Part shown: piece by piece, positions 1-64,000 of the stretch
How positions within the stretch are numbered: position 1 is the first letter of the stretch
How the letters are laid out: the number at the start of each line of letters is the position of its first letter
Assembly (NCBI GenBank): GCA_052033935.1
Contig: JBPOJE010000073.1
Coordinates: forward strand, 2,159-66,158
Length of the DNA stretch: 64,000 bases
From: Armatimonadota bacterium
Lineage (GTDB): Bacteria > Armatimonadota > UBA5829 > DSUL01
Direction of reading: 5' to 3'
Notes under the pieces: generated by a model
Database searches by the model: none
Seen by the model: the letters and a program-made list of their open reading frames with translations, nothing else
Told to the model about the DNA's origin: nothing
Program-made: the position numbers and the translations under genes

Positions 1-757
1 CTCACGATGACGTGTGAGATCAGCATGCGCCAGAGCGGGTCGAAATCGGGAATGGCATCCATAGCCCGGTTGACGAGCAGGAGCCCCTGGCTGATGTGCC
101 CGACAAGCTGCCCGCAGTCGCTCTGACGGAAGCCGCGCTGCCACTCGTACTCCTCGATCTTGCCGAAATCGTGCAGGATGGCGCCGGCCAGAAGAAGGTC
201 GCGGTTCAGGCGCGGGTAGTGGGCGGCGACGGTGTCCGCGAGTGAAATCACCGACACCGTGTGCTCGATGAGACCGCCCAGATAGGCGTGGTGTACCATG
301 GTTGCCGCGGGGGCCTGCGCGAACTTCTGCCCTGTGTCCCCCTCGATGACCAGGCTCTCGAGCAGCCTGCGCACCTGCGGATGCCGGATCGTGCCGATGC
401 ACTCCTTCAGCTCACGCTGAAGCTCCTCGATGTCCCGCTGCGACTGCGGCAGAAAGTCTGCCGGGTCCGGCTCGGAAAGTGGCGGTTCGATCTTGTCAAC
501 AGTGATCTGGAGCCGCCCCTGGTAGATGTCCACCTTGCCCTTTATCAGCACATAGCTGCCGCCGCGCCCCATCTGCTGCTCGGCCTCCGTCGCGCGCCAC
601 TTCAGCCCGTCAATGACGCCCGTGCGGTCCTGAAGCTTCATTCTCAGGTAGGGCGAGTCGTCCCTCGCCGCGCGGACTTCGCTCTCCGCCACCAGAAAGA
701 CGCCGCGAACAGCGCCGACGTCCTGCAACTCGTTGACCCATGGTGATTTCACGTGTG
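1..757 (-). CDS. YhaM-like 3'-5' exoribonuclease (OB-fold + HD phosphohydrolase domain); N-terminal ~252 aa present, 3' end lies beyond window start
   Basis: Minus-strand translation from GTG at 757-755 reads VKSPWVNELQDV...YVLIKGKVDIYQGRLQITVDKIEP (OB-fold-like), then HHAYLGGLIEHT...ILHDFGKIEEY (H..HD motif of HD domain). A GGAGAAAAC RBS-like stretch lies upstream. Absent from the ORF track because the stop is outside the window. Confidence 0.75.
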
Positions 758-898
758 TTTTCTCCGGGTGCCATGGTAGCCGAACAGCCGTCCGCGGTCA
801 ACGAGAAGTGGTCACAGCGGGCCGCCATGTGGTTTCATCAGGGTTACCCGGACAGGGGCTCCGGAAACAGGAATTGATCAAGGAGACTGAATTCATCA

Positions 899-1285
899 AT
901 GGAGTCAACCGAAAAGACATTTGTGGAAAGTGAATACCGCGCGGCCATCAACGAGGACCATCGCCCGTGGGGCAAGTTCCGCGAGTTCCCCATTGAAGGC
1001 GTCGGCGCGGCCAAAATCATCACGGTCAACCCCGGCGGAGAGTTGTCGCTTCAGTACCACAGCCGCCGGGCGGAGTTCTGGGTGGCGCTTGACGAAGGGC
1101 TCGAGATCACCCTGGGCGGCCGCGTGTGGGTGGCGGAACCGAACGAGGAGATATTCATACCGCAGGGCGCGAAGCACCGCCTGCGCGGAGTGGGCGAAAA
1201 TCCGGGGCGCATAATGGAGTTCTGGCTTGGCAACTCAGCGGAGGATGATATCGTGCGCCTGGAGGATGCTTACGGTCGGGAATAA
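899..1285 (+). CDS. cupin-fold protein, mannose-6-phosphate isomerase (type II PMI) C-terminal-like
   Basis: 128-aa ORF. PWGKFREF...AKIITVNPGGELSLQYHSRRAEFWVAL...EIFIPQGAKHRL matches the cupin_2 / PMI C-terminal signature. A 6-nt gap to the next ORF suggests an operon. Confidence 0.75.
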   Translation: MESTEKTFVESEYRAAINEDHRPWGKFREFPIEGVGAAKIITVNPGGELSLQYHSRRAEFWVALDEGLEITLGGRVWVAEPNEEIFIPQGAKHRLRGVGENPGRIMEFWLGNSAEDDIVRLEDAYGRE

Positions 1286-1291
1286 AGTGCG

Positions 1292-3685
1292 GTGATACAG
1301 GTCGGCACGCTGGCCGAACTGATTGAGAGGGCCGCCGGCCGCCACCTCCGGAATGTGGCCTATATCTGGCGGCCGCTCTACCACGCCCGCCGGTTCACGT
1401 ACGCCGAGGTGTACAGCATGGCGCGGGGCGCGGTGGCCGTGCCGCTGATGGCGCAGAGCCAGCCCGATTTCATTTCGCGCATCGCAGGCATCACGGGCGC
1501 TTCCGCTGTCTTCAAATCGTCCGCGCTGAAAGCGGACATGGGGGGAATCCCTGTCTTCGATGTCGAGCAGGCCGTTCCGCGAGACCCCACGGAGCCTGTC
1601 GAGCCTCCGCCCAGGCTGGAACCCGATGACATTGCCCAGATTCTGTTCACATCTGGCACCACGGACAACCCCAGGGGTGTGCCTCTCACGCACCGGAACT
1701 TGCTCTCGAACGTCCGGGACATCAACCGGCTGGAGCTTGTTCGTCCCCGCGACCACCTGATGTCCATCCTCCCGCTCGCGCATTCGTTCGAGCAGGTGGC
1801 ATTGCTGTTCACCTCCATCGCGCTGGGTCTCACGGTGACGCAGGCGGCGTCGCTGTCCGGCCCGCACGTGCGGATGAACATGGTTGAGGACCGGCCGAGC
1901 GTGCTGGTGAGCGTCCCCGAGTTTCTGAAGCTGGCTCTGGGTCAGATCGAGGCCAGAGCCTCCGATACGGGTGGCACGGCGAAGCTGGAGCGGCTCTTCC
2001 GCATCGGCCCGAAGCTTCCGTTCTGGCTGCGCAGGGCGCTTGCGCGGCCGGTGCTGCGCAACTTTGGCGGCCGCCTGCGGCTCGCGATTTCCGGCGGCTC
2101 GGCGCTCGACGCACGCGTGGGGCAGAAATGGGAGGCGCTCGGTGTTATTCAGGGCTACGGTGCCACCGAATGCTTGCCCGTCATAACAGCCAACAGCCTG
2201 AAAGACAACCTGCTGAGTTCGGTCGGCAAGCCGTTGCCGAGCGTGGAGGTGAAGCTTGCGGACGATGGCGAGATCCTCGTGCGCGGGCCGAATGTGGCCG
2301 CTGGCTACTGGAACCGTTCCGGCGAGACACCCGAGCGCTTTCGCGATGGGTGGTATTACACGGACGATCTGGGTGAGCGGGACGGCGGCGGCCGCCTGCA
2401 CATCCGGGGTCGCAAGAAGTTCCTGATCGTGACCCCGGCGGGCGAGAACGTCTATCCGGAGGATATCGAAAGCGAGCTGTGCGAGGAGCACGAAGTCCGG
2501 GACGCCACCGTTCTCGCCTGGAAGCCGGGCGGGGTGTTCGAGATCCACACTGTTCTGCTTCTCAACCCCGAGCACGTGGGCGTCGATGCCCGCGCCATCG
2601 CCGAGCGGGTCAACGCAAGGCTTCAGCCTCACCAGCGTGTGCAGGGGGCGTCCGTGTGGGACACCGAGGATTTCCCCCGCACGGTCACGCGCAAAGTCAA
2701 GAAGAACGGCGTCCGCGCCTGGCTCGAGACCCGCGCCTCCGGTGCCGCTGCGGTCTCGACCGTTCCGGCGGGGGCCGTCGAGCGTGCTATCGCGCGGATT
2801 GCGGGCGTCCCGGCGGAACAGGTGTTGCCGGATATGCGGCTTGAGGCCGGCCTGAAGCTGGATTTTCTGGCAAGGGTCACACTCGCGGGCACCATCGAGG
2901 AATCCACGGGCCTTGTGCTGGACGAAGGCCAGGTCGGGCCGGAAACAACCGTCGCCGAACTCCGTGAGCACCTGAGCAAGAGAGAGCAAAAGCAGGAGCG
3001 GCACGTGTTCAACGAAGCCCCGCTGACACCCTGTGGCGTCGCGCAGCGGGCAATCTGTCAGAAGGCGCTCATCTGGCCCATCGCCTCGTACTTTGCGCCA
3101 ACAACCGTGACGGGCCTCCAGCATCTGGATGGGCTGAACGGGCCGGTTCTGTTCTGTCCCAACCATATTTCGCCCATAGACGCAGCCGTTGTGCTCAGAG
3201 CGCTTCCCGCGCGTTTCCACGCCACAACCGCTGTCGCGGCGGCGTCGGATGTCGTCTTCGACAATCCGGTGTACGGGTGGTATTTGGGGCTGCTGGAGTG
3301 CAGCATGAATGTGTTCCCCTTCGAGCGCGAAGGGCAGATCAAGTCGTCGCTTCAGTACACGGCCAGGCTGATGGACCGTGGGTTCTTGGTGCTTCTGTAC
3401 CCTGAAGGGCGCATCTCGACGGACGGGAAGCTGGGGGAGATTCGCCCCGGCGTTGGTCCGATCGCCGTTGAGATGGGCGCGCCGGTCGTGCCGGTCTGGC
3501 AGTCTGGGACGGACGGGGTGGTGCCCGCAAGCGCGGTGACGTTCGTCCGGCCGAAACGCCATCCGGTGCGCATCAGCATCAGCGAGCCGCTGCGGTTCCT
3601 CCCGGGGTGTCCGTACGATGCGGCCGCGCGCCAGATACGCGGCGCGCTCGATTCGTTGTCCGGCGGCCAGAAGCCGCCCGCTTAG
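1292..3685 (+). CDS. fused AMP-dependent acyl-CoA/acyl-ACP synthetase - ACP-like linker - 1-acyl-sn-glycerol-3-phosphate (PlsC/LPLAT) acyltransferase
   Basis: 797-aa ORF. FTSGTTDNPRGVPLTHRNL (AMP-binding P-loop), GYGATE motif, then a helical PP-binding-like segment (EAGLKLDFLARV; conserved Ser replaced by Phe). C-terminal NHISPIDAAVV (HX4D) and LYPEGRIS (FPEGTR) are acyltransferase motifs. Domain order is the reverse of E. coli Aas. Confidence 0.7.
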   Translation: MIQVGTLAELIERAAGRHLRNVAYIWRPLYHARRFTYAEVYSMARGAVAVPLMAQSQPDFISRIAGITGASAVFKSSALKADMGGIPVFDVEQAVPRDPTEPVEPPPRLEPDDIAQILFTSGTTDNPRGVPLTHRNLLSNVRDINRLELVRPRDHLMSILPLAHSFEQVALLFTSIALGLTVTQAASLSGPHVRMNMVEDRPSVLVSVPEFLKLALGQIEARASDTGGTAKLERLFRIGPKLPFWLRRALARPVLRNFGGRLRLAISGGSALDARVGQKWEALGVIQGYGATECLPVITANSLKDNLLSSVGKPLPSVEVKLADDGEILVRGPNVAAGYWNRSGETPERFRDGWYYTDDLGERDGGGRLHIRGRKKFLIVTPAGENVYPEDIESELCEEHEVRDATVLAWKPGGVFEIHTVLLLNPEHVGVDARAIAERVNARLQPHQRVQGASVWDTEDFPRTVTRKVKKNGVRAWLETRASGAAAVSTVPAGAVERAIARIAGVPAEQVLPDMRLEAGLKLDFLARVTLAGTIEESTGLVLDEGQVGPETTVAELREHLSKREQKQERHVFNEAPLTPCGVAQRAICQKALIWPIASYFAPTTVTGLQHLDGLNGPVLFCPNHISPIDAAVVLRALPARFHATTAVAAASDVVFDNPVYGWYLGLLECSMNVFPFEREGQIKSSLQYTARLMDRGFLVLLYPEGRISTDGKLGEIRPGVGPIAVEMGAPVVPVWQSGTDGVVPASAVTFVRPKRHPVRISISEPLRFLPGCPYDAAARQIRGALDSLSGGQKPPA

Positions 3686-3929
3686 TGCGGCAGCTTCTCA
3701 AGTGCTGTTCGTTTTGTGAATAATCTATATTGTGCTTGGAATTCTAAGTAGAAAATGGTATGATAACACGCTCTCAACCCGGAAAGCGGCTTTTCAGCGG
3801 CAATGCCGGCGCCGCACTCACGGGCGGCAGGATATTCCTATGACAACAGCCGTAGTTCTCTCGAACGGTAGGAGGCGTGTCGCCAGGGCTTGCGTCCCCA
3901 GACCGTCATCTGAAAGGTGCACGATCGCT

Positions 3930-6900
3930 ATGACACATCCACAGGCTTATCATGGCTTTAGCTCCGTCAGGTCCCTAGACCTTACCGCCTGCCTCGCAGT
4001 GCTGGCATTCGTGGTCGTGCTGGCCTCCGGCAGTGCGTACGGAGCGCCCCTCGACCGGGAGGCCCACGTCAAGCTCACGGACGGCATCCACGCGTCCGCG
4101 GGCGCGGAGGACCCGGCCTATCTCACCTTCTACGGTGACGCGACGCAGCTTCCCCGCAGGCAGTACAACCTCGGAGATTACTGTTTCTGGGGCAGCGGCT
4201 ACAAGACCAGTGATCTGCACGATGAGAAGCTCAAGGAAGCCGCTATACTCGGCGTGGGGATGGAAATCGCCTGGAACGCGATGCAGGGCGACCGGCCGGT
4301 GAACGAGCGGGCGCCGACGGACCTCACAAGATACGGCGTGGAAGATCGGGTCAACGACTACTTTGGCGACGGCTGCACGATTTCCGCGCAGGTCGGCTAC
4401 ACGCCCGGCTGGGCGAACGGGCTCATGGGCAAGAACTATCCGCCTAATATCGCGGTTGAGCAGGAGGCCCACGTCATGGCCGGGGGGAACACGTCGGTCA
4501 CCCTGGCTCATTCGCCGGTCGTCGTGAACATCCCGCTCTGGTTTCCGCTTATCGTGACACCCTCTCCAGTGCCAAAGACCCGGGTCGAGGATGAGGTCAT
4601 CACGACGAACTTCCAGCCCGACCCGGACCTGCAGGTTGACCTGCCAGGCAGGGTTCTCATCCGCACTTCCAGGAAGCCGATCATTGTCGGGACCGAGCAA
4701 GTCTGGGTGGACGAAGGCGACGGCTGGGTGCTCTGGAACAGGGTGGACAACATTTTCGATGCGCCCCTCGGCGATGCGGTTTACCAGGTGAACCGTCTCG
4801 GCGTCGTCCGGTTCAAACCAATGAACATTGAGCATGGCAGGACACCCGCGACCGGCTCCAGAGTCAAAATCTCGTATGACGCCATTGACGTTCAGTACAC
4901 CGCCGGGGCAGATTACCTGTTCGACAACCTGACGGGCACACTCACGCGAAGGATAGGCGACCTCTCCGGCTTTATCGCCTCTGAAACCTTTGACAGCACA
5001 ACGCTCGACAGCCGATGGCAGTGGATGAACCCGCCCGGGGCCTGGGATGTGAACACCACCCTGGCCGGACACCTGCACTACACCGTCAACTCGACCCCCC
5101 CGGACGGGGTGGGGCACTTCATCTACCAGAGTCTCAGCGGTGCGGGCGACTTCCGGATGTCCGCCAAAATCACAAACGCAGCGTGTTGGGAACCCGGGGT
5201 GCAGAAACCGCTGACCCAGACGGGGCTGATGGTCTATCAGGATGCGCAGAACTGGTTCCGCTACGGCCTGACAACCGACCAGGGCCGCCCGTACCTCACC
5301 CGGTGCGTCAACGGTGTCACAACGACAGCCGGCGGGGGCGGGGAGTACGGGTGGCAGGTCACGGCTCCGCGCTACATCACCGCCATGAAGCACGGAAACA
5401 CCTATACCGTGTACACGCACTACAGGCCCGGCGCCACTGCGCCTGACGGCGATTACCAGTTCGTCTGCACGTTCGACCAGACCCTGACGTACCCGCTCAA
5501 GGTTGGAGTCTCCAGCACCGGTCTGGATACGGCTGGCGTTGACGTGGACGAGGTGACCGTGGAGGTCCCGAGGATTCCCTCCAACGGCAAGGTCGCTGTC
5601 TTCTACAACTACCTCAACCCGGACCCGTGGCTGAGATATGTCCGGGAGACGGTAGGGTATTTCAAGGACAGAATCAAGTACTGGCAGTCGTGGAACGAGC
5701 CTGATCTGTGGATGTGCTGGGCGGGCGGACAGGACCTGCACGCCGTGATGCAAGGCTTGTTTGCTCAGGCGGTCCGCGAGGCCGACCCCGAAGCGCACGT
5801 GATCGGCGGTGGGTATGCCAACGGCTCCAACCATCAGATCGAGACGGTCTATAACATCGCCGGGGCCAACTCGTTCGACTATGCATCCTGGCACCCGTAC
5901 CTGTTCAGCAACCAGGCCCCCGACTCCATCGGCTGGGAGACCGTCGCCCACCAGCGCGCGCGCGACATCATGGCCAGCCACGGGGACGCTGACAAAGAGG
6001 TCTTCTTCGGTGAGATTTCGGCTGGCAGCGGTGTTCTGCAGAGCGGAGGCGGGCTGAACGACCGGAAACAGGCCGACTATGGCGCGCGGCTTCTTCTGCT
6101 GTCGCGCAAGCTTGGCTGGGTAAAGTCGGTTCAGTGGTGGCCGGGAGAGGGCGATCTCGCGGATGTTGGTATGGTTGAGGACAACGAGCACGGCTACCAC
6201 GGGGGCCTCTTCTACCGCATCACCGGGCGACAGCGCGACATATCGAAGCTGGCACGAGTGAATGGCCGCGTCTCGATCGAGGCGGCGCACCATATTGACC
6301 TGACCTACCGGGTTGGAGACCGTATTGTGGTGTCGGGCGTCACCGAACCGGACGTCTGGTTCAATGGGACATTCACTATCGAAGCTCTGGAGAGCGTTTA
6401 CAACCCGCTGTTCGGAACCTCGAAGATCATCCGGATTATTACCAGCCAGAGCGGCAAACCGGACGCCGCGGCAGAAGCGCCGTACGAGGGCAAGCTGGGC
6501 ATTGTGCGGCCGTATGTCGAGCCGAAGCCGATCTTCTACGCCTTCCGCAATCTCGCCTCGAACAGGGGCATCCTCATGGACCTGTGCGACTACGGCGCGG
6601 ACACCCAGATAATCCCGCCCGAGGGGAGCCACCTTCTGAACAGCGTCCGGCTGGGAGTCCGCGACAGGTCGGAGATTGCCGAGGTGACGGTGCGCGCCTC
6701 GCTCACCTGCACGGATGAGAGTGCGAAGCCGTCGCGAGTGGCGGCGGTTTACACGGGGTATGCCGGGCAGAAGGTGACTGTTGTGCACCTCAACCCCGCT
6801 GCACCGGCGCTCTGCTCCGAGCACTGGTCCATGCTGGCGCTCACCCCCTGGTACTTCGGGGTGGTTGGCTCGGTTTCGGGCTTCCAGGGCATTGCCGTGG

Positions 6901-7751
6901 CCGGCGAGCCGTTCACCTCTCTGAACGGGGTAGTTCAGTCGGTCACGATTCCCGAATCCAGCCTGCTGTATGCGCCGGGTGAGGAGTTCACGTTCGAGAC
7001 GTTTGCGGGTGACGGGCTGCATCAGGTGGCCAGGTGGAGTGCGCCCGTGGGCCTGTCAGGCCCGGGCGACATCTCGGTGGACCTGCTCGAGCCGGTCCGT
7101 GCGCGGTATGTGGAGATACAGATCCGAAGGTCCGGCGGCGCCGACAGCGTCGGGATTGACGAGATCGAGGTTCTCGATACTAGCGGTACCAATGTCGCCG
7201 AAGGCAAGCTGTACACGGTGGAGGGCTATCAGGACTGGTTCGCCACCCCCGAGGCTTCGGAGTACGAACTGGGCGAAGCGCGCCATCTGCCCGACAGCAC
7301 GAACGTGCGGCTTCCCGCCGCGGTTCTGTATCTGAAGGGCCAGGGCTTCGGCTACCTCGAGACCACGGACCGGGCCGCCGGTCTGCGTTTCGAAGGCGAG
7401 GTGGATGCGCAGCCGGGCGACCTCGTGACGCTGACGGGTTCGATGGGGACCACTCCGGGCGGCGAGAAGTACGTGCAGGTCCGGTCAATGACCGTCGTGG
7501 GCACCGGCCAGATCGGCTCGCTCGGAATGAACGGGGGCAACCTGCTCGAGCCGATGGTGGACGCGCTTCTCGTGCGAGTCTGGGGGCAGCTGGTGCCGGG
7601 TTCCGTGACCGACAACTCGTTCAGGATCACCACCTTCAACGGGGAGGTCGAGGTGCGGACGAACGCACCGACGAGTCTGCCGGAAGGGGAGATCATCACC
7701 GTGACGGGCGCGGCCGGTTACGATAACGGCCGGGTGATCTACGCTCAGTAG
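3930..7751 (+). CDS. large secreted multidomain glycoside hydrolase (clan GH-A-like catalytic domain with WNEP motif, discoidin/F5-8 type C-like domain, C-terminal beta-rich modules)
   Basis: ORF 3732..7751. Likely start ATG 3930 (MTHPQAYHGFSSVRSLDLTACLAVLAFVVVLASGSAYG signal peptide, GAAAGG upstream). YWQSWNEPDLW (acid/base Glu motif) and FFGEIS (candidate nucleophile) are present. ARYVEIQIRRSGGADSVGIDEIEV is discoidin-like. The C-terminus carries the recurrent module (see findings). Confidence 0.6.
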   Translation: MTHPQAYHGFSSVRSLDLTACLAVLAFVVVLASGSAYGAPLDREAHVKLTDGIHASAGAEDPAYLTFYGDATQLPRRQYNLGDYCFWGSGYKTSDLHDEKLKEAAILGVGMEIAWNAMQGDRPVNERAPTDLTRYGVEDRVNDYFGDGCTISAQVGYTPGWANGLMGKNYPPNIAVEQEAHVMAGGNTSVTLAHSPVVVNIPLWFPLIVTPSPVPKTRVEDEVITTNFQPDPDLQVDLPGRVLIRTSRKPIIVGTEQVWVDEGDGWVLWNRVDNIFDAPLGDAVYQVNRLGVVRFKPMNIEHGRTPATGSRVKISYDAIDVQYTAGADYLFDNLTGTLTRRIGDLSGFIASETFDSTTLDSRWQWMNPPGAWDVNTTLAGHLHYTVNSTPPDGVGHFIYQSLSGAGDFRMSAKITNAACWEPGVQKPLTQTGLMVYQDAQNWFRYGLTTDQGRPYLTRCVNGVTTTAGGGGEYGWQVTAPRYITAMKHGNTYTVYTHYRPGATAPDGDYQFVCTFDQTLTYPLKVGVSSTGLDTAGVDVDEVTVEVPRIPSNGKVAVFYNYLNPDPWLRYVRETVGYFKDRIKYWQSWNEPDLWMCWAGGQDLHAVMQGLFAQAVREADPEAHVIGGGYANGSNHQIETVYNIAGANSFDYASWHPYLFSNQAPDSIGWETVAHQRARDIMASHGDADKEVFFGEISAGSGVLQSGGGLNDRKQADYGARLLLLSRKLGWVKSVQWWPGEGDLADVGMVEDNEHGYHGGLFYRITGRQRDISKLARVNGRVSIEAAHHIDLTYRVGDRIVVSGVTEPDVWFNGTFTIEALESVYNPLFGTSKIIRIITSQSGKPDAAAEAPYEGKLGIVRPYVEPKPIFYAFRNLASNRGILMDLCDYGADTQIIPPEGSHLLNSVRLGVRDRSEIAEVTVRASLTCTDESAKPSRVAAVYTGYAGQKVTVVHLNPAAPALCSEHWSMLALTPWYFGVVGSVSGFQGIAVAGEPFTSLNGVVQSVTIPESSLLYAPGEEFTFETFAGDGLHQVARWSAPVGLSGPGDISVDLLEPVRARYVEIQIRRSGGADSVGIDEIEVLDTSGTNVAEGKLYTVEGYQDWFATPEASEYELGEARHLPDSTNVRLPAAVLYLKGQGFGYLETTDRAAGLRFEGEVDAQPGDLVTLTGSMGTTPGGEKYVQVRSMTVVGTGQIGSLGMNGGNLLEPMVDALLVRVWGQLVPGSVTDNSFRITTFNGEVEVRTNAPTSLPEGEIITVTGAAGYDNGRVIYAQ

Positions 7752-7922
7752 GGTTTTCGGAGAACTCAAAGTCTGCTATGCAGGGGCGCTCCGCCTACGG
7801 GAGGGGCGCCCGCATGGTATCATGAACCTGTCAGCGTGATGCCGGGCAGACGATACCCAGCCACGGCCTGTCGAGGGCCAACGGGTTGTCTGAGCCGGCA
7901 TCGAGTCACAAAGGTTCCTGCT

Positions 7923-10900
7923 ATGTCACGCCTGCCGTTCATTGCTACAGTCATTCTTGCGCTATCCGCCGCTGCGGCGCTGGCTGCTTCGCAGCCGCCC
8001 GTCGCGGGGACAATCAGCCCGGCCTCGGGAGATCTTGAGGCCGGAGCGGTTTACACGTTCACGGCCACCTTCGAAGACCCCGACGGCTATGCGGATATCG
8101 CGGACTGCCGCGTTCTGCTGAACACCGCCATCTCCGGCGCGAACGGCATTTTCGTCTTCTACAATGCTGTGAGCAACAAGCTCTACCTGCGCAACGACAA
8201 CAACACGGCGTGGCTGGGCGGGTATGCGCCCGGGTCGGCTGGCACGATAGACAACTCACAGTGCGCCGTCCACTGCTCCGGAAGCAGTGTGAGCGGATCG
8301 GGCAACAGGCTGACTGTGAACCTCTGCATTCTCCTTAAGGGCAGCCTCAGCGGAATCACACTTTCCGAGTGGCTGTATGCGGGAGACAGGTCGAAGCTGG
8401 GCGACGGCTGGAATCAGGCGGGCTCGATTCGCGTGGAGGCGTCGCCCGCTCCGCCCGTGACCGGAACCATCAGCCCCGCCGCCGGGCACCGCTTCGCGGG
8501 CGTCACGCACACGTTCACCGCGACGTTCGATGATCCGGAGGGATTCGAGGACATCCGCGACTGCCGCATCCTGCTCAATACCGCGATTTCCGGCGCGAAC
8601 GGCATATTCGTTTACTTTGACATCGCGAAGAACAGGGTCTATCTTCGCAGCGACAACAACACGGCGTGGCTGGGCGGATATGCTCCCGGCACCCCGAACA
8701 CAATCGAGAACGGGCGCTGCAGGGTCTATTGCGCCGGGACCAGCCTGCGCGGATCGGGAACCAGGCTGACCGTCACCCTGCAGGCTTACGTGAAGCCGGG
8801 AGTGGCCGGGAAGATTCTCAAAGAGTGGCTCTATGCGGGCGACAAGGCGGGCGCGGGCGACGGATGGAATCAGGCGGGCGCTCTCTACTTCGTTCCCCCC
8901 GCGCCGATGAACACCAGCGTCAGCCCGTCCAGCGGGCGGGTGTCGGCGCCGGGGTGGACGACCATCACCACGGCGCAGTACGACCCCAACGGGTTCGCTG
9001 ACATCAGAAGCTCCTACCTGCTCATCAACAGCAACTTCACGGGGCTCGGAGCGGTTTACGTGTGGTACGACGCGGTGGAGGACCTGCTCTATCTGCGCAA
9101 CGATGCCAACACGGGCTGGCTGGGCGGGTTCGCGCCTGGTTCGGAGAACATCATCTCGAACGGCCGCGCCGATCTGGACTGCGCCGCCACAACGGTTAAG
9201 GGCAGCGCCCAGACGCTGACGGTGGGCTGGCGCGTCAACATACGGCCGCCGCAGCCTGAGTGGGAGTGCGGGGCCTGGATGTATGCGGCCGACACGGCCG
9301 GGCTAAACTCAGGCTTCGAGAAGAAAGGTGACATCGTCTTCGACCAGGCACCCACGAATGCATCGCTCGAGCCGGCGTCGGGCGGCGCACTCTCGGTGGG
9401 GCAAACGTCTGTCCTGAGCGCAAAGTACACAGACCCGAGCGGCGCAGCCGACCTTCGCGGGGCGTACCTCGTGCTCAACACTACGCTGTCAAGCTTCCGC
9501 GGCGTTTCGCTCTGGTACGACGCCGGCGCGGACAGGCTGTGGCTGCGCAACGACCTGAACACGGCGTGGCTGGGCGGCATAGCGCCCGGAACCTCTGGCG
9601 TCATCGAGAACGGCTACTGCAAGATTGACTGCGCCGGAACGGCCGTCGAGCGCTCGGGCACGGATCTGGTGGTGAACTGGAAGATCGAGCCGAAGGCCTC
9701 GCTCAGGGGGAAAGCGCTCGGATCGTGGATGTACTGCGTTGACGCCGCCGGGCTGTCGGATGGCTGGGACCAGATGACAACCTACACCATCGGGAGCTAT
9801 CTCAATGTATCGCTCACGCCGTCATCCGGCGAAGTCCCCGCGCTGCAGCCGTTGTCGCTGACCACCGAATGCCTGGCACCTAACGGCGCGGCCGCGACGA
9901 GCACCTATCTGCTTCTGAACACGGCGGTCAACGCGGCGAACGGGGTGTATCTGTATTATGATGGGCCGGGCAACCGGCTCTATCTTCGCAACGACACCGG
10001 CTCGGCCTGGCTCGGCGGCTTCGCGCCGGGCAGCGCCAACACCATCGCCAACAGCCTGGTGACGGTGAACTGCGCGGGCACCACGGTTCAATCAGCCGAG
10101 GGGCGGATGCGGGTCGCCTGGTCGGTCGAGTTCAAGGCGTCGGACCGGCAGTTCACAGCCTGGATGTACACAGCCGACACCGCCAGGTTCACCGACGGCT
10201 GGGATACGATGGGCGTTCTGCAGGTCGTGAACCCAGACGGCATGGTTTACATACCGGCGGGTCCGGCCCTGATCGGCAGCGTTGGGGACGAGCCGTACGC
10301 CGAGAGCGACGAGCTTCCCCGGCACGAGGTATATCTGGCGGCATACTGGATAGGGCGCACCGAGGTGACACGCGCGCAGTACCGGGCGTTCATGGACTCG
10401 GGCGGATACCACAACCCCGCGTACTGGTCGGGCGAGGGCTGGACCTGGAAGATGGCCAACGACCGCACCGAGCCCGACTACTGGGCCGCGCAGCAGGACT
10501 GGGGCGGCTCCTCGTTCACGCAGACAGAGGCTCATCCGGTGGTCGGCGTTACGTACTACGAGGCCGAGGCTTACTGCGCCTGGGCGGGCGGGTATCTCCC
10601 CACAGAAGCGCAGTGGGAGAAGGCCGCGCGCTGGACGGGCAGCACGGCGAACGCGTACCCGTGGGGCGATGTGTGGGATCCGGAGAAGTGCAACAACTTC
10701 CACGACCGGAACCTGGCCGGGGGCGGGTATCAGGGCTATCAGACGGCGGCGGTGGGCAGCTACCCTGCCGGGGCAAGCCCGTACGGATGCCACGACATGG
10801 CCGGGAATGCGTGGGAATGGTGTCAGGACTGGTACGTTTCGTATCCGGGCAGCAGCGCTCCGTTTGACTTCACCGGTGCCTACCGCGTGGTGCGCGGCGG

Positions 10901-11000
10901 CGGGTGGGACTACGGACTGGACGGCGCGCGCTCGGCGAACCGGGCCTACTACGCCCCCGTCAACCGCTGGCACGACTGCGGATTCCGCCTGGCCAGGTAG
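7923..11000 (+). CDS. secreted protein with five tandem ~150-aa repeats and a C-terminal FGE-sulfatase (SUMF1/DUF323) fold domain
   Basis: ORF 7836..11000. Probable start ATG 7923 (MSRLPFIATVILALSAAAALAAS signal, AAAGG RBS). The C-terminus reads YLAAYWIGRTEVTRAQYRAFMDSGGY...GCHDMAGNAWEWCQDWY...YRVVRGGGWDY...WHDCGFRLAR, typical of the FGE-sulfatase fold. The canonical catalytic Cys pair of true FGEs is not evident. Confidence 0.75.
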   Translation: MSRLPFIATVILALSAAAALAASQPPVAGTISPASGDLEAGAVYTFTATFEDPDGYADIADCRVLLNTAISGANGIFVFYNAVSNKLYLRNDNNTAWLGGYAPGSAGTIDNSQCAVHCSGSSVSGSGNRLTVNLCILLKGSLSGITLSEWLYAGDRSKLGDGWNQAGSIRVEASPAPPVTGTISPAAGHRFAGVTHTFTATFDDPEGFEDIRDCRILLNTAISGANGIFVYFDIAKNRVYLRSDNNTAWLGGYAPGTPNTIENGRCRVYCAGTSLRGSGTRLTVTLQAYVKPGVAGKILKEWLYAGDKAGAGDGWNQAGALYFVPPAPMNTSVSPSSGRVSAPGWTTITTAQYDPNGFADIRSSYLLINSNFTGLGAVYVWYDAVEDLLYLRNDANTGWLGGFAPGSENIISNGRADLDCAATTVKGSAQTLTVGWRVNIRPPQPEWECGAWMYAADTAGLNSGFEKKGDIVFDQAPTNASLEPASGGALSVGQTSVLSAKYTDPSGAADLRGAYLVLNTTLSSFRGVSLWYDAGADRLWLRNDLNTAWLGGIAPGTSGVIENGYCKIDCAGTAVERSGTDLVVNWKIEPKASLRGKALGSWMYCVDAAGLSDGWDQMTTYTIGSYLNVSLTPSSGEVPALQPLSLTTECLAPNGAAATSTYLLLNTAVNAANGVYLYYDGPGNRLYLRNDTGSAWLGGFAPGSANTIANSLVTVNCAGTTVQSAEGRMRVAWSVEFKASDRQFTAWMYTADTARFTDGWDTMGVLQVVNPDGMVYIPAGPALIGSVGDEPYAESDELPRHEVYLAAYWIGRTEVTRAQYRAFMDSGGYHNPAYWSGEGWTWKMANDRTEPDYWAAQQDWGGSSFTQTEAHPVVGVTYYEAEAYCAWAGGYLPTEAQWEKAARWTGSTANAYPWGDVWDPEKCNNFHDRNLAGGGYQGYQTAAVGSYPAGASPYGCHDMAGNAWEWCQDWYVSYPGSSAPFDFTGAYRVVRGGGWDYGLDGARSANRAYYAPVNRWHDCGFRLAR
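7992..10233 (+). repeat. five in-frame tandem repeats (~440-456 bp each) inside the FGE-domain gene
   Basis: Protein repeats share TISPASG...YTFTATF(E/D)DP(D/E)G(F/Y)(A/E)DI(R/A)DCR(V/I)LLNTAISGANGIFV...LYLRNDNNTAWLGGYAPG...C.G...GSG.RLTV...EWLYAGD..G.GDGWNQAG. Copies 1 and 2 are also highly similar at the nucleotide level. Unit starts are near 7992, 8449, 8894, 9341 and 9796. Confidence 0.8.
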
Positions 11001-11009
11001 CGCTCTCGC

Positions 11010-11660
11010 TCAGGGCAAGCAGATACTGACGCCCTCCGAGTGCAGGTAGGCCTGCGCCATCAGCCCGAGCAGCATCACCAGCCAGAAGAACTGGTGGGCC
11101 ATCTCCTTGTTGCGGAGCAGCCTCATCAGCGAGAAATCGCCGCGCAGCGCGTCCGCGTTCCATCGCATCGGCAGGAAGCTTGGCACCCGGCGGACGTATT
11201 CCGGAAACGCCTGCGGATGAATCCGCGTGAGGTAGTCCTCTTCCCATCGTATCTGGGCCCGGTACGTTATCGCGAACGAGACCACGAACAGCAGTAGAAG
11301 CGGCAGGCTGTGGACGAAAGCGCACAGCCCAACACCCGCGACGAACGATCCGAGATACAGCGGGTTGCGAGAGAGTGCGTACGGCCCGTCCGTGGCAAGT
11401 TCGGTGATCTTTAGCAGCGTCCCGGCGGACCAGAGCCGGATCAGCATGCCGGCCGCCATCAGCGCCAGCGCCCACCACGCGAACGCCTTGCGGAGTGTCT
11501 CCGCCAGGCTCAGGTCCGGGGGAAGCGCCGCCAGTGTGCGGGCGTTCACGACGAACGCCAGCAGAAAGACGAGATAGCCGAACACCAGGCGCAGCCGGGC
11601 CGTGCGCGGCACCGGCGGCCTGTTCTTGTGCGAAGTGATATCGGGCTCGGGGGGATTCAA
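11010..11660 (-). CDS. isoprenylcysteine carboxyl methyltransferase (ICMT) / phospholipid methyltransferase family membrane protein
   Basis: 216-aa ORF, polytopic. GPYALSRNPLYLGSFV matches the ICMT/PEMT family signature. Confidence 0.7.
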   Translation of the reverse strand: MNPPEPDITSHKNRPPVPRTARLRLVFGYLVFLLAFVVNARTLAALPPDLSLAETLRKAFAWWALALMAAGMLIRLWSAGTLLKITELATDGPYALSRNPLYLGSFVAGVGLCAFVHSLPLLLLFVVSFAITYRAQIRWEEDYLTRIHPQAFPEYVRRVPSFLPMRWNADALRGDFSLMRLLRNKEMAHQFFWLVMLLGLMAQAYLHSEGVSICLP

Positions 11661-11675
11661 GACAGTCTGGATGCT

Positions 11676-12258
11676 CTACTCCTTCTGCTTCTCGGGAGCG
11701 GCGGCGGCATTGAAGCCCTGGTTTCTCAGTGTCTCAGCCTGCTTCTCCGCCTCGGCGCGCTCTTTGAAGGAACCCGCCTCGACCCGCCAGACATTCACAC
11801 CGCCGCTCGGCACCCTGGCGACTCGCGCCGTCAGCCCTTCCGCCCTGATCTCATCGGCGGCTTTCCGCGCGCCGGACTCATCCGGATAGTCGCCCACAAC
11901 CACGCAGTACGATCGGCGCGGCGTGGCGGGCCTGTCTTCGCTTATGTCCACATTCACCCCGCCCGGGGCGAGCGATGGGGGGTTCTGGACGCTATCTTGA
12001 GGGGAAGCAACCGGGCGCGCGGGGTCCACCCGGGGAGCGGGCGGCCTTGCGCCCCCGGGGAGCATCGGCCCGACGAAGTAGTACCCGATCAGCCCGCTCG
12101 CGACGAACGCGGTGAGGACTGCGAGAAACATGCCGAGCGCCCGTCCGGCGCGCCTGCGATCCACTGACCTGCGACTTTCCAATGTCCTCTGCTGCTGTGT
12201 GAAAAGTGGAGACAGACGCGTCCACGCCTCGCCTCCGTAGTGACTAGTGCACATCATA
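11676..12258 (-). CDS. SPOR domain protein (peptidoglycan-binding, division-associated)
   Basis: C-terminus RRSYCVVVGDYPDESGARKAADEIRAEGLTARV...WRVEAGSFKERAEAEKQAE is a SPOR repeat, preceded by a TM helix (MFLAVLTAFVASGLIGYYFV). The track ORF 11676..13523 is an artefactual N-terminal extension overlapping icd. Start is ambiguous (ATG 12258 or ATG 12131). Confidence 0.6.
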
Positions 12259-12518
12259 TCATGCCGTTGCGGCGGCACGAAACTCAGGCGGCAAAGCACG
12301 CGCACACAAGCGGCGCGTTCTCGTAAACTCCACGAGAGGAAACCAGCAAGTCCCGCCGCCGCCCCGTCCCTCCTGTCATTCCAGACCGATCCGGAATCCA
12401 AGCGGTTGTGCGTCCTAGGAACAGGATTCCCTGCAGACCGCAGTACGTTGGCGCAGGCTCCTGCTGGCGTGCTATAGTTCCAACAACCCGGCAACGGGAA
12501 CTGCTGGAGGTCAGAGTT

Positions 12519-13598
12519 TTGAGCCACAAAGTAACCCTCATCCGCGGAGACGGCACTGGTCCGGAGCTTGTCGAGGCTGCGCGCCGCGTGATAGACGCCC
12601 TCGGCGCGGGCGTTGACTGGGAAGTGATGGATGCTGGCGTTGACGTGATGGAGGCGAAGGGAACGCCGCTTCCGCCCGAGGTCATCGAAAGCATCCGCCG
12701 CAATGGGGTTGCGCTGAAGGGCCCCATCACGACGCCAATCGGCAAGGGGTTCCGGAGCGTCAACGTGGCTCTCCGGCAGGAACTGGGACTCTACGCCTGC
12801 CTGCGCCCCTGCAAGTATTATCCGGGCATCCGCTCCAAGTACGAGAACGTGGACATTGTCATCGTCCGCGAAAACACCGAGGACCTGTACGCGGGGGTGG
12901 AGTGGGACCGCGGCACGGACGAGGCAAACGCGATCATCAAAATGGGCGGCGGCAAGGTCGCCCCGAACTCGGCCATCTCGATCAAGCCGATCAGCTACGA
13001 GGGCAGCGCCCGCATCGTCAAGTTCGCGTTCGAATACGCCGTGAAGAACGGGCGCAGGAAAGTCACCGCCATCGCGAAAGCGAACATCATGAAGTTCACG
13101 GACGGGCTGTTCTACGAGGCCGCCCGCGACATTGCGAAGCTCTACGACGGGCAGATTGAGTACGAAGAGCGCCTGATAGACAACATGTGCATGCAGCTCG
13201 TCCAGAAGCCCGAGCTGTATGATGTTCTCGTAACCGAGAACCTGTACGGAGACATCATCTCCGACCTTGCCGCGGGGCTGGTGGGCGGACTCGGCATGGC
13301 GCCGGGGGCGAACATCGGCGCTGGCGGCGCGGTCTTCGAGCCGACGCACGGCAGCGCGCCGCGCTACAAGGGGCAGAACAAGGTGAACCCCACGGCACTC
13401 ATTCTGTCGGGCGTGCTGATGCTGCGGCATATCGGAGAGGAACACGCCGCGCTTCGTCTCGAAAAAGCAGTTGCAGCCGTGATTGCCGAAGGCAAGAGCG
13501 TAACCTACGACATGAAGCCGCATCGCGACGACCCGGCGGCGGCCGGGACGTCTCAGATGGCGGACGCGATCATTGAGAAGTTGAGGGAAACCCCATAA
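12519..13598 (+). CDS. icd: NADP-dependent isocitrate dehydrogenase (homodimeric type)
   Basis: [24 protein letters not shown]...[28 protein letters not shown]...ENTEDLYAG...NLYGDIISD match the IDH/IMDH family. Probable start is TTG 12519 with a GGAGG RBS 8 nt upstream. The track ORF from 12408 adds a non-homologous leader. Confidence 0.9.
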
Positions 13599-13645
13599 GA
13601 GAAGCGCCTCGCCTGCGCGGCGGGACTGGAGACGGGAGTCAGGAA

Positions 13646-14728
13646 ATGAGCAGAGTGTACAATTTCAGCGCGGGGCCGGCTGTTCTGCCGGAGGAAGTCC
13701 TGCGAATTGCCGGCGAGGAGATTCTCGACTGGCGTGGCAGCGGAATGTCGGTGATGGAAATGAGCCATCGTGGCAAGGAGTTCATTGGCATCGCGGCGGA
13801 GGCGGAAGCCGACCTGTGCGAGCTTCTGAAGATTCCGGACAACTACAAGGTGCTGTTCCTGCAGGGCGGCGCGACGGGGCAGTTCGCGGCCGTGCCGATG
13901 AACCTGCTCCGGGGCAAGACCTCAGCCGACTACGTTCACACCGGGCAGTGGGCCAAGAAGGCCATCGCCGAGGCGAAGAAGTACTGCGCGGTGAACGTCG
14001 CCGCGTCGAGCGAGGACGAGAGCTTCACCTACGCTCCGCCGATGGACACCTGGCAGCTCTCGAAGGATGCCGCCTACGTCCATTACACCGCCAACGAGAC
14101 GATCGGCGGCGTGGAGTATCACTGGGTTCCGGAGACGGGCGGTGTGCCGCTTGCGTGCGACATGAGTTCGGATTTCCTGTCGCGCCCGGTGGATGTTTCG
14201 AAGTTCGGCGTCATCTACGCGGGAGCGCAAAAGAACGTGGCGCCGGCGGGGCTGACCATCGTGATCGTCCGCGAGGACCTGATGGGCGATCCGATTCCGT
14301 GCACGCCCACACTCTTCTGCTACAAGACGCAGGCAGACAACGACTCGATGTACAACACCCCTCCTTGCTGGACGATCTACGTGGCGGGGCTAGTGTTCAA
14401 GCGGCTCAAGACGCTCGGTGGGCTGGCGGAGATGGAGAAGGTCAACATCCGCAAGTCGCAGGCGCTCTACGATCTCATTGATGCGAGCGCGCTGTACCGC
14501 TCGCCGGTCCGCAAGTCCGACCGCTCGCGCATGAACATCCCGTTCACGCTTTCCAAAGACGGGCTCGACGAGCAGTTCCTGAAGGAAGCGAAGGAGAACG
14601 GGCTGATCCAGCTCAAGGGCCACCGTTCGGTCGGCGGCATGCGCGCGTCGCTGTACAACGCGATGTCGGAGGCCGGGGTCAAGGCGCTCTGCGATTTCAT
14701 GCGCGATTTCGAGAAGCGCAACGGCTAG
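13646..14728 (+). CDS. serC: phosphoserine aminotransferase
   Basis: MSRVYNFSAGPAVLPEEVLRIAGEEILDWRGSGMSVMEMSHRGKEF...LFLQGGATGQFAAVPMNLL is the SerC class V aminotransferase signature. 360 aa. Confidence 0.92.
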   Translation: MSRVYNFSAGPAVLPEEVLRIAGEEILDWRGSGMSVMEMSHRGKEFIGIAAEAEADLCELLKIPDNYKVLFLQGGATGQFAAVPMNLLRGKTSADYVHTGQWAKKAIAEAKKYCAVNVAASSEDESFTYAPPMDTWQLSKDAAYVHYTANETIGGVEYHWVPETGGVPLACDMSSDFLSRPVDVSKFGVIYAGAQKNVAPAGLTIVIVREDLMGDPIPCTPTLFCYKTQADNDSMYNTPPCWTIYVAGLVFKRLKTLGGLAEMEKVNIRKSQALYDLIDASALYRSPVRKSDRSRMNIPFTLSKDGLDEQFLKEAKENGLIQLKGHRSVGGMRASLYNAMSEAGVKALCDFMRDFEKRNG

Positions 14729-14729
14729 G

Positions 14730-14918
14730 GAGCGGCTCTACACCAACCCGAAGCAGCCGTTCGGCCAGACCGAGGCCGACTTCGCCATCATCGTCGTTCC
14801 CCCAGCGTTTCATGAAAAGATGGTGGATATGGCTGTCGAACACGGCGGCCATATTCTCTCCGGGAAGCCGATCGCTGATTCGGTGGAGGCCTGCTGCCGC
14901 ATTTGTTGCCGCGGGTGA
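14730..14918 (+). pseudogene. relic fragment of a Gfo/Idh/MocA-family oxidoreductase (internal ~60-aa Rossmann segment only)
   Basis: Translation ERLYTNPKQPFGQTEADFAIIVVPPAFHEKMVDMAVEHGGHILSGKPIADSVEACCRICCRG* matches the conserved D-A-V-x-I-x-T-P...H.......G-K-H-V-L-x-E-K-P-[IML]-A region of Gfo/Idh/MocA enzymes. It has no N-terminal GxGxxG or C-terminal domain, and lies in the serC-FDP intergenic gap. Confidence 0.5.
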
Positions 14919-15017
14919 TTCCACTTGCGGACATGGGGTATATTCCAGAGGATTAACATTCTGCCCGCGCTCAGGAGGGAGCCGGGCGGGTTTTTGACAG
15001 GCGCTAACGATAACACG

Positions 15018-16196
15018 ATGCAGAAGCGAAAGATTGCTGACGGAATCTACTGGCTGGGCGCGCTCGATTGGGACAGGAGGCTGTTCGACTCGCTGGTTCC
15101 GCTACCGGACGGCACGTCGTACAACGCCTATCTCGTGCAGGGCAGAGACAAGACCGCTCTGCTCGATACCGTTGATTCGATCATGGCGGGCAAACTCCTG
15201 GCGCAGCTCGAAGACGTGCCCAAAGTTGACTGCATCGTCTCGCATCACGCGGAGCAGGATCACTCGGGCACGATTCCTCTAGTTATGGAGAGGTATCCCG
15301 AAGCGAAGGTCATCGGCACCTCCAAGAACAAAGCCATGCTCTACGACCTGCTCAGGGTGCCGGAAGAGCGGTATGTGGCTGTCGAGGACGGCGAGACGCT
15401 GCCGCTAGGCGGCAGGACGCTGAAGTTCATCCACACGCCGTGGGTGCACTGGCCGGAGACGATGGTGAGCTATCTGGAAGAGGAGCGCATTCTGTTCAGT
15501 TGCGACTTCTTCGGATCGCACATGGCCGCAAGCGATCTGTTCGTGACCGACCAGTCGCGCGTTTACGAAGCGGCGAAGCGCTATTACGCGGAGATCATGA
15601 TGCCGTATGGCAACATGATCGCGAAGAACATCAAGAAAATCGAGCCGTACGATATCCGGATGATCGCCCCCAGCCACGGGCAGCTCTATGACGATCCAGC
15701 ATGGATCCGCGACGCGTACCGCGACTGGGTGACGGGGCCGCCGCGCAATCTGGTTGCCCTGCCTTACGTATCCATGCACGGCAGCACGCAGCAGATGGTG
15801 GAGCATCTGACGAACGCCCTGGTGGGGCACGGAGTACGGGTGGAGCCCTTCAACCTTGACGTCACGGACATCGGGAAGCTGGCGATGGCGCTGGTGGACG
15901 CCGCGACGATTGTGGTGGGCACCCCGACCGTGCTGGCCGGCCCGCATCCGCTGTCGGCTTACGCGGTGTTCCTCGCCAACGCTTTGAGGCCGAAGGCTCA
16001 GTTTCTTGCCATTATCGGCTCCTATCAATGGGGCGGCAAGGCGGTGGACACGCTTGCGGGGATGGCTTCGAACATCAGAGCGGAGGTGCTCGGTTCGGTC
16101 ATGAGCCGGGGACTGCCACTCGAGAGTGACTTCGGGGCGCTGGACGAGCTCGCGGCGCTCATCGCGGAGAAGCACAGACAACTCAATCTCCCCTAG
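15018..16196 (+). CDS. flavodiiron protein (type A flavoprotein; metallo-beta-lactamase-like di-iron domain + flavodoxin domain), NO/O2 reductase family
   Basis: MQKRKIADGIYWLGALDWDRRLFDSL...YNAYLV...VDCIVSHHAEQDHSG...FIHTPWVHWPETMVSYL...LFSCDFFGSH is characteristic of FprA/FDP. Start ATG 15018 is preferred over the track start 14925. Confidence 0.85.
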   Translation: MQKRKIADGIYWLGALDWDRRLFDSLVPLPDGTSYNAYLVQGRDKTALLDTVDSIMAGKLLAQLEDVPKVDCIVSHHAEQDHSGTIPLVMERYPEAKVIGTSKNKAMLYDLLRVPEERYVAVEDGETLPLGGRTLKFIHTPWVHWPETMVSYLEEERILFSCDFFGSHMAASDLFVTDQSRVYEAAKRYYAEIMMPYGNMIAKNIKKIEPYDIRMIAPSHGQLYDDPAWIRDAYRDWVTGPPRNLVALPYVSMHGSTQQMVEHLTNALVGHGVRVEPFNLDVTDIGKLAMALVDAATIVVGTPTVLAGPHPLSAYAVFLANALRPKAQFLAIIGSYQWGGKAVDTLAGMASNIRAEVLGSVMSRGLPLESDFGALDELAALIAEKHRQLNLP

Positions 16197-16278
16197 AAGT
16201 GGGGGCACACGGACCGGCGGCCTGTCAGCCGTCACAGCGCCCCTGACCCCGGGCAATCCACGGGAAAGGGCATCAGCA

Positions 16279-17948
16279 GTGTATTGTTTTCAGTGCTAGG
16301 AGACAGCCAAGAACGAGGGCTGCAGCATCAGGGGAATATGCGGCAAGGCACCGGAGACCGCCGATCTTCAGTATCTGCTTATCTACGTGTGCAAGGGGAT
16401 ATCTGTTTTTGCCAGCAGGCTCGGCCAGTTCGGCCCGGTTGACAAGAAGTACGGGCGCGCGGTCTATCAGGGCCTATTCGTAACCGTCACAAACGTCGCG
16501 TGGGACAATGGCACCATTGTGGAGCACATCCGCGAGGCGCTCGCCGTGCGAGACGCGATCAAGGCGGAGTTTCTGGCGGCCTACAAGGAAAAGAACGGCA
16601 GCGGCTTCGCCGAAGCGCTGCCCGATTGCGCCGCCTGGAGCCCGGCCGATGACGCCGAAATCCTCGCAAAGGCCGGATCCGGCGAAGTGCGCATCACCGC
16701 TCAGGAGAACGAGGACGTCCGGTCGCTGCGCGATCTGCTGACTATCGGCTGCAAGGGGATCGCCGCCTACGCCTGGCACGCCGCCGTGCTGGGACACGAG
16801 AAGGCCGAGATCTACGCCTTCATCATGGAAGCCCTCGATTCGACGACGAAGGACCTCTCGGTTGACGAGATGGTGAGGCTGGTGATGAAGGCCGGCGAGA
16901 TGTCCGTCGCGGCCCTGGCGCTCTTGAACGAGGCGAACACCTCCGCCTACGGCAGCCCCGAGATCACCGAAGTGAACCTCGGAGTTCGGAACAATCCGGG
17001 TATCCTCATCCCCGGGCACGATCTGAAGGACATGGAAGAGCTGCTGAAGCAGACCGAGGGCATGGGCGTGGACGTTTACACGCACGGCGAGATGCTTCCG
17101 GCGAGCTACTACCCGGCGTTCAAGAAGTACGGGCACTTCGTGGGCAACTACGGCGGGTCGTGGTGGCATCAGACACGGGATTTCGAGGCGTTCAACGGGC
17201 CGATTCTGATGACGGCCAACTGCCTGGTTCCGCTCAAGCTCGAGAACACCTATCTCGACCGGCTGTTCACCACCGGCGTGGTCAGCTACCCGGGCGCCAC
17301 CCACGTTCCGGATAGGGCGGATGGCGGCGCGAAGGACTTCTCGAAGCTGATCGAGCGGGCGAAGGACTGCAAGCCGCCCACCGGGCTGGAGACAGGCAAG
17401 CTCGTGGGAGGGTTCGCGCACAATCAGGTGCTGGCCCTCGCGGACAAGGTTGTGGATGCCGTCAAGTCAGGCTCCATCAAGCGCTTCGTTGTGATGGCTG
17501 GCTGCGACGGCAGGAAGAAGGAGCGGCAGTACTTCACGGATGTCGCCGCCGCTCTGCCGAAGGACACCAGATCCTTACGGCCGGCTGCGCGAAGTACCGC
17601 TACAACAAGCTGGAACTCGGCGACATCGGCGGCATTCCGCGCGTGTTGGACGCCGGCCAGTGCAACGACTCGTACTCGCTGGTGGTGATCGCCCTCAAGC
17701 TGAAGGAAGTCTTCGGGCTCGAGGACATCAACGATCTGCCGATCTCATACAACATCGCCTGGTACGAGCAGAATGCCGTGGCCGTTCTACTGGCGCTGCT
17801 CTATTTGGGTGTCAAGGGAATCCGGCTGGGCCCGACCCTGCCCGCGTTCCTTTCGCCGAACGTGGCGAAGGTACTTGTGGGGAAATTCGACATCAAGCCG
17901 ATCGGAATGGTCGGGGACGATGTCGCGGCGATGATGGCCGGGAAGTAG
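16279..17948 (+). pseudogene. hcp: hybrid-cluster protein / hydroxylamine reductase (Hcp), disrupted by an in-frame TAG at codon 7 and a 1-nt deletion frameshift near 17567
   Basis: GTG 16279 (GGGAAAGGG RBS) gives VYCFQC*ETAKNEGCSIRGICGKAPETADLQYLL, the Hcp N-terminal Cys cluster, with TAG at 16297-16299 where Hcp has Glu. The frame continues into track ORF 16387..17688. At ...ALPKDT|RSLR the frame slips, and the C-terminus [36 protein letters not shown]...[16 protein letters not shown] continues in the +2 frame to 17948 (track ORF 17643..17948). Confidence 0.8.
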
Positions 17949-17985
17949 CACCAGACCCGGCGCTGTTGTTGTCCGGCCGGGTTCG

Positions 17986-19495
17986 TCAGTGGGAGTCCTG
18001 AAAAACGGAGTAAGACTCGCCGGGGCCGACAGGTGCCAGCCTGATGTCCTTCTCGCAGACCCAGCCCGCGCCTTCGGCAACCTCCACCTTCCACCAATGT
18101 CCGCCCAGCCCCAGGATGCCGTTCAGCCCGTGGGCGGATACTCTGCCAGCGGAACCTGCCTCGGCTGTTGCTGCCGCCGCATAGTTCATGCCGGGTCCAA
18201 GCCGCAGTTCCACAGCGTTCTTGAGCGCGATTCGCACGCTTTGCGCGAGTCGGTGGCTGCGGACCTCCGGAAGCAGATTGACCATGACGCTGCCGTTCGC
18301 GACCGGGCGCTCCGGGCCGTCCGAAGTCTTGTTGACCACCTTCCCGTTGATCCACAGGGTCGAGGAGCCGCCGCCGTCCTGGTTCGTGCCCCATGTGGCC
18401 TTTAGCTCGTCCCGGCAGAACGCGCCAAGCTCGGCCATGTTCATCCCCACGCTCACGCCCGGGTCGCGCCCGTCGCAGACGATGAAGAACACGTAGTGGG
18501 CGTTGTATGCGATGGCGGTGCGGGGGGTGCGGATGAGCAGGCCCTTGTTGTCCGTCTCCACAATCCGGCCGTCGCGCAGAAAGGTGAAGTTGCCGCCCAC
18601 GCACGAGTATGACCGCCGCCAGTCGAGCGGACGCCGCGTTTCGCAGTCCTTCTCCCAAGTGCTCAGAACCTGCGAAAACGTGACTCTGCCTCCGGGCGAG
18701 GCTGCTTTCGCGAGCGCATCGGCGTCGCGTCCCTCGGCCGAGAGCACCACGCAGTCGAACGGGATGGGTGTGGAGCCTTTGCCGCTGCGGACATCGAGCA
18801 CGGTTCCCCGCGCGGCTCTAGGCCGGGCACCGTGAGGCCGACCGGGCCGTTCACCTGCACGAGCACTTCCACGCCGTTGCCCGAAGTCATCGTCGTGGCG
18901 TCGAAGTGGGGAGTGTAGAGCACGAGTTCGTTTGTCTGGCGGGGTTCGTTGACGCGGCTGATCCCCAGTTCCGGGCCGCCGTCACACCGAACCGCGCGGC
19001 CTGCTCCTCGCGCTTGTGGCTCACGCAGTCGCCGATGAACGTCTCCCTGTCCAGCGTCCACACGAATCCGCTCATGCCGCCATACTCGAAGAACCGGTGC
19101 GCGTACCACCCGCCAAGAATCTGCCCGCCCGTCTGAACGCCGGTGCGTGGGTTGAAGAAGTCGCCGTTGATGGCGGCGACGGCCTTGTTTCGCCGCTTCC
19201 AGCGTCCGCCCCAGGTATTGATCGCGCCGTCGTAGCGCTTCACCTGGTCGCGCACGGTCTCGCGCGCGCCGGACACCGTGCCGCCCGCCACCATGCTGTC
19301 GATCGTGCAGTTCGGATTCGCCCGGTCCATCCGCACGACGAACACGTTGTTCGGGTGCGGCAGGGTGAACTTCTGATACTCGAAGCCGTCGCCTACCGGC
19401 GTCCACGCAAGGGCGCGGCCGTCGGCGATGGCCAGCGCGGCGAAGAGCCCGAGCGCCCACCTCAGACGAGACGAAGGAGACTTCCAGCCATTCAT
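17986..19495 (-). pseudogene. phosphodiester glycosidase (DUF2233 / NAGPA-like) family secreted protein, interrupted by two frameshifts as assembled
   Basis: N-terminal ORF 18887..19495 has a signal peptide plus AINGDFF...GMSGFVWTLDRE. The middle segment (...CDGGPELGISRVNEPRQTNELVLYTPHFDATTMTSGNGVEVLVQVNGP) is in a second frame. The C-terminal ORF 17986..18801 (YNAHYVFFIVCDGR...NQDGGGSSTLWINGKVVN) is in a third. Shifts are near 18990 and near 18805 (at a GGGG run). Confidence 0.65.
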
Positions 19496-19505
19496 CCTGC
19501 GCGGG

Positions 19506-20513
19506 TCACGGTTCGGAAATACCCTCCTGCTCGGGAATGAGCGGCCCTGGGCTTTCGCCCTGCCAGTACGAGCCGGTTGTGACGATGTTCAAGCCGCCGT
19601 CGCCGCGCCGCAAGGCAACAAGGCAGCTCACGCCCCCGCTGCATAGCTCGGGTAGCTCCAAGCCTTCCTCTCCCAGCACGATGAGCGCTGTCGAGTACGC
19701 ATCGCAGAACGTGGCGTCCCGCGCGGCAACGGCCACCAGCACGGCACCCTGGGCGGGCCGGCCGGTTCGCGGGTCAATAATGTGGCCCACAACCTCGCCG
19801 TCTCGCATAACGGTCTTCCCGGCGGTGCACGAGACGCCCAGGCTGCTGTCGTAAAGCCAGGTCTCGGCGAGCACCCGGCCGGGTTCGTGCGGGTCCGGGT
19901 CCGCGACCGCCACGCGCCAGCCCCGGCTGTCGCTGTGAGTCCCGATTGCCGTCACGCTGCTCGTTCCGCCGTGAATAAGGGCCGACCGGACACCGCACTG
20001 CCTGAGAGCGGCCGCCGCGTTGTCGAGGGCTACCCCCTTGCCGACAGCCCCGAAGTCGAGTTCCACGCCGGGCCTGTCGAACGAGACCGTCCAGTCGTCC
20101 CCCCCGAGCTTGATGTGATGCGTCCCGGTGAGCGTGCGCGCCTCCTCAATCTCGGCGTCGGTACCCGGCTCGCGTTCGCCCGTCAGCCCCCAGGCGCGCA
20201 GAAGCGGGCGAACGGTGATGTCGAACGCGCCACCCGTGGCCATGCACATGGCGACAATGCGCTCCAAACGCAGCAGAGCCTCGTGACCGACCTTCACAGG
20301 ACGCAGTCCCGCGTGCTCGTTGATGTGGTAGGTCAGGCTGGAGGGGAGGTAGGCGCTGAACATCTCCTCGGCGCGCGATATTTCGTCCAACGCTTCTTCC
20401 CCGGCCGCGCGCAGGCGGTGGGGTTCAGCGCCGGTGAGTGCAATCTCAAAGCGCGTCGCCATCGCGTGCCGCGAAACCATAACCAGACTGCGGTCGTCCA
20501 TAGCTCGCATCAT
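19506..20513 (-). CDS. FAD:protein FMN transferase (ApbE family), no signal peptide
   Basis: 335 aa. DFGAVGKGVALD (DxGxxxKG motif) and overall ApbE-like sequence are present. The N-terminus is not signal-like, so it is probably cytoplasmic. Confidence 0.8.
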   Translation of the reverse strand: MMRAMDDRSLVMVSRHAMATRFEIALTGAEPHRLRAAGEEALDEISRAEEMFSAYLPSSLTYHINEHAGLRPVKVGHEALLRLERIVAMCMATGGAFDITVRPLLRAWGLTGEREPGTDAEIEEARTLTGTHHIKLGGDDWTVSFDRPGVELDFGAVGKGVALDNAAAALRQCGVRSALIHGGTSSVTAIGTHSDSRGWRVAVADPDPHEPGRVLAETWLYDSSLGVSCTAGKTVMRDGEVVGHIIDPRTGRPAQGAVLVAVAARDATFCDAYSTALIVLGEEGLELPELCSGGVSCLVALRRGDGGLNIVTTGSYWQGESPGPLIPEQEGISEP

Positions 20514-20604
20514 ACCAGAATGGCGCGGCGGGGCGCGAAAAAAGCCGGGGACACGGCCACGCCGTGCCCCCGGCTCCTGTCAGATATCTCTTTTCTGCCT
20601 GCGG

Positions 20605-21891
20605 CTAGACGATCTTCTTCTTGACCGGGTCGAAGTTCATCGTCTTGCCCTGTAGCCAGGCCATCTCGGCCAGGCAAACCACCGTCTGAACCTTGGCCGC
20701 GAGGTCAATGTTGCAGTTCGGGGTCTCACCGGTGCGGATGCAGTGGAACCAGTTGCGCTGATGCTCGCTCTGGCTCTCGCCGGGGCCTACGATCTCGACG
20801 TCTTCTTGATCAATCTCGTCCACGAACGGGCGCTGCGGCCTGATCTGAACCTTGCCGCCGCCGAAGTAGATGTCCGCCTTCGTTCCGCGGATAAGATCCT
20901 CGGGGCCGGTCTCGTTGACGGTGGATCCGATCAGGATCATCTGCGAGCCGTTAGGGAACTGCACGAGGCACTGAGTCGTGTCGGCCACGTCGCGGTCCGG
21001 GGTCGCAATGATCGAGCCGACGGTCATAACCTGCGTCGGATAGTCCGCGCCGCAGGCGATCATCAGCGGGTGCAGCCTGTGCGGGAACAGGTCCGACAGG
21101 ATGCCGGCGGAATACCGGCGATACTTGCGCCAGCGGAAGTAGTGCTCCGGATTCCACGGAATCTTCTTGCCCGTCTTGCCGAGCCACGCGTCCCAGTCGA
21201 GGTTCACGCCCGGCTTCGCGTCATCGTCAAAGCCGTAGTTCCACTCGCCGCCCGGATTGTTGCGGCAGTACCCGCCCTGACTCAGAACGACCTTGCCGAT
21301 CTTGCCCTTCTTGATCTGCTCGCCAGCGGTGCGCCACTTCGCGTCGCTGCAGCCCTGCGACCCGATCTGCACAACGCACTTTGTCCGCTTCGCGGTCTCG
21401 AGGAGCTGCTCGGTCTCTTTGAGGGTGCGGCACATCGGCTTCTCGATGTAGCAGTGAATGCCCTGCTCCATTGCGGCCAGCGCGATGGGTGCGTGCCAGT
21501 GCTCGGGGGTGCCGATGATGATGGCGTCCAAGCCCTTGATCTCGAGGACTTTCCTATAGTCGCGAAACGCCATGCTGGCGGGGAGGCCGGCGTTGTTACC
21601 ATTCGCCAGGGCGCGCTTGTCGAAGACATCGCAGACCGCGATGGACTTGACGTTCACCTCGGCGGGCTGCTCCTTGACCATGTTCACATGGCCGCCGCCC
21701 ATGCCTCCGACACCGATATGCCCGATGTTGATGCGGTCGTTCGCGCCGATCACGCGCGCGGGCGCGACCGCGTAAACGGGGCTCTTCGCCACCGACGTAA
21801 CCGCCAGGCCCGCCGCCGTAGCTCCGGCGGCCTTCAGAAAGTCCCTGCGCGAAAGATTCTTCGCGTCTGTGCTCTTCGTTTCCAGATCCAT
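20605..21891 (-). CDS. Gfo/Idh/MocA family oxidoreductase with twin-arginine (Tat) signal
   Basis: MDLETKSTDAKNLSRRDFLKAAGATAAGLAVTSVA (RRDFLK Tat motif), then NIGHIGVGGMGGGH (Rossmann) and ...YIEKPMC. Confidence 0.85.
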   Translation of the reverse strand: MDLETKSTDAKNLSRRDFLKAAGATAAGLAVTSVAKSPVYAVAPARVIGANDRINIGHIGVGGMGGGHVNMVKEQPAEVNVKSIAVCDVFDKRALANGNNAGLPASMAFRDYRKVLEIKGLDAIIIGTPEHWHAPIALAAMEQGIHCYIEKPMCRTLKETEQLLETAKRTKCVVQIGSQGCSDAKWRTAGEQIKKGKIGKVVLSQGGYCRNNPGGEWNYGFDDDAKPGVNLDWDAWLGKTGKKIPWNPEHYFRWRKYRRYSAGILSDLFPHRLHPLMIACGADYPTQVMTVGSIIATPDRDVADTTQCLVQFPNGSQMILIGSTVNETGPEDLIRGTKADIYFGGGKVQIRPQRPFVDEIDQEDVEIVGPGESQSEHQRNWFHCIRTGETPNCNIDLAAKVQTVVCLAEMAWLQGKTMNFDPVKKKIV

Positions 21892-21967
21892 TACCTATTA
21901 CCTTCCACAACACATGTCATTACTGCCGTCCGCCGGCGCTGCCGGCCAAACGTCACTACCTATGTAA

Positions 21968-23227
21968 TCAGGCGAGGTCGAACCACTCCTTCTGGAATGT
22001 GACCTTTGCGCCGTTCAGCAAGGCCTCATTCGCCTTGATTGCGCACACTGCGGCCGTGTAGCCCGCCTGAGGGCCGGCCTCTGGTTTCGCTCCGCCCCGG
22101 ACCGCGGCAGCGAACTCCTCCATGGCATAGTAGAGCGCATCCTTCCCCGCGTCAGCGGCCTCTTCGCCCGGCTCCTTGCCCTTCGCGATGATCTTGGTCG
22201 CGTTCGCGACGAGCGCGATGCCCGTCTCGTCGCCCACTTTCTCCTTGTGAGCGTACGGTTCCCACCCGAGCATGGCCGAGTCCACTTCCTTGACCATCCA
22301 GCCGCGCTCGCCTTTCAGCATGATCGCCGCCTCGCTTCCGTACAGGCACTCGTACGCGCCTTCGAACGAATTCGCGAGGGTTGCGTCGTAGAGGAAGTTC
22401 GTCTGCTCAGGATACTCGAACACAGCCTGCACTGTGTCGGCCATCTCCCGGCCGTCCGTCCACTTGCGGATGCCGCCGAACGACGTAACCGCCACGGGCA
22501 ACTGGTTGAGATACCAGTTCATGACATCCACCTGATGCACGCCAACCTCGGCCAACAGCCCGGCGCTCGTCGCTTTCGACAGCCGCCAGTTCAGTTCGGC
22601 CTCGCGCTCGGGCGTCGGCGCCATTCTGCGCCAACTCTGCTTCTTGTGCCACTGCGCCCGGCATTCGGCGATGGCACCCGGAACTCCGGCCTTCACGAAC
22701 GAAAACACATGCTTGTGCAGCGGGCTCGACCTCATCTGCAGCCCCGACTGAAACACCTGCTTCGCCGCCAATCCCGCCTTTGCGATCTCCTTCGCCTCTT
22801 CGAGGGTGCTGGCGATCGGCGACTCGCAGTAAACGTGCTTTCCAGCCGCAAGCGCGTCCAGAACAATCTGCTTGTGCCGATGGCTCGGCGTGGCGACGAT
22901 GACGGCCTCCACGCCCTGATGCTCCAGAAGCTGCTTGTAGTCCGTGAAGGACGTAGCCTTGGCGGCCGTCTCCAGAGCCCGCTTGGCGTAGGGCTCGTAG
23001 GTGTCGCAGATGGCGACAACGGACGCGGACGGCAGCTTCGCCAGCGCGGTCAGAATATCCCTGCCCTGCAGCCCGAGTCCGATGACCCCGATGCCCACCG
23101 GTGGGCCGGCCGGAGCGGGGGCCGCCGCCGCGTCCGCCAGAATTTCCTGATTCAGCAGAAAAACGCCGGCCGAAATCGCGCCCGCCCCGATAAGAAAATC
23201 GCGGCGCGAAATAGTGTCAGTGCTCAA
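21968..23227 (-). CDS. Gfo/Idh/MocA family oxidoreductase with Tat signal
   Basis: MSTDTISRRDFLIGAGAISAGVFLL (Tat), GIGVIGLGLQGRD (Rossmann), HVYCESP. Confidence 0.85.
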   Translation of the reverse strand: MSTDTISRRDFLIGAGAISAGVFLLNQEILADAAAAPAPAGPPVGIGVIGLGLQGRDILTALAKLPSASVVAICDTYEPYAKRALETAAKATSFTDYKQLLEHQGVEAVIVATPSHRHKQIVLDALAAGKHVYCESPIASTLEEAKEIAKAGLAAKQVFQSGLQMRSSPLHKHVFSFVKAGVPGAIAECRAQWHKKQSWRRMAPTPEREAELNWRLSKATSAGLLAEVGVHQVDVMNWYLNQLPVAVTSFGGIRKWTDGREMADTVQAVFEYPEQTNFLYDATLANSFEGAYECLYGSEAAIMLKGERGWMVKEVDSAMLGWEPYAHKEKVGDETGIALVANATKIIAKGKEPGEEAADAGKDALYYAMEEFAAAVRGGAKPEAGPQAGYTAAVCAIKANEALLNGAKVTFQKEWFDLA

Positions 23228-23422
23228 ATGTGCCTCCAGTTGTTATCTGCCGCACCCCCCGTGAACGCGAGGCACCGCGCCCCGCGCAACTATTATACTT
23301 CGCGGAACGAGGAGTTCATCCCTGCTGCAATGCGTGACCGATTGGCCCGCCGGCGCTCGCCGCCGCACTTAAGACCGCCGGCGAGCGCAAAACGGGACGC
23401 CGCCTTCGGTCCGCCTTGCCCG

Positions 23423-24583
23423 TCAGTACTTCACTTCCTCCCACTGCTTCGACTTGTTGGACTCGAGCACCGCCTCGACGATGGCAATCTCGTTGTGTCC
23501 GTCCACAAAGGTCGGGAAGGGGACCTTGCCGCCGTTCGGATCGCTGCCCTCGGCTACGAACGTATAGAACGCCTGCATGAAGTTCTTGAGCCCGTCTGGG
23601 TAGCCTTCCGGGTGCCCGCCGGGGTAGCCGGCGCAGGCCTTCGCCTCGGCCGACAGCAGCGAGGCGTCGCGCATCAGCACTTGGTTCGCGCTGTCCCTGC
23701 GGCCGATCCACAGCCGCTCCACGTCCTCCTGGTCGAAGGCGAACGCGGCGTTCTCGCAGTCAATCTCGTAGTACAGCCGGTTCTTGCGGCCCGCCGCAAC
23801 CTGGCAGACCGTAAACGTCCCGCGCGTGCCGCCGTCCATCTCGAACAGCACCGTTCCATAGTCTTCGGTCGTCACGGGCACCGGCTCGTAGTCTTCGGGC
23901 GTCAGTTCTTTGCCGGCGTAGGTCTCGATGGCCTTCTTCGGCTTCATGCGGGTCTTGTGGATCACCGCCAGGTCTGCATACACCCGCGTGATCTTCTGAT
24001 CCGTGATGTACATCAGCAAATCGCACCAGTGGCTGCCGACGTCGGCCACCGCGCGGCTTTCGCCGCCAGCCTCGGGCTCGATGCGCCAGTTGTAGTCGGT
24101 CGCCAGAAGCAGCCAGTCCTGCAGGTAGCTGCCGGTAATCACCAGCGGGCGGCCATACTCTCCCGACTGCACCCGCTGTCGGGTCTCCTGGTTCAGCGGA
24201 TAGAAACGGTAGTTGAAATCAACGGCGTTGATCTTGCCCGTCTCTTTTGCAAGCCGCACCAGCTCGGCCGACTCCTTCGAGTTCATCGCGAGCGGCTTCT
24301 CGCTGAAAACATGCTTGCCCGCCTTCAGCGCCTCCACCGCCAGCGGGTAGTGCAGCGTGTTCGGGGTACACAGGTGCACGACCTCGATGGAGGGGTCGGC
24401 GAGCAGCTTCTTGTAATCGCCGTACGCCTGGGCGACCGAAAGCTGCTTTGCCTTCGCGTCCGCCGTCACCTGGTCCATCTCCGCCAAAGCGGCGACCTCG
24501 ACGAAACCCAGCCGCCGCGCGGCCTCGATGTGCGCCGGGCCGATGAACCCGGTCCCGATGATGCCTGATCTGATCTTTCTCAT
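23423..24583 (-). CDS. Gfo/Idh/MocA family oxidoreductase (cytoplasmic)
   Basis: MRKIRSGIIGTGFIGPAHIEAARRL...GKHVFSEKPLA, with no signal peptide. Confidence 0.85.
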   Translation of the reverse strand: MRKIRSGIIGTGFIGPAHIEAARRLGFVEVAALAEMDQVTADAKAKQLSVAQAYGDYKKLLADPSIEVVHLCTPNTLHYPLAVEALKAGKHVFSEKPLAMNSKESAELVRLAKETGKINAVDFNYRFYPLNQETRQRVQSGEYGRPLVITGSYLQDWLLLATDYNWRIEPEAGGESRAVADVGSHWCDLLMYITDQKITRVYADLAVIHKTRMKPKKAIETYAGKELTPEDYEPVPVTTEDYGTVLFEMDGGTRGTFTVCQVAAGRKNRLYYEIDCENAAFAFDQEDVERLWIGRRDSANQVLMRDASLLSAEAKACAGYPGGHPEGYPDGLKNFMQAFYTFVAEGSDPNGGKVPFPTFVDGHNEIAIVEAVLESNKSKQWEEVKY

Positions 24584-24661
24584 CTTTGCTTCTCCTCAGA
24601 GTACGTTATTTGACGAATCTGAACTTCTCTTGCGGGGGCGCGTTGCCCTGCCCCGCGCCCG

Positions 24662-25753
24662 TTAGGCCGTCTGCTCCGTCCTGCGCCTGTTTCTGGCGTT
24701 TTCGATGATGCGCTCGATATCCGCGTCGTCAACGGCGCGCTCGAAGCTGCGGAAGCCCGACAGCCGGAACCCTTGCGACTCCGCCATCGCCGTTATCTCG
24801 TCCACCTGCTCCACCGACACGTCCTTGCCGAGCGTGAAGCTCTCGTAGCGCTCCGCCAGCGCGAGCGCCATCGTCTCGGACATGCAGGCGTACGCCTTGC
24901 CGGGCGGAAAACCGAAGTCGAAGTGGAAGTCCACTTCGCCGGGTGGGTCCACGATGCCGCCCTCGATCACCAGCACGTCGTCGCGCTCCCTCGCCACGCG
25001 GACAGACACATCCCTCGGCCGCGCGACGTCGCAGACGACCGCCCCAGGCTTCAGGTGGCCGGGCAGCACGATTGCGTCCACAGCGCTCGACACCGTCACG
25101 ACGATGTCCGCCGAAGGCAGGCTGTCCGCCACCGATGTGCTGATGCTCACGTGGGCCGCCGAGCCTTCGCGTATCTCGGCCGCGAGCGCTTCCAGCTTGT
25201 CCGGGCTGCGTCCCACAAGCACGATCTCGGGATAGTCCCGCGCTAGCAGCTTCGCGCAGGTCTTTCCGATGGAGCCGGTCGCCCCCACAATCGCCACGCG
25301 CGCTTCGTGCTGGGGAACCTCGAGCATCTCCGCGGCGCGCCTGGCGCCCTGAACCGCGGCCGCCACAGTGTAGCTGTTGCCGGTCGTAATGGCGATGTTC
25401 ACCCTCTTGCTGAGCGTCACGCCGCCGTCGCCCACCACCGACGTGAACGCGCCGAGCCCCATAATCTTCGCGCCCCGCTCCTCGGCCAGCCGCGCCGCAA
25501 TCACAAGCCGCTTCCACACCTCCTCCTCGGGCAGCGAAAGGAGCTGGCGTGGCGTCAGCGGACAGGCGATGAACCAGCCCTCGGCCTCGGTCCCGCCGGC
25601 CGCGCGAACGCCTGTGATGTGGCTTACGACAAACGGATCCTTGTGCTTGATGGCCCATTCGACCAAGCGGTCGGGCAGGTACTTCGCGACCGGGTACTGC
25701 CGCGCGACGTCCTTCGCGTTCAGGGGGTGTATGATGAAGGCAAATCGTTCCAT
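24662..25753 (-). CDS. acyl-ACP reductase (AAR)-like NAD(P)-binding protein (shikimate-DH-like N-domain + Rossmann domain)
   Basis: MERFAFIIHPLNAKDV...GLGAFTSVV...ITTGNSYTVAAAV...VAIVGATGSIGKTCAKLLA. These parallel the cyanobacterial acyl-ACP reductase segments as I recall them (FGLIGHL..., ALGGFTSI, FTTGNTHTAYV, VAVVGATGDIGSAV). The assignment rests on recalled family similarity only. Confidence 0.55.
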   Translation of the reverse strand: MERFAFIIHPLNAKDVARQYPVAKYLPDRLVEWAIKHKDPFVVSHITGVRAAGGTEAEGWFIACPLTPRQLLSLPEEEVWKRLVIAARLAEERGAKIMGLGAFTSVVGDGGVTLSKRVNIAITTGNSYTVAAAVQGARRAAEMLEVPQHEARVAIVGATGSIGKTCAKLLARDYPEIVLVGRSPDKLEALAAEIREGSAAHVSISTSVADSLPSADIVVTVSSAVDAIVLPGHLKPGAVVCDVARPRDVSVRVARERDDVLVIEGGIVDPPGEVDFHFDFGFPPGKAYACMSETMALALAERYESFTLGKDVSVEQVDEITAMAESQGFRLSGFRSFERAVDDADIERIIENARNRRRTEQTA

Positions 25754-25775
25754 AGGGTAAGCGGGTGGCGTCTTT

Positions 25776-26579
25776 CTACTCTGACGCCTCCGGGGCCTTT
25801 GCAGGTTCGGCAGGCTTGCGCTTGTGCGCCAGGAACCAGTCGTACAGCTCCTGATTGTTGTACGCCTCGGTCCACGAGTCGTGCCCGGCCTCGGGATACA
25901 CGGTGAACTTCACCTCTGGCGCGCCCGCATTCTTCAGCGCCGCCACCATGTCCTCGGAACGCTTGATCGGCACGGTGGTGTCCTTCGCGCCGTGGAACAC
26001 CCAGACGGGCATATCCTTGATAGCCCCAACGGTGAACGCGTTCCCGCCGCCGCAGATGGGCGCGATGGCGGCGAAGCGCTGAGGATCCGCGATGGCCAGA
26101 GCCCATGTGCCGAATCCGCCCATGCTCAGCCCGGTCAAATAGACGCGGTCCTTATCAATCCGGTAGTTGTCCGCAAGCTCATCGAGCAGCGCAAAGAGCG
26201 TGTCCAGCTTGCTGTCCCACCAGACTCCTTCCGGGCACTGCGGAGCGGCGACTATAAACGGGAAGTCACCCTTTGCCTCCGCCACCTTGATGGGGCCGTG
26301 GATCTTCACCTTCTGCACGTCGTTTCCACGCTCGCCCGCTCCGTGCAGAAAGAGAATCAGCGGCCAGCGCTTGTCGCTGTCCGCAGTGTAGTCTTTCGGC
26401 AGAAACAGGAGGTAGTTCGCGCCCACCGACAGCGTAATCCTGCGCTCGAAGCTCTTTGCGCTGACACCGGTGGCGCCGGAGTCCTGCGCCCGGGAAGGCA
26501 GCGCCGCCAGAACGAGAACCAGAATCATCAATGCGAGAACCATGCCCGCGCCCTTTCCATATCCGTGCATCATATTCAT
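25776..26579 (-). CDS. secreted alpha/beta-hydrolase (phospholipase/carboxylesterase-like, GLSMGG nucleophile elbow)
   Basis: Start ATG 26579 (MNMMHGYGKGAGMVLALMILVLVLAALPSRA signal) overlaps the upstream stop by 4 nt (ATGA). LILFLHGAGERG, YLTGLSMGGFGTW, HGAKDTTVP are present. The track ORF 25776..27182 is an artefactual extension. Confidence 0.8.
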   Translation of the reverse strand: MNMMHGYGKGAGMVLALMILVLVLAALPSRAQDSGATGVSAKSFERRITLSVGANYLLFLPKDYTADSDKRWPLILFLHGAGERGNDVQKVKIHGPIKVAEAKGDFPFIVAAPQCPEGVWWDSKLDTLFALLDELADNYRIDKDRVYLTGLSMGGFGTWALAIADPQRFAAIAPICGGGNAFTVGAIKDMPVWVFHGAKDTTVPIKRSEDMVAALKNAGAPEVKFTVYPEAGHDSWTEAYNNQELYDWFLAHKRKPAEPAKAPEASE

Positions 26580-27484
26580 AAATCGGTAACCTCCGGTTTC
26601 CAGCGGAGTTCTTTCAGCATGCGGCTGAAGTCGTCCGGCGTCAAGCCACGCGCGTCTTTGCCTGAGGCCGCCACGATCGCCGCTTCCATTACGTTTGTGC
26701 CCGGTGAGCGCCCCCCGAAGGCGGGGGTTGTCGTGATGAGCCGCTTCGCGCCGCGGCTTGCAATCTCGTCCCGGAACTCCGCCGTGGTCGTGTTGGTGAT
26801 AATCGTCTTGCCCGCGAGCGACCCTTCGCCCTCCGGCATGCGCCGGCGGATCATGTGCCGGTCCCCCGCGATGACATCCGCCCACGAGTATGCCCACCCG
26901 AACCGCGGGCGCGCCACATCCTGTTTCGCTCCTGTCGGATAGAGCCACCGGAACGGCAGCCTCACCGCCACCGGTAGGATGAGCGCGGCGAGCGGCCTGA
27001 CTAGGCGAAACGACCGGATCGGAATCGGCAGCCCTAGCGCAAACATCAGGTCGCCGTAGATGGCCGGGCCGCCGCAGGCGGCGATCTCCTCGGCCATCCC
27101 GAACCTGTCCACCGCACACACCATCAGCGTGTTCACCTCGCCGAAATGCACAATGCCGCGCGCGTTGAGATAGCGGACGCACTCGCGCTCCAGCGTGTTC
27201 TTAAGCCCGCTTCCGTCCACGACCGGCGTCTGCTTCACCAGAGCCGCGAGCTTGCTGATCTCGCGGAACGTATAGCGCCGCCCGTCTGCGTAAACGTACA
27301 TATCGGCACCGCCAAGCCCGATAGCATCCGCCTTGCCATCCAGCTCGCGGAGCTTTGCGGCGTAATCGGTGAGGCTGCCGTTCGTGCCGGCGCGGCTGAT
27401 CTCAATGTCCTGCCCTAGATAGCGGACCGTCGTCTGAAAGTCACCCTTCGCGCTTCCGAGACTTACGCTCACGACCTTCTTCAT
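26576..27484 (-). CDS. conserved hypothetical protein (family not confidently recognised)
   Basis: 302-aa ORF MKKVVSVSLGSAKGDFQTTVRYLGQDIEISRAGTNG...DAIGLGGADMYVYADGRRYTF. It is translationally coupled (4-nt overlap) to the downstream esterase. Confidence 0.5.
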   Translation of the reverse strand: MKKVVSVSLGSAKGDFQTTVRYLGQDIEISRAGTNGSLTDYAAKLRELDGKADAIGLGGADMYVYADGRRYTFREISKLAALVKQTPVVDGSGLKNTLERECVRYLNARGIVHFGEVNTLMVCAVDRFGMAEEIAACGGPAIYGDLMFALGLPIPIRSFRLVRPLAALILPVAVRLPFRWLYPTGAKQDVARPRFGWAYSWADVIAGDRHMIRRRMPEGEGSLAGKTIITNTTTAEFRDEIASRGAKRLITTTPAFGGRSPGTNVMEAAIVAASGKDARGLTPDDFSRMLKELRWKPEVTDL

Positions 27485-27652
27485 GTCAGCAGGTATTATA
27501 CAGGTTTACCGCCGCGAAAGGGAGTGGTGTGCGATCCGCCTCACGCTCCATCGCCGTTGGGGTTGAGCTGTTCTTGCGCGGCAGGGGCGACCACATGCCG
27601 CCATGAATCCACGTCGTGGCTTATCTCCTGAGTCCGCCTCTCTCAGCCGGTC

Positions 27653-28720
27653 TTAGCGCGCGAACCGGAACCCGAACGATTTGGTCCAGTAGTTCTCCGG
27701 GCGGTTGTTGCTGCGGGCCGAGACGCGGGCACAGTAGTCCGTGCCGTTCCAGCCGCAGCCCCGGATGGCGCGATATGTGCCGGTGGCCGGCCCTTGCGGG
27801 TCCTGGGTGGGCGAGACACTGTAGTAGCTGCTGCTGAACCAGTCCAGGCACCATTCGGCGACGTTGCCGGCCATGTCATGGCATCCGTACGGGCTCACTC
27901 CGGAGGGGTAGCACCCCACCGGCGCCGTCTGATAACCCGGGTACAGCGTGTCGTTGGTGTTGTTTGACCTCTGGGCATCATACACACTGCCCCAGGGATA
28001 GATGTTCGGGTAGCTGCCGGTCCAGCGGCCGGCCTTCTCCCACTGCGCTTCCGTGGGCAACCGTCCGCCTGCCCACGCGCAGTATGCCTCGGCCTCGTAG
28101 TAGCTTACGGCAACCACAGGATGAGCGTCAGTCTGTGTAAAGGGCCCCGTGCCCCAGTCCTGCTGCTCGGCCCAGGAATCGGGCTCGGTGCGGTCGCGGC
28201 CTTCCTTCCACGTCCAGCCCGCGCTCGACCAGTACGCGGGATTGCTGTAGCCGCCCGCCTGCATAAAGGCGCGGTAGTCGCCCCGAGTCACTTCGTACTT
28301 GCCGATCCAGTAGCCGGAGAGGGTCACCTGGTGCTGCGGCAGTTCGCTTGTCGCCGAGTATGGCTCGCTGCCATTGTTGCCCATCAGAAAAGCCCCGGCT
28401 GGGACATACACCATCTCAGTCCGGCAGGGACCGGCGTAGAGAGTTGACTTGCAGGGCGCCTGTGATGCCGCCAGAACGCCCTCGGCATAGTCGCCCTCGA
28501 CGATCAGAAAATCGCCCGGCTTGCCGGTGATTCCCGTAACCGTTATCTCCCCCCTGCCGTCCGACAGCACCAGCGGCGACTCAGAGGTCACACACCCGTA
28601 CACGACGACCGGGTTGGGAGGGTTCGGGGCGTACCCCAGATCGGAGATGCGGACGGTGTACGCCGCCCATCCAGGTGCGGACGATGCGAGCAGCACAAGA
28701 GCGCAGAACAGCTTTTTCAT
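27653..28720 (-). CDS. secreted FGE-sulfatase-fold (SUMF1/DUF323) domain protein, paralog of the C-terminus of 7923..11000
   Basis: Probable start MKKLFCALVLLASSAPGWA (28720). YWIGKYEVTRGDYRAFMQAGGYSNPAYWSSAGWTWK...GCHDMAGNVAEWCLDW...FGFRFAR is near-identical in motif order to the 7923 gene C-terminus. Confidence 0.75.
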   Translation of the reverse strand: MKKLFCALVLLASSAPGWAAYTVRISDLGYAPNPPNPVVVYGCVTSESPLVLSDGRGEITVTGITGKPGDFLIVEGDYAEGVLAASQAPCKSTLYAGPCRTEMVYVPAGAFLMGNNGSEPYSATSELPQHQVTLSGYWIGKYEVTRGDYRAFMQAGGYSNPAYWSSAGWTWKEGRDRTEPDSWAEQQDWGTGPFTQTDAHPVVAVSYYEAEAYCAWAGGRLPTEAQWEKAGRWTGSYPNIYPWGSVYDAQRSNNTNDTLYPGYQTAPVGCYPSGVSPYGCHDMAGNVAEWCLDWFSSSYYSVSPTQDPQGPATGTYRAIRGCGWNGTDYCARVSARSNNRPENYWTKSFGFRFAR

Positions 28721-28780
28721 CTGAGTCCTCATGCCTATGGTGCGACAGGAGGGCCGGGCTGTCAAGGCCGAAAGCGCGGT

Positions 28781-29611
28781 TTAGGCTTTCAGGCCGGTGA
28801 GGGTGATCCCTTCGATAAACTGCTTCTGGGCGAGGAGAAACAGAACAAGAATCGGCAGCGCGGCCATCACCGCACCCGCCATGAGCACCGGCCAGTTCGC
28901 GTCGCCATAGAACCCCTGCAGCGACTGCAGCCCGATGGGGATGGTCTTCATCGTGGGGCGGTTGATGACGATAAGCGGCCAGATAAAGCTGTTCCAGCTT
29001 CCGAGAAACGCGATCAGCCCGAACGCCGTCAGCGCCGGACGTGAGAGCGGCAGCATGATCCGCAGATAGATAGTCCAGTGACTCGCGCCATCAATATGCG
29101 CGGCCTCCTCCAGCTCCTTCGGGATGGTCATGAAGAACTGTCTTAGCAGGAAGCAGCCATAGGCGCTCGCGACGAAGGGCACGATGAGCGCCGCGAACGA
29201 GTCAATCCAGCGCAACTTCACCATCAGAATGAACAGCGGAATCATCGTCACCTGCGTGGGCACCATCATGGTGGCGAGATAGGCGATAAAGAGCGCGTCG
29301 CGGCCCCGGAAGTTGAGGCGCGAGAACGCGTACGCGGCGAACGTGGATGTGACGAGCTGCGCCAGGGTCACGACGACCGCCACGATGAGGCTGTTGAGAA
29401 AGAAGTTGGCGAAGGGCACGGTCTTCCACGCCTGCAGGTAGTTGTTCCAGTGAGCGCCGCTCGGCAGAAGCTGCTCGAGCGGCAGGAAGAACTCCGTCGT
29501 GCTGCGCAGGCTCCCGATGATCATCCACACAAACGGCACGATCATGCTCAGGCTGAGAAGCCCGAGGACGATGTAAGTGCACAGGTTGCCGAAGCGCTCG
29601 CGGTTCTTCAT
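28781..29611 (-). CDS. carbohydrate ABC transporter permease (MalG-like)
   Basis: MKNRERFGNLCTYIVLGLLSLSMIVPFVWMII...EAAHIDGASHWTIYLRIMLP contains the EAA loop. Start 29611 shares 1 nt with the upstream stop. The track ORF is extended artefactually to 29878. Confidence 0.8.
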   Translation of the reverse strand: MKNRERFGNLCTYIVLGLLSLSMIVPFVWMIIGSLRSTTEFFLPLEQLLPSGAHWNNYLQAWKTVPFANFFLNSLIVAVVVTLAQLVTSTFAAYAFSRLNFRGRDALFIAYLATMMVPTQVTMIPLFILMVKLRWIDSFAALIVPFVASAYGCFLLRQFFMTIPKELEEAAHIDGASHWTIYLRIMLPLSRPALTAFGLIAFLGSWNSFIWPLIVINRPTMKTIPIGLQSLQGFYGDANWPVLMAGAVMAALPILVLFLLAQKQFIEGITLTGLKA

Positions 29612-30495
29612 CAGCTTCCGTAGTGAATCCATCTGCGCGTGACGGAGAGCTGCAGCAGCGTCACGGAAAGGATGATCAGAAACAGCACAAAGGCAAGCGC
29701 GGACGCGTAGCCCATGTGGAACATCGTGAACGCCTCGGTGTACACGTGGTACACATAGACGCTTGTCTGCGGCGTCGGCTTGCCGCCGGTCATCATGTAG
29801 ATCTGCGTGAACACCTGAAACCCGCTGATGACCGACATCGTGAAAATGAACAGCGTTGTCGGCGACAGCAGCGGCCAAGTGACATGCCGGAACATCTGCC
29901 AGGGGTTCGCCCCGTCAATGCGCGCCGCCTCGTAATAGCTCGCGCCGATGCCCTGCAACCCCGCAAGGTAGAGAATGGCGTTGTACCCCAGCCCCGCCCA
30001 TACGCTCATAATGATGATCGCGGGCATGGCCCAGTACGGGTCGGCGAGCCATCCGGGCGGGTTGGCGATGACCGTGGAGAGGAGCTTGTTGATGAGGCCC
30101 GACTCCGGGTTGTACAAGGAGCGCCACACTATGGACAGTGCGACGATGCTGGTGACCGCCGGCAGGAAGAAGATCACACGGAACGCAGCCACGCCCATAA
30201 GCTTGCGGTTCATCAGCAGGGCGATGCCGAGTGAGACGGCCATGGCGAGCGGCACTGTGGCGGCGGTGAAATAGAGTGTGTTCACAAGCACCTGCCGGAA
30301 GGCCTCGCCGTGCGTCAGGTCTCTCCAGATGGCGGCATAATTGGCGAGCCCGACGAAGCGCGGTGGGGTCAGGATGTCCCATTCCAGGAGGCTGATGCCC
30401 AGCGCTCCGAAGATGGGCAGCACCGCGAACACCTGCAGCCCCACAAAGCTCGGGCTCAGGAAACCGATGGCTGCAAGAGTGTCGCGGCGGCTCAC
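29611..30495 (-). CDS. carbohydrate ABC transporter permease (MalF-like)
   Basis: 294 aa. YEAARIDGANPWQMFRHVTWPLL is the EAA motif, with 6 TM helices. Confidence 0.85.
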   Translation of the reverse strand: MSRRDTLAAIGFLSPSFVGLQVFAVLPIFGALGISLLEWDILTPPRFVGLANYAAIWRDLTHGEAFRQVLVNTLYFTAATVPLAMAVSLGIALLMNRKLMGVAAFRVIFFLPAVTSIVALSIVWRSLYNPESGLINKLLSTVIANPPGWLADPYWAMPAIIIMSVWAGLGYNAILYLAGLQGIGASYYEAARIDGANPWQMFRHVTWPLLSPTTLFIFTMSVISGFQVFTQIYMMTGGKPTPQTSVYVYHVYTEAFTMFHMGYASALAFVLFLIILSVTLLQLSVTRRWIHYGS

Positions 30496-31841
30496 TGCAC
30501 GTTCCCGTCCTTTCCGGCGCTTAGGATGGCGTTCACGCGGTGGGTGAGCGCACGCATGCTCTCGGCCACATCTTTGCGCGCTGTGAAAATCTGGGTCAGC
30601 TCCGATCTGGCAAGCTCTTCAAAGGTGCCAGTGTTGGGGTCCACCTCGAGCGGACGGGCATAGCGCGCGGCCCTCAGAAACTCCCAGTCGTTTTCGGGCG
30701 GCGTATTGGGGTCGAGGAACACCGGCGACTCGGCGACGGACACGAACGAAGGCATGTCGCGCCCGGTGGCGGCCTGGTGCTTCTGACCCTCCTTGCCGCA
30801 AAGCCACTGCATCAGCTTCCACGCTTCTTCCAGATTTGGGCCATCCTTGCGCAGGACGTAGCAATTCGCGAAGAGCACTGTGGCGGTCTCTTTCTTCATC
30901 GGGACCGGCCCCACGTCCCAGTTGAGCGGGCGTCCGTCGGCGTATTTCGCGTCGCGGAAGCTCTGGCATCCCCAGCGCCCCTGAATGAACATCGCCTGCC
31001 GCCCGGCGCGGAACATCTCGCCGCCGCCGCCCAGGTCCTGTGCCTGTTCGGGGGACGGGAAGACTTTGTGCTTGTACTGGCAATCGGCAAGAAACTGGAC
31101 GGCCTCAATCGCGGCCGGCTCGTCGAGCAGGCAGCAGCTCATGTCGGGCGTGAACAGCCGCCCTCCGTTCTGCCAAATCCAGAACGCTATTCCGTCGGAC
31201 TGCAGCGGCGCGTCGCAGGCGAACTGATCGGGTTTGCCGTCGCCGTTTCGGTCGGCGGCGATCTTCTTGCTCGCGTCAAGAAAATCAGCCCACGTCCAGC
31301 CTTCGCGCGGGTACGGCACGCACGCCTGGTCGAACATGTCCTTGTTGTAGTACAGCACGAACGTCGTCCACCCGCGCGGGAGTCCGTAGAAGCGGCCCTG
31401 GTATTTCAGGGCGGGGAGGAGCTCGGCGAACATCTCGTCCACGGGAAAGCCGTCGCGTTCGATCAGCTCGTCGAGAGGCTGCAGCGTGTTGCGGGCAGCG
31501 AATGTCGGAAGCTGGTTGTAAGCGAGCTGCATGATGTCGGGCGCGACGCCCGCGGCAAACTGAATCTTGATACGCTGGTAATACTGCGACCCCGGTACCT
31601 GCTGGATTTCGATGTCCACGTTCGGGTGAGCAGCCTTGTAGCGGTCAAGCAGGCGGGTAAGAGACGCCAGCCCTTCCGGGCCCTCCCAGCAGGCGAGCAC
31701 CAGACGCACACGTCCGGGATCCTTCTTCGCTTTTCCGGTGCATCCGCAAACGCACAAGCAGGCGGCAAGAACAATCAGCAGGGCGACAGCGCAGCGCGCC
31801 AGGCCGGATTCCCAGATTGCAGCAGACCCGAGAGCGCGCAC
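30492..31841 (-). CDS. ABC transporter extracellular solute-binding lipoprotein (family 1, sugar)
   Basis: Probable GTG start 31841 (VRALGSAAIWESGLARCAVALLIVLAACLCVCGCTGKA lipobox), which avoids overlap with the 5'-nucleotidase stop at 31846. SBP_bac_1-like. Confidence 0.7.
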   Translation of the reverse strand: MRALGSAAIWESGLARCAVALLIVLAACLCVCGCTGKAKKDPGRVRLVLACWEGPEGLASLTRLLDRYKAAHPNVDIEIQQVPGSQYYQRIKIQFAAGVAPDIMQLAYNQLPTFAARNTLQPLDELIERDGFPVDEMFAELLPALKYQGRFYGLPRGWTTFVLYYNKDMFDQACVPYPREGWTWADFLDASKKIAADRNGDGKPDQFACDAPLQSDGIAFWIWQNGGRLFTPDMSCCLLDEPAAIEAVQFLADCQYKHKVFPSPEQAQDLGGGGEMFRAGRQAMFIQGRWGCQSFRDAKYADGRPLNWDVGPVPMKKETATVLFANCYVLRKDGPNLEEAWKLMQWLCGKEGQKHQAATGRDMPSFVSVAESPVFLDPNTPPENDWEFLRAARYARPLEVDPNTGTFEELARSELTQIFTARKDVAESMRALTHRVNAILSAGKDGNVQ

Positions 31842-31845
31842 TGTC

Positions 31846-33474
31846 TTACGGCTGCTCCACCCGCCTGACTCTGTCAAGGGCGGGAGGCGAGACGGTCTTC
31901 CGCTCCTTGATATAGGAGATAACCGCCTCGCGGGTGGTGTCCCAGGTCTCCCATGTGACCTCGACACCCGGGGCTGCTTCCATCATCTCCATCATCACGT
32001 ACGCCTGTGTGGTGACGGTGTAGAGCTTCTCCGGGCCGGCCGTCTGCCCGCCGATGGTCAGACGCTTCACGACGGGGGTATCGCCGCTTATCTCCCACTC
32101 GGTCGAAGCGCCCGATATGGCGGTCGTAATCTGCTTCTTGCGGCCGGCGCGGGCGTTCAGGCCTCCAATGATCTCATCGCCGGTCATCTTCGCGGTCACA
32201 AGGTGCTGGCGCGTGTATCCTCCGATGAGCCCGAATGCCTGCCCTGCGGTGACCGGGCCGGCGGCAAGCTCACCCTTCACCGAGTTCGCGTCCACGACGC
32301 CCAAATCCGACCCGCCCGCGGCGCGGACGGCATCGGCGACGAGACTGGCGGCGGCGCTCTCCTGCCCTGCCGGCGCCGGCAGGATGGCGGCCGAGGCGCT
32401 ACCGATCACCTCCTGCGCCAGCGCGGCGGCCCGGTCGCGATAGGGCTGATACGCTTTCAGCACATCCGGGTCTTCCGGCACGTCGTCTCCGATGGCGATG
32501 AGCGGCCCTTCCGGATACGAAGCGTCGAGCGGCACGTTCCGCAGCCTGTTCCAGAGCTTGTGCCTGCCGTTGACCGATGTGATCTCAGCAGCGCCGCTGT
32601 CCTTGCGGACGATGAAGTCAATGCGCCCTAGGTTGCGGGCCCCGTAGCCCGTCTGCGTGACGAGCGTATCGCCGATCCAAGTCCACTCCCGAATGGCCGT
32701 ATGCGTGTGACCGCCGACGATAAAATCTATGCCCGGCACCTCGGCGGCCATCTGTTTGTCCGGGTTCACCCCCATATGCGACAGGGCGATCACGACGTCC
32801 GCCTGCTTTCGCAGTTCGGGCACGATGCGTTTGGCGGTCACGATGGGATCGTCAATGATGATGTCGCGGATGCTGGGCGGCCAGTGCAGCGATATGGTGT
32901 CCAGCGATGCCAGCCCGAAAATCGCAATGCGCACCCCCTGGATTTCCTTGATGATGTGCGGCTGCAGCCTGTCCCACTGCCCGCCGGAAGCTGCGCGGAT
33001 GTTTGCCGCTAGGAACGGGAAGGTGGCGTGGCGCATCGCGTCCCGCGTGACCTGCAGCCCGAAGTCGAACTCGTGGTTGCCCGCGGTCATAACGTCATAG
33101 CCCACGGCGTTCATTGCGCTGATGGTGGCGGCTCCGCCGGAGATGTAGTCCTCCGGCTGCCCGTGGATCACGTCGCCACCTTCGAGCAGAAGCACGTTGG
33201 GCATCTCCGCGCGAATTTGCCTGACAACGGTGGCCGCGCGCGCGAGCCCGCCCGGGCCTTCACCCGGCACGATACTGCCGTGCAGGTCGTTCGTGTGCAG
33301 AATGGTGATGAGGACGTAAGCCGGGTCGGCACCAGCCACACCCGACAGCGACGCAAACGCCACGCTGGCCGCCAGCCACGCCGTGCGCGAATGCAGCTTC
33401 AAACCAGGCCTGACCAGGCGGCGGAACAGCCATGCAACGCCGCCGATCGCGGTAAGCCACTTCAGGTTAAGCAA
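31846..33474 (-). CDS. bifunctional metallophosphatase / 5'-nucleotidase (UshA-like)
   Basis: ILHTNDLHGSI, LLLEGGDVIHG, GNHEFDFG are calcineurin-like metallophosphoesterase motifs. A C-terminal 5'-nucleotidase domain follows, and there is an N-terminal signal/TM. Confidence 0.85.
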   Translation of the reverse strand: MLNLKWLTAIGGVAWLFRRLVRPGLKLHSRTAWLAASVAFASLSGVAGADPAYVLITILHTNDLHGSIVPGEGPGGLARAATVVRQIRAEMPNVLLLEGGDVIHGQPEDYISGGAATISAMNAVGYDVMTAGNHEFDFGLQVTRDAMRHATFPFLAANIRAASGGQWDRLQPHIIKEIQGVRIAIFGLASLDTISLHWPPSIRDIIIDDPIVTAKRIVPELRKQADVVIALSHMGVNPDKQMAAEVPGIDFIVGGHTHTAIREWTWIGDTLVTQTGYGARNLGRIDFIVRKDSGAAEITSVNGRHKLWNRLRNVPLDASYPEGPLIAIGDDVPEDPDVLKAYQPYRDRAAALAQEVIGSASAAILPAPAGQESAAASLVADAVRAAGGSDLGVVDANSVKGELAAGPVTAGQAFGLIGGYTRQHLVTAKMTGDEIIGGLNARAGRKKQITTAISGASTEWEISGDTPVVKRLTIGGQTAGPEKLYTVTTQAYVMMEMMEAAPGVEVTWETWDTTREAVISYIKERKTVSPPALDRVRRVEQP

Positions 33475-33486
33475 ACGAAGGCCTTT

Positions 33487-34200
33487 CTAGTATTCGCCCA
33501 TAACGTAGCGGTCGTTGGCGTGACACTCGGGGAAGTCCCAGTGGGCGTACTTCAGTTGACCGCGCGAGTCCTTCCATTCCGGGCTGTAGGGCTTGACGTT
33601 CGTTACCACGTGCCCGTCCATCATCACCATCAGCATCACCCAGCCCGAAGTGGGGCTGTTGACACCCGAGCGCTCGTAGTGATGCCTGCTGTGCCGGTCA
33701 CTCAGGAGATAGAACTGGGCAGGCCGCGTGCACTGGTCGAACTTCCGCGGCCGGTACACCCTGCCCGGCGCGTAGGCGTACCCCAGACACTCGTTGAAGC
33801 GGTAGTCTATCTCGTTGCGCACGAAGTTGTTCCAGCAGGAGTCGCAAGGGTCGGGACACTGCCACATGGTGTCGCCTTTGAGATAGGAGTTCAGGTCGCG
33901 GTACGGGCCGCTCGTGTTTCTGAGGAAGGAGTCCTGCGCGCTGATGTTGGGGTTACCGTTGCCATACACATTGCAGACCCGTGGGCCGTAGCCGTTGTGG
34001 TCATCCACATACATCCGCACAGCCGTGGCGATCTGCTTGAGATTGTTGATGCATTGCGTTGTCTTGGCCTTACGCTTAGCACGCGCGAAAACAGGGAACA
34101 GGATTGCTCCCAGAATGGCGATGATCGCAATGACGACAAGCAGTTCGATCAGCGTGAAGCCCACACGGTTGGACCTGTCCGAGAGCCGTCTCATAACCAT
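33487..34200 (-). CDS. prepilin-type N-terminal cleavage/methylation domain protein (DUF1559 / H-X9-DG family)
   Basis: [32 protein letters not shown] is the class III signal. C-terminal ...MDGHVV is the H-X9-DG tail. Start is probably ATG 34200. Confidence 0.8.
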
Positions 34201-34304
34201 TGTAATGTCTCCCGAATAATGATTCGCGAAAGCACCCTTACGAAGCATTTTGCGCCTTCCGAAGAGCGCCTGTCAACCAGCCCGCCGGAACTGGTACGCA
34301 GGTA

Positions 34305-36155
34305 CTAGTTGAGCGTGACAATGTCGGCCGCGGAGCGGACTCTCAGCCGTCTCTGTACCTTGCCCGCGATGGTGGCGGTGGAGATGATGCCCGTCACTTG
34401 CACAGGGCGGCCCACGGCCGGAGCGCTCCAGCCGGACAGGCCTGACACATCCACCCGCAGCCCTGTGTAGCCGTAGCCGTCAACGAGCGTGCTCCCGTCG
34501 TCAATGTACAGGTAAAAGCCGCTGATCGAGGCCTTCACCCTGCCCCACGTCCGCACAAGCAGTCCGATGTTGTTGAGTCCCACTCCCCCCTGCACGCCCG
34601 GAGTGTAAGTGCCGAGCGCCTCACCGCCCAGCCGCTCGTTCGACAGCCCGAGCGGCACGGGCAGACTTCCGGTTCCGGACACAGTAACGCTCGACGCCGA
34701 AATCTCCCGTTCGCCGTTGAGCATGCTGAGCGTGCCGACGACGTTTACCCTGTCGCCAACCGCAACAATCGCGCCGCTGTTGACTTTGATTGCCGCCGAT
34801 CGGTCGTCTTCAGAAACGTAAAACGCGCCGGAAAACACGGATGTTACTGTCTTGCCGGACAGGACAACGGCCGTCCCGTTCGGCTCAAGGCGCGCATCGC
34901 CGATTCGCGGAGACGAACCATCGGGGCCGTAGTGAACGGCCACTGGCGGCGAGACCGACTTAAGGCGGTTGCTGGAGGCATCGGTGGCTCGCGCTATGAT
35001 CGTGTGGACGCCGATAGCTTGCCCGGCCGGATCCCAGGTGAAGCTGTATGGCGCGGCGGTATCTGTCCAGAGAAGCTGGCCGTCCACATAGAACTCGACA
35101 TTGTAAATGCCGCTCGCGTCCGATGCGTCCGCCGTCACCGTAACAGGCCCTGTGACGAGTGCTCCCGCAGCTGGAGCGGTGACCGAGACGGCCGGTGGGG
35201 TCAGGTCCACGGCGTGGATGTTGATGGTGGCATAGACGGCGCGGTGATCGCTGCCGAAGTGCGAGCTGCGGGTGGGGTTGAAGGCGAACCCTCCCGGCTG
35301 CTTGACGCCCGAGTCGCGGTCCCACCAGATATAGTCCAGCCGCTTGCCGAACAAGTCCATCATCGTCTGCCCGCTGAACGAGTTGTGTGTGTGCTGGCTG
35401 CTGGGGTCGGTGAATTCGATGTCTATCTCGTTCCAGGTGGACGTGCCTGTATCGGTGTTGAGATCGTTGGTGATAATGCGCGCGGTTCCGGGGAATCCCG
35501 ACATGCCGGGCGAGCCCGTCTGTCCGTTGACGATCCACTCCTTCAGCCGGATGGCTTCTTGGCGGCGTTCTTCCTCGGTCACTTCGTGTCCGTTGAGGAT
35601 CGCCCCGCCCCAGAGCAGCTTGCCCGTAAACAGCCCGAACGCTTCGTCCGTGCCGAGCTTCCGGAATAGCCTGCCGGCGTACTTGAGCACGTAGCCGTTG
35701 TCTATTGTCTCCAGCACCTTCTCGCCGAGATACCACTCGCTGAGCCGGTGCTCCACGAGACCCGTTCTCCAGAAGAAGCCGATGCCGCTTGTGTTGTTGA
35801 CGCCCTGCGGGGTGCGCGAGCTTGCCCAATCCGCCCCGGTGTACTGCTCCAAGAACTGCTCGACCTTCACGCGGTCGGTCTCGCTGAGGAGTTCCTGCAT
35901 CCCGATGACGGCGATGGGAGGATGTGTTGATCCCGAAGGGTTGATGCTGGCCACCCACTGCGCGAAACGCTTCGCGGTATCGTAGGTGACGGCGGAGGTG
36001 TCCTGCTCGGTGTAGCGCCCGCCGGAGTAGATGTTGCACTGGCAGACGGTGATGGTTCCGGCGCATGCAGGAATGAAAACCGTGAGCGCAAGAAAAGCAG
36101 CGCAAATCAACCAGTGATGAAGTTTGTGCATTGCGGCGAGCGAGACGACAGGCAA
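34305..36155 (-). CDS. secreted endonuclease/exonuclease/phosphatase (EEP) family hydrolase with Ig-like domain and recurrent C-terminal module
   Basis: Signal MHKLHHWLICAAFLALTVFIPACAG. RLDYIWWD...GSDHRAV is the EEP C-terminal catalytic motif. APYSFTWDPAG is Ig-like. The C-terminal FYLYIDDGS...GLRV...VQVTG module is shared with other secreted proteins. Confidence 0.65.
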   Translation of the reverse strand: MPVVSLAAMHKLHHWLICAAFLALTVFIPACAGTITVCQCNIYSGGRYTEQDTSAVTYDTAKRFAQWVASINPSGSTHPPIAVIGMQELLSETDRVKVEQFLEQYTGADWASSRTPQGVNNTSGIGFFWRTGLVEHRLSEWYLGEKVLETIDNGYVLKYAGRLFRKLGTDEAFGLFTGKLLWGGAILNGHEVTEEERRQEAIRLKEWIVNGQTGSPGMSGFPGTARIITNDLNTDTGTSTWNEIDIEFTDPSSQHTHNSFSGQTMMDLFGKRLDYIWWDRDSGVKQPGGFAFNPTRSSHFGSDHRAVYATINIHAVDLTPPAVSVTAPAAGALVTGPVTVTADASDASGIYNVEFYVDGQLLWTDTAAPYSFTWDPAGQAIGVHTIIARATDASSNRLKSVSPPVAVHYGPDGSSPRIGDARLEPNGTAVVLSGKTVTSVFSGAFYVSEDDRSAAIKVNSGAIVAVGDRVNVVGTLSMLNGEREISASSVTVSGTGSLPVPLGLSNERLGGEALGTYTPGVQGGVGLNNIGLLVRTWGRVKASISGFYLYIDDGSTLVDGYGYTGLRVDVSGLSGWSAPAVGRPVQVTGIISTATIAGKVQRRLRVRSAADIVTLN

Positions 36156-36205
36156 GACTGCCGCCCGCCGGGTGGCAGGGCGGCAGTCAGAAGCGAAGCA
36201 GGGGT

Positions 36206-36916
36206 TTACTTGCGGCGAAGCACACCGGAGAATCCGGCGAGGCCCATCGCCAGCGCAACCAGCGACGCAGGCTCGGGGACGACGTTGAGGTCGTCCGCGA
36301 TTGCGTAGTTGGCATACGAGGGAAGGTCGGTAAGGCTCAAGTAGCCCCTGTAGAAGTTGATCGTGGTCGGTTTAACGGCATTAGCGCTGTAGAGCGCCAC
36401 ATCCGTCGCGGCGGCAGTGCCGTCCACCCACAACGACCAGGTCTGGGCCGCCCAGTCGAGCACGGCCTTGAACTGATAGACCTGAGCGCCGTTGAAGCTG
36501 GACTGATAGACCCGCCACGCGCCTCCCGAGTAGTACTGGATGGCCCCACCGGTGAAGCCGAATGCCAGGCTGCGATCGGCAGCGCCTGCGTCCTGGAGAG
36601 AAACCCACCACTGTCCGGTGTTGTACATCGCCTTCGCCAGCTTGACCTCCACAGTCACGAGGTCGCCAACCTGGCCGATGGAATGCCTTGCGGCACGCCC
36701 GGCATTACCGGACACCATGTACGACTGCGCCCCGGCAATCACGTACGTCGGATCGTTGGTCACACGGTAGTTGGTGCTGGCCGGGTCAACGACCCAGTCG
36801 TTCTGGCCCGTCAGCCCGCCGGCAACATACTCCGGTGCCTCGAAGCCGGTGGCGAAGTTCGCGCTGGCCGGCAACGCAACTGCCAGAAACGCCATGAGCA
36901 CAAAGACTGTCCTCAT
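36206..36916 (-). CDS. PEP-CTERM sorting-domain secreted protein
   Basis: Signal peptide MRTVFVLMAFLAVALPASA. The C-terminus VPEPASLVALAMGLAGFSGVLRRK is a PEP-CTERM motif plus TM helix plus basic tail. Confidence 0.85.
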   Translation of the reverse strand: MRTVFVLMAFLAVALPASANFATGFEAPEYVAGGLTGQNDWVVDPASTNYRVTNDPTYVIAGAQSYMVSGNAGRAARHSIGQVGDLVTVEVKLAKAMYNTGQWWVSLQDAGAADRSLAFGFTGGAIQYYSGGAWRVYQSSFNGAQVYQFKAVLDWAAQTWSLWVDGTAAATDVALYSANAVKPTTINFYRGYLSLTDLPSYANYAIADDLNVVPEPASLVALAMGLAGFSGVLRRK

Positions 36917-37243
36917 CCTATTCTCGTTCTCCTTTCCCGTCTCCAGAGGAGACGAACACTTCCCTTACCTCCGTACGAAGGGGCAGGGAAACTCAAAAAC
37001 CAGGTTCTTGAGGACTATATTACCATTCTAGCGTGCAAAAAACGTGCCAACCCGGGCTTTTGACGAACTTATGCGCGCAAAAGCGCCTGTGTCAGTTGTC
37101 TTGAAGAGGCAGGGTAGCGCTTGATTTCGCGCATTATTCGTGGTAGTTTCGGAGGTACTCAGCCGGGCGGACGCGCTCTGGGGGGAAGCGCGGCACGTGT
37201 CTGGAACAAGCGTTGACTCGAGTGTGAAAGGAGACCGCGCACA

Positions 37244-40090
37244 ATGCGACCCTTCTATCTGCTGATTCTGGCTCTTGCCATTGCAGGGCTCCCGTCCGCT
37301 GCGGGCGCCCAGATGACCATTGACGACTTCGAGAGCGGTACGACAAGCGGCTGGCGCGTGCAGGATCTCCCGTATGCTGCAATCAGCCTGGTGTCGCCAG
37401 GCGCGGGCGGCTCCGGGAAAGCCATAGCCATTCAGGAGATTGCCGGATCGCTTGGTGGTCACAGCGCATATGCCTACGCCTCCCGGGAGTTCTCGCCCGC
37501 TGGCAACTGGAGCGGCTACACCACGCTCGAGATGGACGCCGCGATAAGCGCGGGCGAGTGGAACGGCTACTCCATCCGGGTGTACAACAACAACAAGAGT
37601 GTGTGGGTGCACGGGTTGCAGAGCGACTCGGCGATTCCGGGCTTCCGTACCCTCAAGTTCGACGTATCCGGCATCGTCCGCGACCAGATTACGAGCTTTC
37701 TGATCTACGTGAACCGGACGTCGCAGAACGCCGAGCAGACGCTGACGCTCGACAATATCAGGCTGACTAACAACCCGGTCACGATTGATCCGGTGCGGGT
37801 GATCGAAAACTTCGCCTCCGGGGACATCTCGGCGTGGACTCCCGGCGGGACATCACCGAACTTCCACTGCAGCCTCACGTCCGTGTCTGAGAACGCGCCG
37901 GGCGACACCTCGACGCCCGCGCGAGCAATCGCGGCCACCCTCATCGGCAAATCCAACTCGTCGCTTTTCCGGTGGCGGCCGACAAAAACGATGGACTGGA
38001 CGGACTACAAGACGCTGGAATTCGAGGCGAAGCTGGCGGAGGGCACTGCGACCGACGGCTTCTCGGTGCGCATCTACAACGCGTTGCTGCCGGCGCGCAT
38101 CAAGAAGTTCGTGCCGGGTGCCGCTGGATATGCGACCTGGCAGGTTGACGTCTCTGGAATCGAGCGCGACCAGATCAATGAGGTGATCTTCTACCTGAAC
38201 CGCACGCTTGCCTACGACACCACCGCTTCGCCCGCCCGCAACTGCATGCTGCGCATTGACAACCTGCGCCTCACGCAGAACACCGTCCCGGCAGGGCCCA
38301 ACGTCGTTTACGTGCAGGATTTCGATCCGGGCCTCTTCGACGAGTGGAACTGGTCCCACTATGTTTACCCATCGCTCAATTCGGACGCGGTCACGGCTCC
38401 GTGGGCACTCGACCTGATGCTCACCAGTGCGTCTTCAACATCAGCCTACAGCCGGGAGACGCTCGTGTTCAACGACACCCCGACGCAGGACTGGGAGGAC
38501 TACAACTCGCTGATGTTCGAGGTGAAGGTGGTGCCGGGGCCAAACCAGCCGAACTACCCCGTCGGCTTCAGCGTGAACGTTGTGAACGGCGGAACCTTCC
38601 AGACCGGAAGCGGCACAGCCGGTCCAGGCGGCGGCAATCTCTGGTTCTATCCGTCAGGCTACGACGTCTGGGAGACATTCACGCTCGACCTCAAAGCGCC
38701 CGGCGTGATGAGCGACGTGGATCAGGTGTCGGCGTTGCGATGGTACGTCAACCGCTGCAATCGCGGGGACTACAGCATCATGACCGGCACCGGCCAGATT
38801 CTGCGGCTGGACAACATCCGGGTTTCAAAGGAGCCGGCGCCGAAGTACGACGTCAGCAACCCGAACGTGGACGACTTCGAGGACGGGGACATCGCGGACT
38901 GGTACTATGTCAGCCAGCACACCAACCCCGACACCGGTGACGTTCTGCCGGGTGTATCGCGGGAACTCACCAGCGATGCGGCGAGCGGCGGCAAGGCGCT
39001 GGTCATAACCTGCCTGACCCCTCCGGGCAGCTCGTCGGCGTACACGCGCAAGACTCTGCACGCTGACTGGAGGGGCTACAAGACCCTCGAGTTCGACGCG
39101 AAGGTGGCGGACTCGCGCACAAGCCAGGGCTTCTCGGTGCTGTTGAGGCACCTGTCGGGCTATGCCGCCAACCGGCACGAGTTCTACCCGACAAACGAGT
39201 GGCAGACCTTCAGGGTGGACATATCGAAGGATAAGGTGGGCACAACCGCCACGGACGCTCGCGCCGAGGTTATCGGCCTGCTGTTCTACGTGAACCAGAT
39301 CACTGGCTGGGGTTCAGAGCAGGGCGGCGCGCAGAAGCTGTACCTCGACAACATCCGGCTCACGAACGACGACCCCATCACGACCTCGTTCACGGCGGTG
39401 GGCGGGGTCAAGAGCGCCGACACGGGCACGATCGTTACTCTGACCGGCGCGGTCAGCACGGGCAGCTTCCAGAACAAGGCACCGGACAAGAACGCCCCCG
39501 CGACGCTTCGGGCGGTCTTCTTCGTTGAGGACCTCGACCGCAGTTCGGCCATCCCTGTTGTGATCGGGGGTGCTGTAACGGGCGTCACCGACGTCCCTTC
39601 GGGCTCGAAGGTGGATATCACGGGTATCCTGACCGCCGGGCCGGGCTTGCGCTACATCTATGCGACCAGCATCAGCACGCCGGTTCCGGGATTCGCGATA
39701 CCCGACCCGGTGGTTCTGCTCAACAAGAACACCGGCGCGGAAGCCATCGGCATTGACCAGCCCATTCCGGGGTTCGCCGGGGCCGATACGACCGGCATGC
39801 TGGCCGAGGTGACGGGCAAGATTCTGGCCGTGGGCACGGACGCGATCGGCCGCACCTACATGTACATTGACGACGGGTCGGCTGTGGTGGCCGACAACGG
39901 CGCGATGGGCCTGAAAGTCTATGACTGGACGGCAACAACGGCCGTGGCAGGAAACGTGGGCAAGCATGTCCGCGTGACGGGGTTCGTGATGACCGAGAGC
40001 GAGTTGAACGGCACGACCTCCACATGGAAGCCCTACCGCACCTTCTGGCCGAAGGCCGATCTGCCAAACCCGATCATACTGGTCAACTAG
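37244..40090 (+). CDS. large secreted protein with four tandem carbohydrate-binding-module-like (jelly-roll) repeats and recurrent C-terminal module
   Basis: Signal MRPFYLLILALAIAGLPSAAGA. Four units each begin (I/V)DDFE.G....W and end ..LDNIR(L/V)(T/S): MTIDDFESG...TLDNIRLTN, VIENFASGD...LRIDNLRLTQ, YVQDFDPG...ILRLDNIRVSK, NVDDFEDGD...KLYLDNIRLTND. The C-terminus reads MYIDDGSAVVADNGAMGLKV...VRVTG. Confidence 0.6.
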   Translation: MRPFYLLILALAIAGLPSAAGAQMTIDDFESGTTSGWRVQDLPYAAISLVSPGAGGSGKAIAIQEIAGSLGGHSAYAYASREFSPAGNWSGYTTLEMDAAISAGEWNGYSIRVYNNNKSVWVHGLQSDSAIPGFRTLKFDVSGIVRDQITSFLIYVNRTSQNAEQTLTLDNIRLTNNPVTIDPVRVIENFASGDISAWTPGGTSPNFHCSLTSVSENAPGDTSTPARAIAATLIGKSNSSLFRWRPTKTMDWTDYKTLEFEAKLAEGTATDGFSVRIYNALLPARIKKFVPGAAGYATWQVDVSGIERDQINEVIFYLNRTLAYDTTASPARNCMLRIDNLRLTQNTVPAGPNVVYVQDFDPGLFDEWNWSHYVYPSLNSDAVTAPWALDLMLTSASSTSAYSRETLVFNDTPTQDWEDYNSLMFEVKVVPGPNQPNYPVGFSVNVVNGGTFQTGSGTAGPGGGNLWFYPSGYDVWETFTLDLKAPGVMSDVDQVSALRWYVNRCNRGDYSIMTGTGQILRLDNIRVSKEPAPKYDVSNPNVDDFEDGDIADWYYVSQHTNPDTGDVLPGVSRELTSDAASGGKALVITCLTPPGSSSAYTRKTLHADWRGYKTLEFDAKVADSRTSQGFSVLLRHLSGYAANRHEFYPTNEWQTFRVDISKDKVGTTATDARAEVIGLLFYVNQITGWGSEQGGAQKLYLDNIRLTNDDPITTSFTAVGGVKSADTGTIVTLTGAVSTGSFQNKAPDKNAPATLRAVFFVEDLDRSSAIPVVIGGAVTGVTDVPSGSKVDITGILTAGPGLRYIYATSISTPVPGFAIPDPVVLLNKNTGAEAIGIDQPIPGFAGADTTGMLAEVTGKILAVGTDAIGRTYMYIDDGSAVVADNGAMGLKVYDWTATTAVAGNVGKHVRVTGFVMTESELNGTTSTWKPYRTFWPKADLPNPIILVN

Positions 40091-40135
40091 CCGGAGCTTT
40101 CCTCCTTGCGGCCTCCGGGCTGCAAGCTCCGGGCA

Positions 40136-40173
40136 TCCCCCCGGCCGATTTCGGCCGGGGGGGATGTTTTTTT
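40136..40173. terminator. bidirectional rho-independent terminator between convergent genes
   Basis: CCCCCGGCCGA-TTT-CGGCCGGGGGGG perfect GC hairpin is followed by ATGTTTTTTT on the + strand and preceded by A/U-rich sequence on the - strand. It lies between the stops at 40090 (+) and 40184 (-). A second hairpin CCGGAGC...GCTCCGG sits at 40091-40132. Confidence 0.75.
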
Positions 40174-40183
40174 GCGTACGGGG

Positions 40184-40795
40184 TCAGAGGCCCCGCAGGT
40201 GCGAGGTGTCGTTCAGGACGTGCAGGGCGGCCGCAGCGCCGGCTTCGAGGATGCTCAGGCTGGCGTTGGCCGCGTGGAACTTGAGGGCTGCCGGGACAGG
40301 AAGGTCGAGGGCGGCGCAGATCAGCCCGCTAAGCGACCCGTAGTGCACGGTGGCAAGCACCGTATCGTCCGGGCCATGGGCCTCGACAGCCTCACAGATG
40401 AACTGCCCGCACCGCTCGATCACCTCTTCGAACCGCTCCGCGCCGGGCGGGCGATGCGCGATCGGGTCGGCCTCCCAGCGCGCGCAGAGGTCCGGATAGC
40501 GCTCGCGGAACTCGTCGCGCGTCCAGCCCTGTACGTTGCCGATGTGGCACTCGCGCAGAAGCGGGGTCGGATGCACGGGCAGGCGGCCGAGCGCCTCCGC
40601 TATCGGCGCGGCGGTGTCACGCGCCCGGCTGAGGTCGCTGGAGTAAAGCGCGGCGATGGGTTCGCGTTTCAGCCGCTCCGCCGCAGCCCGCGCCTGCCTG
40701 CGTCCAAGTTCCGTGAGGGGCGAGTCCACCTGCCCCTGAAAGCGGTTGCCAAGGTTGGATTCGCACTGTCCGTGCCGCACGAGCAGCAGCTTCAT
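40184..40795 (-). CDS. histidine phosphatase family protein (phosphoglycerate mutase-like)
   Basis: MKLLLVRHGQCESNLGNRFQGQVDSPLTELGRRQA is the RHG catalytic motif. The track ORF start 40930 adds a non-homologous leader. Confidence 0.8.
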   Translation of the reverse strand: MKLLLVRHGQCESNLGNRFQGQVDSPLTELGRRQARAAAERLKREPIAALYSSDLSRARDTAAPIAEALGRLPVHPTPLLRECHIGNVQGWTRDEFRERYPDLCARWEADPIAHRPPGAERFEEVIERCGQFICEAVEAHGPDDTVLATVHYGSLSGLICAALDLPVPAALKFHAANASLSILEAGAAAALHVLNDTSHLRGL

Positions 40796-41004
40796 AGCGA
40801 TGGTTTCCGGGTTGGTGTCATTTTGGTGTCTCCGCCGGGATGATAGCAGATATCGCAGGCGGGAGTAAGGGGCCGCCGTGGTATAATAGCGACGCGAGAG
40901 ATTCCTGCAGACAGGCTCCTTCATGGGCACGGTGTGCTGGGGTGGAGAAACAGCAAGAAGTTCGGTTCACAACAGGAGTGGTTGGTGTTGCCTGAAGGCT
41001 CAAA

Positions 41005-41208
41005 ATGAAATACATCGAGTGCGACACAACGGACGGAGGCAAGGTGATTCGCTGCCTTGCGGAAACAGATGAGGACCGAGCGTTCCTTCACGCCGAGGCG
41101 ATGGCTGGAAGGATCGAGATCGGTGATGTCTGGGACAGGAAGGACCGCGAGCGGGCGCATCTGAAGGAAGAGGCGGAGGACAGGAAGGCCGCCAAAAAGC
41201 AGCGATAG
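41005..41208 (+). CDS. small hypothetical protein (67 aa, charged C-terminus)
   Basis: This ORF is the only support, and the sequence is of low complexity. A TATAAT box lies at 40882-40887 upstream. Confidence 0.3.
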   Translation: MKYIECDTTDGGKVIRCLAETDEDRAFLHAEAMAGRIEIGDVWDRKDRERAHLKEEAEDRKAAKKQR

Positions 41209-41234
41209 CGGCACATTCAACAGAGTTTGACGAG

Positions 41235-41267
41235 AAGCCCCACAGGGAGGCCGGGCGGGGCTTTTTT
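41235..41267 (+). terminator. putative intrinsic terminator
   Basis: AGCCCC...GGGGCT stem (6 bp, long GC-rich loop) is followed by TTTTTT at 41262-41267. Confidence 0.4.
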
Positions 41268-41396
41268 GATGCCTGGGACGGACGGGCACAAGGCCCTATC
41301 CTACGCGGATGCGGGCGTTGCCCGGGTTTAGGGGAACAAGATTCCCGAAATGCCGGTGCCAACCGCGTTACGCTGAACTTGATTCAGGGCCTAGGT

Positions 41397-41470
41397 CCGG
41401 ATGGATTCCGGATCGAGTCCGGCATGACGTTGTGTGGCCGGATGGGTGCCGGATCAAGGCCGGCATAACG
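41397..41470. repeat. REP-like palindromic intergenic repeat cluster (two adjacent related units)
   Basis: tCCGGAtggatTCCGGATCGAGTCCGGCATGACGt then gCCGGATgggtgCCGGATCAAGGCCGGCATAACG. The core CCGGATCGAGTCCGG is a hairpin (CCGGA/TCCGG). Confidence 0.6.
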
Positions 41471-41486
41471 CGAAGTCGGCACCCCG

Positions 41487-42565
41487 CTACGGCGTGTCCA
41501 CAATCCGCCCGTCAACGGCCCAGACGCCGCCGTTGCACTGGGAGAAGGCTGCGATGGTGCGCTCGTCCTTCACGAACAGCGAGTTCCACCAGCCGCCTTC
41601 GTCCTCCGGCACCTCGAACGGGACGGAGCGCCCTTCGAAATTGCGCGCGTTCTCGTCGCCGACGTAAACAACGATCTGCGGTTGCTTGCGCCCCACGCTG
41701 GACTGGAACGAGAGCACCGTCTCGCCGCCTGGCATCTGGCGGATGCACGGCGCCCCGCCCCATTCACTGCCGGGCGGCTTCCGGACCGCCCTCCACCGCC
41801 TCGGGCTTGCTCCGCTTGCCGCAAGCGGCTTCCAGTTGTCCTCCATGTTCGAATGGACGATCACCGGGTGGAACATGACCGAGTAACCGTTGTCCTCGAT
41901 GGCGACGACGATCCCCTTGCCGCCCCGCAGTATCAGGGGCGAGGGCATCCCGTCGTGGTGGTTCGGCCGGAAACTGATCGCCTTCGCACTGCTCCATGTG
42001 CGCCCGTTGTCAAACGACCGCACGAGCGAAATCTCCTGCTCGCTCGTGTTTCGGTAAGGGTTCTCGTTGGCGAAAAAGAGCTGAATCTCCCCGAAGGAAG
42101 CTGGATGGCCGCTGGCTCCCAGCATCCGTTGTCCCACACCGTGTCGGCCTCATACGCCAGCGAGTGCGGCTTCCATGTGCGGCCGCCATCTTCGCTTACG
42201 CTGAGGTGGATTGAGAACCGGTGCACGCCGTCCTTCGGGCGCTCGTTGTACATCAGCAGCGCCCAGCCGTTTGCGAGCTGCAGCAGTTCGGGGTTCGACG
42301 CGGTCCCGGATGGAACGCCGGCCACTTCCGCGAAGCCGTCCCACGTCTTGCCGTCGTCCGCGCTGCGCTTCACGCACACTTTGCCGCGCAGCGCGAAGCT
42401 GGCGAGGATATCGCCTCCTTTGAGCCGGATCATCCGCGGGTATCCGCCCCCGCGTTGGACTTCGACGAGCGTGCTCCTGTCCCAGACGATGGTCTTACCG
42501 GAGAAGGCTGCCTGGGCGGCCACTGTCAGAAGAGCGGCCATGAGCGGAAGCGCAAGGATCTTCAT
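41487..42565 (-). CDS. BNR/Asp-box repeat exo-alpha-sialidase-like glycosyl hydrolase, frameshifted as assembled
   Basis: Start MKILALPLMAALLTVAAQA (signal). Asp-boxes KRSADDGKTW, SVSEDGGRTW, RSFDNGRTW are present. The N-terminal part is in track ORF 41933..42724 and the C-terminal part in 41487..42137. The junction ...AIQLPSG|EIQLFFANE is at a GGGG run near 42095. Confidence 0.65.
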
Positions 42566-42623
42566 GCTAATTGCTTCGGCACAGCGGTGCCGGTCTCCTT
42601 GACAGGACGAGGGGTGAATCTTC

Positions 42624-43585
42624 ATGCTTGGCGCAACGATGAACACCGAGAGGATACACATGCCGCGACTGTGCCTGTTCGCCTTTGCTCTCGTCGTGCT
42701 GGCGGCCGCCGCCCCGGCCTTCACTGAGCCAGCCTACCCGGAGTCGCCGGAGGGCGTGACGCTGATTGCCGATGTGGCTTATCTCGCGCAGGGCCGTGAG
42801 GAGAAGTTGGACATCTACCTGCCTGTGGGGCGCAAGGCCGGCCAGCACTCGCCCGCCATGGTGATGATTCACGGAGGCGGTTGGGCGAGGGGCGACAAGA
42901 CGGGCGCGAGGGAATACGAGACGGGTGCGATTCTGGCGCGGGCGGGCTATGTGGCCGTCAGCATCAACTACCAGATGGCTCCCGGAAGGCGCTGGCCAAC
43001 GAACCTGCTCGATTGCAAGAACGCGGTGCGGTTCCTGCGCGTCAACGCGGAATATTACAGCGTGGACCGGCGCGCATCGGTGTGATGGGCGGTTCGGCGG
43101 GCGGGCATCTGGCGCTGATGACCGCCTACACTACCGGTGCGCCGGGACTCGAACCAGCAAGCCCCTACCCCGGCGTGTCGAGCCGGGTGAGCTGCGTCCT
43201 TGATCTTTACGGCCCCACCAGCCTGCTGACGCGGGAGAAGACCGACGCGAAGGGCAACCTGACGGGGGTCCCTGTGAATACCCTTGGCCTCTTCAGCCCC
43301 ACCCGCCAGCAGGACCCGGGGTTGTGGAGGTTGGCGTCGCCGGTCAGCTACGTGCGGAAGAACTCCCCGCCCACGCTGATTCTGCACGGTCTGGCGGATA
43401 CCACGGTGGACCGCGGTCAGGCCGAAGCGCTTGCGGCGAAGTTGGCGGAGCACGGCGTGGAGCACAGGCTGGTGCTGCTTGAGGGCGTCGGTCACTCGTT
43501 CTACCTGAAGACGTGGAAGAACAAGCCGCTGCCTTTGGACGTCGAGGGCATTGCTCTGGAGTTCTTGGCAAGGCATCTGAAGTGA
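42624..43585 (+). CDS. secreted alpha/beta-hydrolase fold-3 esterase/lipase (HGGG + GxSxG), frameshifted as assembled
   Basis: MPRLCLFAFALVVLAAAAPAFT is the signal. MIHGGGWARGDK is the oxyanion HGGG motif. After ...NAEYYSVD the frame shifts (CC run near 43068) into IGVMGGSAGGHLA (nucleophile) ...LILHGLADTTV (track ORFs 42624..43085 and 42881..43585). Confidence 0.65.
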
Positions 43586-45414
43586 GACGCGTGGGGGCGG
43601 GGATTGCGGCGATTGTCATCGCGCCGCTGGTGTGTGTCTGGGTCTTTCGCACCGAGATTCTGCGCAACTCCACCGACCTTGCATCGAGCGCGCTGACGTT
43701 CGCGGGAGTGGGTGTGCTGCTGGCGCTCGCGGCTTTGCGGGCGGTGGCTGGCCGACCCGGGACGCGGGCGATCATCCTCATCTACTCGGCTGTCGCCTGC
43801 ACGGCGGGCATCGCGACGATGGGCATGGTGCAGTTCCTCATCACGACGCTGCTTGCGCCGTTCTACTTCGCCACCCCCGAAAACCGCTGGGCGGAGTTCT
43901 GGGCGTCCATTCCGGCGTGGGCGGCGCCGAGATCGCCGAAGGTGGTGGAGGGGTTCTTTCTGGGCGGGTCGAGCCTGTACGACCCGGCGATCTGGAAGAC
44001 GTGGCTTGTGCCTGTCGCGGCGTGGAGCCTCTTTCTGGCGGCTCTCCTGGGAGCGCAGTACTGCATCGCGCTTCTGATGTACGAGCGCTGGGCGAAAGAA
44101 GAGAAGCTTGCCTTCCCGATAGTTCAGCTTCCGCTGGCGCTTACATCCGAGCGGCACTCCCGGGTGCCGCTGATTGCCGGGGCGGCCCTCGCCATCGCCG
44201 TGCAGACTCTGAACGCGGCGCACTATATAGCGCCGTCGGTGCCGCGGATCAACGTGCTGCCGAGAGAGTTCGGCTCGCTTCTTCCGCCGCCCTGGAACGG
44301 CGTCGGGCAGCTCTGGGTCACGAACTACCCTTGCATCATCGGGTTGTCGGCGCTGATCCCGACGAACATCCTGTTCTCGTGCGTCATCTTCTTTTGGCTC
44401 GGCAAGGCGGAGGGAGTGTACGGCCGGGCGTTCGGACTGACGGCGGTGGGCGGCGCGACGGGGTTTCCGTACGCGACTGAACAGGCGCAGGGGGCGCTTC
44501 TGGCGCTCTCGCTCGCTGTTGTCTGGTCGGCGAGGAGGTCGCTGGCGCGTTCGCTCCGGAACCCGGCGGACCGCGCTGTGTGGCTTACGCTCGCGGCCTG
44601 CTGCGCGGCGCTCTGGTGGTTCGCGGTGGCGCTGGGTCTGCGCCCCGTTTTCGCGGCGGCGTTCTTTGGGCTGTTCTTGCTCTTCATGACGGCCATCGGC
44701 TGGCTGCGCGCGGCGATCGGCCCGGCGTGGCCTCCGGGAGTTGACGTCTCGTGGTGGCTGCGGGGTCTGGGCGCTGGCGTGCCGCTCGGCGAAGGGGTGG
44801 GCCTGGCATACCTGCGCTGGTTCTCGTTCGGCGACTCCCGGGCGCACGCGCTGCCGAACTACGTGGACGCGATGCGGCTGACCGAGACTTCGGGCATTTC
44901 GCGCAGGACGCTGACGTTCGTCCTGGGTGCGGCGTCTGTGCTCGCTATCGCGGCAAGCCTGTGGGCGGCGCTTGACGTGTATTACACGAGTGGCGCGGCC
45001 ACGGCGCTGACGCACAACTGGCGGACGTATCAGGGGCGCGTCGCGTTTGAGGTTCTACGCTCGCATCAGGATGGCCTCACGGTGCGGCCCGGGACAGCGC
45101 AGTTCGGTGCGGCGGGGTTCGGGTTCGGTCTGGTGCTGGCTCTGCAGTGGTTGGGGACGCGCATCACCGGCTGGCCGCTGCACCCGGCGGGGTTCGCGCT
45201 GGCGCAGAGCGGCGCGCTGGAGTGGCTCTGGTGCCCAATGCTGATTGCGGGGGCGGCGAAGGTTCTGCTGTTGCGCGGCGGGCTGAAGACGTACCGGCGG
45301 TCGGTGCCGTTCTTTATCGGGCTGGTCCTCGGCGACTACGCGTTGGGGATCATCCTTGCTCTTCTGAGCTCGGCGCTCGGCGTGAGCCTCTACAAGACGT
45401 TTCCGATTGAGTGA
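43582..45414 (+). CDS. uncharacterised polytopic membrane protein (~610 aa, >12 predicted TM segments)
   Basis: GTG 43582 overlaps the upstream TGA (GTGA). The sequence is highly hydrophobic with repeated helical segments and has no recognised family motif. Confidence 0.55.
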   Translation: MRRVGAGIAAIVIAPLVCVWVFRTEILRNSTDLASSALTFAGVGVLLALAALRAVAGRPGTRAIILIYSAVACTAGIATMGMVQFLITTLLAPFYFATPENRWAEFWASIPAWAAPRSPKVVEGFFLGGSSLYDPAIWKTWLVPVAAWSLFLAALLGAQYCIALLMYERWAKEEKLAFPIVQLPLALTSERHSRVPLIAGAALAIAVQTLNAAHYIAPSVPRINVLPREFGSLLPPPWNGVGQLWVTNYPCIIGLSALIPTNILFSCVIFFWLGKAEGVYGRAFGLTAVGGATGFPYATEQAQGALLALSLAVVWSARRSLARSLRNPADRAVWLTLAACCAALWWFAVALGLRPVFAAAFFGLFLLFMTAIGWLRAAIGPAWPPGVDVSWWLRGLGAGVPLGEGVGLAYLRWFSFGDSRAHALPNYVDAMRLTETSGISRRTLTFVLGAASVLAIAASLWAALDVYYTSGAATALTHNWRTYQGRVAFEVLRSHQDGLTVRPGTAQFGAAGFGFGLVLALQWLGTRITGWPLHPAGFALAQSGALEWLWCPMLIAGAAKVLLLRGGLKTYRRSVPFFIGLVLGDYALGIILALLSSALGVSLYKTFPIE

Positions 45415-45437
45415 GAGCGGGGGCATTGTGCCGTCGC

Positions 45438-45460
45438 TCTCTGGATGCCGGATCGAGTCC
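45438..45460. repeat. REP-like palindromic repeat, second locus
   Basis: CCGGATCGAGTCCGGCATGACGT is identical over 23 nt to 41408-41430. It sits 24 nt after the stop of the membrane-protein gene. Confidence 0.6.
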
Positions 45461-45569
45461 GGCATGACGTGGGGGCGGAGGCGGAGGTTATTCGGCCCGG
45501 CGTGCTGAAGAATGCTCCGGGAGCCAGGTGACAGCACCCGGGCAGATCTAGAAATGGCGGAATAGGCAA

Positions 45570-47099
45570 ATGATCAGAACTGTGAACCTTGCGGTAACCC
45601 TGTTTGTTTGCGTGCTGGCATCCTGCTCTGCACAGGCGGAGCAGGGCCCCATAATCACCTTCAACGAGGCGGATTTCCGCGACAAAGTGTACGCCTGCTG
45701 GTTGGGCAAGAGCATAAGCGGCACCCTCGGCATGCCGTTTGAAGGCCGCCGGGAGACACACTCGCTGACGTTCTACGACTCCGTGCCCGACAAGCCGTCC
45801 GCGAACGATGACCTGGACCTTCAGCTTCTCTGGCTCAAGGCGATCGAGGAGCGGGGCACGCAGATTAACGCGCGCATTCTCGGCGATTACTGGCTGAAGT
45901 ACGTTCCCGTCAACTGGAACGAATACGGCATCGGCAAGGCCAACATGCGCGACGGATTCCTGCCGTCGCTGTCGGGGCACTTCCGGAATGAGAAGTGGCG
46001 GAACAGCAACGGCGCGTGGATCCGCTCGGAGATCTGGACATGTCTGGCGCCGGGGTGTCCCTCGCTCGCCGCGCGCTATGCGTGGCAGGACGCCTGCGTT
46101 GACCACGGAACTGCAGAGGGAACCTACGCCGAGATGTTCACCGCGGCTGTGGAGAGCGCGGCTTTCGTTGAGAAGGACCGCGACCGGCTGATTGAAATCG
46201 GGCTCAGCTACATCCCGCCGCAGTGCGGCGTGGCAGCGGCCATTCGAACTGCCATGACCGCGAAAGATCAGGGGCTCGATCTGGCCGCCGCTCGCGAAGC
46301 CGTTGTGAAGGTCTCGGAGCCGACGGGATGGTTCCAGGCGCCGCGCAATGTCGGGTTCGTGATCCTCGGCTGGCTCTACGGCGGCGACGACTTCGGTAAG
46401 GCGATTTGCGGCACGGTCAACTGCGGCGACGACACGGACTGCACCGGAGCGACCCTGGGCTCGATTCTGGGCATCATCCACGGGGGGAAGGTGATTCCCG
46501 AGAAGTGGCGGCGTCCGGTGGGCGAGACGATTCTTAACGTCGCCGTCAGCGGATTTCAGGGTCTGGCGACACTCTCCGAACTGACGGATCGCACCATCAT
46601 TGCCGCGAAGAAGGTGCTGGAAGACAACGGCATGCCGGTAGCAATCGTCCCGGATGCCCCCACCAATCTTTCGCGCAAGAGCGAACTCAAGCTGACGGAC
46701 GCAAAGGTCGCGCAGGGGCTCTGGTCGCGCTCCCCCTACAGGCTGGTGTACGAAATGGGCCCGGCCCGGGCGACCTTCGACTACGTCAGAGACCCGGACC
46801 TGCGGCCGGGTGAACCGCGGCACGTCACACTGTTGCTGGAGAATCTCACGCCTGCCGCCCTGGAAGCCGAAGTGCGCTGGAAGACGGACGCGGGTCTGAG
46901 CGCAGACGCGGAAGCGGGCAGCTTTACGTTGACACCGAGGGGACAGCACAGGATCACCTGCACGGTCACGCAGAGCGAAGTTCCGGATTCGGAGCGCGTG
47001 ATACGCGGCTCGGTGAGCGTGTCCGTTTCGCCGCGCGGCAAGTCAGTCGAAATACCGTTCGCGTTCCTGTGCCACGCCCGCAACACCGCGAATCCCTGA
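45570..47099 (+). CDS. secreted (lipoprotein) ADP-ribosylglycohydrolase family protein with extra C-terminal beta-domain
   Basis: MIRTVNLAVTLFVCVLASCSA is a lipobox-like signal. ...GTVNCGDDTDCTGATLGSILGI is the ADP-ribosylglycohydrolase metal-binding motif. Confidence 0.65.
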   Translation: MIRTVNLAVTLFVCVLASCSAQAEQGPIITFNEADFRDKVYACWLGKSISGTLGMPFEGRRETHSLTFYDSVPDKPSANDDLDLQLLWLKAIEERGTQINARILGDYWLKYVPVNWNEYGIGKANMRDGFLPSLSGHFRNEKWRNSNGAWIRSEIWTCLAPGCPSLAARYAWQDACVDHGTAEGTYAEMFTAAVESAAFVEKDRDRLIEIGLSYIPPQCGVAAAIRTAMTAKDQGLDLAAAREAVVKVSEPTGWFQAPRNVGFVILGWLYGGDDFGKAICGTVNCGDDTDCTGATLGSILGIIHGGKVIPEKWRRPVGETILNVAVSGFQGLATLSELTDRTIIAAKKVLEDNGMPVAIVPDAPTNLSRKSELKLTDAKVAQGLWSRSPYRLVYEMGPARATFDYVRDPDLRPGEPRHVTLLLENLTPAALEAEVRWKTDAGLSADAEAGSFTLTPRGQHRITCTVTQSEVPDSERVIRGSVSVSVSPRGKSVEIPFAFLCHARNTANP

Positions 47100-47193
47100 T
47101 GTCCGGTCGCCTCGACGCGGGGCGGCCGGGTGTGGTACAGTCTGGGAACGAACGGAGGGGAGCGGGACGCGCTTTACTGGCGAGAGTTACCCT

Positions 47194-48066
47194 ATGAGTC
47201 CAAAGCTTACGAGAAGGCAGTTCATCGCGGGCGCGGTTGCGGCGGGGGCGGCAATGCGCTCGGGCGAGATCCTCGGCGCCGGTGAGCGAAAGCTCAAATC
47301 GCTGACGGACCGCGTCGAGATCGGCAAGACCGGCATCAAGGCCTCGTATCTCGGCATCGGAACGGGCACAGTCGGCAATGGAGGAGCGTCGAACCAGACG
47401 CGCCTGGGGCCGGTCAAGTTCGCGCGGTTGATCAATCACGCGTACGATCAGGGCATCAACTACTTCGACTGCGCCGACACGTACGGCTCGCACAACTACG
47501 TGCGCCGCTCTCTGGCGCGCATCCCGCGCGAGAAGTACGTGTTGGAGACCAAGATGTGGTTTCGCACCGACAAGGATGCGAAGGCGCAGCTCGAGCGCTT
47601 CCTGAAGGAGCTGAACACCGACTACCTCGACATCGTCTTTTTGCACTGCGTGAGCGACTCAACCTGGGCGGCGGACCTCCGGCCGATGATGGACGTGCTG
47701 GAAGAAGCCAAACAGAAGAAGATCATCCGCGCGCGTGGCATCTCGATCCACAGCCTGGACGTGCTGAAGGGCGTTGCAGAAAACAGGTGGGCGGACACCG
47801 TCCTCGCCCGGATCAACCCGGCGGGCGTGGCGATGGACGGAAAGCCCGAAGAGGTTGTGCCCGTGCTCAATAAGATCCACGCCGCCGGCAAGGGCATCGC
47901 AGGGATGAAGATCCTCGGTGAGGGGCGGATAGCGGATCGGCGCGAGGAATCGCTGAAGTACGTGACCGGGCTGGACTGCGTGGACGCCATCGTCATCGGC
48001 TTCGAGTCAATCGCGCAGATTGACGAGATTCTGGCGATGGGCAGCAAGGCGCTGGCGGCAAAGTAG
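47194..48066 (+). CDS. aldo/keto reductase with Tat signal peptide
   Basis: MSPKLTRRQFIAGAVAAGAAM is the Tat motif. ...GINYFDCADTYGSHN...LDIVFLHC is the AKR signature. Confidence 0.8.
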   Translation: MSPKLTRRQFIAGAVAAGAAMRSGEILGAGERKLKSLTDRVEIGKTGIKASYLGIGTGTVGNGGASNQTRLGPVKFARLINHAYDQGINYFDCADTYGSHNYVRRSLARIPREKYVLETKMWFRTDKDAKAQLERFLKELNTDYLDIVFLHCVSDSTWAADLRPMMDVLEEAKQKKIIRARGISIHSLDVLKGVAENRWADTVLARINPAGVAMDGKPEEVVPVLNKIHAAGKGIAGMKILGEGRIADRREESLKYVTGLDCVDAIVIGFESIAQIDEILAMGSKALAAK

Positions 48067-48123
48067 CCGGTGAACGCCCCCGAACAATCACTGGCAGAGT
48101 CTTCTGAGGAGAGAACGGACGAG

Positions 48124-49869
48124 ATGAATAGTTTCCCATTGCTGAATGTCTGCGTCGCGGCATGCGCCGCGGCGGCGCTGTCCGCCGCATCGGCGGCGGA
48201 GCCCGTCTGGAACATCCGGCAGATTCCGATCGAACGGGTGTCGGTGGTAGCGCATCGCGGAGCCGGCTTTCTGGCACCCGAGAACACCATGAGCGCGCTC
48301 GAGCTTTCGTGGAGCATGGGCTGTATCCCCGAGGTGGACGTGCGCACTACGAAAGACGGCCACGTGATGATGTTCCACGACGGCAACTTCGCGCGGATAC
48401 TTCCGAACGCTTCCGAGGAGATGAAAAAGAAGCGCCTAGAAGACCTGACGTATGACGAGGCGAAAAAGCTGGACATCGGGGCGTTCCGCGGCCCCGAGCA
48501 TGCCGGGCAGCGTATCGTGAGCCTGGCGGATATCTGCGCCGCGCTAAAGAAGGACCCGAAGCGGCGGGTGTATCTGGACGTCAAGAACGTGGACTTCTCG
48601 CAGATGGCGCGTGAGACGGAAGGCGTGCACGAGCAGGTGATCCTGGCGACCGGCTCGGAGGAGGACTGCACGCGCTGGAAGAAAGTGGCCCCGCGCAGCG
48701 ACACCTTCCTGTGGGTGGGCACCTGGGACGACAAGGACGACACGAACGTCGAGAAGCGGTTCGAGAAGCTGCGCGCGGCGGGCTTCGCGAACATCAACCG
48801 GTTGCAGGTGCACTGCCATTTCACGGGTGGAGGTGGCGGCACGATGATCCCGAGCGATGCGTTCATCCGCCGCGCCGCCGATGAGGTTCGCGGTCACGGC
48901 ATCGAGTTCCAGACGATGCCCTGGAACATCCCGGAGAGCCCCGAGGCGTACGTGAGGCTGATGGACCTCGGCAGCGCCGGGTTTGGCACCGACCGGCCGG
49001 ATGTGGCCGTGAAGGCGATCCGCGACTACTACCGCAACGGGCCGAAGAACTGGAACGTGCGCGACCACATCCCGCTCAAGAGCGTCACCGTGCAGGCGCA
49101 TCGGGGCGCGGGCGATCTGGCGCCGGAGGGCTCGCAGGAGGCGTTCGAGCTGGGGTGGAGCCTCGGCTGCATTCCCGAGGCCGACCTGCGGGTGACGAAG
49201 GACGGCGTCATCGTCTCGTTCCACGACAACAACTTCGCGCGCATCGTGCCGGACGCTTCCGAGTATCTCAAGAAGAAGGGTGTCGCCGACCTCACTTTCG
49301 AGGAAGCGCGAAAGCTGGACGTCGGCAGCTTCCGGAACAAGAAGTTCGCCGGGCAGAAAATGCTGAGCCTTGCCGAGATGGTCGCGACGCTCAAGGCGCA
49401 CCCGAAGCGTTCGCTCTACATTGACATCAAGAAGGTGGACTTCGCTCAGCTCGCCAGGGAGACGGTGGAAGTGCATCCTCAGTTGATTCTCGCGAGCACG
49501 CGTTACGAGGAGATCAAACAGTGGCGGAAGCTCGCGCCGAGGTCGAGGACTCTGCACTGGATGGGCGGCCCGCAGGAGGAACTGGCGAAACGGCTGGTGG
49601 CCCTTCGGGCAGAGAACTTCGCCTTCATTGACCAGCTTCAGATTCACGTCAACACGAGCAAGGACGGCGTCTTTTCTCCGGACGAGGAGTTCCTGCGGAG
49701 CGCGGGAAACGAACTTCGCGCCCATGGTATTCTGTTCCAGATCCTGCCGTGGGGCCGGAAGGACGCGAAAACGTATCACCGGCTGATGGACCTGGGGTGC
49801 GCCAGCTTCGCGACCGATTACCCGGACACGGTGATGGAAGCGATCCGCGACTACTACAAGCGAGGCTGA
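48124..49869 (+). CDS. secreted protein with two tandem glycerophosphodiester-phosphodiesterase (GDPD)-like domains
   Basis: Signal MNSFPLLNVCVAACAAAALSAASA. Domain 1 is VVAHRGAGFLAPENT...EVDVRTTKDGHVMMFHD. Domain 2 is VQAHRGAGDLAPEGS...EADLRVTKDGVIVSFHD. Both carry the HRG...PEN...E.D...HD GDPD motifs, about 290 aa each. Confidence 0.75.
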   Translation: MNSFPLLNVCVAACAAAALSAASAAEPVWNIRQIPIERVSVVAHRGAGFLAPENTMSALELSWSMGCIPEVDVRTTKDGHVMMFHDGNFARILPNASEEMKKKRLEDLTYDEAKKLDIGAFRGPEHAGQRIVSLADICAALKKDPKRRVYLDVKNVDFSQMARETEGVHEQVILATGSEEDCTRWKKVAPRSDTFLWVGTWDDKDDTNVEKRFEKLRAAGFANINRLQVHCHFTGGGGGTMIPSDAFIRRAADEVRGHGIEFQTMPWNIPESPEAYVRLMDLGSAGFGTDRPDVAVKAIRDYYRNGPKNWNVRDHIPLKSVTVQAHRGAGDLAPEGSQEAFELGWSLGCIPEADLRVTKDGVIVSFHDNNFARIVPDASEYLKKKGVADLTFEEARKLDVGSFRNKKFAGQKMLSLAEMVATLKAHPKRSLYIDIKKVDFAQLARETVEVHPQLILASTRYEEIKQWRKLAPRSRTLHWMGGPQEELAKRLVALRAENFAFIDQLQIHVNTSKDGVFSPDEEFLRSAGNELRAHGILFQILPWGRKDAKTYHRLMDLGCASFATDYPDTVMEAIRDYYKRG

Positions 49870-50090
49870 GCGGGCAGGCCGCCCGTCTCAGGCTTCACCG
49901 TCACTGCCCGCGATTTCAGGCGCCACAAGCTCGTCGTCCGGCCCGCGCCAGGCGCGCACGCCATGCGGCGAACCAGGGCGAACAGGTTCACCACGCTGAA
50001 CACCACGAACCAGGTGGTATTTCAGGCGGCAAGCGCGAGCTCGATCAGCACACGGCGGAACCGTCCAGCCGGGGTGTTCGAAGATTGTCG

Positions 50091-50489
50091 TCAGGATTCC
50101 CCGGCCGGATGCTTCCGGCAATCAGCGCACAGCCCACCCATCTCAACGCGCGCCGTCTCAATCGAGAACCCGCTGCCCGCCTCCACCTCTCGCTCTACCC
50201 GCGCCCACGCCTCCGGACGCATCTCGGCTACCTTGCCGCAACCTGTGCAGACGATGTGCAGATGCATCTTGTCGGGCAGGGGCTCGTAGAAGTGCCCGTC
50301 GTGCTTGTAGTGGAGCAGGTCGAGCTCGTCAAGCAGGCCGAGGTCCTGCAGTCTGCGGATGGTGCGGTACACGGTTGTCTTGTCAATGCCGGGCACGCGG
50401 CGCCTTGCCTCGGCAAGCAGCCTGCGTGCGTCCAGGTGTTCGGCCGACGAGTCGAGGATGTCAACGATGGCGGCGCGCTGACGAGTCAT
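50091..50489 (-). CDS. fur: Fur family transcriptional regulator
   Basis: MTRQRAAIVDILDSSAEHLDARRL...HLHIVCTGCGKVAEM...CADCRKH combines a winged helix with an HxH...CxxC metal site. The track start 50618 is probably too long. Confidence 0.8.
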   Translation of the reverse strand: MTRQRAAIVDILDSSAEHLDARRLLAEARRRVPGIDKTTVYRTIRRLQDLGLLDELDLLHYKHDGHFYEPLPDKMHLHIVCTGCGKVAEMRPEAWARVEREVEAGSGFSIETARVEMGGLCADCRKHPAGES

Positions 50490-50636
50490 GCGCACCCCTC
50501 TGGCGCGGCAGGCTTCGCGAAGCGAACCGCCCCCGCCCGCGCGGCGATCTTCGTGTCCATGCTCTGATACGTGATGTGTCACGGAACACATAGTGATTTC
50601 CCGCTGCCCCCCTGTCAAGCACGGCGGCGCAGAGGG

Positions 50637-50662
50637 TTTGCGGTCGCCGGGCGCGAAGGTAT
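50637..50662 (+). promoter_or_regulatory. putative sigma70-type promoter for the 50717 gene (divergent from fur)
   Basis: TTGCGG - 16 nt - TATAAT at 50637-50662, about 55 nt upstream of GTG 50717. Confidence 0.3.
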
Positions 50663-50716
50663 AATGGAGTCGAGGCGGGCGCGACAGCCCGCCGGAGCAT
50701 CAACTATGAAAAGGCG

Positions 50717-52111
50717 GTGTCCCTGATTACTATGGATTTGATTAAGCCTCAGGTTGTCCCCCCACTCGATCCGAGCTTCCGCCCGGCCGTTCTGGCAAAC
50801 CGGGCATTTCTTGCCCAGGTGGACAGTTCGGGCGCGGCGGTGCCTCTCAAGATCGTCGTGGAGCGCGGAGAAGGGGCGACCTCCATTTTCGAGACCCGGG
50901 TGTTTGCCAGTGGTCACCCGAAGTTTTCCGCAAACCTGCGCTACGTTGAGCGCCTGGTCAAGTTCCTGCTCTGGCAGAGGGGCGGCTGGAAGGTGACAAT
51001 AGCGGGTCCGGCCGAGATCGCCGAGCACATCAAGAGCGTGTATTCGCCGAACGGCGAGCGCAAGTTCGACTACGATTTCATGGGCGGTGTTTACGAGAAG
51101 ACGTTCACTGTTGAGCATTGCGCCTACGAGGATTGCCCTGCCGCGCGTGAGACGGCCGCTCCCATCGGACGTCACCTGAAAGGCTGCCGCATCGGATTCG
51201 ACGCGGGCGCCAGCGACTGGAAGGTGTCGGCGGTGATTGACGGCGAGCCGGTCTTCACCACGGAGACCCCTTGGGATCCGCGCAACAACACCGACCCGCA
51301 GTACCACTACGACCAGATCAACAGCGCGATCGAACTCGCGGCATCGAAAATGCCGCGTGTGGACGCCATCGGCGTGAGCTCCGCCGGAGTCTATATTGAC
51401 AACAAGGTGCGCGTAGCTTCGCTGTTCCGGGGCATCCCGAAGGACCTGTTCGAGGAGAGGATCCGGCCGCTCTACATGAACATCGGCAACAAGTGGGGCG
51501 TTCCGCTGGAAGTGGCGAACGACGGCGATGTCACCGCGCTGGCGGGCTCGATGTCGCTCGGGACGAACCGGATTCTCGGAATCGCGATGGGGTCGAGCGA
51601 GGCTGTCGGGTACGTGGACGGGCACGGCAACATCACGGGTTGGCTGAACGAGCTTGCCTTCGCCCCGGTGGACTACCGGCTGGACGCTCCGGCGGACGAA
51701 TGGTCGGGCGACATCGGGTGCGGTGTGCAGTACTTCTGCCAGCAGGCGGTCATCCGTCTGGCGCCCGCGGCGGGAATCACCCTCAAAGAGGGGAATATGC
51801 CCGGCGACAAGCTGCTGGAAGTGCAGGAGCTGATGAAGAACGGCGACGAGCGCGCGCGCAAGATCTACGAGACGCTCGGCGTGTTCACGGCGTACGGCGT
51901 GGCGCACTATGCGGACTTTTACGATGTGGAGAGCGTTCTGATCCTCGGGCGCGTCACATCCGGAGAGGGCGGCACGATTATCCTTGACACGGCGAACGCC
52001 ATTCTGGCGGAGCATTTCCCGGATCTGAAGGGCGTCAAGGTCAACATGCCCGATGAGGCGAGCAAGCGGGTGGGACAGGCGGTCGCCGCCGCCAGCCTGC
52101 CGCAGGCGTAG
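50717..52111 (+). CDS. ASKHA-superfamily sugar kinase-like protein (ROK / BadF-BcrAD-like) with N-terminal extension
   Basis: GCRIGFDAGASDWKVSAV and LEVANDGDVTALAG resemble ROK/N-acetylglucosamine kinase phosphate-1 and connect motifs. 464 aa. Confidence 0.45.
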   Translation: MSLITMDLIKPQVVPPLDPSFRPAVLANRAFLAQVDSSGAAVPLKIVVERGEGATSIFETRVFASGHPKFSANLRYVERLVKFLLWQRGGWKVTIAGPAEIAEHIKSVYSPNGERKFDYDFMGGVYEKTFTVEHCAYEDCPAARETAAPIGRHLKGCRIGFDAGASDWKVSAVIDGEPVFTTETPWDPRNNTDPQYHYDQINSAIELAASKMPRVDAIGVSSAGVYIDNKVRVASLFRGIPKDLFEERIRPLYMNIGNKWGVPLEVANDGDVTALAGSMSLGTNRILGIAMGSSEAVGYVDGHGNITGWLNELAFAPVDYRLDAPADEWSGDIGCGVQYFCQQAVIRLAPAAGITLKEGNMPGDKLLEVQELMKNGDERARKIYETLGVFTAYGVAHYADFYDVESVLILGRVTSGEGGTIILDTANAILAEHFPDLKGVKVNMPDEASKRVGQAVAAASLPQA

Positions 52112-52221
52112 AACAGTGCTGTCATTGCGAGGCGGCTCCGGCAGCCGTGGTAATCTGGGGCGAGGGGGGTTGCTTCGCTCCAGAGACCTCGCGATGACGG
52201 ATTGAATGAGGACTAACAAAC

Positions 52222-53070
52222 ATGAACTTCAAGAAAAGCAGCGCGGAGCTGTTCATCCCGGACGGTGCGCCGGTTGACGAGGCCTTCGCGAAAACAACCG
52301 ACCTCGGGGTGTGTGCGCATCAGGACGACCTCGAGATACTCGCGTACCCGGGCATTCTGAAGTGCTTCGGGCAGGACGGGCTGGGCTTCACCGGCGTCTG
52401 CGTGACGAACGGCGCGGGCAGCCCGCGCGACGGGCTCTACGAGAAGTACACGGACGATGAGATGCAGTCCGTGCGCCGCCTGGAGCAGAAGAAGGCGGCG
52501 TATGTCGGCGAGTACAAAGCGATGGCTCTGCTCGACTGGTCGTCCAGCGAAGTCAAGAATGCCGCCATCCGGGGCCCCGTGGAAGACCTGAAAGCCCTGA
52601 TTCTGGCATGCAGACCGAAGACCGTGTGGACGCACAACCTTGCGGACAAGCACGACACCCACGTCGCTTCGGCGCTGCGGCTGATTCAGGCGCTGCGGGA
52701 GGTTCCGGAGGACGCCCGGCCGGAGGCTGTGTACGGGCTCGAAGTGTGGCGCGATCTGGACTGGCTGAACGATGGCGACAAGAAGACGTTCGACGTGAAG
52801 GAGCACGAGAATCTGGCATCGGCGCTTCTGGGCGTGTTCGACTCGCAGATTGCGGGAGGCAAGCGCTACGACCTCGCGACGCTCGGCCGCCGCCGCGCGC
52901 ACTCGACGTATTTCGCATCGCACGGCACCGACAACACGACCCAGCTCTCGTTCGGTATGGACCTGACGCCGCTGGTGAACAACCCGTCGCTCGACGTGGC
53001 GGGGTACGTGGATGGGTTCATCCAGCGATTCTCTGAGGAGATACGGGAGCGAATCGGCAAGTTCTTCTGA
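52222..53070 (+). CDS. PIG-L family deacetylase (LmbE-like)
   Basis: LGVCAHQDDLEIL matches the AHPDDE zinc-binding motif of the PIG-L/LmbE family. Confidence 0.7.
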   Translation: MNFKKSSAELFIPDGAPVDEAFAKTTDLGVCAHQDDLEILAYPGILKCFGQDGLGFTGVCVTNGAGSPRDGLYEKYTDDEMQSVRRLEQKKAAYVGEYKAMALLDWSSSEVKNAAIRGPVEDLKALILACRPKTVWTHNLADKHDTHVASALRLIQALREVPEDARPEAVYGLEVWRDLDWLNDGDKKTFDVKEHENLASALLGVFDSQIAGGKRYDLATLGRRRAHSTYFASHGTDNTTQLSFGMDLTPLVNNPSLDVAGYVDGFIQRFSEEIRERIGKFF

Positions 53071-53137
53071 AGCTCGGCAATCGGGCGTTGGACTTCCCCC
53101 GAAAAAGTGGACACCCTAAGGATGAGTTATCGAAAGG

Positions 53138-53407
53138 GTGTCTGAGAGGATGATGAAGTTCAGCGAGGAGTTCCGGGACGAGTCGGTGCGGCTGGTTCTG
53201 GAGAGCGAGAGGACGGTGGCGGAGGTAGCGCGGGATACTGGAATCAGCGTGTGGACCTTGCGGGGTCGGATCCAGAAGAGGTGCGAGGCCGTCAGGTCGT
53301 CTTTGTCCCAGAGGCGTGAGACCCTTGAGCAGGAGATTCGGTGCCTTCGCCGGGAAGTGTTAGTTCTGCGTCAGGAGCGTGAGATCCTAAAAAAAGCGGC
53401 GGCGTAA
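53138..53407 (+). CDS. IS3 family transposase OrfA (HTH + leucine zipper)
   Basis: MSERMMKFSEEFRDESVRLVLESERTVAEVARDTGISVWTLRGRIQK...LRREVLVLRQEREILKKAAA ends in the A-run frameshift site. Confidence 0.8.
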   Translation: MSERMMKFSEEFRDESVRLVLESERTVAEVARDTGISVWTLRGRIQKRCEAVRSSLSQRRETLEQEIRCLRREVLVLRQEREILKKAAA

Positions 53408-54287
53408 TTCGCGAAGGAGCAGCTGTGAGGTATGCCTTTGTTGCTGTACACAGGAAGGAGTTCCCCCTGAGTCTTCTGTGCCGGGTTCTTGGGGTATCCA
53501 GGAGCGGCTACTTTGCGTGGCGCGGCCGTCCTGAGAGCCGCCGGGAGCGTGAGAACCGGATTCTTCTTGAGCGGATCAAGGCGACCCATAGGTCGGGAAG
53601 GAAGATGTATGGTAGCCCTCGGATTCACCGGAAGCTCGTGTCGGAGGGGGTGCTGTGCGGCCGTGTCCGGGTGGAGCGCTTGATGCGCGTGAATGGGATC
53701 CGTGCGCAACGGAAGCGGCGGTTCGTGGTGACGACGGACTCGGGGCACGGCCTGCCGGTTTCTGAGAACATTCTTGGCCGTGAGTTCGCGGTGGGCGAGC
53801 CGAACCGTGTATGGGCATCGGACATCACTTATGTTCCGACGGATGAGGGCCGGCTGTATCTGGCGGGCGTTCTGGACCTGGGGATGAAGGGAGTAGTATG
53901 GGCGAGAGTCTGGACAGGACACTGGCGATGGATGCCTTGACGATGGCGTATCATCGTCGTAGGCCGGGCGAGGGACTGCTCCATCATTCGGATCGGGGTA
54001 GTCAGTATGCGAACCGGGACTACTAGGCTCTGCTGAGCGCGTATGGGATGCGCTCAAGTATGAGCCGGAAGGGGGACTGCTGGGACAATGCACCGATGGA
54101 GAGCTTCTTCGCGACACTGAAGAAAGAGCTGATCCACGGGCGAAGGTTCCGAACCCGGGAACAGGCCCGGCGAGAGATCTTCGAATACATCGAGGTGTTC
54201 TACAACCGGGAGCGGCTGCACTCCAGCTTGGGGTATGTCTCGCCCGCGGACTACGAACGGCAGCTTGCCGTCAAAGAGGCGGCTTAG
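53389..54287 (+). pseudogene. IS3 family transposase OrfB (DDE integrase core), disrupted by a frameshift (~53905) and an in-frame TAG (54024-54026)
   Basis: The -1 frame from the A7G site gives ...RVWASDITYVPTDEGRLYLAGVLDLGMKGVV. After a shift it continues ...[68 protein letters not shown]...[19 protein letters not shown] (track ORFs 53425..53940 and 54048..54287). Confidence 0.75.
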
Positions 54288-54341
54288 GGTGTCCACGAAA
54301 ACATGGGAGGTCCAATTGTGGTCCGAGAGGAGACCTTCAGG

Positions 54342-55256
54342 ATGAAATGTCTATCAGTCCGCGTGGTGCTTGTTCTTGTGTGGTTGCTTTCGGCTTGCTC
54401 CATAGCCTCAGCAGCCACGGTTCCTGATTGGTTGGTGAGGCCGGGAACCATCGGGCACGCTCTGTCCCTTAGCCACGCTCTGTCCCTTAGCGATGGATCC
54501 CAAGTATGCCTTCATGTGGTGGTCGTGGACAAGATCCACTTCAGGCAGAAGCCGGTCTATTTCACAGTCCGCGAATGCTTCGACTGGAAGTCGTGCCTGA
54601 TCGTTTACGGACAACCTTCGCCCCTGCTACGGCACGGGCAGACAATAGACATCGAGGGAACCCTGACAACGCTCCCGAACGGGCATAGGGCGATTGTAAG
54701 GCCGAAAGTATCAGGTTATGTGGACAAAGCGGGTAAGCTCCTCTACCACGGACCGCTCATAAAGTGGCCTTGGTCTCGGACGGAATGGGAGTGGAAGACC
54801 GACCTCACCGTTGTGGAAGCAGTTGACCAGGCTTCCTATACGCTTTCGGATACCGGGACTCCTCCTGATGAGCCGATTACTAACTCCACTTCCGGCCCGG
54901 TCTTCTGTGCGACAATCGCCGATGCGCGAGCACAGTATAGCCCAACCGAGCGGGTGCTTGTGGAGCTTCAGTGCAGGCCGCTTGAGAATCCGGTTTCAGG
55001 CTCTTTCACGTTGAAAGAGGACGGTGGCGCGGATAGCATTACCATCTACTACACGGGTTCCGTAGCGGCTTCCGACAGGATTAACAAGCTCGTCGGTGCC
55101 ATACAGAGAGACGCTGGAACCAACTATTGGATTGAGGTGGACTCCGGCCCAACTGGCAATCGCAAGATCCTATTGGAAGCGTACATACCGCTACAAGCGG
55201 AACCATCGCATGGGCAAAGACATTTGCGGACACCACTACATTGCCTGCGCCACTGA
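54342..55256 (+). CDS. hypothetical secreted protein (lower-GC island)
   Basis: Signal MKCLSVRVVLVLVWLLSACSIASA. It contains an 18-bp perfect tandem duplication (HALSLSHALSLS). It is possibly the N-terminal part of one larger gene continuing in 55241..57121. Confidence 0.5.
   Translation: MKCLSVRVVLVLVWLLSACSIASAATVPDWLVRPGTIGHALSLSHALSLSDGSQVCLHVVVVDKIHFRQKPVYFTVRECFDWKSCLIVYGQPSPLLRHGQTIDIEGTLTTLPNGHRAIVRPKVSGYVDKAGKLLYHGPLIKWPWSRTEWEWKTDLTVVEAVDQASYTLSDTGTPPDEPITNSTSGPVFCATIADARAQYSPTERVLVELQCRPLENPVSGSFTLKEDGGADSITIYYTGSVAASDRINKLVGAIQRDAGTNYWIEVDSGPTGNRKILLEAYIPLQAEPSHGQRHLRTPLHCLRH
54456..54491 (+). repeat. perfect 18-bp tandem duplication (2 copies) inside coding sequence
   Basis: CACGCTCTGTCCCTTAGC at 54456-54473 is repeated exactly at 54474-54491. 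Confidence 0.9.
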
Positions 55257-57121
55257 GCGGAAAAGTAGTATCGCGCACGTTCCCTTGGCTCGGTTACTTC
55301 TACATTCTGGGGATGGCATCGTTCGTGGCCACGGGTGACACTGTCGATGTGGAAGGGGAGTTGGCGACAGACGATGGGGAGCGCGTAGTCGACGCCTCGT
55401 CCACTACGCTTGTTGATATTGCGTCCGTCGCGTCGGTGGGCTTGAATGGCCGTTCGTTGGCAGGTGGGAATTTCAATGTGTTCACCCCCGGAGCCCACGG
55501 TGCGTATGGCCTGAACAATGTTGGTTTGCTTGTTGGTGTTTGGGGCAGAGTGACCGCTGTCGGCTCCGACTATTTCTACCTTGATGACGGCTCTAATTGC
55601 GACGATGGTTCCGGGTCTGGCGGGGTGAGAGTTGTCAACGTGTCTGGTTATATGCCAGGTGCCGATGACTACGTTGCCGTAACAGGCGTCTCAGGTCTTG
55701 CCACGTATGACACTGATCTTGCCAGAACTGTCCGGTTAGCCCGCACCGTCGATCTTTCCGGTATCTGCCCGACTCTTCCGCCGGCTAACTTGACCGTTGC
55801 TCCAACGGGCAGCGGGAAGCTCACTCTATACTGGAGCGGTGTGTGCGGAGCGACAGGCTATAACGTCTATCGAGGCACGATTTCCGGTGGTGAAAACTAC
55901 TATACGCCTGTCAATGGTGGAACTCCGGTAACCACAGAGAGCTACTCCGGTAGTGGTGTCTATACCTATACGGATACCGCGCTGACCGACGGAGTCGAGT
56001 ATTTCTACACGGTAAAGGCTGTGGGTGGGTGTGGCGAGAGTCAAGCGTCGGAAGAGGACAGCTGCATTCCTGATCCAAACGGTGCGCCGTGGGATACTGG
56101 TGATGTTGCAGCAATCTTGGCCTCCATCAGGAATTCGTTCCCCGGGGTTTCAATACCATACGGCTGCATCCGGGCACGAGGGCCGGACGGAAGAGATTAT
56201 CTGGACGGGATTAGCAGTCCAATCATACCTGACGTCACAATCGATCCCACGACGAGAGATGTAGTCTTTTCCGACGGAACCAGAATTGCAGCACCGAATG
56301 ATATTGCCGACATTGACTCATACACGCTTGGGTCAATGCAGATCCTTACAACGATCGAACCGAGAATAAAGAACGCCCAATCCGGGCCATTCAGAAAGGT
56401 CTACACTCACCATAACTATCGTGGAGTAAAAGGTCGTTTCCGGCTTCCTGACTCGAGTGTCGGCATCAGAGTCACGCCTTACACGTACCCTTCCACCGGA
56501 AAGAGCACCAAGGACATACCCTATGTGTATCTTGGCGGGCTTGGCAATCGCTACACCGCCGTTGATGCGGGGCTGTACTGGGGGCCAACGGCTAACGACC
56601 CGCAAAGCCGTTGGAGAATGTTTGGCAAGATCAAGAACTCCAAGAGAGACGAGTGGATTAACACGCCTCCAAATGGGATCTTTGACGATAATCAAGATGT
56701 CAACGCTGAGTACATAGCCTCAAGCATAGTTAATGGCCGGGTGCTGCTGAGAATAACACCAGTTGGCGGAGGTCAGACTGGGGTTATCACGATAGACATA
56801 TCGGATTTCGCAAAGACGGGGCAAGGTGTCCACCTGAAGCGTGTCCATTCGATTGCCCAAAACAATCTCATTGGAACAGACAAGGCCAAGGGATACCGAG
56901 AAACGGGGTCATATTTCCAGTCCAGTGCCTGGTTTGATGGCCAGGTAATGGATCAGAATGGAACATACAGCAACTGGGGCACCTCGCAAACACCCTACTC
57001 GACATATCATGGCAGGTTTCCTAACCTCTCCAGCATCGTCAGTTTCCAACTGCAGTTTCCACAGAACCTCTATCCGTCGAAATGTTTCTCAGGTGATCTC
57101 TATGTGCACATCACCCTGTGA
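55241..57121 (+). CDS. secreted fibronectin-type-III domain protein with recurrent FYLDDGS...GVRV module (lower-GC island)
   Basis: ANLTVAPTGSGKLTLYWSGVCGATGYNVYRGTISGG...YTDTALTDGVEYFYTVKAV is an FN3 domain. GLNNVGLLVGVWGRVTAVGSDYFYLDDGSNCDDGSGSGGVRV is the shared module. The track start TTG 55241 has no signal peptide. The frame is open from 55136 and overlaps the upstream ORF end, so a frameshift fusion is possible. Confidence 0.5.
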   Translation: MPAPLSGKVVSRTFPWLGYFYILGMASFVATGDTVDVEGELATDDGERVVDASSTTLVDIASVASVGLNGRSLAGGNFNVFTPGAHGAYGLNNVGLLVGVWGRVTAVGSDYFYLDDGSNCDDGSGSGGVRVVNVSGYMPGADDYVAVTGVSGLATYDTDLARTVRLARTVDLSGICPTLPPANLTVAPTGSGKLTLYWSGVCGATGYNVYRGTISGGENYYTPVNGGTPVTTESYSGSGVYTYTDTALTDGVEYFYTVKAVGGCGESQASEEDSCIPDPNGAPWDTGDVAAILASIRNSFPGVSIPYGCIRARGPDGRDYLDGISSPIIPDVTIDPTTRDVVFSDGTRIAAPNDIADIDSYTLGSMQILTTIEPRIKNAQSGPFRKVYTHHNYRGVKGRFRLPDSSVGIRVTPYTYPSTGKSTKDIPYVYLGGLGNRYTAVDAGLYWGPTANDPQSRWRMFGKIKNSKRDEWINTPPNGIFDDNQDVNAEYIASSIVNGRVLLRITPVGGGQTGVITIDISDFAKTGQGVHLKRVHSIAQNNLIGTDKAKGYRETGSYFQSSAWFDGQVMDQNGTYSNWGTSQTPYSTYHGRFPNLSSIVSFQLQFPQNLYPSKCFSGDLYVHITL

Positions 57122-57137
57122 TAGGATTGCTGCATCC

Positions 57138-58262
57138 ATGATACTGCTTTCTGCTCTTGCTGCTGCCAGCGTTGCGCACGCCCTGGATTTCCCATCATCC
57201 GCCGTCGTATACTCGACGGCGGCGACGGCCAGAAAACCTTCGCGACTCATAGTCTGCACATACCCGGGGGGGGTGTCAACAGAGGTCAAGATGAAGCAGG
57301 CTGAAGGAGCGCGAATGGGAGATGACATCCGAGCCCCCGTGTTCTCTCCCAACGGCAAAACCGTGTTAGTCACTGCAAACCGCACAAGCGCAGATAGGAA
57401 AACAACCGTGAGCCCCGATTCTACACCGGGTCTTGACCTATGGACCGTTGATTTACAGAGATCGACGGCTGCGCCGCTGACTCACGATGCTTGCGGATAC
57501 GAAAACTACTCCTGGTCGCCAGACGGGAATTACATCTGCTCGATCTCTTGCAACGGCGTTCAGGACGAGCACCCGATGGCTGACACTGGCACAACCGCAT
57601 TCCTCTACCTGTGGAACGCGCACAAACCAGTTAAGAAGCTGATCGGCCTCGAGGCTGTCGATTATGGATGGTCAAGTGACAGCAGGAGAGTATATCACAC
57701 TGGTAGCGCATATAGCGTCAAATTGCCTCATGACAGGAGAGCAAGCTTTATATACGCGGATATCCAACAGGGCAGATCTTTCCTCTACTTCAGTTCAGAT
57801 AATGACTTGTATTCGGGCACATGGTCTTCCAACGGCAAGCTGTTGGCCTACTGCGAGTCTAGCGAGACGGGCTATGGCATCAGCATTCTGCGCAAGGGAG
57901 AGAAGAATCCACGTCGATTCCTGAACACCGAGTTGCCTTTGCATCCGTGGTGGTCGCCTGACGGCAGGAAAGTTGCCTTCTTGGAGAGTGTTCCACATCA
58001 AGAAGGAGGCGAATACCTCAACAAGCTGCGAATCCTGGACGTAGTATCAGGAAAGACTACGGACCTGTGGTCGGTACGCGGCGAAGCAACCATTCTCGGG
58101 TGGACGAGGGACAGCCAATGGGTCGTGGCCAGTCGCTTCCAGTCCCTTGCACCGGACTGGCTAGGGGAAGTTGTTGCATGCTGTATCGGCAGACCGGAAT
58201 TGACTGTGACGTTGTGCTCGCCTGTGGAGAGAGTCACTGCCTTTGACTGGATCCAGCGATAG
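57138..58262 (+). CDS. TolB-like WD40/PD40 beta-propeller repeat protein, secreted (lower-GC island)
   Basis: Signal MILLSALAAASVAHA. PD40 repeats are FSPNGKTV, WSPDGNYI, WSSDSRRVY, WSSNGKLLAY, WSPDGRKVAF. An alternative start is ATG 57102. Confidence 0.65.
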   Translation: MILLSALAAASVAHALDFPSSAVVYSTAATARKPSRLIVCTYPGGVSTEVKMKQAEGARMGDDIRAPVFSPNGKTVLVTANRTSADRKTTVSPDSTPGLDLWTVDLQRSTAAPLTHDACGYENYSWSPDGNYICSISCNGVQDEHPMADTGTTAFLYLWNAHKPVKKLIGLEAVDYGWSSDSRRVYHTGSAYSVKLPHDRRASFIYADIQQGRSFLYFSSDNDLYSGTWSSNGKLLAYCESSETGYGISILRKGEKNPRRFLNTELPLHPWWSPDGRKVAFLESVPHQEGGEYLNKLRILDVVSGKTTDLWSVRGEATILGWTRDSQWVVASRFQSLAPDWLGEVVACCIGRPELTVTLCSPVERVTAFDWIQR

Positions 58263-58602
58263 CAGGGCGGTGTGCGCAATTTTGCTGCCAAGCAGGAGCT
58301 TATGGAGACACTTGCCTACCGTGGCGCAAACCCGTGGATTTTGCGCTGCTCGTTCCACAGCATCGGCAACTGCTTCGTCAGCATCGTCAGCGACAGCCCA
58401 CTCGGCTCCTCGCCCATCAGGATCGACTCAACAATGTCCGGCGCAAGAAACGTGAGCCGCAGCAACCGGGCTGCAAACTGGACGGAACCCCTTCAATCCG
58501 GCCGGGCGCGACCGCACGGCTGCCCGGGCGGCGAAAACTTCTCGCTCTCCAGCGCCGTATTATACGCATGTAGGGTAGAATAGAGTGTGCTTCAATCCAC
58601 GT

Positions 58603-58970
58603 GGGGGCGATAGGTCTCGACAGGGAGCTTTGAAGCGCGGTCTGCGAGTCGAGGCGCCGCTGGCCTCGTAAAAAGCGGCAAAAAACATAAACGCGAACAC
58701 TAACAACTATAGCTACGCGCTCGCTGCCTAACTAAAGGGCAGCCGTCCGGCCCTCCTTAGCTGGAGAGGAGGTCACCGGGCGTTGATAAATCCGGCTTGC
58801 TCCGCCTAGGCGTCCACTGGGGGCGGAGGACTCAAAAAGAGGACTGGCTAGAAGGCGCGAGCCCCGCCCGCGGGGATTGCTTTCGGCGAGATAACAAACG
58901 CGGGAAACACTCGTAGAGGGCCGTGCGTTCGGTTTTCTGGACCCGGGTTCGAATCCCGGCGCCTCCACCA
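58603..58970 (+). ncRNA. ssrA: tmRNA (transfer-messenger RNA)
   Basis: 5' GGGGGCG pairs with the 3' CGCCUCC-ACCA acceptor stem. The T-arm GGGTTCGAATCCCGG precedes the CCA end. The internal reading frame GCGAACACTAACAACTATAGCTACGCGCTCGCTGCCTAA encodes the tag peptide ANTNNYSYALAA*. Confidence 0.9.
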
Positions 58971-59219
58971 TTACGGTGAGCACGAGCAACGCCCAGGCGC
59001 CCAGCGCGCTGGAGGCAAGTGAGTATGCACCTTCGCAAGTCGGAAGTTCAGCGCTGGCTGGCGGGCTAGCGAGCAGCCGAAAGAGTAATCCAGCAGGAAC
59101 GTACGCGGTCTCTGATCAGCCGCACCACCGAAGACGCTTGGCAGGCATATCTTGACCTGTCGGAAATCTCGCCGCTCGCGCGCCCGGTTGCCGGTCAGCC
59201 TTCTTATCTGCTGAAGGCG

Positions 59220-59716
59220 ATGCGCCAAGCACGAAACGCCCGCGCCGTGAGCATCCTCGATGCCGCCGAAGTGACCTCATACCTGGACGAGCAACGGGTG
59301 CCGTATGCCGTCATCGGAGGTATGGCCGTGCAGTACTGGGGCGAGGCACGACAGACCGGCGACGTGGATATCGTGGTGCTGGTCCGCCCTGATGAGACCG
59401 CCAACTTCCTCGAAACCGCTGTCCAGAGGTTCAGGCCTCGCATTGATGACGCTGTCGGGCGAGCCGTCTCTATAGACCTTCCGGGAGGACGAGCCATCCG
59501 CATCATCAGCGCAGAAGACCTCATAATCCACAAGTGCATTGCCGGCCGCGAGACATTGAGGATATCGAACGGGTTTTGGTGCGCCAGAGGCTCTCAGTCG
59601 ATCACGACTATATCGCGCAGTGGTTCCAGGGGATTGTAGAGGATCGTGACGTCACGGGGGTGTACAACAGTGCGCTTCAGCAGGCAACGTCGGCGCTGAC
59701 AGGTGAAGACACCTGA
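59220..59716 (+). pseudogene. minimal nucleotidyltransferase (MNT / AbiEii-like) family protein, frameshifted
   Basis: YAVIGGMAVQYWGEARQTGDVDIVV is the hG[GS]...D.D nucleotidyltransferase motif. The frame breaks at ...LIIHKCIAGRE| and continues in another frame as PRDIEDIERVLVRQRLSVDHDYIAQWF (track ORFs 59220..59639 and 59534..59716). Confidence 0.55.
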
Positions 59717-60047
59717 TCCCGACGTTTCAGATGCGTTGGCAAGTCATCGGGCAGTGTGCGCAAACCTCCTGGCCGGGCTGCCAGAACGATCAGATTGCCT
59801 CGATTTAGGTTCCGGGAACAAGACTCTCGAAACACCACGATTCCCGCGAAGTTCGTTCTCTTTCACATTTCGTGCACACACCAGCCGCACAGGCCGGAAT
59901 GGCACGGTTCTTGCATCTCCATTTGTGTTATGCCACGGCGGCCACCTCATTCCGGCGAGTCCGCGAGGAGGAATCCCTTTGTCAAGTGGACGATGATGGC
60001 GCGTGAGACAGGCAGGAAATCCGGCGGCGCTGCGCCAAATGGTTGCT

Positions 60048-60947
60048 ATGTCCAAAACAATCAAGCTTGCTTCAGTCTTCCTGATAGCCTGCCAGATGGC
60101 GGCGGCCGCCGCCCCGGGAGGAAAAGAGATGGACACCGTACGAGATCGTCTCTGGGTCTGGTGCCACCAGGCCGGCAGCAACAACGGAATGTTCGGGGTG
60201 CCGGGAGAATCGAGGATGACCCCGGCGGAAGCTGCCTTCTATCTGGACGTTCCGAATGCGCTGATGGTCGTGTTCCAGGGGAAGCCCGAGCCGCCGTTCG
60301 ACAGGCTCGCGGTGTCCATGCGCCCGCTGAAGCGCGTGGTCTGGTCCATCATCGGCGACAGCTCCTCCACACGCAACGACAAAGAGACCGACATTGATGA
60401 GGTGATCTCGCTGGCGGGCAGGTTCCCGAACTTCTCAGGCGGGATGATGGACGACTTCTTTCACCCCGCGGACGAAAAGGGGGCGATCAGCCGCTACGGA
60501 ACCGCCGACATCGCGGGCTTCCGCAAGCGTCTCAACGAAGCGCCGCACAAGCTTGATCTCTGGGTGGTGGTTTACACGCACAATCTGGACCTGCCCATCC
60601 GGCCGTACCTAGACAACTGCGACGTTGTAACGTTCTGGACGTGGAACGCAGCGGATCTGCGCGACCTGACGAAGAACTTCGAGCGCTTCGAAGAGGTTGC
60701 CGGTCCGGCCCGCAAGGTTCTCGGCTGCTACATGTGGGATTTCGGGACCGGCAAGCCGATGCCCCTGTATCTGATGAAGCTCCAGTGCGAAAAGGGCCTG
60801 CAGTGGCTGAAGGAAGGCCGCATCGAGGGGATGATCTTCCTATCGAGCGTCGTCTGTGATCTCGACCTCGAAGCGGTGGAGTGGACACGCAGGTGGATCG
60901 CGGAGGTCGGTGGCCAACCGCTGAAAGCCCCAGCCACCAAAAAATGA
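60048..60947 (+). CDS. hypothetical secreted protein
   Basis: Signal MSKTIKLASVFLIACQMAAAAAPG. No confident family assignment, although the content is TIM-barrel-glycosidase-like. Confidence 0.45.
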   Translation: MSKTIKLASVFLIACQMAAAAAPGGKEMDTVRDRLWVWCHQAGSNNGMFGVPGESRMTPAEAAFYLDVPNALMVVFQGKPEPPFDRLAVSMRPLKRVVWSIIGDSSSTRNDKETDIDEVISLAGRFPNFSGGMMDDFFHPADEKGAISRYGTADIAGFRKRLNEAPHKLDLWVVVYTHNLDLPIRPYLDNCDVVTFWTWNAADLRDLTKNFERFEEVAGPARKVLGCYMWDFGTGKPMPLYLMKLQCEKGLQWLKEGRIEGMIFLSSVVCDLDLEAVEWTRRWIAEVGGQPLKAPATKK

Positions 60948-60966
60948 GGGCGCGAGGAGCCTCGCA

Positions 60967-62256
60967 ATGAAGTTTGCTCTGAAATCGCTGTCTGTCGTGC
61001 TCGCCGGGCTGCTGTTTGCTCCGGCGTGCATGGGGGCCGCCCGTCCAGAGCTTGTTCGCGAAGTGCTGGAGGGCAAGCGGCACGAAGCCCGCGCGTCGTG
61101 GTGGGGCTTCGACGCGGAGGACTCCACAGACTGCCTGCAGCAGGCCATCAACTCCAAGGTCAAGAGGCTGATTATTGACCGTCAGAAATCTCCCTGGATG
61201 ACGCGGCCGCTGACGGGGGTGAGCAACCAGGAGATCGTCCTGCAGAAGGGAACAGAACTGGCAGCCCGGAAAGGCGCGTTCAAGCGCAAAGGCGACTGTC
61301 TGCTCACGTTTCCCGGATGCGAGAACATCATTATCCGGGGCAAGAAGAAGGATCGCGGCAAGACGGCGCGCATTCGCATGCGCAAGGAGGACTATCAGTC
61401 CGAGGCATACGAACAATCGGAGTGGCGGCACGGACTGAGCTTCTCCGCATGCCGAAACGTGCTGATACAGGACCTCGCGATCGAGCAGACCGGGGGCGAC
61501 GCCATCTATCTGGGCACCTCGCCCGGACGGGGCCCCAACCGCAACGTCGTCATCCGGCGCGTGGACTGCAACGGCAACCACCGGCAGGGCATCAGCGTCA
61601 TCAGCGCCCAGGACATCCTGATCGAGGACTGCCTCCTTCGCAACACCCGCGGAACGGCCCCGGAGGCCGGCATTGACTTCGAGCCGAACACGCCCGGCGA
61701 GTCGCTTGTCCGCTGCGTGGTGCGCAACTGCGTGGCGGAGAACAACGCAGGAACTGGCTATCAGATCTGCCCGCAGACCATGAATAGCTCGTCGCCGCTG
61801 ATCTCGATTGACATCGAGAACTGCGTCTCGCGCGGCAATATGCAGCACGGTGTCCACCTCTGCAGCGCTCCGAAGGATGCCCCGCGCGGGCTGCTGAGGA
61901 TTTCACGGTTCACCTCCGACCGCGACCGGATGGCCGGGCTTTCGGTGCAGTTCAACCCATGGGATGGGGTGCGCGTCGAGATGAAGGACTCGGAGCTTCG
62001 CGACTGCGCGCGCGACGACACGTTCTTCCCGCCGATCTACGTGCAGGGGTCCGGTGCCGACAGGGGGCCGGCGGGCAACATCCACTTCACGCGCGTCACA
62101 GTCCGGGACGACGTGGATCGTCCATTCTTCCGGATTCGAGTCAACAGCGAGAGCGGCGTGAAGGCGATCACGGGCAAGATTACGCTCAAGCGCCGGGGTG
62201 CGACAGAGGCCATCAAGCTCGACGAAGCACGGCTGCGGGAGTTCTCACGTGGGTAG
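60967..62256 (+). CDS. secreted right-handed parallel beta-helix (pectate-lyase-fold) repeat protein
   Basis: Signal MKFALKSLSVVLAGLLFAPACMG. PbH1-like repeats are VDCNGNHRQGISVISAQDILIED, NCVAENNAGTGYQI and VSRGNMQHGVHL. Confidence 0.55.
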   Translation: MKFALKSLSVVLAGLLFAPACMGAARPELVREVLEGKRHEARASWWGFDAEDSTDCLQQAINSKVKRLIIDRQKSPWMTRPLTGVSNQEIVLQKGTELAARKGAFKRKGDCLLTFPGCENIIIRGKKKDRGKTARIRMRKEDYQSEAYEQSEWRHGLSFSACRNVLIQDLAIEQTGGDAIYLGTSPGRGPNRNVVIRRVDCNGNHRQGISVISAQDILIEDCLLRNTRGTAPEAGIDFEPNTPGESLVRCVVRNCVAENNAGTGYQICPQTMNSSSPLISIDIENCVSRGNMQHGVHLCSAPKDAPRGLLRISRFTSDRDRMAGLSVQFNPWDGVRVEMKDSELRDCARDDTFFPPIYVQGSGADRGPAGNIHFTRVTVRDDVDRPFFRIRVNSESGVKAITGKITLKRRGATEAIKLDEARLREFSRG

Positions 62257-62275
62257 AAGACAGCGAAGTAATCCG

Positions 62276-63220
62276 ATGAGCACGGGCGCCATGAGGACAC
62301 TCATCATCGGCGGGACGGGCCACACCGGGCGGTTCCTTGTCCGACAGCTTCTTGACGAGGGCCACCACGTAACCGTCGTATCCTCGGGGCGGACGGCTTT
62401 CGACGAGGAAGCGGCAGGCAGGGCCGATTTCGCCGTGATGCCCTATGAAGAGATGCTTGCGGACGGTCGTTTCGACGCGCTGCTGGCGGAGAAGAAGCCG
62501 GATGCCGTGGTAGACATTCTGCAGCACGATGCGCGCAAGATGCAGCGAGCGTGCGAGACGGCGGAGGTACGCCACCTGGTATTCTGCGGGTCGCTCTGGA
62601 TGCTGGGGCGCCCGAAGGTTGTGCCGACCCCCGAGGTCAGGCAGACCGAGTGCCCATTCGACGGCTACAGTCAGCGATACGAGCAGTTGAACGAGGCTCT
62701 TGGCAAATCGCGGGTGGACGGGCTTGCGGTAAGCGCTGTGCTGCCGCCCAGCATCTGCGGCCCGGGTAAGGTCCCGCTCGAAGGTCTCGGCGGGCGCTCC
62801 ATCGAAGTCCACCGCGAACACCAGCAGGGAAAGGAAGTGACCCTGCCCTTCCCTGGTACAAACCTCATCGGTCCGTGCGATGCTTGGGACGTCGCCCGCG
62901 GCTTCGCATGCGTGCTCCGGAACCGGGAGGCATCTGCGGGAGAGGCGTTCAACGTGGGATCGGCCTACGCGCTGACGTCGGAGCAGTTCATCAATACGTA
63001 CGCCGCCATCCACGGCACGAAGATTCCCATCCGATACGTCAGTCCCGAAACCTACATCCGCGACGTCTCGCCGGAGATCGGCGCGCACTATCACTTCACC
63101 GAGCACATGTGCCCGGACATCTCGAAGATATCCGAGCGTCTGGGATACAGGCCGGCGCACACGCCCGGAGAGACAATGGCGCGAGCGGTGAGATGGATGA
63201 AGGATGTGAAGCTGCTGTAG
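62276..63220 (+). CDS. NAD-dependent epimerase/dehydratase family (extended SDR) protein
   Basis: MSTGAMRTLIIGGTGHTGRFLVRQLLDEGHHVTVVSSGR is the GxxGxxG Rossmann motif. Start ATG 62276 is preferred over the track start 62198. Confidence 0.75.
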   Translation: MSTGAMRTLIIGGTGHTGRFLVRQLLDEGHHVTVVSSGRTAFDEEAAGRADFAVMPYEEMLADGRFDALLAEKKPDAVVDILQHDARKMQRACETAEVRHLVFCGSLWMLGRPKVVPTPEVRQTECPFDGYSQRYEQLNEALGKSRVDGLAVSAVLPPSICGPGKVPLEGLGGRSIEVHREHQQGKEVTLPFPGTNLIGPCDAWDVARGFACVLRNREASAGEAFNVGSAYALTSEQFINTYAAIHGTKIPIRYVSPETYIRDVSPEIGAHYHFTEHMCPDISKISERLGYRPAHTPGETMARAVRWMKDVKLL

Positions 63221-63364
63221 CCCTGGCGGCGGCATGCAAGCAGCACGATAGCACGGATACCCCTTGACTGCGGCCCGTGCCGGATGATACATTTTAGATT
63301 AGGGAGGTGGGAAGACGACTGATCGGGAGCGGGGCACCGCTCCCACACAAGGAGTACCCGTCAA

Positions 63365-64000
63365 TTGGCTCTGCGAAAGTATCTGACCGTTGCGTTGTTG
63401 TCGGTCGTCCTGACAGTGCTGTCGCTGGGGATGTCCTTCGCCTACGAGTTCTGGTGGCCCACATCTGGCTGGATCAGCAGCATCTGGGGCGAGGACCGGG
63501 GCGATCATTACCATTCCGGCATAGACATCGCCGCCAACAGCGGCACCCCCATCTACGCAGCCTGCAAGGGCACAATCGCCTACCGGGGCTGGTACTCCGG
63601 ATACGGCTACTGCATTGACATCAGGCACGAAGGCAACTGGGTGACGCGCTACGCTCACCAGTCCTCTTTCGCCAGCGGGCTTTCGGTGGGGTCGAGTGTC
63701 GTGCGAGGCCAGGTGATCGGCTACGTCGGCAGCACCGGCAACTCGACGGGGCCGCATCTGCACTTTGAGATTCGCCAGGGGGTGACGTTCGGGTTTACCA
63801 ACTCGTACTACATTCCGGGCAACTACTACAACACTATCACCGCAAAGACGGAGATCGCCCGTACGTACTCAGGCTGCACTTGCACTTCCGCCCCGACGTG
63901 GGCGGCAACGTACCGCGCGCAGTCGTTCCCGTCCTCGATGGAGGCGGGTTCCACGGCTATCGTCTGGGCCGAGTTCAACAACACGGGCACGGGTACCTGG
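63365..64000 (+). CDS. M23 family metallopeptidase (LytM domain), 3' end beyond window
   Basis: The frame is open to the window end. HYHSGIDIAANSGTPIYAACKGTI...GSTGNSTGPHLHFEI are the HxxxD and HxH motifs of M23 peptidases. Putative TTG start 63365 is preceded by AAGGAG (63349-63354) and followed by a TM/signal segment. Not in the ORF track (no stop in window). Confidence 0.65.
   Translation, partial: MALRKYLTVALLSVVLTVLSLGMSFAYEFWWPTSGWISSIWGEDRGDHYHSGIDIAANSGTPIYAACKGTIAYRGWYSGYGYCIDIRHEGNWVTRYAHQSSFASGLSVGSSVVRGQVIGYVGSTGNSTGPHLHFEIRQGVTFGFTNSYYIPGNYYNTITAKTEIARTYSGCTCTSAPTWAATYRAQSFPSSMEAGSTAIVWAEFNNTGTGTW

Follow-up and report, generated by a model that had tools for sequence, protein, structure and literature searches.

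The gene at positions 1292-3685 of the window (the whole 64,000-nt stretch of DNA analysed) raises the question of whether a protein that joins an acyl-activating domain, a carrier-like segment lacking its serine and a PlsC-type acyltransferase is a new kind of enzyme or a damaged copy of a familiar one. The initial annotation favoured the former, proposing a self-contained lysophospholipid reacylation enzyme of unusual architecture with a short ligase domain and a coupled cupin gene. The gene, which like all features described here lies on the plus strand, has a GTG start and encodes 797 amino acids. Pfam annotation bears out the domain order first read from the sequence, with an AMP-binding domain at residues 44-340 (165.5 bits, covering profile positions 68-384 only), a PP-binding match at residues 496-561 that falls under its cut-off (16.3 against 20.8 bits) and an HX4D-containing acyltransferase domain at residues 605-736 (67.8 bits). 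No reductase or NAD-binding Pfam domain is present in this protein or in five homologues. The adenylation (A) domain is nearest in sequence to acyl-CoA synthetases (8weu, FadD13), and the best structural matches of the whole model (Foldseek) are A-PCP didomains in the thiolation state, whose coverage extends over both the A and the carrier domain. The AF2 model of the shortened protein is confident (pLDDT 84.9), a measure that is no gauge of stability.

The boundaries of the gene are firm. An upstream in-frame start that would lengthen the ligase domain, for which the initial annotation had advised a check, is impossible at this locus, as an in-frame stop (TAA) precedes the GTG by two codons; moreover, in alignment the start residue of the protein matches the starts of its homologues (MIQAGTLAEL and similar). 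A missed start was therefore rejected as the source of the short ligase domain. The preceding gene (899-1285) encodes a stand-alone PMI-type cupin of 128 aa (Pfam MannoseP_isomer 77.8 bits, Cupin_2 33.2 bits), equivalent to the domain at the C-terminus of type II mannose-6-phosphate isomerase. The two open reading frames are in the same frame and, as noted at the outset, are separated by the TAA stop and 6 nt. A cupin-ligase read-through fusion was considered and rejected, since the identical stop and 6-nt spacer occur in the intact orthologues; it is also contradicted by a 67%-identical relative in which two genes, both encoding peroxiredoxins, separate cupin and ligase.

The functional coupling initially suggested for this pair did not survive comparison with relatives. 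The cupin adjoins the fusion gene only in the closest strains, was found within 4 kb of it at none of 80 distant loci, is set apart by the intervening genes at 67% identity and is absent in two Armatimonadota relatives at about 53% identity. A conserved cupin-ligase operon was accordingly rejected on this co-occurrence across relatives, and the cupin is an incidental neighbour with no functional coupling to the ligase. Besides the cupin, the gene neighbours encode an HD/OB-fold protein, a 1300-aa protein without a Pfam match, an FGE-sulfatase protein and PEMT, and no second copy of the fusion gene was found in the window. Recent recombination between close strains has affected the patch of sequence in which the locus sits.

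The architecture itself is common and had already been noted, and is not new. More than 4,000 homologues share the AMP-binding/PP-binding/acyltransferase order at a length of 820-845 aa (about 835), while 591 genomic relatives of the fusion gene are spread over many phyla; the intact A-ACP-PlsC family is common in Dependentiae, Patescibacteria and Woesearchaeota. Fusions of FAAL with lysophospholipid acyltransferase were noted previously (PMC8460268). In view of these numbers and published fusions, the architecture cannot be called unusual. The best homologue, P0001 (E=0, 86-90% identity, 100% coverage), carries PF00501, PF00550 and PF01553, and both P0001 and a second orthologue, P0124, are intact proteins of 836 aa encoded in syntenic contexts, in strains that are about 91% identical in DNA. 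Full-length homology, shared domain order and the syntenic context of P0001 place the window protein within this family. At this locus, the gene at 1292-3685 is the orthologue of a widespread enzyme that carries adenylation, acyl carrier and PlsC domains on a single chain and resembles ElbD without its reductase.

ElbD of Myxococcus xanthus (UniProt Q1DC43), a multifunctional ether-lipid enzyme, shares the ACS/AMP-binding, ACP and AGPAT/PlsC-like order on one chain, a likeness that rests on domain order and not on sequence-level orthology. However, ElbD possesses an N-terminal FAR-like reductase that the window protein lacks, the elbB/elbC/elbE neighbourhood of ElbD is absent around the window gene, and the window allele is further set apart by its missing carrier serine and by the loss of 37 A-domain residues. 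E. coli Aas (2-acylglycerophosphoethanolamine acyltransferase / acyl-ACP synthetase) likewise combines a PlsC-type HX4D domain and an AMP-binding domain on one chain. Aas acylates lysophospholipids with exogenous fatty acid. In Aas, however, the acyltransferase comes first, there is no built-in carrier and free ACP is used, whereas the window protein has the opposite order with a carrier inserted. The protein also falls far below the Aas equivalog cut-offs of NCBIfam (PRK08043, 118.8 bits against 886; PRK08633, 171.9 against 1221). FAAL/NRPS-type A-PCP didomains (the LgrA initiation module 5es8, EntE-EntB 3rg2 and McyG A-PCP 4r0m) match the arrangement of A and carrier domains, but in the window protein these two are followed by a PlsC acyltransferase instead of a condensation, KS or reductase domain. 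In vitro activities of the ACS and ACP domains of ElbD are described in PMC9131029, citing Lorenzen 2014; the same paper describes ElbD homologues without the FAR domain and states that homologues beyond the myxobacteria mostly lack it. A split form, reductase / A-ACP-AT, has also been reported (bioRxiv 10.64898/2026.06.23.733905). A literature search returned no characterised reductase-less A-ACP-PlsC enzyme.

As judged from the domain families and from the in vitro data on the ElbD ACS and ACP domains, intact members would work in three steps. The A domain would convert a fatty acid and ATP to acyl-AMP, the acyl group would then be loaded onto the phosphopantetheine arm that the carrier serine bears in cis, and the HX4D domain would finally hand it to a glycerol-phosphate-type lipid acceptor.

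The window allele departs from its family most conspicuously in the A domain. DNA alignment to locus L001 places the junction of an allele-specific, in-frame deletion of 111 nt (37 codons) at 1421-1436, between adenylation motifs A1 (FTYAEV) and A2 (GAVAVPL), where it is flanked by the microhomology GGGGCGCGG / GGGGGGCGG. All aligned homologues and each of 80 distant relatives have the full A1-A2 segment (about 195 relatives were examined overall), so that the complete adenylation core typical of the family is missing 37 residues in this allele. In the AF2 model of an intact orthologue, the deleted stretch takes in strand 61-65 and helix 70-82 together with half of helix 37-53, with a pLDDT of at least 94 throughout; the A domain has thus lost a core beta-strand and about 1.5 helices. 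The AMP-binding score falls from 242.2 bits in the orthologue to 165.5 bits, and the profile match starts at position 68 as opposed to position 2 in orthologues. The ligase domain is therefore really short, as the initial annotation observed, with its P-loop at residues 120-129, but the shortness stems from a deletion particular to this allele and is no trait of the family. A second allele-specific in-frame deletion, of 6 nt (junction at 2138-2149; GGTGT[CCGTGT]TATT, with GTGT microhomology), takes two residues (VR in P0001, the closest orthologue) from the strand before the A5 motif GYGATE. The P-loop itself (A3 motif, 1649-1678) reads TSGTTDNPRG where close relatives have TSGTTGNPKG. Both states are seen in distant relatives: 15 of 80 loci of the wider family have Arg in place of the Lys, and one of the 80 has Asp in place of the Gly. 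A reading of these substitutions as disabling was toned down accordingly; they are unusual yet not decisive on their own.

The second major lesion lies in the carrier-protein (ACP/PCP-like) domain at 2759-2986. The middle segment of the 797-aa protein is carrier-like, as the initial annotation held. This follows from the PP-binding scores of intact homologues, which lie above threshold (29-39 bits, and 29.0 in the compared orthologue, against 16.3 here), from the position of F525 at the N-terminus of the second of the AF2 helices (495-504, 525-539 and 554-562) and from the structural matches to A-PCP didomains. The codon TTT at 2864-2866 encodes F525 at the phosphopantetheine attachment position, where orthologues have TCT (Ser), and the motif reads KLDFL, with Phe taking the place of the serine in the D-S-L signature of the family. 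The serine is retained in 115 of 115 close homologues and in 79 of 80 distant ones, the exception being L038 with Ala. Its absence was thus correctly noticed, but it too is confined to the window allele and does not characterize the family. A functional carrier combines a helical bundle with a serine that starts helix II; here the fold is present and the residue is Phe, so that no phosphopantetheine arm would be attachable. A search for intermediate alleles in JGI metagenomes, using a pattern across the serine codon, returned three matches only, all of them identical to strain B and thus uninformative.

Taken at the level of sequence, the gene is probably an allele that was inactivated recently and is on its way to becoming a pseudogene, with its frame still open. 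A slippage event would have produced the 111-nt deletion and stripped the core strand and about 1.5 helices from the A domain, and the chain would have been further broken by the shortened strand before GYGATE, the exchange of the carrier serine for Phe and the replacement of near-invariant residues in all three domains. Because the A domain is broken, the serine lost and near-invariant residues substituted, the carrier-dependent reaction has most likely been lost; the lesions themselves are observed, and the loss of activity would follow from them. Since the 111-nt deletion and the serine loss are allele-specific while the syntenic orthologues are intact, the window copy is unlikely to be the self-contained lysophospholipid reacylation enzyme initially proposed.

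The pattern of change along the locus bears on this reading. The drop in Pfam score is confined to the AMP-binding and PP-binding domains of the fusion gene and spares the flanking genes, whose scores are equal between strains (184.4 vs 183.0, 240.9 vs 241.2 and 39.6 vs 39.0). At columns that are at least 90% conserved, there are 7 of 60 substitutions in the window lineage as opposed to 0 of 39 in two sister lineages (Fisher p=0.04), and these seven come close to the 9.7 expected were conservation irrelevant. C>T or G>A accounts for 9 of 13 conserved-site changes, a strong transition bias that is suggestive only, pointing to unselected mutation. With the orthologue P0002 as the outgroup, Tajima's relative-rate test counts 38 vs 14 amino-acid changes (p=0.0012) and 42 vs 14 (p=0.0002) in the fusion gene, compared with 41 vs 33 and 40 vs 32 in the gene next to it. 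Other observations weigh against inactivation. The rate excess falls to about 1.7-fold and loses significance (p=0.16-0.24) when the longer synonymous branch of the window lineage is allowed for. The dN/dS of the window branch is 0.25, compared with 0.21 and 0.14 in the sisters and a flanking-gene average of 0.23; being only mildly raised, it is no proof of pseudogenisation and suggests that the damage is recent. The open frame, the unreduced acyltransferase score, the P-loop states seen elsewhere in the family and the confident AF2 model also count on this side.

The alternative that survives best holds that the product is now an acyltransferase-only enzyme or scaffold with vestigial A and carrier domains, in which the PlsC domain would use acyl-ACP or acyl-CoA in trans and the frame would be under selection. 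This account is possible but doubtful. In its favour, the frame is open over 2.4 kb with no stop, although some 30 neutral mutations would be expected to introduce one about half of the time, and both indels are in frame, an outcome expected by chance in 1 in 9 cases. The PlsC/LPLAT-type acyltransferase domain (3104-3499) scores 67.8 bits against 60.2 in the orthologue, and it retains the HX4D motif as NHISPID (N624-H625...D630, codons 3164-3181), the PEG motif (P704-E705-G706) and the VPV block, so that the HX4D and PEG pair by which the family is recognized is present. The window-branch dN/dS of the acyltransferase part is 0.22. However, dN/dS is alike across all four gene parts, so that nothing singles out this domain as specially protected; allele-specific changes within it, S699L (93%), L723P (76%) and G764S (99%), hit conserved columns; and no family member is known to draw on acyl donors in trans. 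A related and tentative idea, rather unlikely as matters stand, is that the allele is alive as a 'carrier-dead' derivative, kept in frame because it would still serve membrane-lipid acylation, either through its PlsC domain or, in its entirety, as a pseudoenzyme or scaffold, with acyl donors supplied in trans.

It is quite improbable that the enzyme remains fully functional, tolerating its lesions and employing free ACP or CoA as acyl acceptor in the manner of E. coli Aas and AasS-type synthetases. Catalytic residues are indeed still present (the A10 Lys K468, A5 GYGATE, the A7 Asp, the A8 Arg and HX4D), and relatives with Arg at the P-loop Lys position, as well as L038 with its Ala in place of the carrier serine, show that some of these states occur elsewhere. 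Yet the 37 deleted residues are present in every one of the approximately 195 relatives and form confidently modelled core structure, the AMP-binding score is down by 77 bits, and the carrier serine is essentially invariant. The least credible source of the lesions is an error of sequencing or assembly in a single metagenome-assembled genome, for although the deletions lie at short G-rich repeats prone to assembler or polymerase slippage, the exact 797-aa protein occurs on five contigs from NCBI and Logan assemblies, including one that matches the window without a difference over 6,685 nt, and the flanking genes are without comparable damage.

With recent inactivation as the favoured reading, the main value of this analysis is one of correction: an apparent new architecture is strain-specific damage to a common fusion family, and automatic annotation would label the damaged allele an intact 'AMP-binding protein'. 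The locus also offers a clean natural case in which a gene has begun to decay, or to lose domains, while its frame stays undisrupted. If the carrier-dead alternative were true, the allele would capture a channelled three-domain enzyme in the course of turning into a simple acyltransferase. The intact family is widespread, and biochemical study of it outside ElbD was not found in the literature; in lineages such as Dependentiae, Patescibacteria and Woesearchaeota, a single reductase-less A-ACP-PlsC protein could lead from scavenged fatty acid to phospholipid.

The cupin ORF (899-1285, + strand, 128 aa) and the ligase ORF (1292-3685, + strand, 797 aa, GTG start) are separated by a TAA stop and 6 nt, and lie in one reading frame by chance. 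According to ORF calling and Pfam, the ligase contains an AMP-binding domain at residues 44-340 (165.5 bits, covering only profile positions 68-384), a PP-binding domain at residues 496-561 (16.3 bits, under the 20.8 cut-off) and a PlsC-type acyltransferase at residues 605-736 (67.8 bits), with the P-loop TSGTTDNPRG at residues 120-129, the carrier motif KLDFL and the HX4D motif NHISPID. All elements described in the initial annotation (AMP-binding, a Ser-less carrier-like segment, an HX4D acyltransferase, a P-loop near residue 120 and a cupin gene 6 nt upstream) are therefore present, while its interpretation as a self-contained reacylation enzyme of unusual architecture is only partly supported. 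A missed upstream start as the reason for the short ligase is ruled out by an in-frame stop two codons upstream and by the homologues, which start at the same position.

The window protein is about 39 residues shorter than all homologues compared. Its nearest homologue, P0001 (836 aa, 86-90% identical, GCA_040769165.1), is encoded in a syntenic locus (HD/OB protein, cupin, ligase, 1300-aa protein, FGE-sulfatase protein, PEMT, SPOR, MFS) with an identical 6-nt spacer after the cupin and DNA approximately 91% identical to the window; P0124, from a third close lineage represented by dozens of contigs, is likewise intact and lies in a syntenic context. Set against these two lineages and another 115 homologues, only the window protein lacks 37 residues between A1 (FTYAEV) and A2 (GAVAVPL), only it lacks two residues of the strand before GYGATE (a 6-nt deletion, GGTGT[CCGTGT]TATT), and only it carries S525F (TCT>TTT) at the phosphopantetheine site. 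At the DNA level the larger deletion is a 111-nt in-frame loss, and the microhomology of its flanks, GGGGCGCGG / GGGGGGCGG, is typical of slippage. Further window-private substitutions fall in columns conserved across the family, namely R31H (99%), G125D (98%), S295L (84%), A420T (97%), D520G (79%), S699L (93%), L723P (76%) and G764S (99%), or in the close set (K128R, 100%); P0001 departs from no conserved column. Among 80 more distant genomic relatives, the 37-residue segment is complete in every one and the carrier Ser is kept in 79, the exception, L038, having Ala. This locus (MAG MFD01476.bin.2.33, contig CAVSOU010000011.1) holds the only other Ser-less carrier among the approximately 195 relatives examined, and may represent a second, independent carrier-dead member. 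The P-loop changes of the window protein are not counted as disabling, because the 80 distant relatives include R at the Lys position (15/80) and D at the Gly position (1/80).

Structural models bear on the consequences of these lesions. The large deletion corresponds to residues 45-81 of the intact orthologue, in whose AF2 model (pLDDT 88.3) they span half of helix 37-53, beta-strand 61-65 and helix 70-82, each at pLDDT of at least 94. When the window protein is modelled by AF2 (pLDDT 84.9), F525 lies at the N-terminal end of the second carrier helix, where the arm is canonically attached; the model also resembles thiolation-state A-PCP didomains such as 5es8 and 3rg2. Judging from ANL enzyme, carrier and PlsC-type HX4D chemistry and from in vitro data on ElbD, the A domain of intact members would form acyl-AMP and then load the acyl group, as a thioester, on the in-cis carrier's phosphopantetheine, from which the acyltransferase would pass it to a glycerol-phosphate-based lipid acceptor. 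Because a carrier without its Ser has no phosphopantetheine arm, this channelled reaction is predicted not to run in the window allele, and has most likely been lost. The A domain is probably destabilised by the 37-residue deletion too.

By three-taxon branch counts, ligase dN/dS is 0.25 on the window branch and 0.21 and 0.14 in the two closest (sister) lineages; the window-branch mean over flanking genes is 0.23, and four parts of the ligase give similar window-branch values (0.22-0.31). Decay is thus not demonstrated by dN/dS alone. The placement of substitutions is more telling: columns at least 90% conserved are struck by 7 of 60 window-lineage changes and by none of the 39 sister changes (Fisher p=0.04), the 7 lying near the 9.7 expected with conservation ignored. 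C>T or G>A accounts for 9 of 13 conserved-site changes. In a Tajima test with the orthologue P0002 as outgroup, the window-lineage ligase is faster in amino acids (38 vs 14, p=0.0012; 42 vs 14, p=0.0002), although the lineage is also richer in synonymous changes and the normalised ligase excess, approximately 1.7-fold, is not significant; the adjacent 1300-aa gene gave no rate excess in the same test (41 vs 33 and 40 vs 32). A polarised count of 37 vs 5 was rejected as a measure of acceleration, since it overstates the effect by setting a terminal branch against an internal stem. About half of sequences are estimated to be still open after some 30 neutral mutations, so the stop-free frame is weak evidence, and the two in-frame indels (1 in 9 by chance) mildly favour selection still acting on the frame. 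Taken together, the tests are compatible with constraint having either been lost recently or become weaker or different.

We regard the ligase as probably a recently inactivated allele. Between the window and strain A, a sister strain, Pfam scores drop only in ligase AMP-binding (165.5 vs 242.2) and PP-binding (16.3 vs 29.0), with the acyltransferase not lowered (67.8 vs 60.2) and flanking genes level (FGE-sulfatase 184.4 vs 183.0, DAHP synthase 240.9 vs 241.2, PEMT 39.6 vs 39.0, HD 41.4 vs 39.2). Retention of the ligase as an acyltransferase-only or scaffold remnant is a less likely reading, and full activity with trans-supplied carriers is quite improbable. That the lesions are artefacts is hardly credible, as the exact 797-aa protein occurs on five contigs, drawn from NCBI and Logan assemblies; one of the Logan contigs matches the window without a difference across 6,685 nt. 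The lesioned allele is thus genuine, with damage specific to the ligase gene, and an inactivated allele remains our preferred reading.

The cupin (C-terminal cupin of type II mannose-6-phosphate isomerase, 77.8 bits in Pfam) is intact, with the signature LSLQYHxxRxExW and a second motif with His. Its proposed coupling to the ligase does not hold: the two genes adjoin only in the three closest lineages, two AhpC/TSA genes separate them in a 67%-identical relative, and the cupin is absent in two relatives at approximately 53% identity and within 4 kb at all 80 distant loci. The adjacency is local synteny without functional coupling.

Several features of the neighbourhood were also observed. Two sister-strain loci, L001 and L003, are identical across 22.5 kb apart from two divergent patches, one about 8% divergent at positions 9500-12000 (window ~790-3290; cupin and first ~670 ligase codons) and the other at 13000-14000 (window ~4180-5180) within the 1300-aa gene; this pattern points to recent homologous-recombination imports at the ligase locus. 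Synonymous divergence of the window from the sisters is 0.17-0.25 in the flanks and drops to 0.05-0.10 in the cupin and 5' ligase. The large ORF at 3732-7751 (+; 1300-1339 aa, no Pfam family recorded for orthologues) changes rapidly from strain to strain (dS 0.25, dN/dS 0.28); its position downstream of the ligase is conserved, including in the 67%-identical relative. At 7836-11000 (+), a 1054-aa ORF has a tandem array of five or more ~150-aa repeats (ISPASG...YTFTATFEDPDGYADI...LYLRNDNNTAWLGGYAPGS), themselves matching no Pfam family, and after them a C-terminal FGE-sulfatase/SUMF1-like domain (184 bits). A tmRNA gene lies at 58603-58970 (+), its tag peptide being ANTNNYSYALAA. Upstream of the window start, a transglutaminase-core gene (L002 1-567; L001 6099-7565) is far more diverged than its neighbours (dS 0.42 between window strain and sisters), with just 186 of 488 codons alignable.

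The architecture had been called unusual, yet a homology search retrieved over 4,000 proteins at E<=1e-10, the best 120 being mostly 820-845 aa and 109 of these having precomputed Pfam AMP-binding, PP-binding and Acyltransferase domains. When a single genome was scanned for each species, 591 relatives emerged, from groups that include Chloroflexota, Acidobacteriota, Dependentiae, Verrucomicrobiota, Spirochaetia and Woesearchaeota. An Aas identity was rejected, NCBIfam Aas equivalogs scoring far under their cut-offs (e.g. 118.8 bits vs 886). The arrangement is already in the literature: Myxococcus xanthus ElbD is described as a FAR-like reductase, ACS, ACP and AGPAT-like acyltransferase, with ACS and ACP activities demonstrated in vitro, and in other phyla most 'ElbD-like homologues' are without the FAR domain (PMC9131029). 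A split form, reductase / A-ACP-AT, is reported from Poribacteria and Acidobacteriota (bioRxiv 10.64898/2026.06.23.733905), and fusions of a FAAL-like domain with a lysophospholipid acyltransferase are on record (PMC8460268). The architecture is thus not new, and the window protein belongs, in damaged form, to a known, widespread and biochemically little-studied fusion family.

What the first reader, a model, noticed from the sequence alone, without database searches (positions are those of the whole stretch)
16279..17948. hcp carries two independent lesions next to an intact flavodiiron NO/O2 reductase gene
Hcp is a nitrosative-stress hybrid-cluster protein. Here it has an in-frame TAG exactly at the conserved Glu of the N-terminal C-x2-C-E-Q-T Cys cluster (CFQC*ETAK), plus a 1-nt deletion frameshift before the C-terminal domain. 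The adjacent FDP gene is intact. Reinitiation at ATG 16387 would lose the N-terminal Fe-S Cys motif. So this is either genuine decay of hcp in this lineage, or a point error plus an indel error in the assembly. TAG being read as pyrrolysine is very unlikely in this context.
Basis: seen in the sequence. Interest (0 to 1): 0.5.

Follow-up and report, generated by a model that had tools for sequence, protein, structure and literature searches.

The report
Dead hcp gene, real not artefact
The nitrosative-stress gene hcp in this uncultured bacterium is a genuine, decaying pseudogene: its stop codon and frameshift recur in many independent sequencing runs, and it is one of at least four broken genes in the window, so this is ordinary gene loss and not an assembly error or recoding.

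Summary
Both lesions are real. Codon 7 of hcp is TAG (16297-16299). One base is missing at 17569-17570, which puts the last 125 codons out of frame. With both repaired, the translation is a full-length hydroxylamine reductase/Hcp (NF003658, 792 bits). It aligns end to end with Desulfovibrio vulgaris Hcp.

Two details need correcting:
- The TAG replaces Gln (CAG in the sister lineage, Q in at least 98% of 119 homologues), not Glu.
- The restart codon at 16387 is GTG, not ATG.

Assembly error is excluded. Independent per-run assemblies are 100% identical to the window. They carry the frameshift in 9 runs and the TAG in 4 runs.

The closest intact relative (91% amino-acid identity, same gene order) has a 556-aa hcp. 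On the window's branch Hcp gained 24 unique amino-acid changes against 8 on the sister branch. Ten of the 24 fall at near-invariant positions, against 1 in the sister. The intact neighbours FDP and SerC are symmetric.

TAG ends other genes normally, and the frameshift site has no slippery sequence.

hcp is not alone. The adjacent NAGPA gene, a BNR-like gene and an esterase are also frameshifted, and three more genes are deleted, while sister lineages keep them all.

Verdict: an ordinary, fairly recent pseudogene in a lineage that is losing accessory genes.

The parts
16279..17948 (+). hcp pseudogene (hybrid-cluster protein / hydroxylamine reductase). It would encode 556 aa if repaired.
   Evidence: The repaired translation scores NF003658 792 bits and aligns end to end with D. 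vulgaris Hcp 1E2U.
16285..16341 (+). Codons for the four N-terminal cubane-cluster cysteines (C3, C6, C15, C21). The TAG interrupts them after C6.
   Evidence: translation CFQC*ETAKNEGCSIRGIC. Alignment to 1E2U. The ligand roles come from established knowledge of D. vulgaris Hcp.
16297..16299 (+). Lesion 1: an in-frame TAG replacing Gln7 (CAG in the sister lineage).
   Evidence: Identical in Logan contigs from 4 runs.
17569..17570 (+). Lesion 2: a 1-nt deletion within the Val431 codon (Val428 in D. vulgaris numbering). It puts Cys434, Cys459 and Glu494 (D. vulgaris numbering) out of frame.
   Evidence: Identical in Logan contigs from 9 runs.
16387..17688 (+). Residual 433-aa ORF starting at an internal GTG and ending in 40 out-of-frame codons. 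Databases call this as protein P0125.
17643..17948 (+). Residual 101-aa ORF covering the Hcp C-terminus. Databases call this as P0157, found on 9 contigs.
15018..16196 (+). Intact class-A flavodiiron protein gene (392 aa), 82 nt upstream on the same strand.
   Evidence: dN/dS 0.108; diiron motifs aligned to 1YCF; symmetric branch lengths, 15 vs 13.
17986..19495 (-). Adjacent, convergent NAGPA-family gene, also a pseudogene. It carries two +2 insertions, at 18816 and 18983. The orthologue in L081 is 504 aa.
   Evidence: The same split is seen in 5 Logan contigs.
14730..14903 (+). A 174-nt remnant of a GFO_IDH_MocA gene. The sister locus has Cupin_2 plus this gene intact at the same place.
41487..42680 (-). 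BNR/sialidase-like pseudogene with a 1-nt deletion at 42090. The gene is 397 aa and intact in sister locus L092.
42624..43585 (+). BD-FAE esterase pseudogene with a 1-nt deletion at 43067. The gene is 325 aa and intact in L092.
   Evidence: (profile positions 1-89 and 95-215 lie in different frames).

Best explanation
hcp is a non-functional pseudogene that appears fixed in a clonal lineage of an uncultured bacterium (no intact allele was found, though reads were not inspected).

Shown:
- A C>T transition turned Gln7 (CAG) into TAG, so translation from the native start ends after six residues.
- A separate 1-nt deletion in codon 431 shifts the last 125 codons. These carry three of the seven hybrid-cluster ligands.
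- Either lesion alone abolishes the enzyme.

Inferred:
- After the first hit the gene drifted. It picked up the second lesion and about 16 excess amino-acid replacements, several next to metal ligands (S245P, T313A, K499N).
- The gene has evolved neutrally for roughly the last tenth of the time since the split from the nearest intact relative.
- The upstream flavodiiron gene remains under purifying selection and presumably covers NO/O2 detoxification alone.
- The loss belongs to a wider shedding of accessory genes in this lineage.
For: 1. Lesions and family identity.
2. Not an artefact: 16 Logan loci from 13 runs in 5 accession series are 100.000% identical to the window. The frameshift is present in 9 runs and the TAG in 4.
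3. No intact allele of the window type exists in the 15-billion-protein collection. The only window-type members are the 433-aa and 101-aa fragments. All eight full-length members of the 90% cluster are sister-type.
4. Relaxed constraint specific to hcp:
   - Lineage-unique amino-acid changes are 24 (window) vs 8 (sister), p=0.007. Controls: FDP 15 vs 13, SerC 3 vs 4.
   - Deviations at columns at least 98% conserved are 10 window-only vs 1 sister-only. Controls: FDP 3 vs 2, SerC 2 vs 1.
   - dN/dS is 0.172 against 0.118 pooled for 13 neighbouring genes, at similar dS (0.237 vs 0.251).
5. In 12.6 kb aligned with sister locus L081, the only frame-breaking indels lie in hcp and NAGPA. The only other indel inside an intact gene (6 nt in ApbE) and NAGPA's two other indels (9 and 6 nt) are multiples of 3. 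That is the signature of selection, not of random error.
6. TAG is a working stop codon here.
7. There is no repeat tract or inverted repeat at either lesion. The sequence AAG GAC ACC AGA has no X-XXY-YYZ slippery heptamer.
Against: - All 4 N-terminal cysteines and all 7 hybrid-cluster ligands are still encoded, and 82 of 132 nucleotide differences from the sister fall at third codon positions. Most of the divergence therefore happened under selection, and inactivation is fairly recent.
- The contrasts of hcp against the control genes are only suggestive (Fisher p=0.076 and 0.115).
- Only 64 kb of the genome was available. A second functional hcp copy, suppressor tRNAs or pyl genes elsewhere cannot be excluded.
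- Raw reads were not inspected, so a minority intact allele could exist.
- It is not known whether the 13 runs are biologically independent samples or repeated sampling of one culture or site.
Confidence: 0.9

Rival explanations
1. The TAG and the missing base are sequencing or assembly errors in an otherwise intact hcp.
For: The source is evidently a metagenome-assembled contig. A 1-nt indel and a point change are typical error types.
Against: Identical lesions appear in per-run assemblies of 9 runs (frameshift) and 4 runs (TAG) from several SRR and ERR series. All are 100% identical to the window. Frame-breaking indels are confined to specific genes, and the other genic indels are multiples of 3. 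Errors cannot create an excess of substitutions at conserved sites.
Confidence: 0.02
2. hcp is expressed by recoding. UAG would be read through (as pyrrolysine, or as Gln by a suppressor) and a programmed -1 frameshift would restore the C-terminal domain, giving a functional Hcp.
For: The TAG sits at a Gln codon position, and near-cognate Gln insertion at UAG is known in bacteria (general knowledge). All metal ligands are still encoded.
Against: - TAG terminates SerC, FDP and GFO_TAT at orthologous lengths.
- The window contains no tRNA gene other than tmRNA.
- Restoring the frame needs a -1 or +2 shift at AAG GAC ACC AGA, which has no slippery heptamer.
- Two independent recoding events in one gene would be needed.
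- All intact relatives have plain CAG and GTG at these sites.
- Near-invariant residues have been replaced.
Confidence: 0.02
3. The fragments have residual or new function. The 433-aa product from GTG 16387 and/or the 101-aa C-terminal ORF would be made and would act separately or as a split enzyme.
For: Both ORFs exist and gene callers pick them up. dN/dS is still well below 1.
Against: - The 433-aa product lacks all four cubane cysteines and ends in 40 out-of-frame residues.
- The 101-aa ORF starts after Cys434 and shortly before Cys459, so hybrid-cluster ligand Cys434 would sit in neither correctly framed piece.
- The low dN/dS is explained by divergence accumulated before inactivation.
- Window-specific replacements hit conserved positions.
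Confidence: 0.04
4. The broken allele is a strain-level polymorphism and not fixed. Intact window-type alleles would coexist in the population.
For: Several Logan contigs break at the same position (starting at about window 17261-17268). That suggests co-occurring variants in those samples.
Against: No intact window-type Hcp exists among 15 billion proteins. Every contig covering either site carries the lesion. The contig breaks are more simply explained by the co-occurring 91%-identical sister lineage.
Confidence: 0.08

Closest known systems
Desulfovibrio vulgaris Hildenborough hybrid-cluster protein (class I Hcp; PDB 1E2U/1W9M)
   Same: It has the same N-terminal CxxC-x8-C-x5-C motif. The residues equivalent to His244, Glu268, Cys312, Cys406, Cys434, Cys459 and Glu494 are all encoded.
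   Different: The reading frame here is interrupted twice. Conserved neighbours of the ligands are replaced: S242P, N273S, T310A, A466V, D489N and K496N in D. vulgaris numbering. It cannot yield the enzyme.
Intact orthologue in the sister lineage (P0001 cluster; locus L081, ENA scaffold MUNK22-1_SAMEA7428479 scaffold_51)
   Same: 91% amino-acid and about 92% nucleotide identity, with the same FDP-hcp-NAGPA-ApbE gene order.
   Different: The sister has CAG and GTG at the two lesion sites and a 556-aa ORF. It also keeps intact NAGPA, MFS, Cupin_2 and GFO_IDH genes, which are broken or absent in the window.
Bacterial pseudogenes formed by nonsense and frameshift mutations (Lerat & Ochman 2005, cited in PMC4534486)
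   Same: A disrupted ORF whose orthologues in close relatives are intact. Multiple lesions have accumulated and the substitution pattern is relaxed.
   Different: Nothing unusual. The only particular point is that the gene is hcp, which is usually strongly conserved. A full-text search found no paper in this library reporting hcp itself as a pseudogene.

Membership tests
Hybrid-cluster protein / hydroxylamine reductase (NCBIfam NF003658, Pfam PF03063 Prismane) | Full-length match to the family profile above the curated cutoff | tested here: met
   The repaired translation scores 792 bits against a cutoff of 367. Prismane scores 545.8 bits over profile positions 1-512 of 513.
Hybrid-cluster protein / hydroxylamine reductase (NCBIfam NF003658, Pfam PF03063 Prismane) | N-terminal four-Cys motif for the [4Fe-4S] cubane cluster | tested here: met
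   C3, C6, C15 and C21 are encoded, but the TAG falls between C6 and C15.
Hybrid-cluster protein / hydroxylamine reductase (NCBIfam NF003658, Pfam PF03063 Prismane) | Seven hybrid-cluster ligands (His244, Glu268, Cys312, Cys406, Cys434, Cys459, Glu494 in D. vulgaris numbering) | tested here: met
   All seven align. The ligand identities come from established knowledge of the D. vulgaris structure. The last three lie downstream of the frameshift.
Hybrid-cluster protein / hydroxylamine reductase (NCBIfam NF003658, Pfam PF03063 Prismane) | Uninterrupted ORF able to encode the enzyme (functional membership) | tested here: not met
   TAG at codon 7 and a 1-nt deletion at codon 431. By descent it is a member of the family. 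It is not a functional gene.
Class-A flavodiiron protein (FprA type), for the neighbouring gene | Metallo-beta-lactamase-like domain with diiron ligands, plus a flavodoxin domain, in an intact ORF | tested here: met
   Pfam ODP/Lactamase_B plus Flavodoxin_1. HxExDH, H, D and H align with Moorella FprA 1YCF. It is 392 aa like its orthologues, with dN/dS 0.108.
Flavorubredoxin NorV (NF003954 / NF008887 equivalogs), for the neighbouring gene | Score above the equivalog cutoff, and a C-terminal rubredoxin domain | tested here: not met
   213 bits against a cutoff of 635, and 189 against 711. The protein ends after the flavodoxin domain. It is an FDP but not NorV.
Pyrrolysine (UAG) recoding | pylTSBCD genes, and UAG avoided as a terminator | tested here: not met
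   The window contains no tRNA gene apart from tmRNA. TAG ends SerC, FDP and GFO_TAT at orthologous lengths. The rest of the genome could not be tested.
Programmed ribosomal frameshifting | Slippery heptamer at the shift site, conserved in relatives | tested here: not met
   The site reads AAG GAC ACC AGA TCC. All relatives have an ordinary in-frame GTG. No repeats lie nearby.

The most novel reading that the evidence does not exclude
hcp decay may be one symptom of ongoing reductive evolution in a single, widely re-sampled clone of a poorly classified bacterial lineage. About 4 of roughly 47 protein genes in 64 kb are frameshifted or nonsense-mutated, and 3 more are deleted. All are intact in sisters at 85-92% nucleotide identity. 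The contigs are 100% identical across 13 runs. This could reflect a recent shift to a restricted or partner-dependent niche in which anaerobic nitrosative-stress defence and several glycan or ester hydrolases are dispensable.
Probability: 0.25. Interest if true: 0.4.

Novelty: new member of a known kind. Interest (0 to 1): 0.2.

Why it matters
For annotation, this locus should be labelled an hcp pseudogene. The 433-aa and 101-aa 'Prismane' proteins now in databases (P0125, P0157) are fragments and not enzymes. Metabolic reconstructions of this MAG should not credit it with Hcp activity.

Biologically, it shows that hcp can become dispensable while the co-located flavodiiron gene stays under selection. 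It also flags this lineage as carrying an above-average load of recent gene inactivations.

The case is a worked example of separating real pseudogenes from MAG errors by using independent per-run assemblies. It does not open a new question.

Tried and rejected
- The genome-contig scan with the repaired Hcp returned 80 loci at 74% identity or less. It found neither the source genome nor a close relative, so it gave no help with taxon or synteny.
- Taxon assignment failed. The best named SerC relatives are only 'MAG [bacterium]' at 77% and 'Armatimonadetes bacterium' at 76%. Window features such as DUF1559/prepilin, PEP-CTERM, many TAT-GFO oxidoreductases and FGE-sulfatase domains are not diagnostic.
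- A search for the run and sample accessions in the paper library found nothing, so the habitat is unknown.
- The literature search for hcp pseudogenes returned only unrelated uses of the word.
- Promoter and terminator scans were uninformative.
- Rfam found only tmRNA.
- No repeats or inverted repeats lie at the lesions, which rules out a phase-variation tract.
- Same-frame adjacency of some long stop-to-stop segments separated by a single TAG (for example 3720-7751 and 7752-11000) was considered as possible TAG readthrough. It was rejected for the checked pair because the downstream gene starts about 165 nt later, at a length matching its orthologue; other such pairs (e.g. 47017-48066 / 48067-49869) were not examined.
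- Pairwise dN/dS alone does not discriminate: hcp at 0.172 lies within the neighbours' range of 0.067-0.223. Branch-polarised tests were needed.

Full report
**What is in the sequence**

Window 16279-17948 (+) reads GTG TAT TGT TTT CAG TGC TAG GAG ACA..., that is V-Y-C-F-Q-C-stop-E-T-A-K, with the TAG at 16297-16299. The same frame carries recognisable Hcp sequence up to ...AALPKDT (ACC at 17566-17568). It then degenerates and stops at 17686-17688. Hcp sequence resumes in another frame as [34 protein letters not shown]... from 17571 to the TAG stop at 17946-17948.

With an X at the stop and one codon restored at the shift, the 556-aa product scores as follows:
- 792 bits against the NCBIfam equivalog NF003658, hydroxylamine reductase (cutoff 367).
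- 546 bits against Pfam Prismane, over the whole profile.
- An end-to-end alignment with Desulfovibrio vulgaris Hcp, PDB 1E2U.

- The TAG replaces a Gln, not a Glu. The closest intact relative has CAG there. Q occupies that column in at least 98% of 119 homologues. The following Glu is still present.
- The first in-frame restart at 16387 is GTG, not ATG.

**Real lesion or assembly error**

The 433-aa ORF 16387-17688, including its 40 out-of-frame terminal residues, is an exact database entry (P0125). The 101-aa C-terminal ORF is P0157. Looking up where these proteins and the neighbouring FDP are encoded returned Logan contigs, which are assembled separately for each sequencing run. Every one is 100.000% identical to the window over 1.0-6.0 kb.
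- The frameshift site is present in nine runs: SRR31933955, SRR22590158, SRR22590163, SRR22590172, SRR34217571, SRR34217576, ERR4982102, ERR4982103 and ERR14964778.
- The TAG site is present in four runs: SRR31933955, SRR22590158, SRR22590171 and ERR14964778.

An error in one assembly cannot explain this. I could not inspect reads or establish how independent the samples are.

**Comparison with relatives**

The nearest intact Hcp (the P0001 cluster) is 91% identical and 556 aa long, and the cluster has eight full-length members seen on dozens of contigs. It lies on a syntenic ENA scaffold, locus L081. The gene order there is SPOR, MFS, Iso_dh, SerC, Cupin, GFO, FDP, hcp, then NAGPA, ApbE and the GFO genes on the opposite strand.

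At the two lesion sites L081 has CAG and ACA GTG ATC, where the window has TAG and ACC A-G ATC.

No window-type intact Hcp exists in the 15-billion-protein collection.

In the 12.6 kb that aligns with L081:
- The only frame-breaking indels are the one in hcp and two +2 insertions in the adjacent NAGPA gene.
- The only other indel inside an intact gene (6 nt in ApbE) and NAGPA's two other indels (9 and 6 nt) are multiples of three.
- The remaining indels are intergenic.

That distribution is what selection produces, not random error.

**Evidence of decay beyond the two lesions**

I took alignment columns that are at least 98% conserved among 119 more distant homologues. At these columns the window's Hcp deviates at 12 of 261. 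Its intact sisters deviate at 3-4, and other homologues at a mean of 0.75 with a maximum of 6.

Ten deviations are specific to the window: D32Y, G45A, M213L, D217N, S245P, N276S, T313A, A469V, D492N and K499N. Only one is specific to the sister.

Three of these lie two residues from hybrid-cluster ligands. In D. vulgaris numbering they are S242P next to His244, T310A next to Cys312, and K496N next to Glu494. The positions come and the ligand roles from established knowledge.

Polarising all differences with the homologue consensus gives 24 window-unique changes against 8 sister-unique changes (p=0.007).

The same tests on the intact neighbours are symmetric:

| Gene | Lineage-unique changes (window vs sister) | Deviations at conserved columns (window-only vs sister-only) |
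|---|---|---|
| Hcp | 24 vs 8 | 10 vs 1 |
| FDP | 15 vs 13 | 3 vs 2 |
| SerC | 3 vs 4 | 2 vs 1 |

The acceleration is therefore specific to hcp. The direct cross-gene contrasts, however, are only suggestive (Fisher p=0.076 and 0.115).

Pairwise dN/dS is 0.172 for hcp against 0.118 pooled over 13 neighbours. dS is similar (0.237 vs 0.251), and 82 of 132 differences fall at third codon positions. Most of the divergence therefore predates inactivation.

As a rough inference, about 16 excess replacements over about 1263 non-synonymous sites corresponds to about 0.013 substitutions per site of neutral evolution. That is about a tenth of this branch.

**Rival readings**

- *Recoding is not supported.* TAG terminates SerC, FDP and a TAT-GFO oxidoreductase at exactly the orthologous lengths. 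The window has no tRNA gene apart from tmRNA. Restoring the frame would need a -1 or +2 shift at AAG GAC ACC AGA, which is not a slippery heptamer. No repeat or inverted repeat lies nearby. Relatives have plain sense codons at both sites.
- *A functional split protein is implausible.* Translation from the native start ends after six residues. The GTG-16387 product lacks all four cubane cysteines. Cys434 would fall in neither correctly framed fragment.
- *A coexisting intact allele cannot be excluded without reads.* None was found.

**Context**

The upstream FDP gene (15018-16196) is intact. It is a class-A flavodiiron protein with diiron motifs aligned to Moorella FprA. It is not a flavorubredoxin, because it scores below the NorV cutoffs and has no rubredoxin domain.

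hcp is not an isolated casualty:
- The convergent neighbour, a NAGPA-family gene (17986-19495, minus strand), is split into 202-aa and 271-aa ORFs. Its orthologue is 504 aa.
- The MFS transporter, Cupin_2 and one GFO_IDH gene of L081 are absent. A 174-nt remnant of the last sits at 14730-14903.
- Farther along, a BNR/sialidase-like gene has a 1-nt deletion at 42090 and a BD-FAE esterase has a 1-nt deletion at 43067. Both are frameshifted here. Both are intact (397 aa and 325 aa) in a JGI sister locus, L092.
- Those two lesions are also present in other runs' assemblies.

That makes four disrupted genes out of roughly 47 protein-coding genes in the window, plus three deletions.

**Mechanism and meaning**

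*Shown:* there are two independent inactivating mutations. They are present in every assembly that covers the sites, and the gene carries a relaxed substitution pattern.

*Inferred:*
- One lesion came first and made the rest neutral. The order is unknown.
- The lineage no longer needs Hcp, an oxygen-sensitive enzyme used by anaerobes against NO and hydroxylamine (general knowledge).
- It keeps the FDP.
- The loss is part of a broader shedding of accessory functions.

The taxon is unresolved. The nearest named relatives of SerC are unclassified 'bacterium' MAGs at 77% identity.

**Verdict**

This is a genuine but ordinary pseudogene. It is a new instance of a well-known phenomenon, of low general interest. 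It is useful for correct annotation and as a pointer to possible reductive evolution in this clone.

Noticed in passing
window 17986-19495 (-): The NAGPA-family (phosphodiester glycosidase) gene next to hcp is also a pseudogene. Two +2 insertions, at 18816 and 18983, split it into 202-aa and 271-aa ORFs. The orthologue in L081 is 504 aa. The same split appears in 5 Logan contigs.
   Followed up: yes
window 41487-43585: Two more frameshifted genes lie here. One is a BNR/sialidase-like gene on the minus strand with a 1-nt deletion at 42090. The other is a BD-FAE esterase on the plus strand with a 1-nt deletion at 43067 (CCC to CC). Both are intact in sister locus L092 (397 aa and 325 aa), and both lesions are present in other runs' assemblies.
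   Followed up: yes
window 12313-12446 and 14729-14907, compared with L081 3253-4834 and 7115-8629: An MFS transporter, a Cupin_2 gene and a GFO_IDH_MocA gene present in the sister locus are missing from the window. A 174-nt remnant of the GFO gene (residues 58-115, 72% identity) survives at 14730-14903, so these are deletions in the window lineage.
   Followed up: partly
Logan loci L082-L091 and L095-L100, compared with window 12018-20948 and 39839-44219: Contigs from 13 runs in five accession series (SRR225901xx, SRR31933955, SRR342175xx, ERR49821xx, ERR14964778) are 100.000% identical to the window. This looks like one clone sampled repeatedly. Habitat and independence of the samples are unknown, and the accession search in the paper library found nothing.
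   Followed up: partly
window 15018-16196 (FDP): The FDP of this clade, in both the window and the sister, departs from the consensus at 10 shared columns that are at least 98% conserved in 117 homologues. Other homologues deviate at 4 at most. The changes sit mostly in the C-terminal flavodoxin part (for example C363S, K364R, K354R). The gene is nevertheless under purifying selection (dN/dS 0.108).
   Followed up: no
window 53100-58300 and 58603-58970: A low-GC stretch (0.53-0.57 against about 0.63 elsewhere) holds ORFs with fn3 and PD40 repeats and several ORFs with no family hit. It lies immediately upstream of the tmRNA gene (tag peptide ANTNNYSYALAA) and may be a horizontally acquired island.
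   Followed up: no
window 27503 onward, compared with L081 21245 onward: Synteny with the sister scaffold ends here. L081 continues into rpsB. The window continues into an FGE-sulfatase-domain gene and an ABC sugar-transporter cluster. Upstream of 41402, synteny with L092 also breaks.
   Followed up: no
window 1286-3685 (+): In this AMP-binding plus acyltransferase fusion ORF, the Pfam AMP-binding match begins only at profile position 68, near the protein's start. The N-terminal part of the domain may be deleted or mis-started.
   Followed up: no

Follow-up and report, generated by a model that had tools for sequence, protein, structure and literature searches.

The window analysed here is a 64 kb stretch of a contig from an uncultured Armatimonadota bacterium, and gene decay was assessed within these 64 kb. 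Eight accessory genes are knocked out in about 43 kb of it: hcp, a NAGPA glycosidase gene, a BNR sialidase-like gene, a BD-FAE esterase gene, an IS3 transposase gene, the gene for an fn3 surface protein, an 81-aa gene and the adjoining nucleotidyltransferase (NTase) gene (Table 1). The original prediction had named seven genes and attributed their broken frames to 1-nt indels. All seven are disrupted, but alignments to a sister species and to other homologues show that the lesions are not all 1-nt indels at homopolymers. Beyond that list lies an eighth broken gene, the 81-aa gene upstream of the NTase. Three in-frame TAG codons, a 20-nt deletion in the 81-aa gene, deletions of 3, 99 and 9 nt in the NTase and the absence of whole genes had also been missed.

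Table 1. Disrupted genes, remnants and landmarks in the window.
Feature	Coordinates	Strand	Lesion or basis
GFO_IDH_MocA oxidoreductase remnant, 174 nt	14729..14902	+	blastn, 86% over 174 nt
hcp (hybrid-cluster protein / hydroxylamine reductase) pseudogene	16279..17948	+	TAG at codon 7 and 1-nt deletion
NAGPA/DUF2233 phosphodiester glycosidase pseudogene	17986..19495	-	two +2-nt frameshifts relative to sister species
BNR_2 sialidase-like pseudogene	41487..42625	-	1-nt deletion at C-run 42089-42092
BD-FAE / alpha-beta hydrolase fold-3 esterase pseudogene	42624..43585	+	1-nt deletion, CCC to CC, 43067-43068
Degenerate IS3-family element	53088..54315	+	imperfect inverted repeats 53088-53120 and 54283-54315
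Large secreted fn3-domain protein gene, split	54318..57121	+	1-nt deletion, 55148-55152 (CCC/AA context)
tmRNA gene (landmark)	58603..58970	+	ARAGORN; Rfam RF00023, 183.5 bits
81-aa protein pseudogene, upstream of NTase	59025..59246	+	TAG and 20-nt deletion
DUF2204/DUF6036 nucleotidyltransferase (NTase) pseudogene	59247..59716	+	alignment to sister 194-aa gene

The sister species is represented by GCA_040769165.1 and many ENA/Logan contigs, with around 87-93% nucleotide identity to the window across aligned blocks. All six genes that can be compared (hcp, NAGPA, BNR, esterase, 81-aa and NTase) are intact in the sister species and lie in the same order.

The premature TAG of hcp (16297-16299) precedes the N-terminal Cys motif. 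Codon 7 encodes Q in the sister species and in 77 of 77 homologues among the matches listed; Q7 and the motif KDT[VI]ILT are conserved among the listed Hcp homologues. The 1-nt deletion falls between 17569 and 17570, where the sister species reads ACAGTGATC and the window ACCA-GATC in the DNA alignment. It is outside any homopolymer, and an AA run to which the junction had tentatively been assigned, near 17567, is absent. The Pfam Prismane profile is split into segments 52-385 and 387-512, and the sister hcp is an intact gene of 556 aa. A scan of genome contigs with the reconstructed Hcp gave a best match of 74% identity among the matches listed, with neither this species nor the sister species among them.

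The two shifts proposed earlier for the NAGPA gene are borne out by three reading frames, which intact relatives of 504-511 aa match in turn by tblastn; the sister gene encodes 504 aa. The 2-nt insertions lie at about 18983-18986 (GTGT) and about 18816-18819 (AGAG on the gene strand), and neither is inside the GGGG run at 18806-18809 where a junction (about 18805) had been placed. Removal of one dinucleotide per site restores FGDGGPEL and PGLAARGTV and brings the length to that of the sister gene. The two shifts do not cancel.

The BNR gene is missing one nucleotide at the C-run 42089-42092, close to its proposed junction (GGGG, about 42095). The gene strand reads GGGG where the sister species has GGGCG, and from this comparison the deletion itself may have created the run. 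The sister gene is intact (379 aa), tblastn matches fall in two frames, and the reconstructed protein matches BNR_2 at 9.9e-15. For the esterase, the junction at CC/CCC (about 43068) had been placed correctly. The sister esterase (313 aa) has CCC at the deletion site, and in the window the BD-FAE profile is split into segments 1-89 and 88-215.

In the IS3-family element, which has the domain order HTH_Tnp_1 followed by HTH_21/rve, orfA ends at 53407 over an A7 slippery site (53389-53395) and orfB (53425-54287) lies in the -1 frame. This arrangement resembles the -1 frameshift of the IS3 family, in which an A6G/A7 slippery site gives an orfA-orfB fusion, and the shift from orfA to orfB is a normal programmed one and not a lesion. 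The programmed shift explains one frame change only. About 10 nt are also missing near 53897, and an in-frame TAG stands at 54024-54026; both lesions fall inside the rve domain of the reconstructed protein (profile 3-102 of 102), so this copy is dead. The closest intact orfB homologues, which are non-syntenic, have 290 aa and 83% identity and read GVVGWSMSESLD...RDYQTLL.

The fn3-domain gene sits in a low-GC island (52-57% GC). That ORFs 54303 and 55241 might be a single gene had been suspected, and homologues of 900-973 aa, all of them non-syntenic, cover 94-99% of the fused protein. The break is at 55148-55152 and not, as supposed, at the overlap of the two ORFs: tblastn gives a frame switch at 55148-55151 with no residues lost, which also replaced a candidate junction at about 55200.

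Alignment of the 81-aa gene to the sister locus (L126) shows TAG at 59067-59069 in place of CAG, and the 20-nt deletion between 59221 and 59222 has GCGCCA repeats on its flanks. The frame of the NTase is broken by a 4-nt deletion at 59540/59541, which reduces (GCCG)3 to (GCCG)2. Three further deletions in this gene are in frame, namely 3 nt at about 59261, 99 nt at 59447/59448 between 11-nt direct repeats, and 9 nt at about 59612. The nearby tmRNA gene has the IS3 element and the low-GC island upstream and the decayed 81-aa/NTase pair downstream.

About eleven genes of the sister species in these regions are absent from the window. The GFO_IDH_MocA gene has left a remnant: tblastn with the 355-aa sister protein matches residues 58-118 only, and by comparison with the sister gene order the remainder of the gene and an adjacent cupin gene have been deleted. 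It is for this gene alone that loss in the window, rather than gain in the sister species, is shown.

The nine frame-breaking indels comprise four deletions of 1 nt (hcp, BNR, esterase and the fn3 island gene), two insertions of 2 nt (both in NAGPA) and deletions of 4 nt (NTase), 10 nt (IS3 orfB) and 20 nt (81-aa gene). An earlier reading of every lesion as a 1-nt deletion, based on the same frame correction at each junction, was overturned by the alignments giving +2, +2, -4 and -10 nt. In-frame TAG codons occur in hcp, IS3 orfB and the 81-aa gene, two of them demonstrated as CAG-to-TAG changes. Several genes carry separate lesions: a nonsense codon and a frameshift in each of these three, two frameshifts in NAGPA and four deletions in the NTase. 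The lesions interrupt the profiles Prismane, BD-FAE, rve and NAGPA. Additional frameshifts suspected from GC3 frame arithmetic at about 26.6-27.2, 29.6-29.9 and 36.2-36.4 kb, together with an in-frame stop at 28781, were checked by gene calls on Logan contigs and comparison with the sister species, and are merely adjacent or overlapping separate genes.

The window sequence, lesions included, recurs in Logan contigs at 100.000% identity with 0 gaps in at least 14 runs from five accession series (SRR22590154-172, nine runs; SRR31933955; SRR34217571; ERR4982096/102/103; ERR14964778), the platform and independence of which we infer, and some of which may be source data of the deposited contig. These contigs tile positions 3646-53117 and 54266-63917, with one substitution in one contig, and span every lesion except those within the repeated IS3. 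Identity is 100% across both hcp lesions (L028, L001 and L003) and for NAGPA (L001 and L003), BNR (L024, L025 and L027), the esterase (four contigs), the 81-aa gene (five contigs) and the fn3 gene (L131, a contig seen in 5 samples), and the exact frameshifted product of the NTase is found in five runs, also at 100% identity. The frameshifted esterase tail, ...YYSVDRRASV, is common to P0033-P0036, with three haplotypes that differ slightly elsewhere, one of them from an ENA assembly. The IS3 interior (53118-54265) is outside this coverage, and its orfB lesions are read from the deposited contig and the homologues. Scanning metagenome contigs for the IS3 junction, with 1 or 2 nt allowed, gave no match, and a text search of the literature for the run accessions found no papers. 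Looking up the 317-aa ORF 54303-55256 by exact match also gave nothing, since the gene callers had chosen another start.

Selection was estimated by the Nei-Gojobori method. Relative to the sister species, the six disrupted genes have a median dN/dS of 0.205, against 0.134 in 22 intact genes (p=0.003, one-sided Mann-Whitney test). The value is raised in five of the six, the NTase giving 0.112, and the effect is modest; hence either the genes were inactivated recently, compared with the date of the split between the two species, or they are simply faster-evolving.

The lesions are real and reproducible, the sister species has intact orthologues, and dN/dS is raised in the disrupted genes. We consider it highly probable (about 0.93) that the lesions are true inherited inactivating mutations, and the genes pseudogenes, in one uncultured Armatimonadota lineage present in several metagenome series. 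Recurrence, intact sister orthologues, multiple lesions per gene, the absence of further sister genes and dN/dS all favour the pseudogenisation that the original prediction had held out as its alternative. Its preferred view was that long-read or flow-based homopolymer miscalls had inserted false 1-nt indels into functional genes. Such errors, in long-read, 454 or Ion Torrent assemblies, fragment ORFs and are a known annotation problem, and the window resembles these assemblies in having adjacent same-strand ORF fragments with one shared homologue. Three or four lesions are also in or near short G/C runs (C-run 42089-92, CC 43067-68, CCC 55148-50, and a GGGG run 7-10 nt from one NAGPA lesion), and for eight of the nine indels the frame shift has the same direction. 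However, unlike such errors the lesions are reproduced exactly in many assemblies, the esterase tail also in the ENA assembly, and are mostly not single-nucleotide changes in long runs: five of the nine measure +2, +2, -4, -10 and -20 nt, and the 1-nt hcp deletion lies outside a homopolymer. They are accompanied by three nonsense substitutions and by the in-frame deletions of 3, 9 and 99 nt. Furthermore, the window has 27 homopolymers of at least 6 nt, around half in coding sequence, and none coincides with a frameshift; C7 runs inside intact genes stay in frame. The reading as homopolymer error is thus refuted by recurrence, indel lengths, nonsense changes and the in-frame long runs, and with dN/dS raised in the disrupted genes an artefact is very improbable.

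Real lesions could still be bypassed, with the genes working through programmed -1 frameshifting, transcriptional slippage or readthrough or reassignment of TAG. Downstream of each of the same eight indels the gene continues in the -1 frame, where -1 frameshifting would restore it, every one of the three premature stops is TAG, and the IS3 orfA/orfB junction has a canonical A7 slippery site. Yet inspection of the hcp, NAGPA, BNR, esterase, fn3 and NTase junctions found no X XXY YYZ slippery heptamer at any lesion. Reassignment of TAG was ruled out by stop-codon usage: TAG ends 14 of 34 intact window genes checked, and the in-frame TAGs are therefore real stops. Several genes would require two or three separate recoding events, the NAGPA shifts do not compensate for one another, the NTase also lacks 33 codons, and the deletion bias of spontaneous indels suffices for the excess of -1-class shifts. 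Given also the raised dN/dS, recoding is barely credible. It is unlikely, if less so, that the lesions are real but unfixed, segregating as loss-of-function variants alongside intact alleles of the same species. In several runs the Logan contigs end at shared branch points of the graph (17268-17297 and 45442-45470), a hint that related sequence co-occurs, and sampling per locus was limited to a handful of contigs. Against this, the lesions are in every contig recovered for this species, each full-length NAGPA protein of the 90% cluster is of the sister type (around 90% identical to the window), and the esterase frameshift is common to three haplotypes. Multiple lesions per gene and raised dN/dS also imply age.

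Inherited inactivation of this sort is ordinary lineage-specific gene decay. Pseudogenes of this kind, products of relaxed selection or drift, are described for Mycobacterium leprae, Yersinia pestis, Sodalis glossinidius and Salmonella Typhi. As in those bacteria, orthologues in a close relative are intact; nonsense changes, small indels, direct-repeat deletions and an IS insertion occur together; there are several lesions per gene and a deletional bias; and losses fall mainly on accessory genes (catabolic, transport, stress and toxin-antitoxin-like). Unlike those host-restricted pathogens and symbionts, the organism here is an uncultured, metagenome-derived Armatimonadota bacterium, examined over 64 kb. 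The cause is probably relaxed selection or drift in a low-diversity population. A mixture of spontaneous mutations would account for the lesions: in-frame TAG codons (the two CAG-to-TAG changes among them), 1-nt deletions, dinucleotide duplications and, by slippage between short direct repeats, deletions of 3 to 99 nt. Entire genes still present in the sister species would have been taken out by larger deletions, and the inactivated genes would then drift under relaxed selection. On sequence grounds the disrupted genes are predicted to yield no functional product.

About one sixth of the genes of the window are disrupted, in addition to those absent relative to the sister species. The functions lost are carbohydrate uptake and degradation, nitrosative-stress defence and toxin-antitoxin-like modules. 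These figures hint that the lineage is shedding accessory genes faster than its sister species, which is not surprising in itself. We speculate, and hold it to be doubtful, that this is early reductive genome evolution in a lineage near-clonal across the metagenome series, with a possible shift towards life as a dependent or highly specialised member of anaerobic bioreactor consortia.

In practice, pseudogene calls on this contig should stand, and should be neither removed by polishing nor merged by frameshift-tolerant annotation. Metabolic reconstruction of this genome should give no credit for Hcp, the NAGPA glycosidase, the BNR sialidase-like enzyme or the BD-FAE esterase. Artefacts and pseudogenes can be told apart without raw reads, by exact-match look-ups in independent public assemblies together with comparison to a sister species.

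Every gene that the original prediction listed as frameshifted in the window is indeed disrupted, as seen from split profiles, multi-frame alignments and full-length homologues, and an eighth, encoding 81 aa, lies directly upstream of the NTase gene. With a probability of about 0.93, we attribute these disruptions to lineage-specific pseudogenisation through ordinary spontaneous mutations. Pseudogenisation as a phenomenon is already well known. The window (63% GC, genes with a GC3 of ~0.8) makes up most of a deposited metagenome-assembled contig of 66,172 nt. It carries ~47 genes as well as a tmRNA (58603-58970), and the closest named relatives of its isocitrate dehydrogenase all belong to Armatimonadota (76-83% identity). 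Lesions were aligned at base level to a related species, here called the sister (GCA_040769165.1 with many ENA and Logan contigs), whose aligned blocks show ~87-93% nucleotide identity and whose sequences were found through 90% protein clusters and exact look-ups.

The Prismane profile is covered at 52-385 by one hcp fragment and at 387-512 by the other. At 17569/17570 one nucleotide is lost (window ACCA-GATC; sister ACAGTGATC), outside any run, and the homopolymer suspected at this junction is absent; codon 7 is TAG (16297-99), a position occupied by Q in the sister and in all of 77 homologues. Intact relatives of NAGPA/DUF2233 (504-511 aa) align in three separate frames, hence two shifts. 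Each site has gained 2 nt relative to the sister, in AGAG and GTGT contexts (gene strand), and removal of one dinucleotide per site gives peptides of sister length with one substitution each. The GGGG (18806-09) to which one shift had been assigned instead codes for a conserved in-frame A-R-G-T, the lesion being 7-10 nt upstream.

The BNR_2 gene occupies two frames when aligned to the 379-aa sister orthologue. One nucleotide is missing at the C-run 42089-92, as proposed, although the deletion itself may have made this run, judging from the sister's GGGCG. The esterase fragments match positions 1-89 and 88-215 of the BD-FAE profile, and the junction was correctly placed at a CC/CCC near 43068, since CCC in the sister is CC at 43067-68. 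This is the only clean short-homopolymer deletion; the general claim of 1-nt indels at homopolymers mostly fails. Reconstructed IS3 orfB has a single continuous rve domain spanning the break. Here the window has GVV/(SS)MGESLD, against GVVGWSMSESLD in the most similar intact homologues (290 aa, 83% identity), which implies the loss of about 10 nt; in addition, a TAG at 54024-26 stands at a Q position of these homologues. The shift from orfA to orfB over A7 (53389-95) is the normal programmed -1 frameshift of the IS3 family. ORFs 54303 and 55241, when fused into one fn3 gene, are covered 94-99% by homologues of 900-973 aa; the frame switches at 55148-55151, with 1 nt missing in CCCAA (55148-52).

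In the 81-aa gene, CAG of the sister has become TAG (59067-69) and 20 nt are deleted between GCGCCA repeats. The NTase gene falls into two frames against the 194-aa sister orthologue through loss of 4 nt, (GCCG)3 becoming (GCCG)2. Three further deletions keep the frame: one of 3 nt, one of 99 nt lying between 11-nt direct repeats, and one of 9 nt. The tmRNA and the 81-aa/NTase module (58566-59458, compared with contigs L125 and L126) share 95-96% identity with the sister, although the module is decayed in the window; the genome around them reaches ~87-93%. The segment may thus have a later common origin or have been exchanged.

Exact-product look-ups led to Logan contigs, each assembled from one run (SRR22590154/156/158/160/161/163/171/172, SRR31933955, SRR34217571, ERR4982096/102/103 and ERR14964778), and to L131, a contig present in five samples. 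Together these tile window positions 3646-53117 and 54266-63917 at 100.000% identity with zero gaps, and therefore all lesions outside the IS3 interior are reproduced; the sole difference from the Logan contigs is one substitution in one contig. We infer sequencing platform and independence of the runs from how many accessions there are, how widely they are spread, and the construction of the contigs from exact k-mers. Sequencing error, the explanation originally favoured, is thus wrong, as these lesions recur in run-by-run assemblies. A homopolymer-error process is also rejected because long runs, its expected first targets, keep frame: about half of the 27 homopolymers of at least 6 nt lie inside genes with frame kept, among them C7 in two intact genes and G6 within NAGPA, away from its lesions. 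Furthermore, three haplotypes that differ elsewhere have the frameshifted N-terminal fragment of the esterase, out-of-frame tail DRRASV included. One of them has A22T and another is an ENA contig with different upstream sequence, so that the frameshift predates their divergence. TAG is the commonest true terminator in the window (14 of 34 genes), hence the in-frame TAGs are real stops.

True pseudogenisation, originally the alternative, is borne out: the lesions are real and, outside the IS3 interior, reproduced, their polarity is shown, and the sister orthologues of six of the genes are full-length. Median dN/dS against the sister is 0.134 for 22 intact genes and 0.205 for six disrupted genes (one-sided Mann-Whitney p=0.003), a modest rise that would fit inactivation part-way down the window lineage's branch. 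The mutations comprise C-to-T transitions making TAG, loss of single bases, duplication of dinucleotides, deletions by strand slippage between short repeats, and larger deletions; they would have been kept either because the genes were dispensable or because the population was small and near-clonal. Relaxed selection or drift would then be the cause, with probable loss of gene function. Syntenic blocks also lack whole sister genes (see table), and the functions disrupted or absent are accessory, namely carbohydrate uptake and hydrolysis, nitrosative-stress defence and toxin-antitoxin-like modules. This bears on annotation of the disrupted genes and, from the 64 kb looked at, possibly signals genome reduction in the lineage.

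Disrupted genes of the window and sister genes absent from it
Feature	Position (strand)	State	Basis
hcp	16279-17948 (+)	disrupted	
NAGPA/DUF2233	17986-19495 (-)	disrupted	
BNR_2	41487-42625 (-)	disrupted	
BD-FAE esterase	42624-43585 (+)	disrupted	
IS3	53088-54315 (+)	disrupted	
fn3 gene	54318-57121 (+)	disrupted	
81-aa gene	59025-59246 (+)	disrupted	
NTase	59247-59716 (+)	disrupted	
MFS transporter (1.4-1.5 kb in sister)	12131-12519	absent; short intergenic stretch in place	syntenic block comparison
GFO oxidoreductase and adjoining cupin gene	14729-14902	absent; 174-nt GFO remnant	syntenic block comparison
SSF symporter and alpha-amylase (~4 kb in sister)	49869-50091	absent; short intergenic stretch	syntenic block comparison
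Two NTase/HEPN pairs		absent; dead IS3 and low-GC island in place	syntenic block comparison
227-aa gene		absent	syntenic block comparison

A weak 98-nt similarity (78%) is left at the SSF/alpha-amylase site (49952-50040). Between PIG-L and the tmRNA (53088-58583), the dead IS3 is followed by a low-GC island (52-57%). The island codes for an fn3 surface protein, whose homologues are found mostly in Armatimonadota, and further contains a PD40 beta-propeller gene and a 103-aa ORF. The sister has two NTase/HEPN toxin-antitoxin pairs at this place; the arrangement looks like island replacement adjoining the tmRNA.

The lineage shows near-zero diversity (one substitution in >150 kb of aligned contig, at least 14 runs and five accession series), in contrast to the many protein variants of the sister, and may be one clone common to related reactors or inocula. 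Contigs of different runs start or end alike at 17268-17297, 40151, 45442-45470, 53117 and 54266, with ~30-nt (k-1) overlaps. These are de Bruijn graph branch points present across runs; those at 53117 and 54266 are due to IS3, and the remaining ones may be caused by a relative that co-occurs or by short repeats.

The premature stops are all TAG at Gln positions (16297-99, 54024-26, 59067-69), with CAG in the sister where available, and the beta-helix gene ends 5 codons short at TAG 62254-56 (...FSRG*KTAK), where the sister has Trp (...FSREWKTAK). Mutation pressure from GC to AT, acting on a GC-rich genome, would fit this pattern. Of the nine frame-breaking indels, eight (-1, +2, +2, -1, -1, -10, -1 and -4, at 17569, 18816, 18983, 42089, 43067, 53897, 55148 and 59540, respectively) shift everything downstream into the -1 frame, the 20-nt deletion (59221) alone acting in the opposite direction, an excess that probably stems from deletion bias.

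Follow-up and report, generated by a model that had tools for sequence, protein, structure and literature searches.

Thioester reductases of the AAR fold serve biofuel and amine biocatalysis, and to our knowledge studies of them have dealt only with cyanobacterial AAR and a few natural-product domains (PigE, TamH). For cyanobacterial AAR (EC 1.2.1.80; TIGR04058; PDB 6jzq/6jzy), the role of catalytic Cys294 has been described in the S. elongatus enzyme (PMC9594044; bioRxiv 10.1101/2024.10.28.620694). Other precedents join the reductase to a transaminase, with the reductase N-terminal in PigE and C-terminal in TamH, KecF/PP_2782 and the Thermaerobacter/Thermincola fusions; the transaminase domains of these last accept aliphatic aldehydes (PMC8341465, PMC9594044, PMC6498172, PMC10829540), and the TamH reductase domain did not accept free C12-CoA (PMC9594044). 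The terminal amidation domain (TAD) of NRPS/PKS systems (CarI; PDB 9e4s/9e4u) is a C-terminal, NAD-binding megasynthase domain that keeps a GxGxxG motif and a Cys. The myxobacterial ether-lipid loci (ElbD/ElbE; MXAN_1675/1674) use as reductase a FAR (NAD_binding_4) domain and not an AAR-fold protein.

The window analysed here, a stretch of 64,000 nucleotides from an Armatimonadota bacterium, carries an AAR-like reductase (AARL) in a group of three minus-strand genes with a secreted carboxylesterase and a conserved hypothetical protein, denoted DUF:

24662..25753, minus strand: AARL gene, 363 aa; AAR/PigE-N family, predicted NAD(P)H-dependent, aldehyde-forming acyl-thioester reductase
25776..26579, minus strand: secreted carboxylesterase gene, 267 aa if the ATG at 26579 is the start
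26576..27484, minus strand: DUF gene, 302 aa; conserved partner of the AAR-like reductase
26576..26579, minus strand: ATGA, in which the DUF stop (TGA) overlaps the presumed esterase start (ATG), read directly from the sequence

The four-nucleotide and short junctions of the original prediction are thus present in the open reading frames, as the ATGA overlap and a 22-nt spacer, read from the sequence, between the esterase stop and the AARL start. Its remark that no aldehyde-deformylating oxygenase (ADO) accompanies the reductase also holds, since its neighbours are unrelated genes (for Gfo/Idh/MocA oxidoreductases, ApbE, an FGE-sulfatase-domain protein and a sugar ABC transporter), and tblastn with an ADO query scored no better than chance in the window (best E 0.6) and gave no match at E<=1e-3 in loci L001-L169.

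AARL belongs, judging by its sequence, to the AAR/PigE-N/TamH-C thioester-reductase superfamily (COG5322), with homology extending over both the N-terminal and the Rossmann domain, so that its earlier description as AAR-like stands at the level of the superfamily. Its nearest relative is the thioester-reductase domain of PigE (model NF053554: 206 bits, 9e-61; residues 37–358 matching model positions 41–362, the reductase region), and its closest sequence relatives are the PigE, TamH, KecF/PP_2782 and Thermaerobacter/Thermincola reductases. In PDB sequences it matches 4ppm (2.6e-33, over 4ppm residues 47–352) and the AAR structure 6jzq (1.8e-24; residues 12–330 aligned to 13–335), an end-to-end alignment indicating that the two-domain architecture of AAR is shared. 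It is nevertheless not an AAR orthologue, as its score against the acyl-ACP reductase model TIGR04058 (110.2 bits, E 1.3e-31) falls well below the equivalog cut-off of 449.7 bits; its host is an armatimonadote and no ADO lies nearby. Nor does it contain a fused class-III aminotransferase, being only 363 aa long, without an Aminotran_3 match and far from the PigE equivalog cut-off of 850 bits. Three motifs are shared with characterised relatives:

25265..25285, minus strand: GATGSIG, dinucleotide-binding loop, AARL residues 157–163, aligning with GATGDIG of AAR
24872..24892, minus strand: YACMSET, residues 288–294, with Cys290 the predicted acyl-enzyme nucleophile from alignment to AAR and PigE
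25367..25387, minus strand: TTGNSYT, domain-junction motif, residues 123–129, common to AAR (TTGNTHT) and TAD (Thr-Thr-Gly)

In an alignment of 42 homologues (A2) the loop glycines G157, G160 and G163, the junction residues T123, G125 and N126, and C290 are invariant, and Cys290 aligns with the Cys of FACFAEA in S. elongatus AAR and of GCMAET in PigE. With the GATG(D/S)IG loop, the TTGN motif and the catalytic Cys in common, a ping-pong acyl-enzyme mechanism like that of AAR would be expected, and by analogy the thioester-to-aldehyde chemistry proposed for PigE, TamH and KecF (PMC8341465, PMC9594044) may apply as well. The window AARL differs from these last in standing alone, without a transaminase in its operon and outside any PKS, NRPS or pigment cluster.

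Much less can be read from sequence homology in the case of DUF, which has no match in Pfam or NCBIfam and none among PDB sequences by phmmer and profile searches, although the family is large (1,273 clusters at 50% identity, and more than 7,900 matches, as for AARL). Its conservation centres on two motifs:

27182..27220, minus strand: VDGSGLKNTLERE, DUF residues 89–101, the most conserved stretch of the family (alignment A1)
27095..27112, minus strand: VDRFGM, residues 125–130, with D126, R127, F128 and G129 invariant

Within the first of these D90, G91, S92, G93, K95, E99 and R100 are invariant in alignment A1, and the motif is kept in DUF-AARL fusion proteins as TPVVDG..LK.TLER. A confident structural model shows a two-lobe alpha/beta fold, in which a strand (119–121) is followed by a helix (128–137), so that by secondary-structure position VDRFGM would occupy the place of the Rossmann Gly-rich dinucleotide loop. 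The family has no conserved G.G..G-type motif and no invariant Cys, and in this it differs from TAD, as it does in being free-standing or N-terminally fused. In a Foldseek search of the model AAR and TAD gave the best TM values (0.48–0.49) and sugar-binding proteins led by E-value, with TM of just 0.30–0.37. Because the two measures disagree, the fold is best termed closest to AAR, with homology unproven; profile-profile comparison of the DUF and AARL families finds no sequence homology (probability 0.1%), and any relation to AAR, the best structural neighbour, would be one of modelled structure. The roughly 40 invariant residues of DUF in alignment A1, many of them polar, speak against the role of a passive scaffold and would suit a catalytic or ligand-binding protein better.

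Source databases name the DUF family 'quinate 5-dehydrogenase' and the DUF-AARL fusion 'serine carboxypeptidase', both of which are mis-namings. That such assigned names are right after all, and that these proteins are quinate/shikimate dehydrogenases, amino-acid dehydrogenases or glutamyl-tRNA reductases, is hardly credible. The one similarity in its favour, a PF01488 Shikimate_DH match of 44.8 bits to AARL, covers residues 148–255 only, a generic NAD(P) domain, whereas the best full-length matches are to PigE-N and AAR with the catalytic Cys conserved, and the specific models score far under their cut-offs (aroE TIGR00507, 22 against 200 bits; hemA TIGR01035, 40 against 209.6 bits). DUF for its part lacks both a dinucleotide loop and any Pfam or NCBIfam assignment. 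The 24662 gene is therefore neither a shikimate dehydrogenase nor a glutamyl-tRNA reductase.

Further evidence on DUF comes from its genomic association with the reductase. Around DUF genes in 69 genome loci, AARL lies directly downstream on the same strand in 32 and elsewhere within the locus in 7 more, 30 having no AARL; around AARL genes in 64 metagenome loci, DUF lies directly upstream in 32, an esterase intervenes in 3, DUF is 2–7 kb away in 5, and 24 have no DUF. (In high-GC loci the ORF caller picks antisense ORFs, and neighbour clusters were accepted only if tblastn or Pfam agreed.) By record titles, directly adjacent pairs occur in Armatimonadota and Bacillota; in an Actinomycetota MAG (L026) the partners have two genes between them, and in the window a single inserted gene, the esterase, separates DUF from AARL downstream. 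The two are also found as single-chain fusions (e.g., P0267, P0312, P0359, P0364) of 600–850 aa in at least 120 protein clusters, with the modules in the order of the genes; clusters named by taxon belong to Anaerolineae/Chloroflexota, Blastocatellia/Acidobacteriota, Wallbacteria and Riflebacteria. The window AARL is 41–47% identical to the C-terminal modules of these fusions and DUF 29–38% identical to their counterparts. Adjacency and fusion together span taxa of at least seven phyla. The tie originally proposed between the conserved hypothetical and the 24662 gene, and the conservation of their operon among relatives, are borne out for these two genes across phyla, and neither another NAD(P) family nor a loss of linkage was found. 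DUF may thus be described as an obligate-looking partner of AARL, with a modelled AAR-like fold of its own. No DUF partner has been described for the published PigE/TamH/KecF-type fusions, and the supplement of PMC10829540 held nothing usable on DUF-type neighbours of Tmar_2123 and Tfer_2018.

A separate observation, which runs against a two-part reading, is that roughly 40% of the genes of either family lack the other within 8–10 kb (e.g., L002, L003, L086); each may therefore act alone, or the partner may be encoded elsewhere. Consistent with independence, cyanobacterial AAR works without such a partner, DUF is absent from the ancestral locus in L086 (coaX-dus-AARL) as well as from the 24 metagenome loci, and 30 DUF loci lack AARL, so AARL could be a self-sufficient AAR-type fatty acyl-ACP reductase sharing an operon with a functionally unrelated protein or a mere regulator. 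This seems quite unlikely in view of adjacency that persists across phyla, of the many independent clusters in which the two are fused in gene order, and of a compact fusion model (pLDDT 88, pTM 0.71) whose linker is short and ordered. AARL would then differ from cyanobacterial AAR in having a dedicated partner.

The esterase does not share in this conservation: the conserved unit is DUF plus AARL. As first proposed, it is a signal-peptide alpha/beta hydrolase, with Pfam matches to Peptidase_S9 (8e-16), Abhydrolase_2, DLH and Esterase_PHB, a signal peptide over approximately residues 1–31, a GLSMGG nucleophile elbow (150–155), a candidate Asp in GAKDT (197–201) and a candidate His in AGHDS (231–235). 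Alternative in-frame ATGs lie at 26573, 26570 and 26543, and the start is unproven; only the longer N-termini place a Lys-containing n-region ahead of the hydrophobic core MVLALMILVLVLAALPSRA that precedes QD. Its closest solved structures are 3doh (T. maritima esterase, 7e-42), 3wyd and 4q82, and by sequence it classes as a generic carboxylesterase nearest 3doh and 3wyd. An identity as extracellular PHA depolymerase was rejected, all three models being under cut-off (NF050058, 77 against 150; TIGR01840, 50 against 108; NF050057, 40 against 270 bits).

An esterase occupies the DUF/AARL junction only in the window, in L004 and L087 (about 95% identical), and in L084, L085, L088 and L089 (esterase 56–63%); these same-junction orthologues rule out a species-level insertion. 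It is absent between the genes in 64 other directly adjacent pairs and from all fusions, and is thus a clade-specific gene of the window's Armatimonadota clade inserted into the DUF-AARL pair, not a core component. Other lineages carry HAF-repeat-like secreted proteins, a membrane protein, or a transaminase and an SRPBCC protein at the same junction. There is little likelihood, therefore, that the three proteins form one lipid-remodelling unit in which the esterase feeds the reductase or processes its product. Such integration would suit the ATGA overlap and 22-nt spacer, the retention of the gene in relatives with as little as ~64% DUF identity (L084, L085) or 73% AARL identity (L088, L089), and the alpha/beta hydrolases or patatin beside fusions L169, L171 and L172 and downstream of AARL in L085. 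The fusion-adjacent hydrolases, however, are of other families (Abhydrolase_1, patatin), unrelated secreted or membrane genes fill the junction elsewhere, and a protein with a signal peptide (in the window and L085) would be exported from the cytoplasm in which DUF and AARL, both without signal peptide, reside. Of the lipid module originally drawn from the esterase pairing, the pairing is confined to one clade and its esterase exported, but a lipid or aldehyde role receives independent backing from the neighbourhoods of the fusions.

All six fusion loci examined adjoin lipid- or aldehyde-related genes, and the lipid context of DUF-AARL is drawn from these six only. NAD_binding_4/thioester-reductase-type SDR genes are found in L167 and L170, the former also with PlsC; L168 combines an SDR, PlsC, WS/DGAT (408 bits against a 310 cut-off), patatin and an SCP2 match slightly under the Pfam cut-off; L169 and L171 have an alpha/beta hydrolase, phasin and PhaR; and L172 has patatin, an aldehyde:ferredoxin oxidoreductase and an Fe-ADH. 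Elsewhere, class-III transaminase-AARL fusions of the PigE/TamH type lie directly downstream of a DUF in Symbiobacteriaceae/Bacillota (L050, L056), a separate class-III transaminase and an SRPBCC protein accompany the pair in L026, and P0316 joins a BioF/Kbl-type oxoamine synthase to DUF. It should be noted beside this lipid context that pairs of Armatimonadota and Bacillota sit amid the housekeeping genes coaX, dus, greA, lysS, birA and bioY, and that no lipid genes flank DUF and AARL in the window. Nothing in the flanks resembles the ElbD/ElbE loci either, which have no DUF and offer a likeness of logic only.

In two phyla the pair keeps its place between coaX-dus(-HTH) and greA-lysS, close to birA and bioY, which raises the alternative of a housekeeping small-molecule pathway, in which a short or polar acyl-thioester would be reduced to a semialdehyde and, in some lineages, transaminated. 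The fused or adjacent transaminases of L050, L056 and L026, the oxoamine synthase fusion P0316 and the very broad distribution of both families would agree with this, yet the block is a long-range syntenic housekeeping region in which position alone tells little. The fusions, moreover, adjoin FAR-type SDR, PlsC, WS/DGAT, SCP2, patatin and phasin genes and not cofactor genes, proteins of lipid-binding type (SRPBCC, SCP2) are found with the pair, and the characterised relatives AAR, PigE and TamH all use hydrophobic acyl chains; a pathway of this kind is accordingly thought improbable. A specific CoA- or biotin-related role, suggested by coaX, birA and bioY synteny and the BioF-like fusion, is likewise of low probability, as no pathway step requiring a thioester reductase was found.

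On balance, the evidence leans slightly towards DUF and AARL acting as a two-component reductase that converts acyl-thioesters to aldehydes, is probably lipid-directed, and is fused into one chain in other phyla. A physical complex of the two proteins may be supposed, with indirect support from the fusions and from the compact model of the fused protein. AARL would be the catalytic subunit: the acyl group, most likely a hydrophobic (fatty or hydroxy-fatty) chain carried as a phosphopantetheine thioester (acyl-ACP or acyl-CoA), would be transferred to Cys290, and NAD(P)H held at G157-x-x-G160-x-x-G163 would then reduce the acyl-enzyme to release a free aldehyde, as in cyanobacterial AAR. The cofactor is likely NADPH, given the Arg after strand beta-2, a feature of AAR too. 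DUF, devoid of dinucleotide loop and Cys, would most likely be a non-redox partner that docks the substrate or carrier, hands on the aldehyde or has a regulatory role. Consumers of the aldehyde may be lineage-specific, comprising FAR-type SDR, PlsC-type acyltransferase and WS/DGAT in Acidobacteriota and L168, and a class-III transaminase in the Symbiobacteriaceae/Bacillota loci and the Actinomycetota MAG. A bolder version, which is a long shot, holds that DUF-AARL is an unrecognised, widespread bacterial means of making fatty aldehydes out of acyl-ACP or acyl-CoA, that DUF is a degenerate AAR-fold paralogue serving as obligatory non-redox subunit, and that with FAR-type SDR, PlsC-like acyltransferase and WS/DGAT the pair feeds fatty-alcohol-derived lipids (wax esters or alkyl ether lipids); if true, this would give groups such as Blastocatellia an alternative to the Elb, Agps and Ger pathways.

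Most of the AAR family outside cyanobacteria is accompanied by this second, unannotated protein, and the assignment corrects thousands of annotations. Should the two cooperate, DUF would represent a new subunit type for aldehyde-forming reductases; the two would also be candidates for the enzymes from which little-studied phyla obtain fatty aldehydes or alcohols, and perhaps ether or wax lipids, and would give reason to retest reductase domains inactive in isolation, such as that of TamH, with a DUF-type partner.

The esterase is probably co-transcribed with the pair. Promoter and terminator scans of the operon gave no signal over shuffled background, an Rfam search found no RNA element near it, and neither of two intergenic regions folded better than shuffles (z = -1.26 for the whole region after AARL). 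Two short elements were nonetheless seen at its ends:

24636..24660, minus strand: GC-rich hairpin directly 3' of the AARL stop, 7-bp GC stem and no U-tract; possible operon end
27495..27500, minus strand: TATAAT hexamer, read directly, 10 nt 5' of the DUF start codon; possible -10 box

The hexamer has no -35 match and went unreported by the consensus promoter scan; as a -10 box, it could possibly give rise to a nearly leaderless transcript of all three genes.

The functional unit in this region is predicted to be a pair of proteins, DUF and AARL, forming a two-component acyl-thioester reductase that is elsewhere fused into a single chain and is phylogenetically wide. The literature searched held no published description of DUF or of the pair; its substrate class, the role of DUF and a physical complex between the partners are what we infer from the comparisons below. 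The three minus-strand genes with short junctions of the original prediction are indeed present, arranged as follows.

26576-27484, minus strand: DUF gene, ORF of 302 aa, encoding a protein of no recognized family
25776-26579, minus strand: signal-peptide alpha/beta hydrolase gene (the esterase), ORF of 267 aa
24662-25753, minus strand: AARL gene, ORF of 363 aa, encoding a reductase resembling AAR, the cyanobacterial acyl-ACP reductase
19506-24583, minus strand: three consecutive Gfo/Idh/MocA oxidoreductase genes, then an ApbE flavin-transferase gene, directly 3' of AARL

In the window sequence the DUF stop overlaps the first ATG of the esterase gene within an ATGA (26576-26579), and a 22-nt spacer separates the esterase gene from AARL; the esterase is probably co-transcribed with its neighbors. 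A TATAAT hexamer sits 10 nt ahead of the first DUF codon, and past the AARL stop is a GC-rich hairpin; neither is statistically distinguished in promoter and terminator scans or folds of the window. Besides the oxidoreductases and ApbE, for which no link to DUF-AARL is evident, the flanks hold an FGE-sulfatase-domain protein, a sugar ABC transporter and a 5'-nucleotidase. One oxidoreductase gene (20605-21891) encodes a Tat signal according to Pfam, and the N-terminus of another (21968-23227) appears Tat-like by eye. Open frames as long as 773 aa occur opposite real genes, as at 22247-24568 (plus strand), and a 468-aa ORF (25776-27182) is the esterase frame extended across the DUF gene. Long antisense ORFs are typical of high-GC DNA; those found here are not genes, and mislead simple ORF callers.

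The best model match of AARL is the reductase region of PigE, a fusion with an N-terminal thioester-reductase domain (NF053554, 206 bits, model positions 41-362), followed by the TIGR04058 acyl-ACP reductase model at 110 bits versus a cut-off of 449.7, while hemA and aroE models score far under their cut-offs. Among solved structures it aligns over its whole length with PigE (4ppm, 2.6e-33) and AAR (6jzq, 1.8e-24). Its motifs pair with those of AAR, GATGSIG with GATGDIG, TTGNSYT with TTGNTHT, and Cys290 with the catalytic Cys, the aligned motif residues and Cys290 being invariant in 42 homologues. By these model scores, structure alignments and shared motifs, AARL belongs to the AAR/PigE-N thioester-reductase superfamily, yet is no AAR orthologue. 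The AAR-family assignment first proposed for this gene is correct in a broad sense, but AARL is most closely related to the reductase domain of PigE. Both the PigE N-domain and the TamH C-domain have been described as AAR-like thioester reductases (PMC8341465, PMC9594044).

DUF itself has no match in Pfam, NCBIfam or PDB sequences, and none of its more than 7,900 homologues carries a Pfam domain; at 50% identity the family also has 1,273 representatives. Roughly 40 positions of the family alignment are invariant, a good many with polar residues, and DUF has neither a conserved Gly-rich loop nor an invariant Cys, position 123 being Cys, Ser or Ala. A confident AF2 model from 42 sequences (pLDDT 93, pTM 0.90) gave its top Foldseek TM-scores with AAR (0.49) and the terminal amidation domain TAD (0.48), which is reported to be related to AAR, to bind NAD and to hold an invariant Cys (bioRxiv 10.1101/2024.10.28.620694); periplasmic-binding-protein-like folds returned better E-values but lower TM-scores. 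Profile-profile comparison of DUF with AARL found nothing. From the model and the missing motifs we conclude that DUF has two alpha/beta lobes, with AAR as its nearest fold, and that it would be incapable of AAR chemistry alone; shared ancestry with AAR is plausible on this structural likeness.

A genome scan with the DUF alignment yielded 80 loci, spread over Armatimonadota, many lineages of Bacillota and some Actinomycetota. Among the 69 DUF-centred loci with sufficient downstream DNA, AARL lies directly 3' of DUF on the same strand in 32 and within the locus in a further 7, with none in the remaining 30. In an AARL-centred metagenome scan, DUF lay directly 5' in 32/64 cases, with the order DUF-esterase-AARL in three, DUF 2-7 kb off in five and no DUF in 24. 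The usual Armatimonadota/Bacillota setting is a housekeeping one, coaX-dus-(HTH)-DUF-AARL-greA-lysS, with birA and bioY farther upstream. In Bacillota the gene directly 5' of DUF at L076:9447-9989 and at 29 other loci (L018:9466-9987 among them) encodes a 180-aa protein that begins with an HTH and matches no NCBIfam family; it may regulate the pair or be a conserved third member. Twelve loci have, close to DUF, a response regulator whose output domain is of the ANTAR RNA-binding type; in L001, L002, L105 and L112 it lies upstream in divergent orientation.

L001:5091-5666, minus strand: ANTAR response regulator near DUF
L002:5160-5735, minus strand: ANTAR response regulator near DUF

L001, on a 5-Mb contig, also carries LuxE-like (a weak match) and LuxC-like acyl-protein synthetase/reductase genes (L001:1-2097) 4-6 kb 5' of DUF-AARL, by their sequence a putative second aldehyde-forming system near the pair.

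Single chains with an N-terminal DUF and a C-terminal AARL were recovered in the representative search (P0267, P0312, P0359, P0364), and at least 120 fusion clusters stand among the matches listed for P0312 as query, those carrying a taxon name coming from Anaerolineae/Chloroflexota, Blastocatellia/Acidobacteriota, Wallbacteria and Riflebacteria. Domain order equals gene order, the window's AARL shares 41-47% identity and its DUF 29-38% with the matching fusion modules, and the P0312 AF2 model is compact (pLDDT 88, pTM 0.71), its linker short and ordered. Fusion in gene order and the compact model thus provide strong comparative evidence that DUF and AARL act together. P0316 (762 aa) joins a C-terminal DUF to an alpha-oxoamine synthase of the BioF/Kbl/serine-palmitoyltransferase type (212 bits to the bioF model, under its cut-off). 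This synthase class also consumes acyl-thioesters, and is the second kind of enzyme using them that is fused with DUF. Source names are inconsistent and unsupported throughout: 'shikimate dehydrogenase', 'predicted amino acid dehydrogenase', 'fatty aldehyde-generating acyl-ACP reductase' and '3-hydroxyacyl-CoA dehydrogenase' for AARL, 'quinate 5-dehydrogenase' for some DUF homologues, and NCBI's 'serine carboxypeptidase' or 'dehydrogenase' for the fusion.

The esterase, originally counted as part of the functional unit, does not appear to belong to it. It combines a signal peptide with an alpha/beta hydrolase bearing a GLSMGG elbow, has T. maritima esterase 3doh and metagenomic LC-Est1C as nearest relatives, and falls under every PHA-depolymerase model cut-off. 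It occupies the DUF/AARL junction only in the window's clade, namely in L004 (a near-identical locus from an Armatimonadota MAG) and L087, both about 95% identical, and in L084 (63%), L085 (56%), L088 (62%) and L089 (56%); the L085 protein likewise carries a signal peptide. The gene is an insertion specific to the window's own Armatimonadota clade, and its export signal makes a functional tie to DUF-AARL less likely. Junction inserts of other lineages include a membrane protein (L012), a class-III transaminase with an SRPBCC protein (L026), and two putatively secreted HAF-repeat-like proteins (L104, L105, L110, L112). The latter (L104:5575-7679 and its counterparts), from metagenome contigs of another DUF-AARL clade, are paralogous and look HAF-repeat-like by eye; the N-terminus of at least one resembles a signal peptide, so that the junction seems open to insertion of secreted-protein genes.

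Clues to the substrate come from the neighbourhoods of six fusion loci (L167-L172).

L167 (Acidobacteriota): fusion, then NAD_binding_4/thioester-reductase-type SDR, then PlsC acyltransferase
L170: fusion, then NAD_binding_4/thioester-reductase-type SDR, 77% identical to that of L167
L168: fusion, then epimerase-family SDR, PlsC, SCP2-like protein (20.8 bits, just under the 21.3 cut-off), WS/DGAT (408 bits versus 310) and patatin
L169 (Wallbacteria) and L171: divergent alpha/beta hydrolase, then fusion, then phasin and PhaR
L172: Fe-ADH, aldehyde:ferredoxin oxidoreductase and patatin, then fusion

A class-III transaminase-AARL fusion lies 3' of DUF in L050 (Symbiobacteriaceae) and L056 (Bacillota), and L072 (Symbiobacteriaceae) has an AARL match at the same offset. 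TamH, KecF and the Thermaerobacter/Thermincola fusions share this domain order, and their transaminase domains take aliphatic and aromatic aldehydes (PMC10829540, PMC6498172). Because of these neighbourhoods and transaminase variants, DUF-AARL may be envisaged as reducing a hydrophobic acyl-thioester to an aldehyde, which would proceed to alcohol/ester or amine depending on lineage. The lipid or aldehyde role suggested earlier thus gains support from the fusion neighbourhoods, but not from the esterase pairing on which it was based. The grouping of a reductase with an epimerase-family SDR and an AGPAT-like acyltransferase resembles the myxobacterial ether-lipid loci (PMC9131029), by analogy only.

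Elsewhere in the window, a low-GC stretch (53425-58300, GC 0.53-0.57 versus about 0.63 elsewhere) directly upstream of a tmRNA gene looks like an acquired island.

53425-53940: IS3-type transposase fragment (HTH_21 domain only), in the low-GC stretch
58603-58970, plus strand: tmRNA gene (Rfam 183 bits; ARAGORN tag peptide ANTNNYSYALAA)

The large ORFs of this stretch lie at 54303-55256, 55241-57121 and 56958-58262, at least one having an N-terminal hydrophobic segment.
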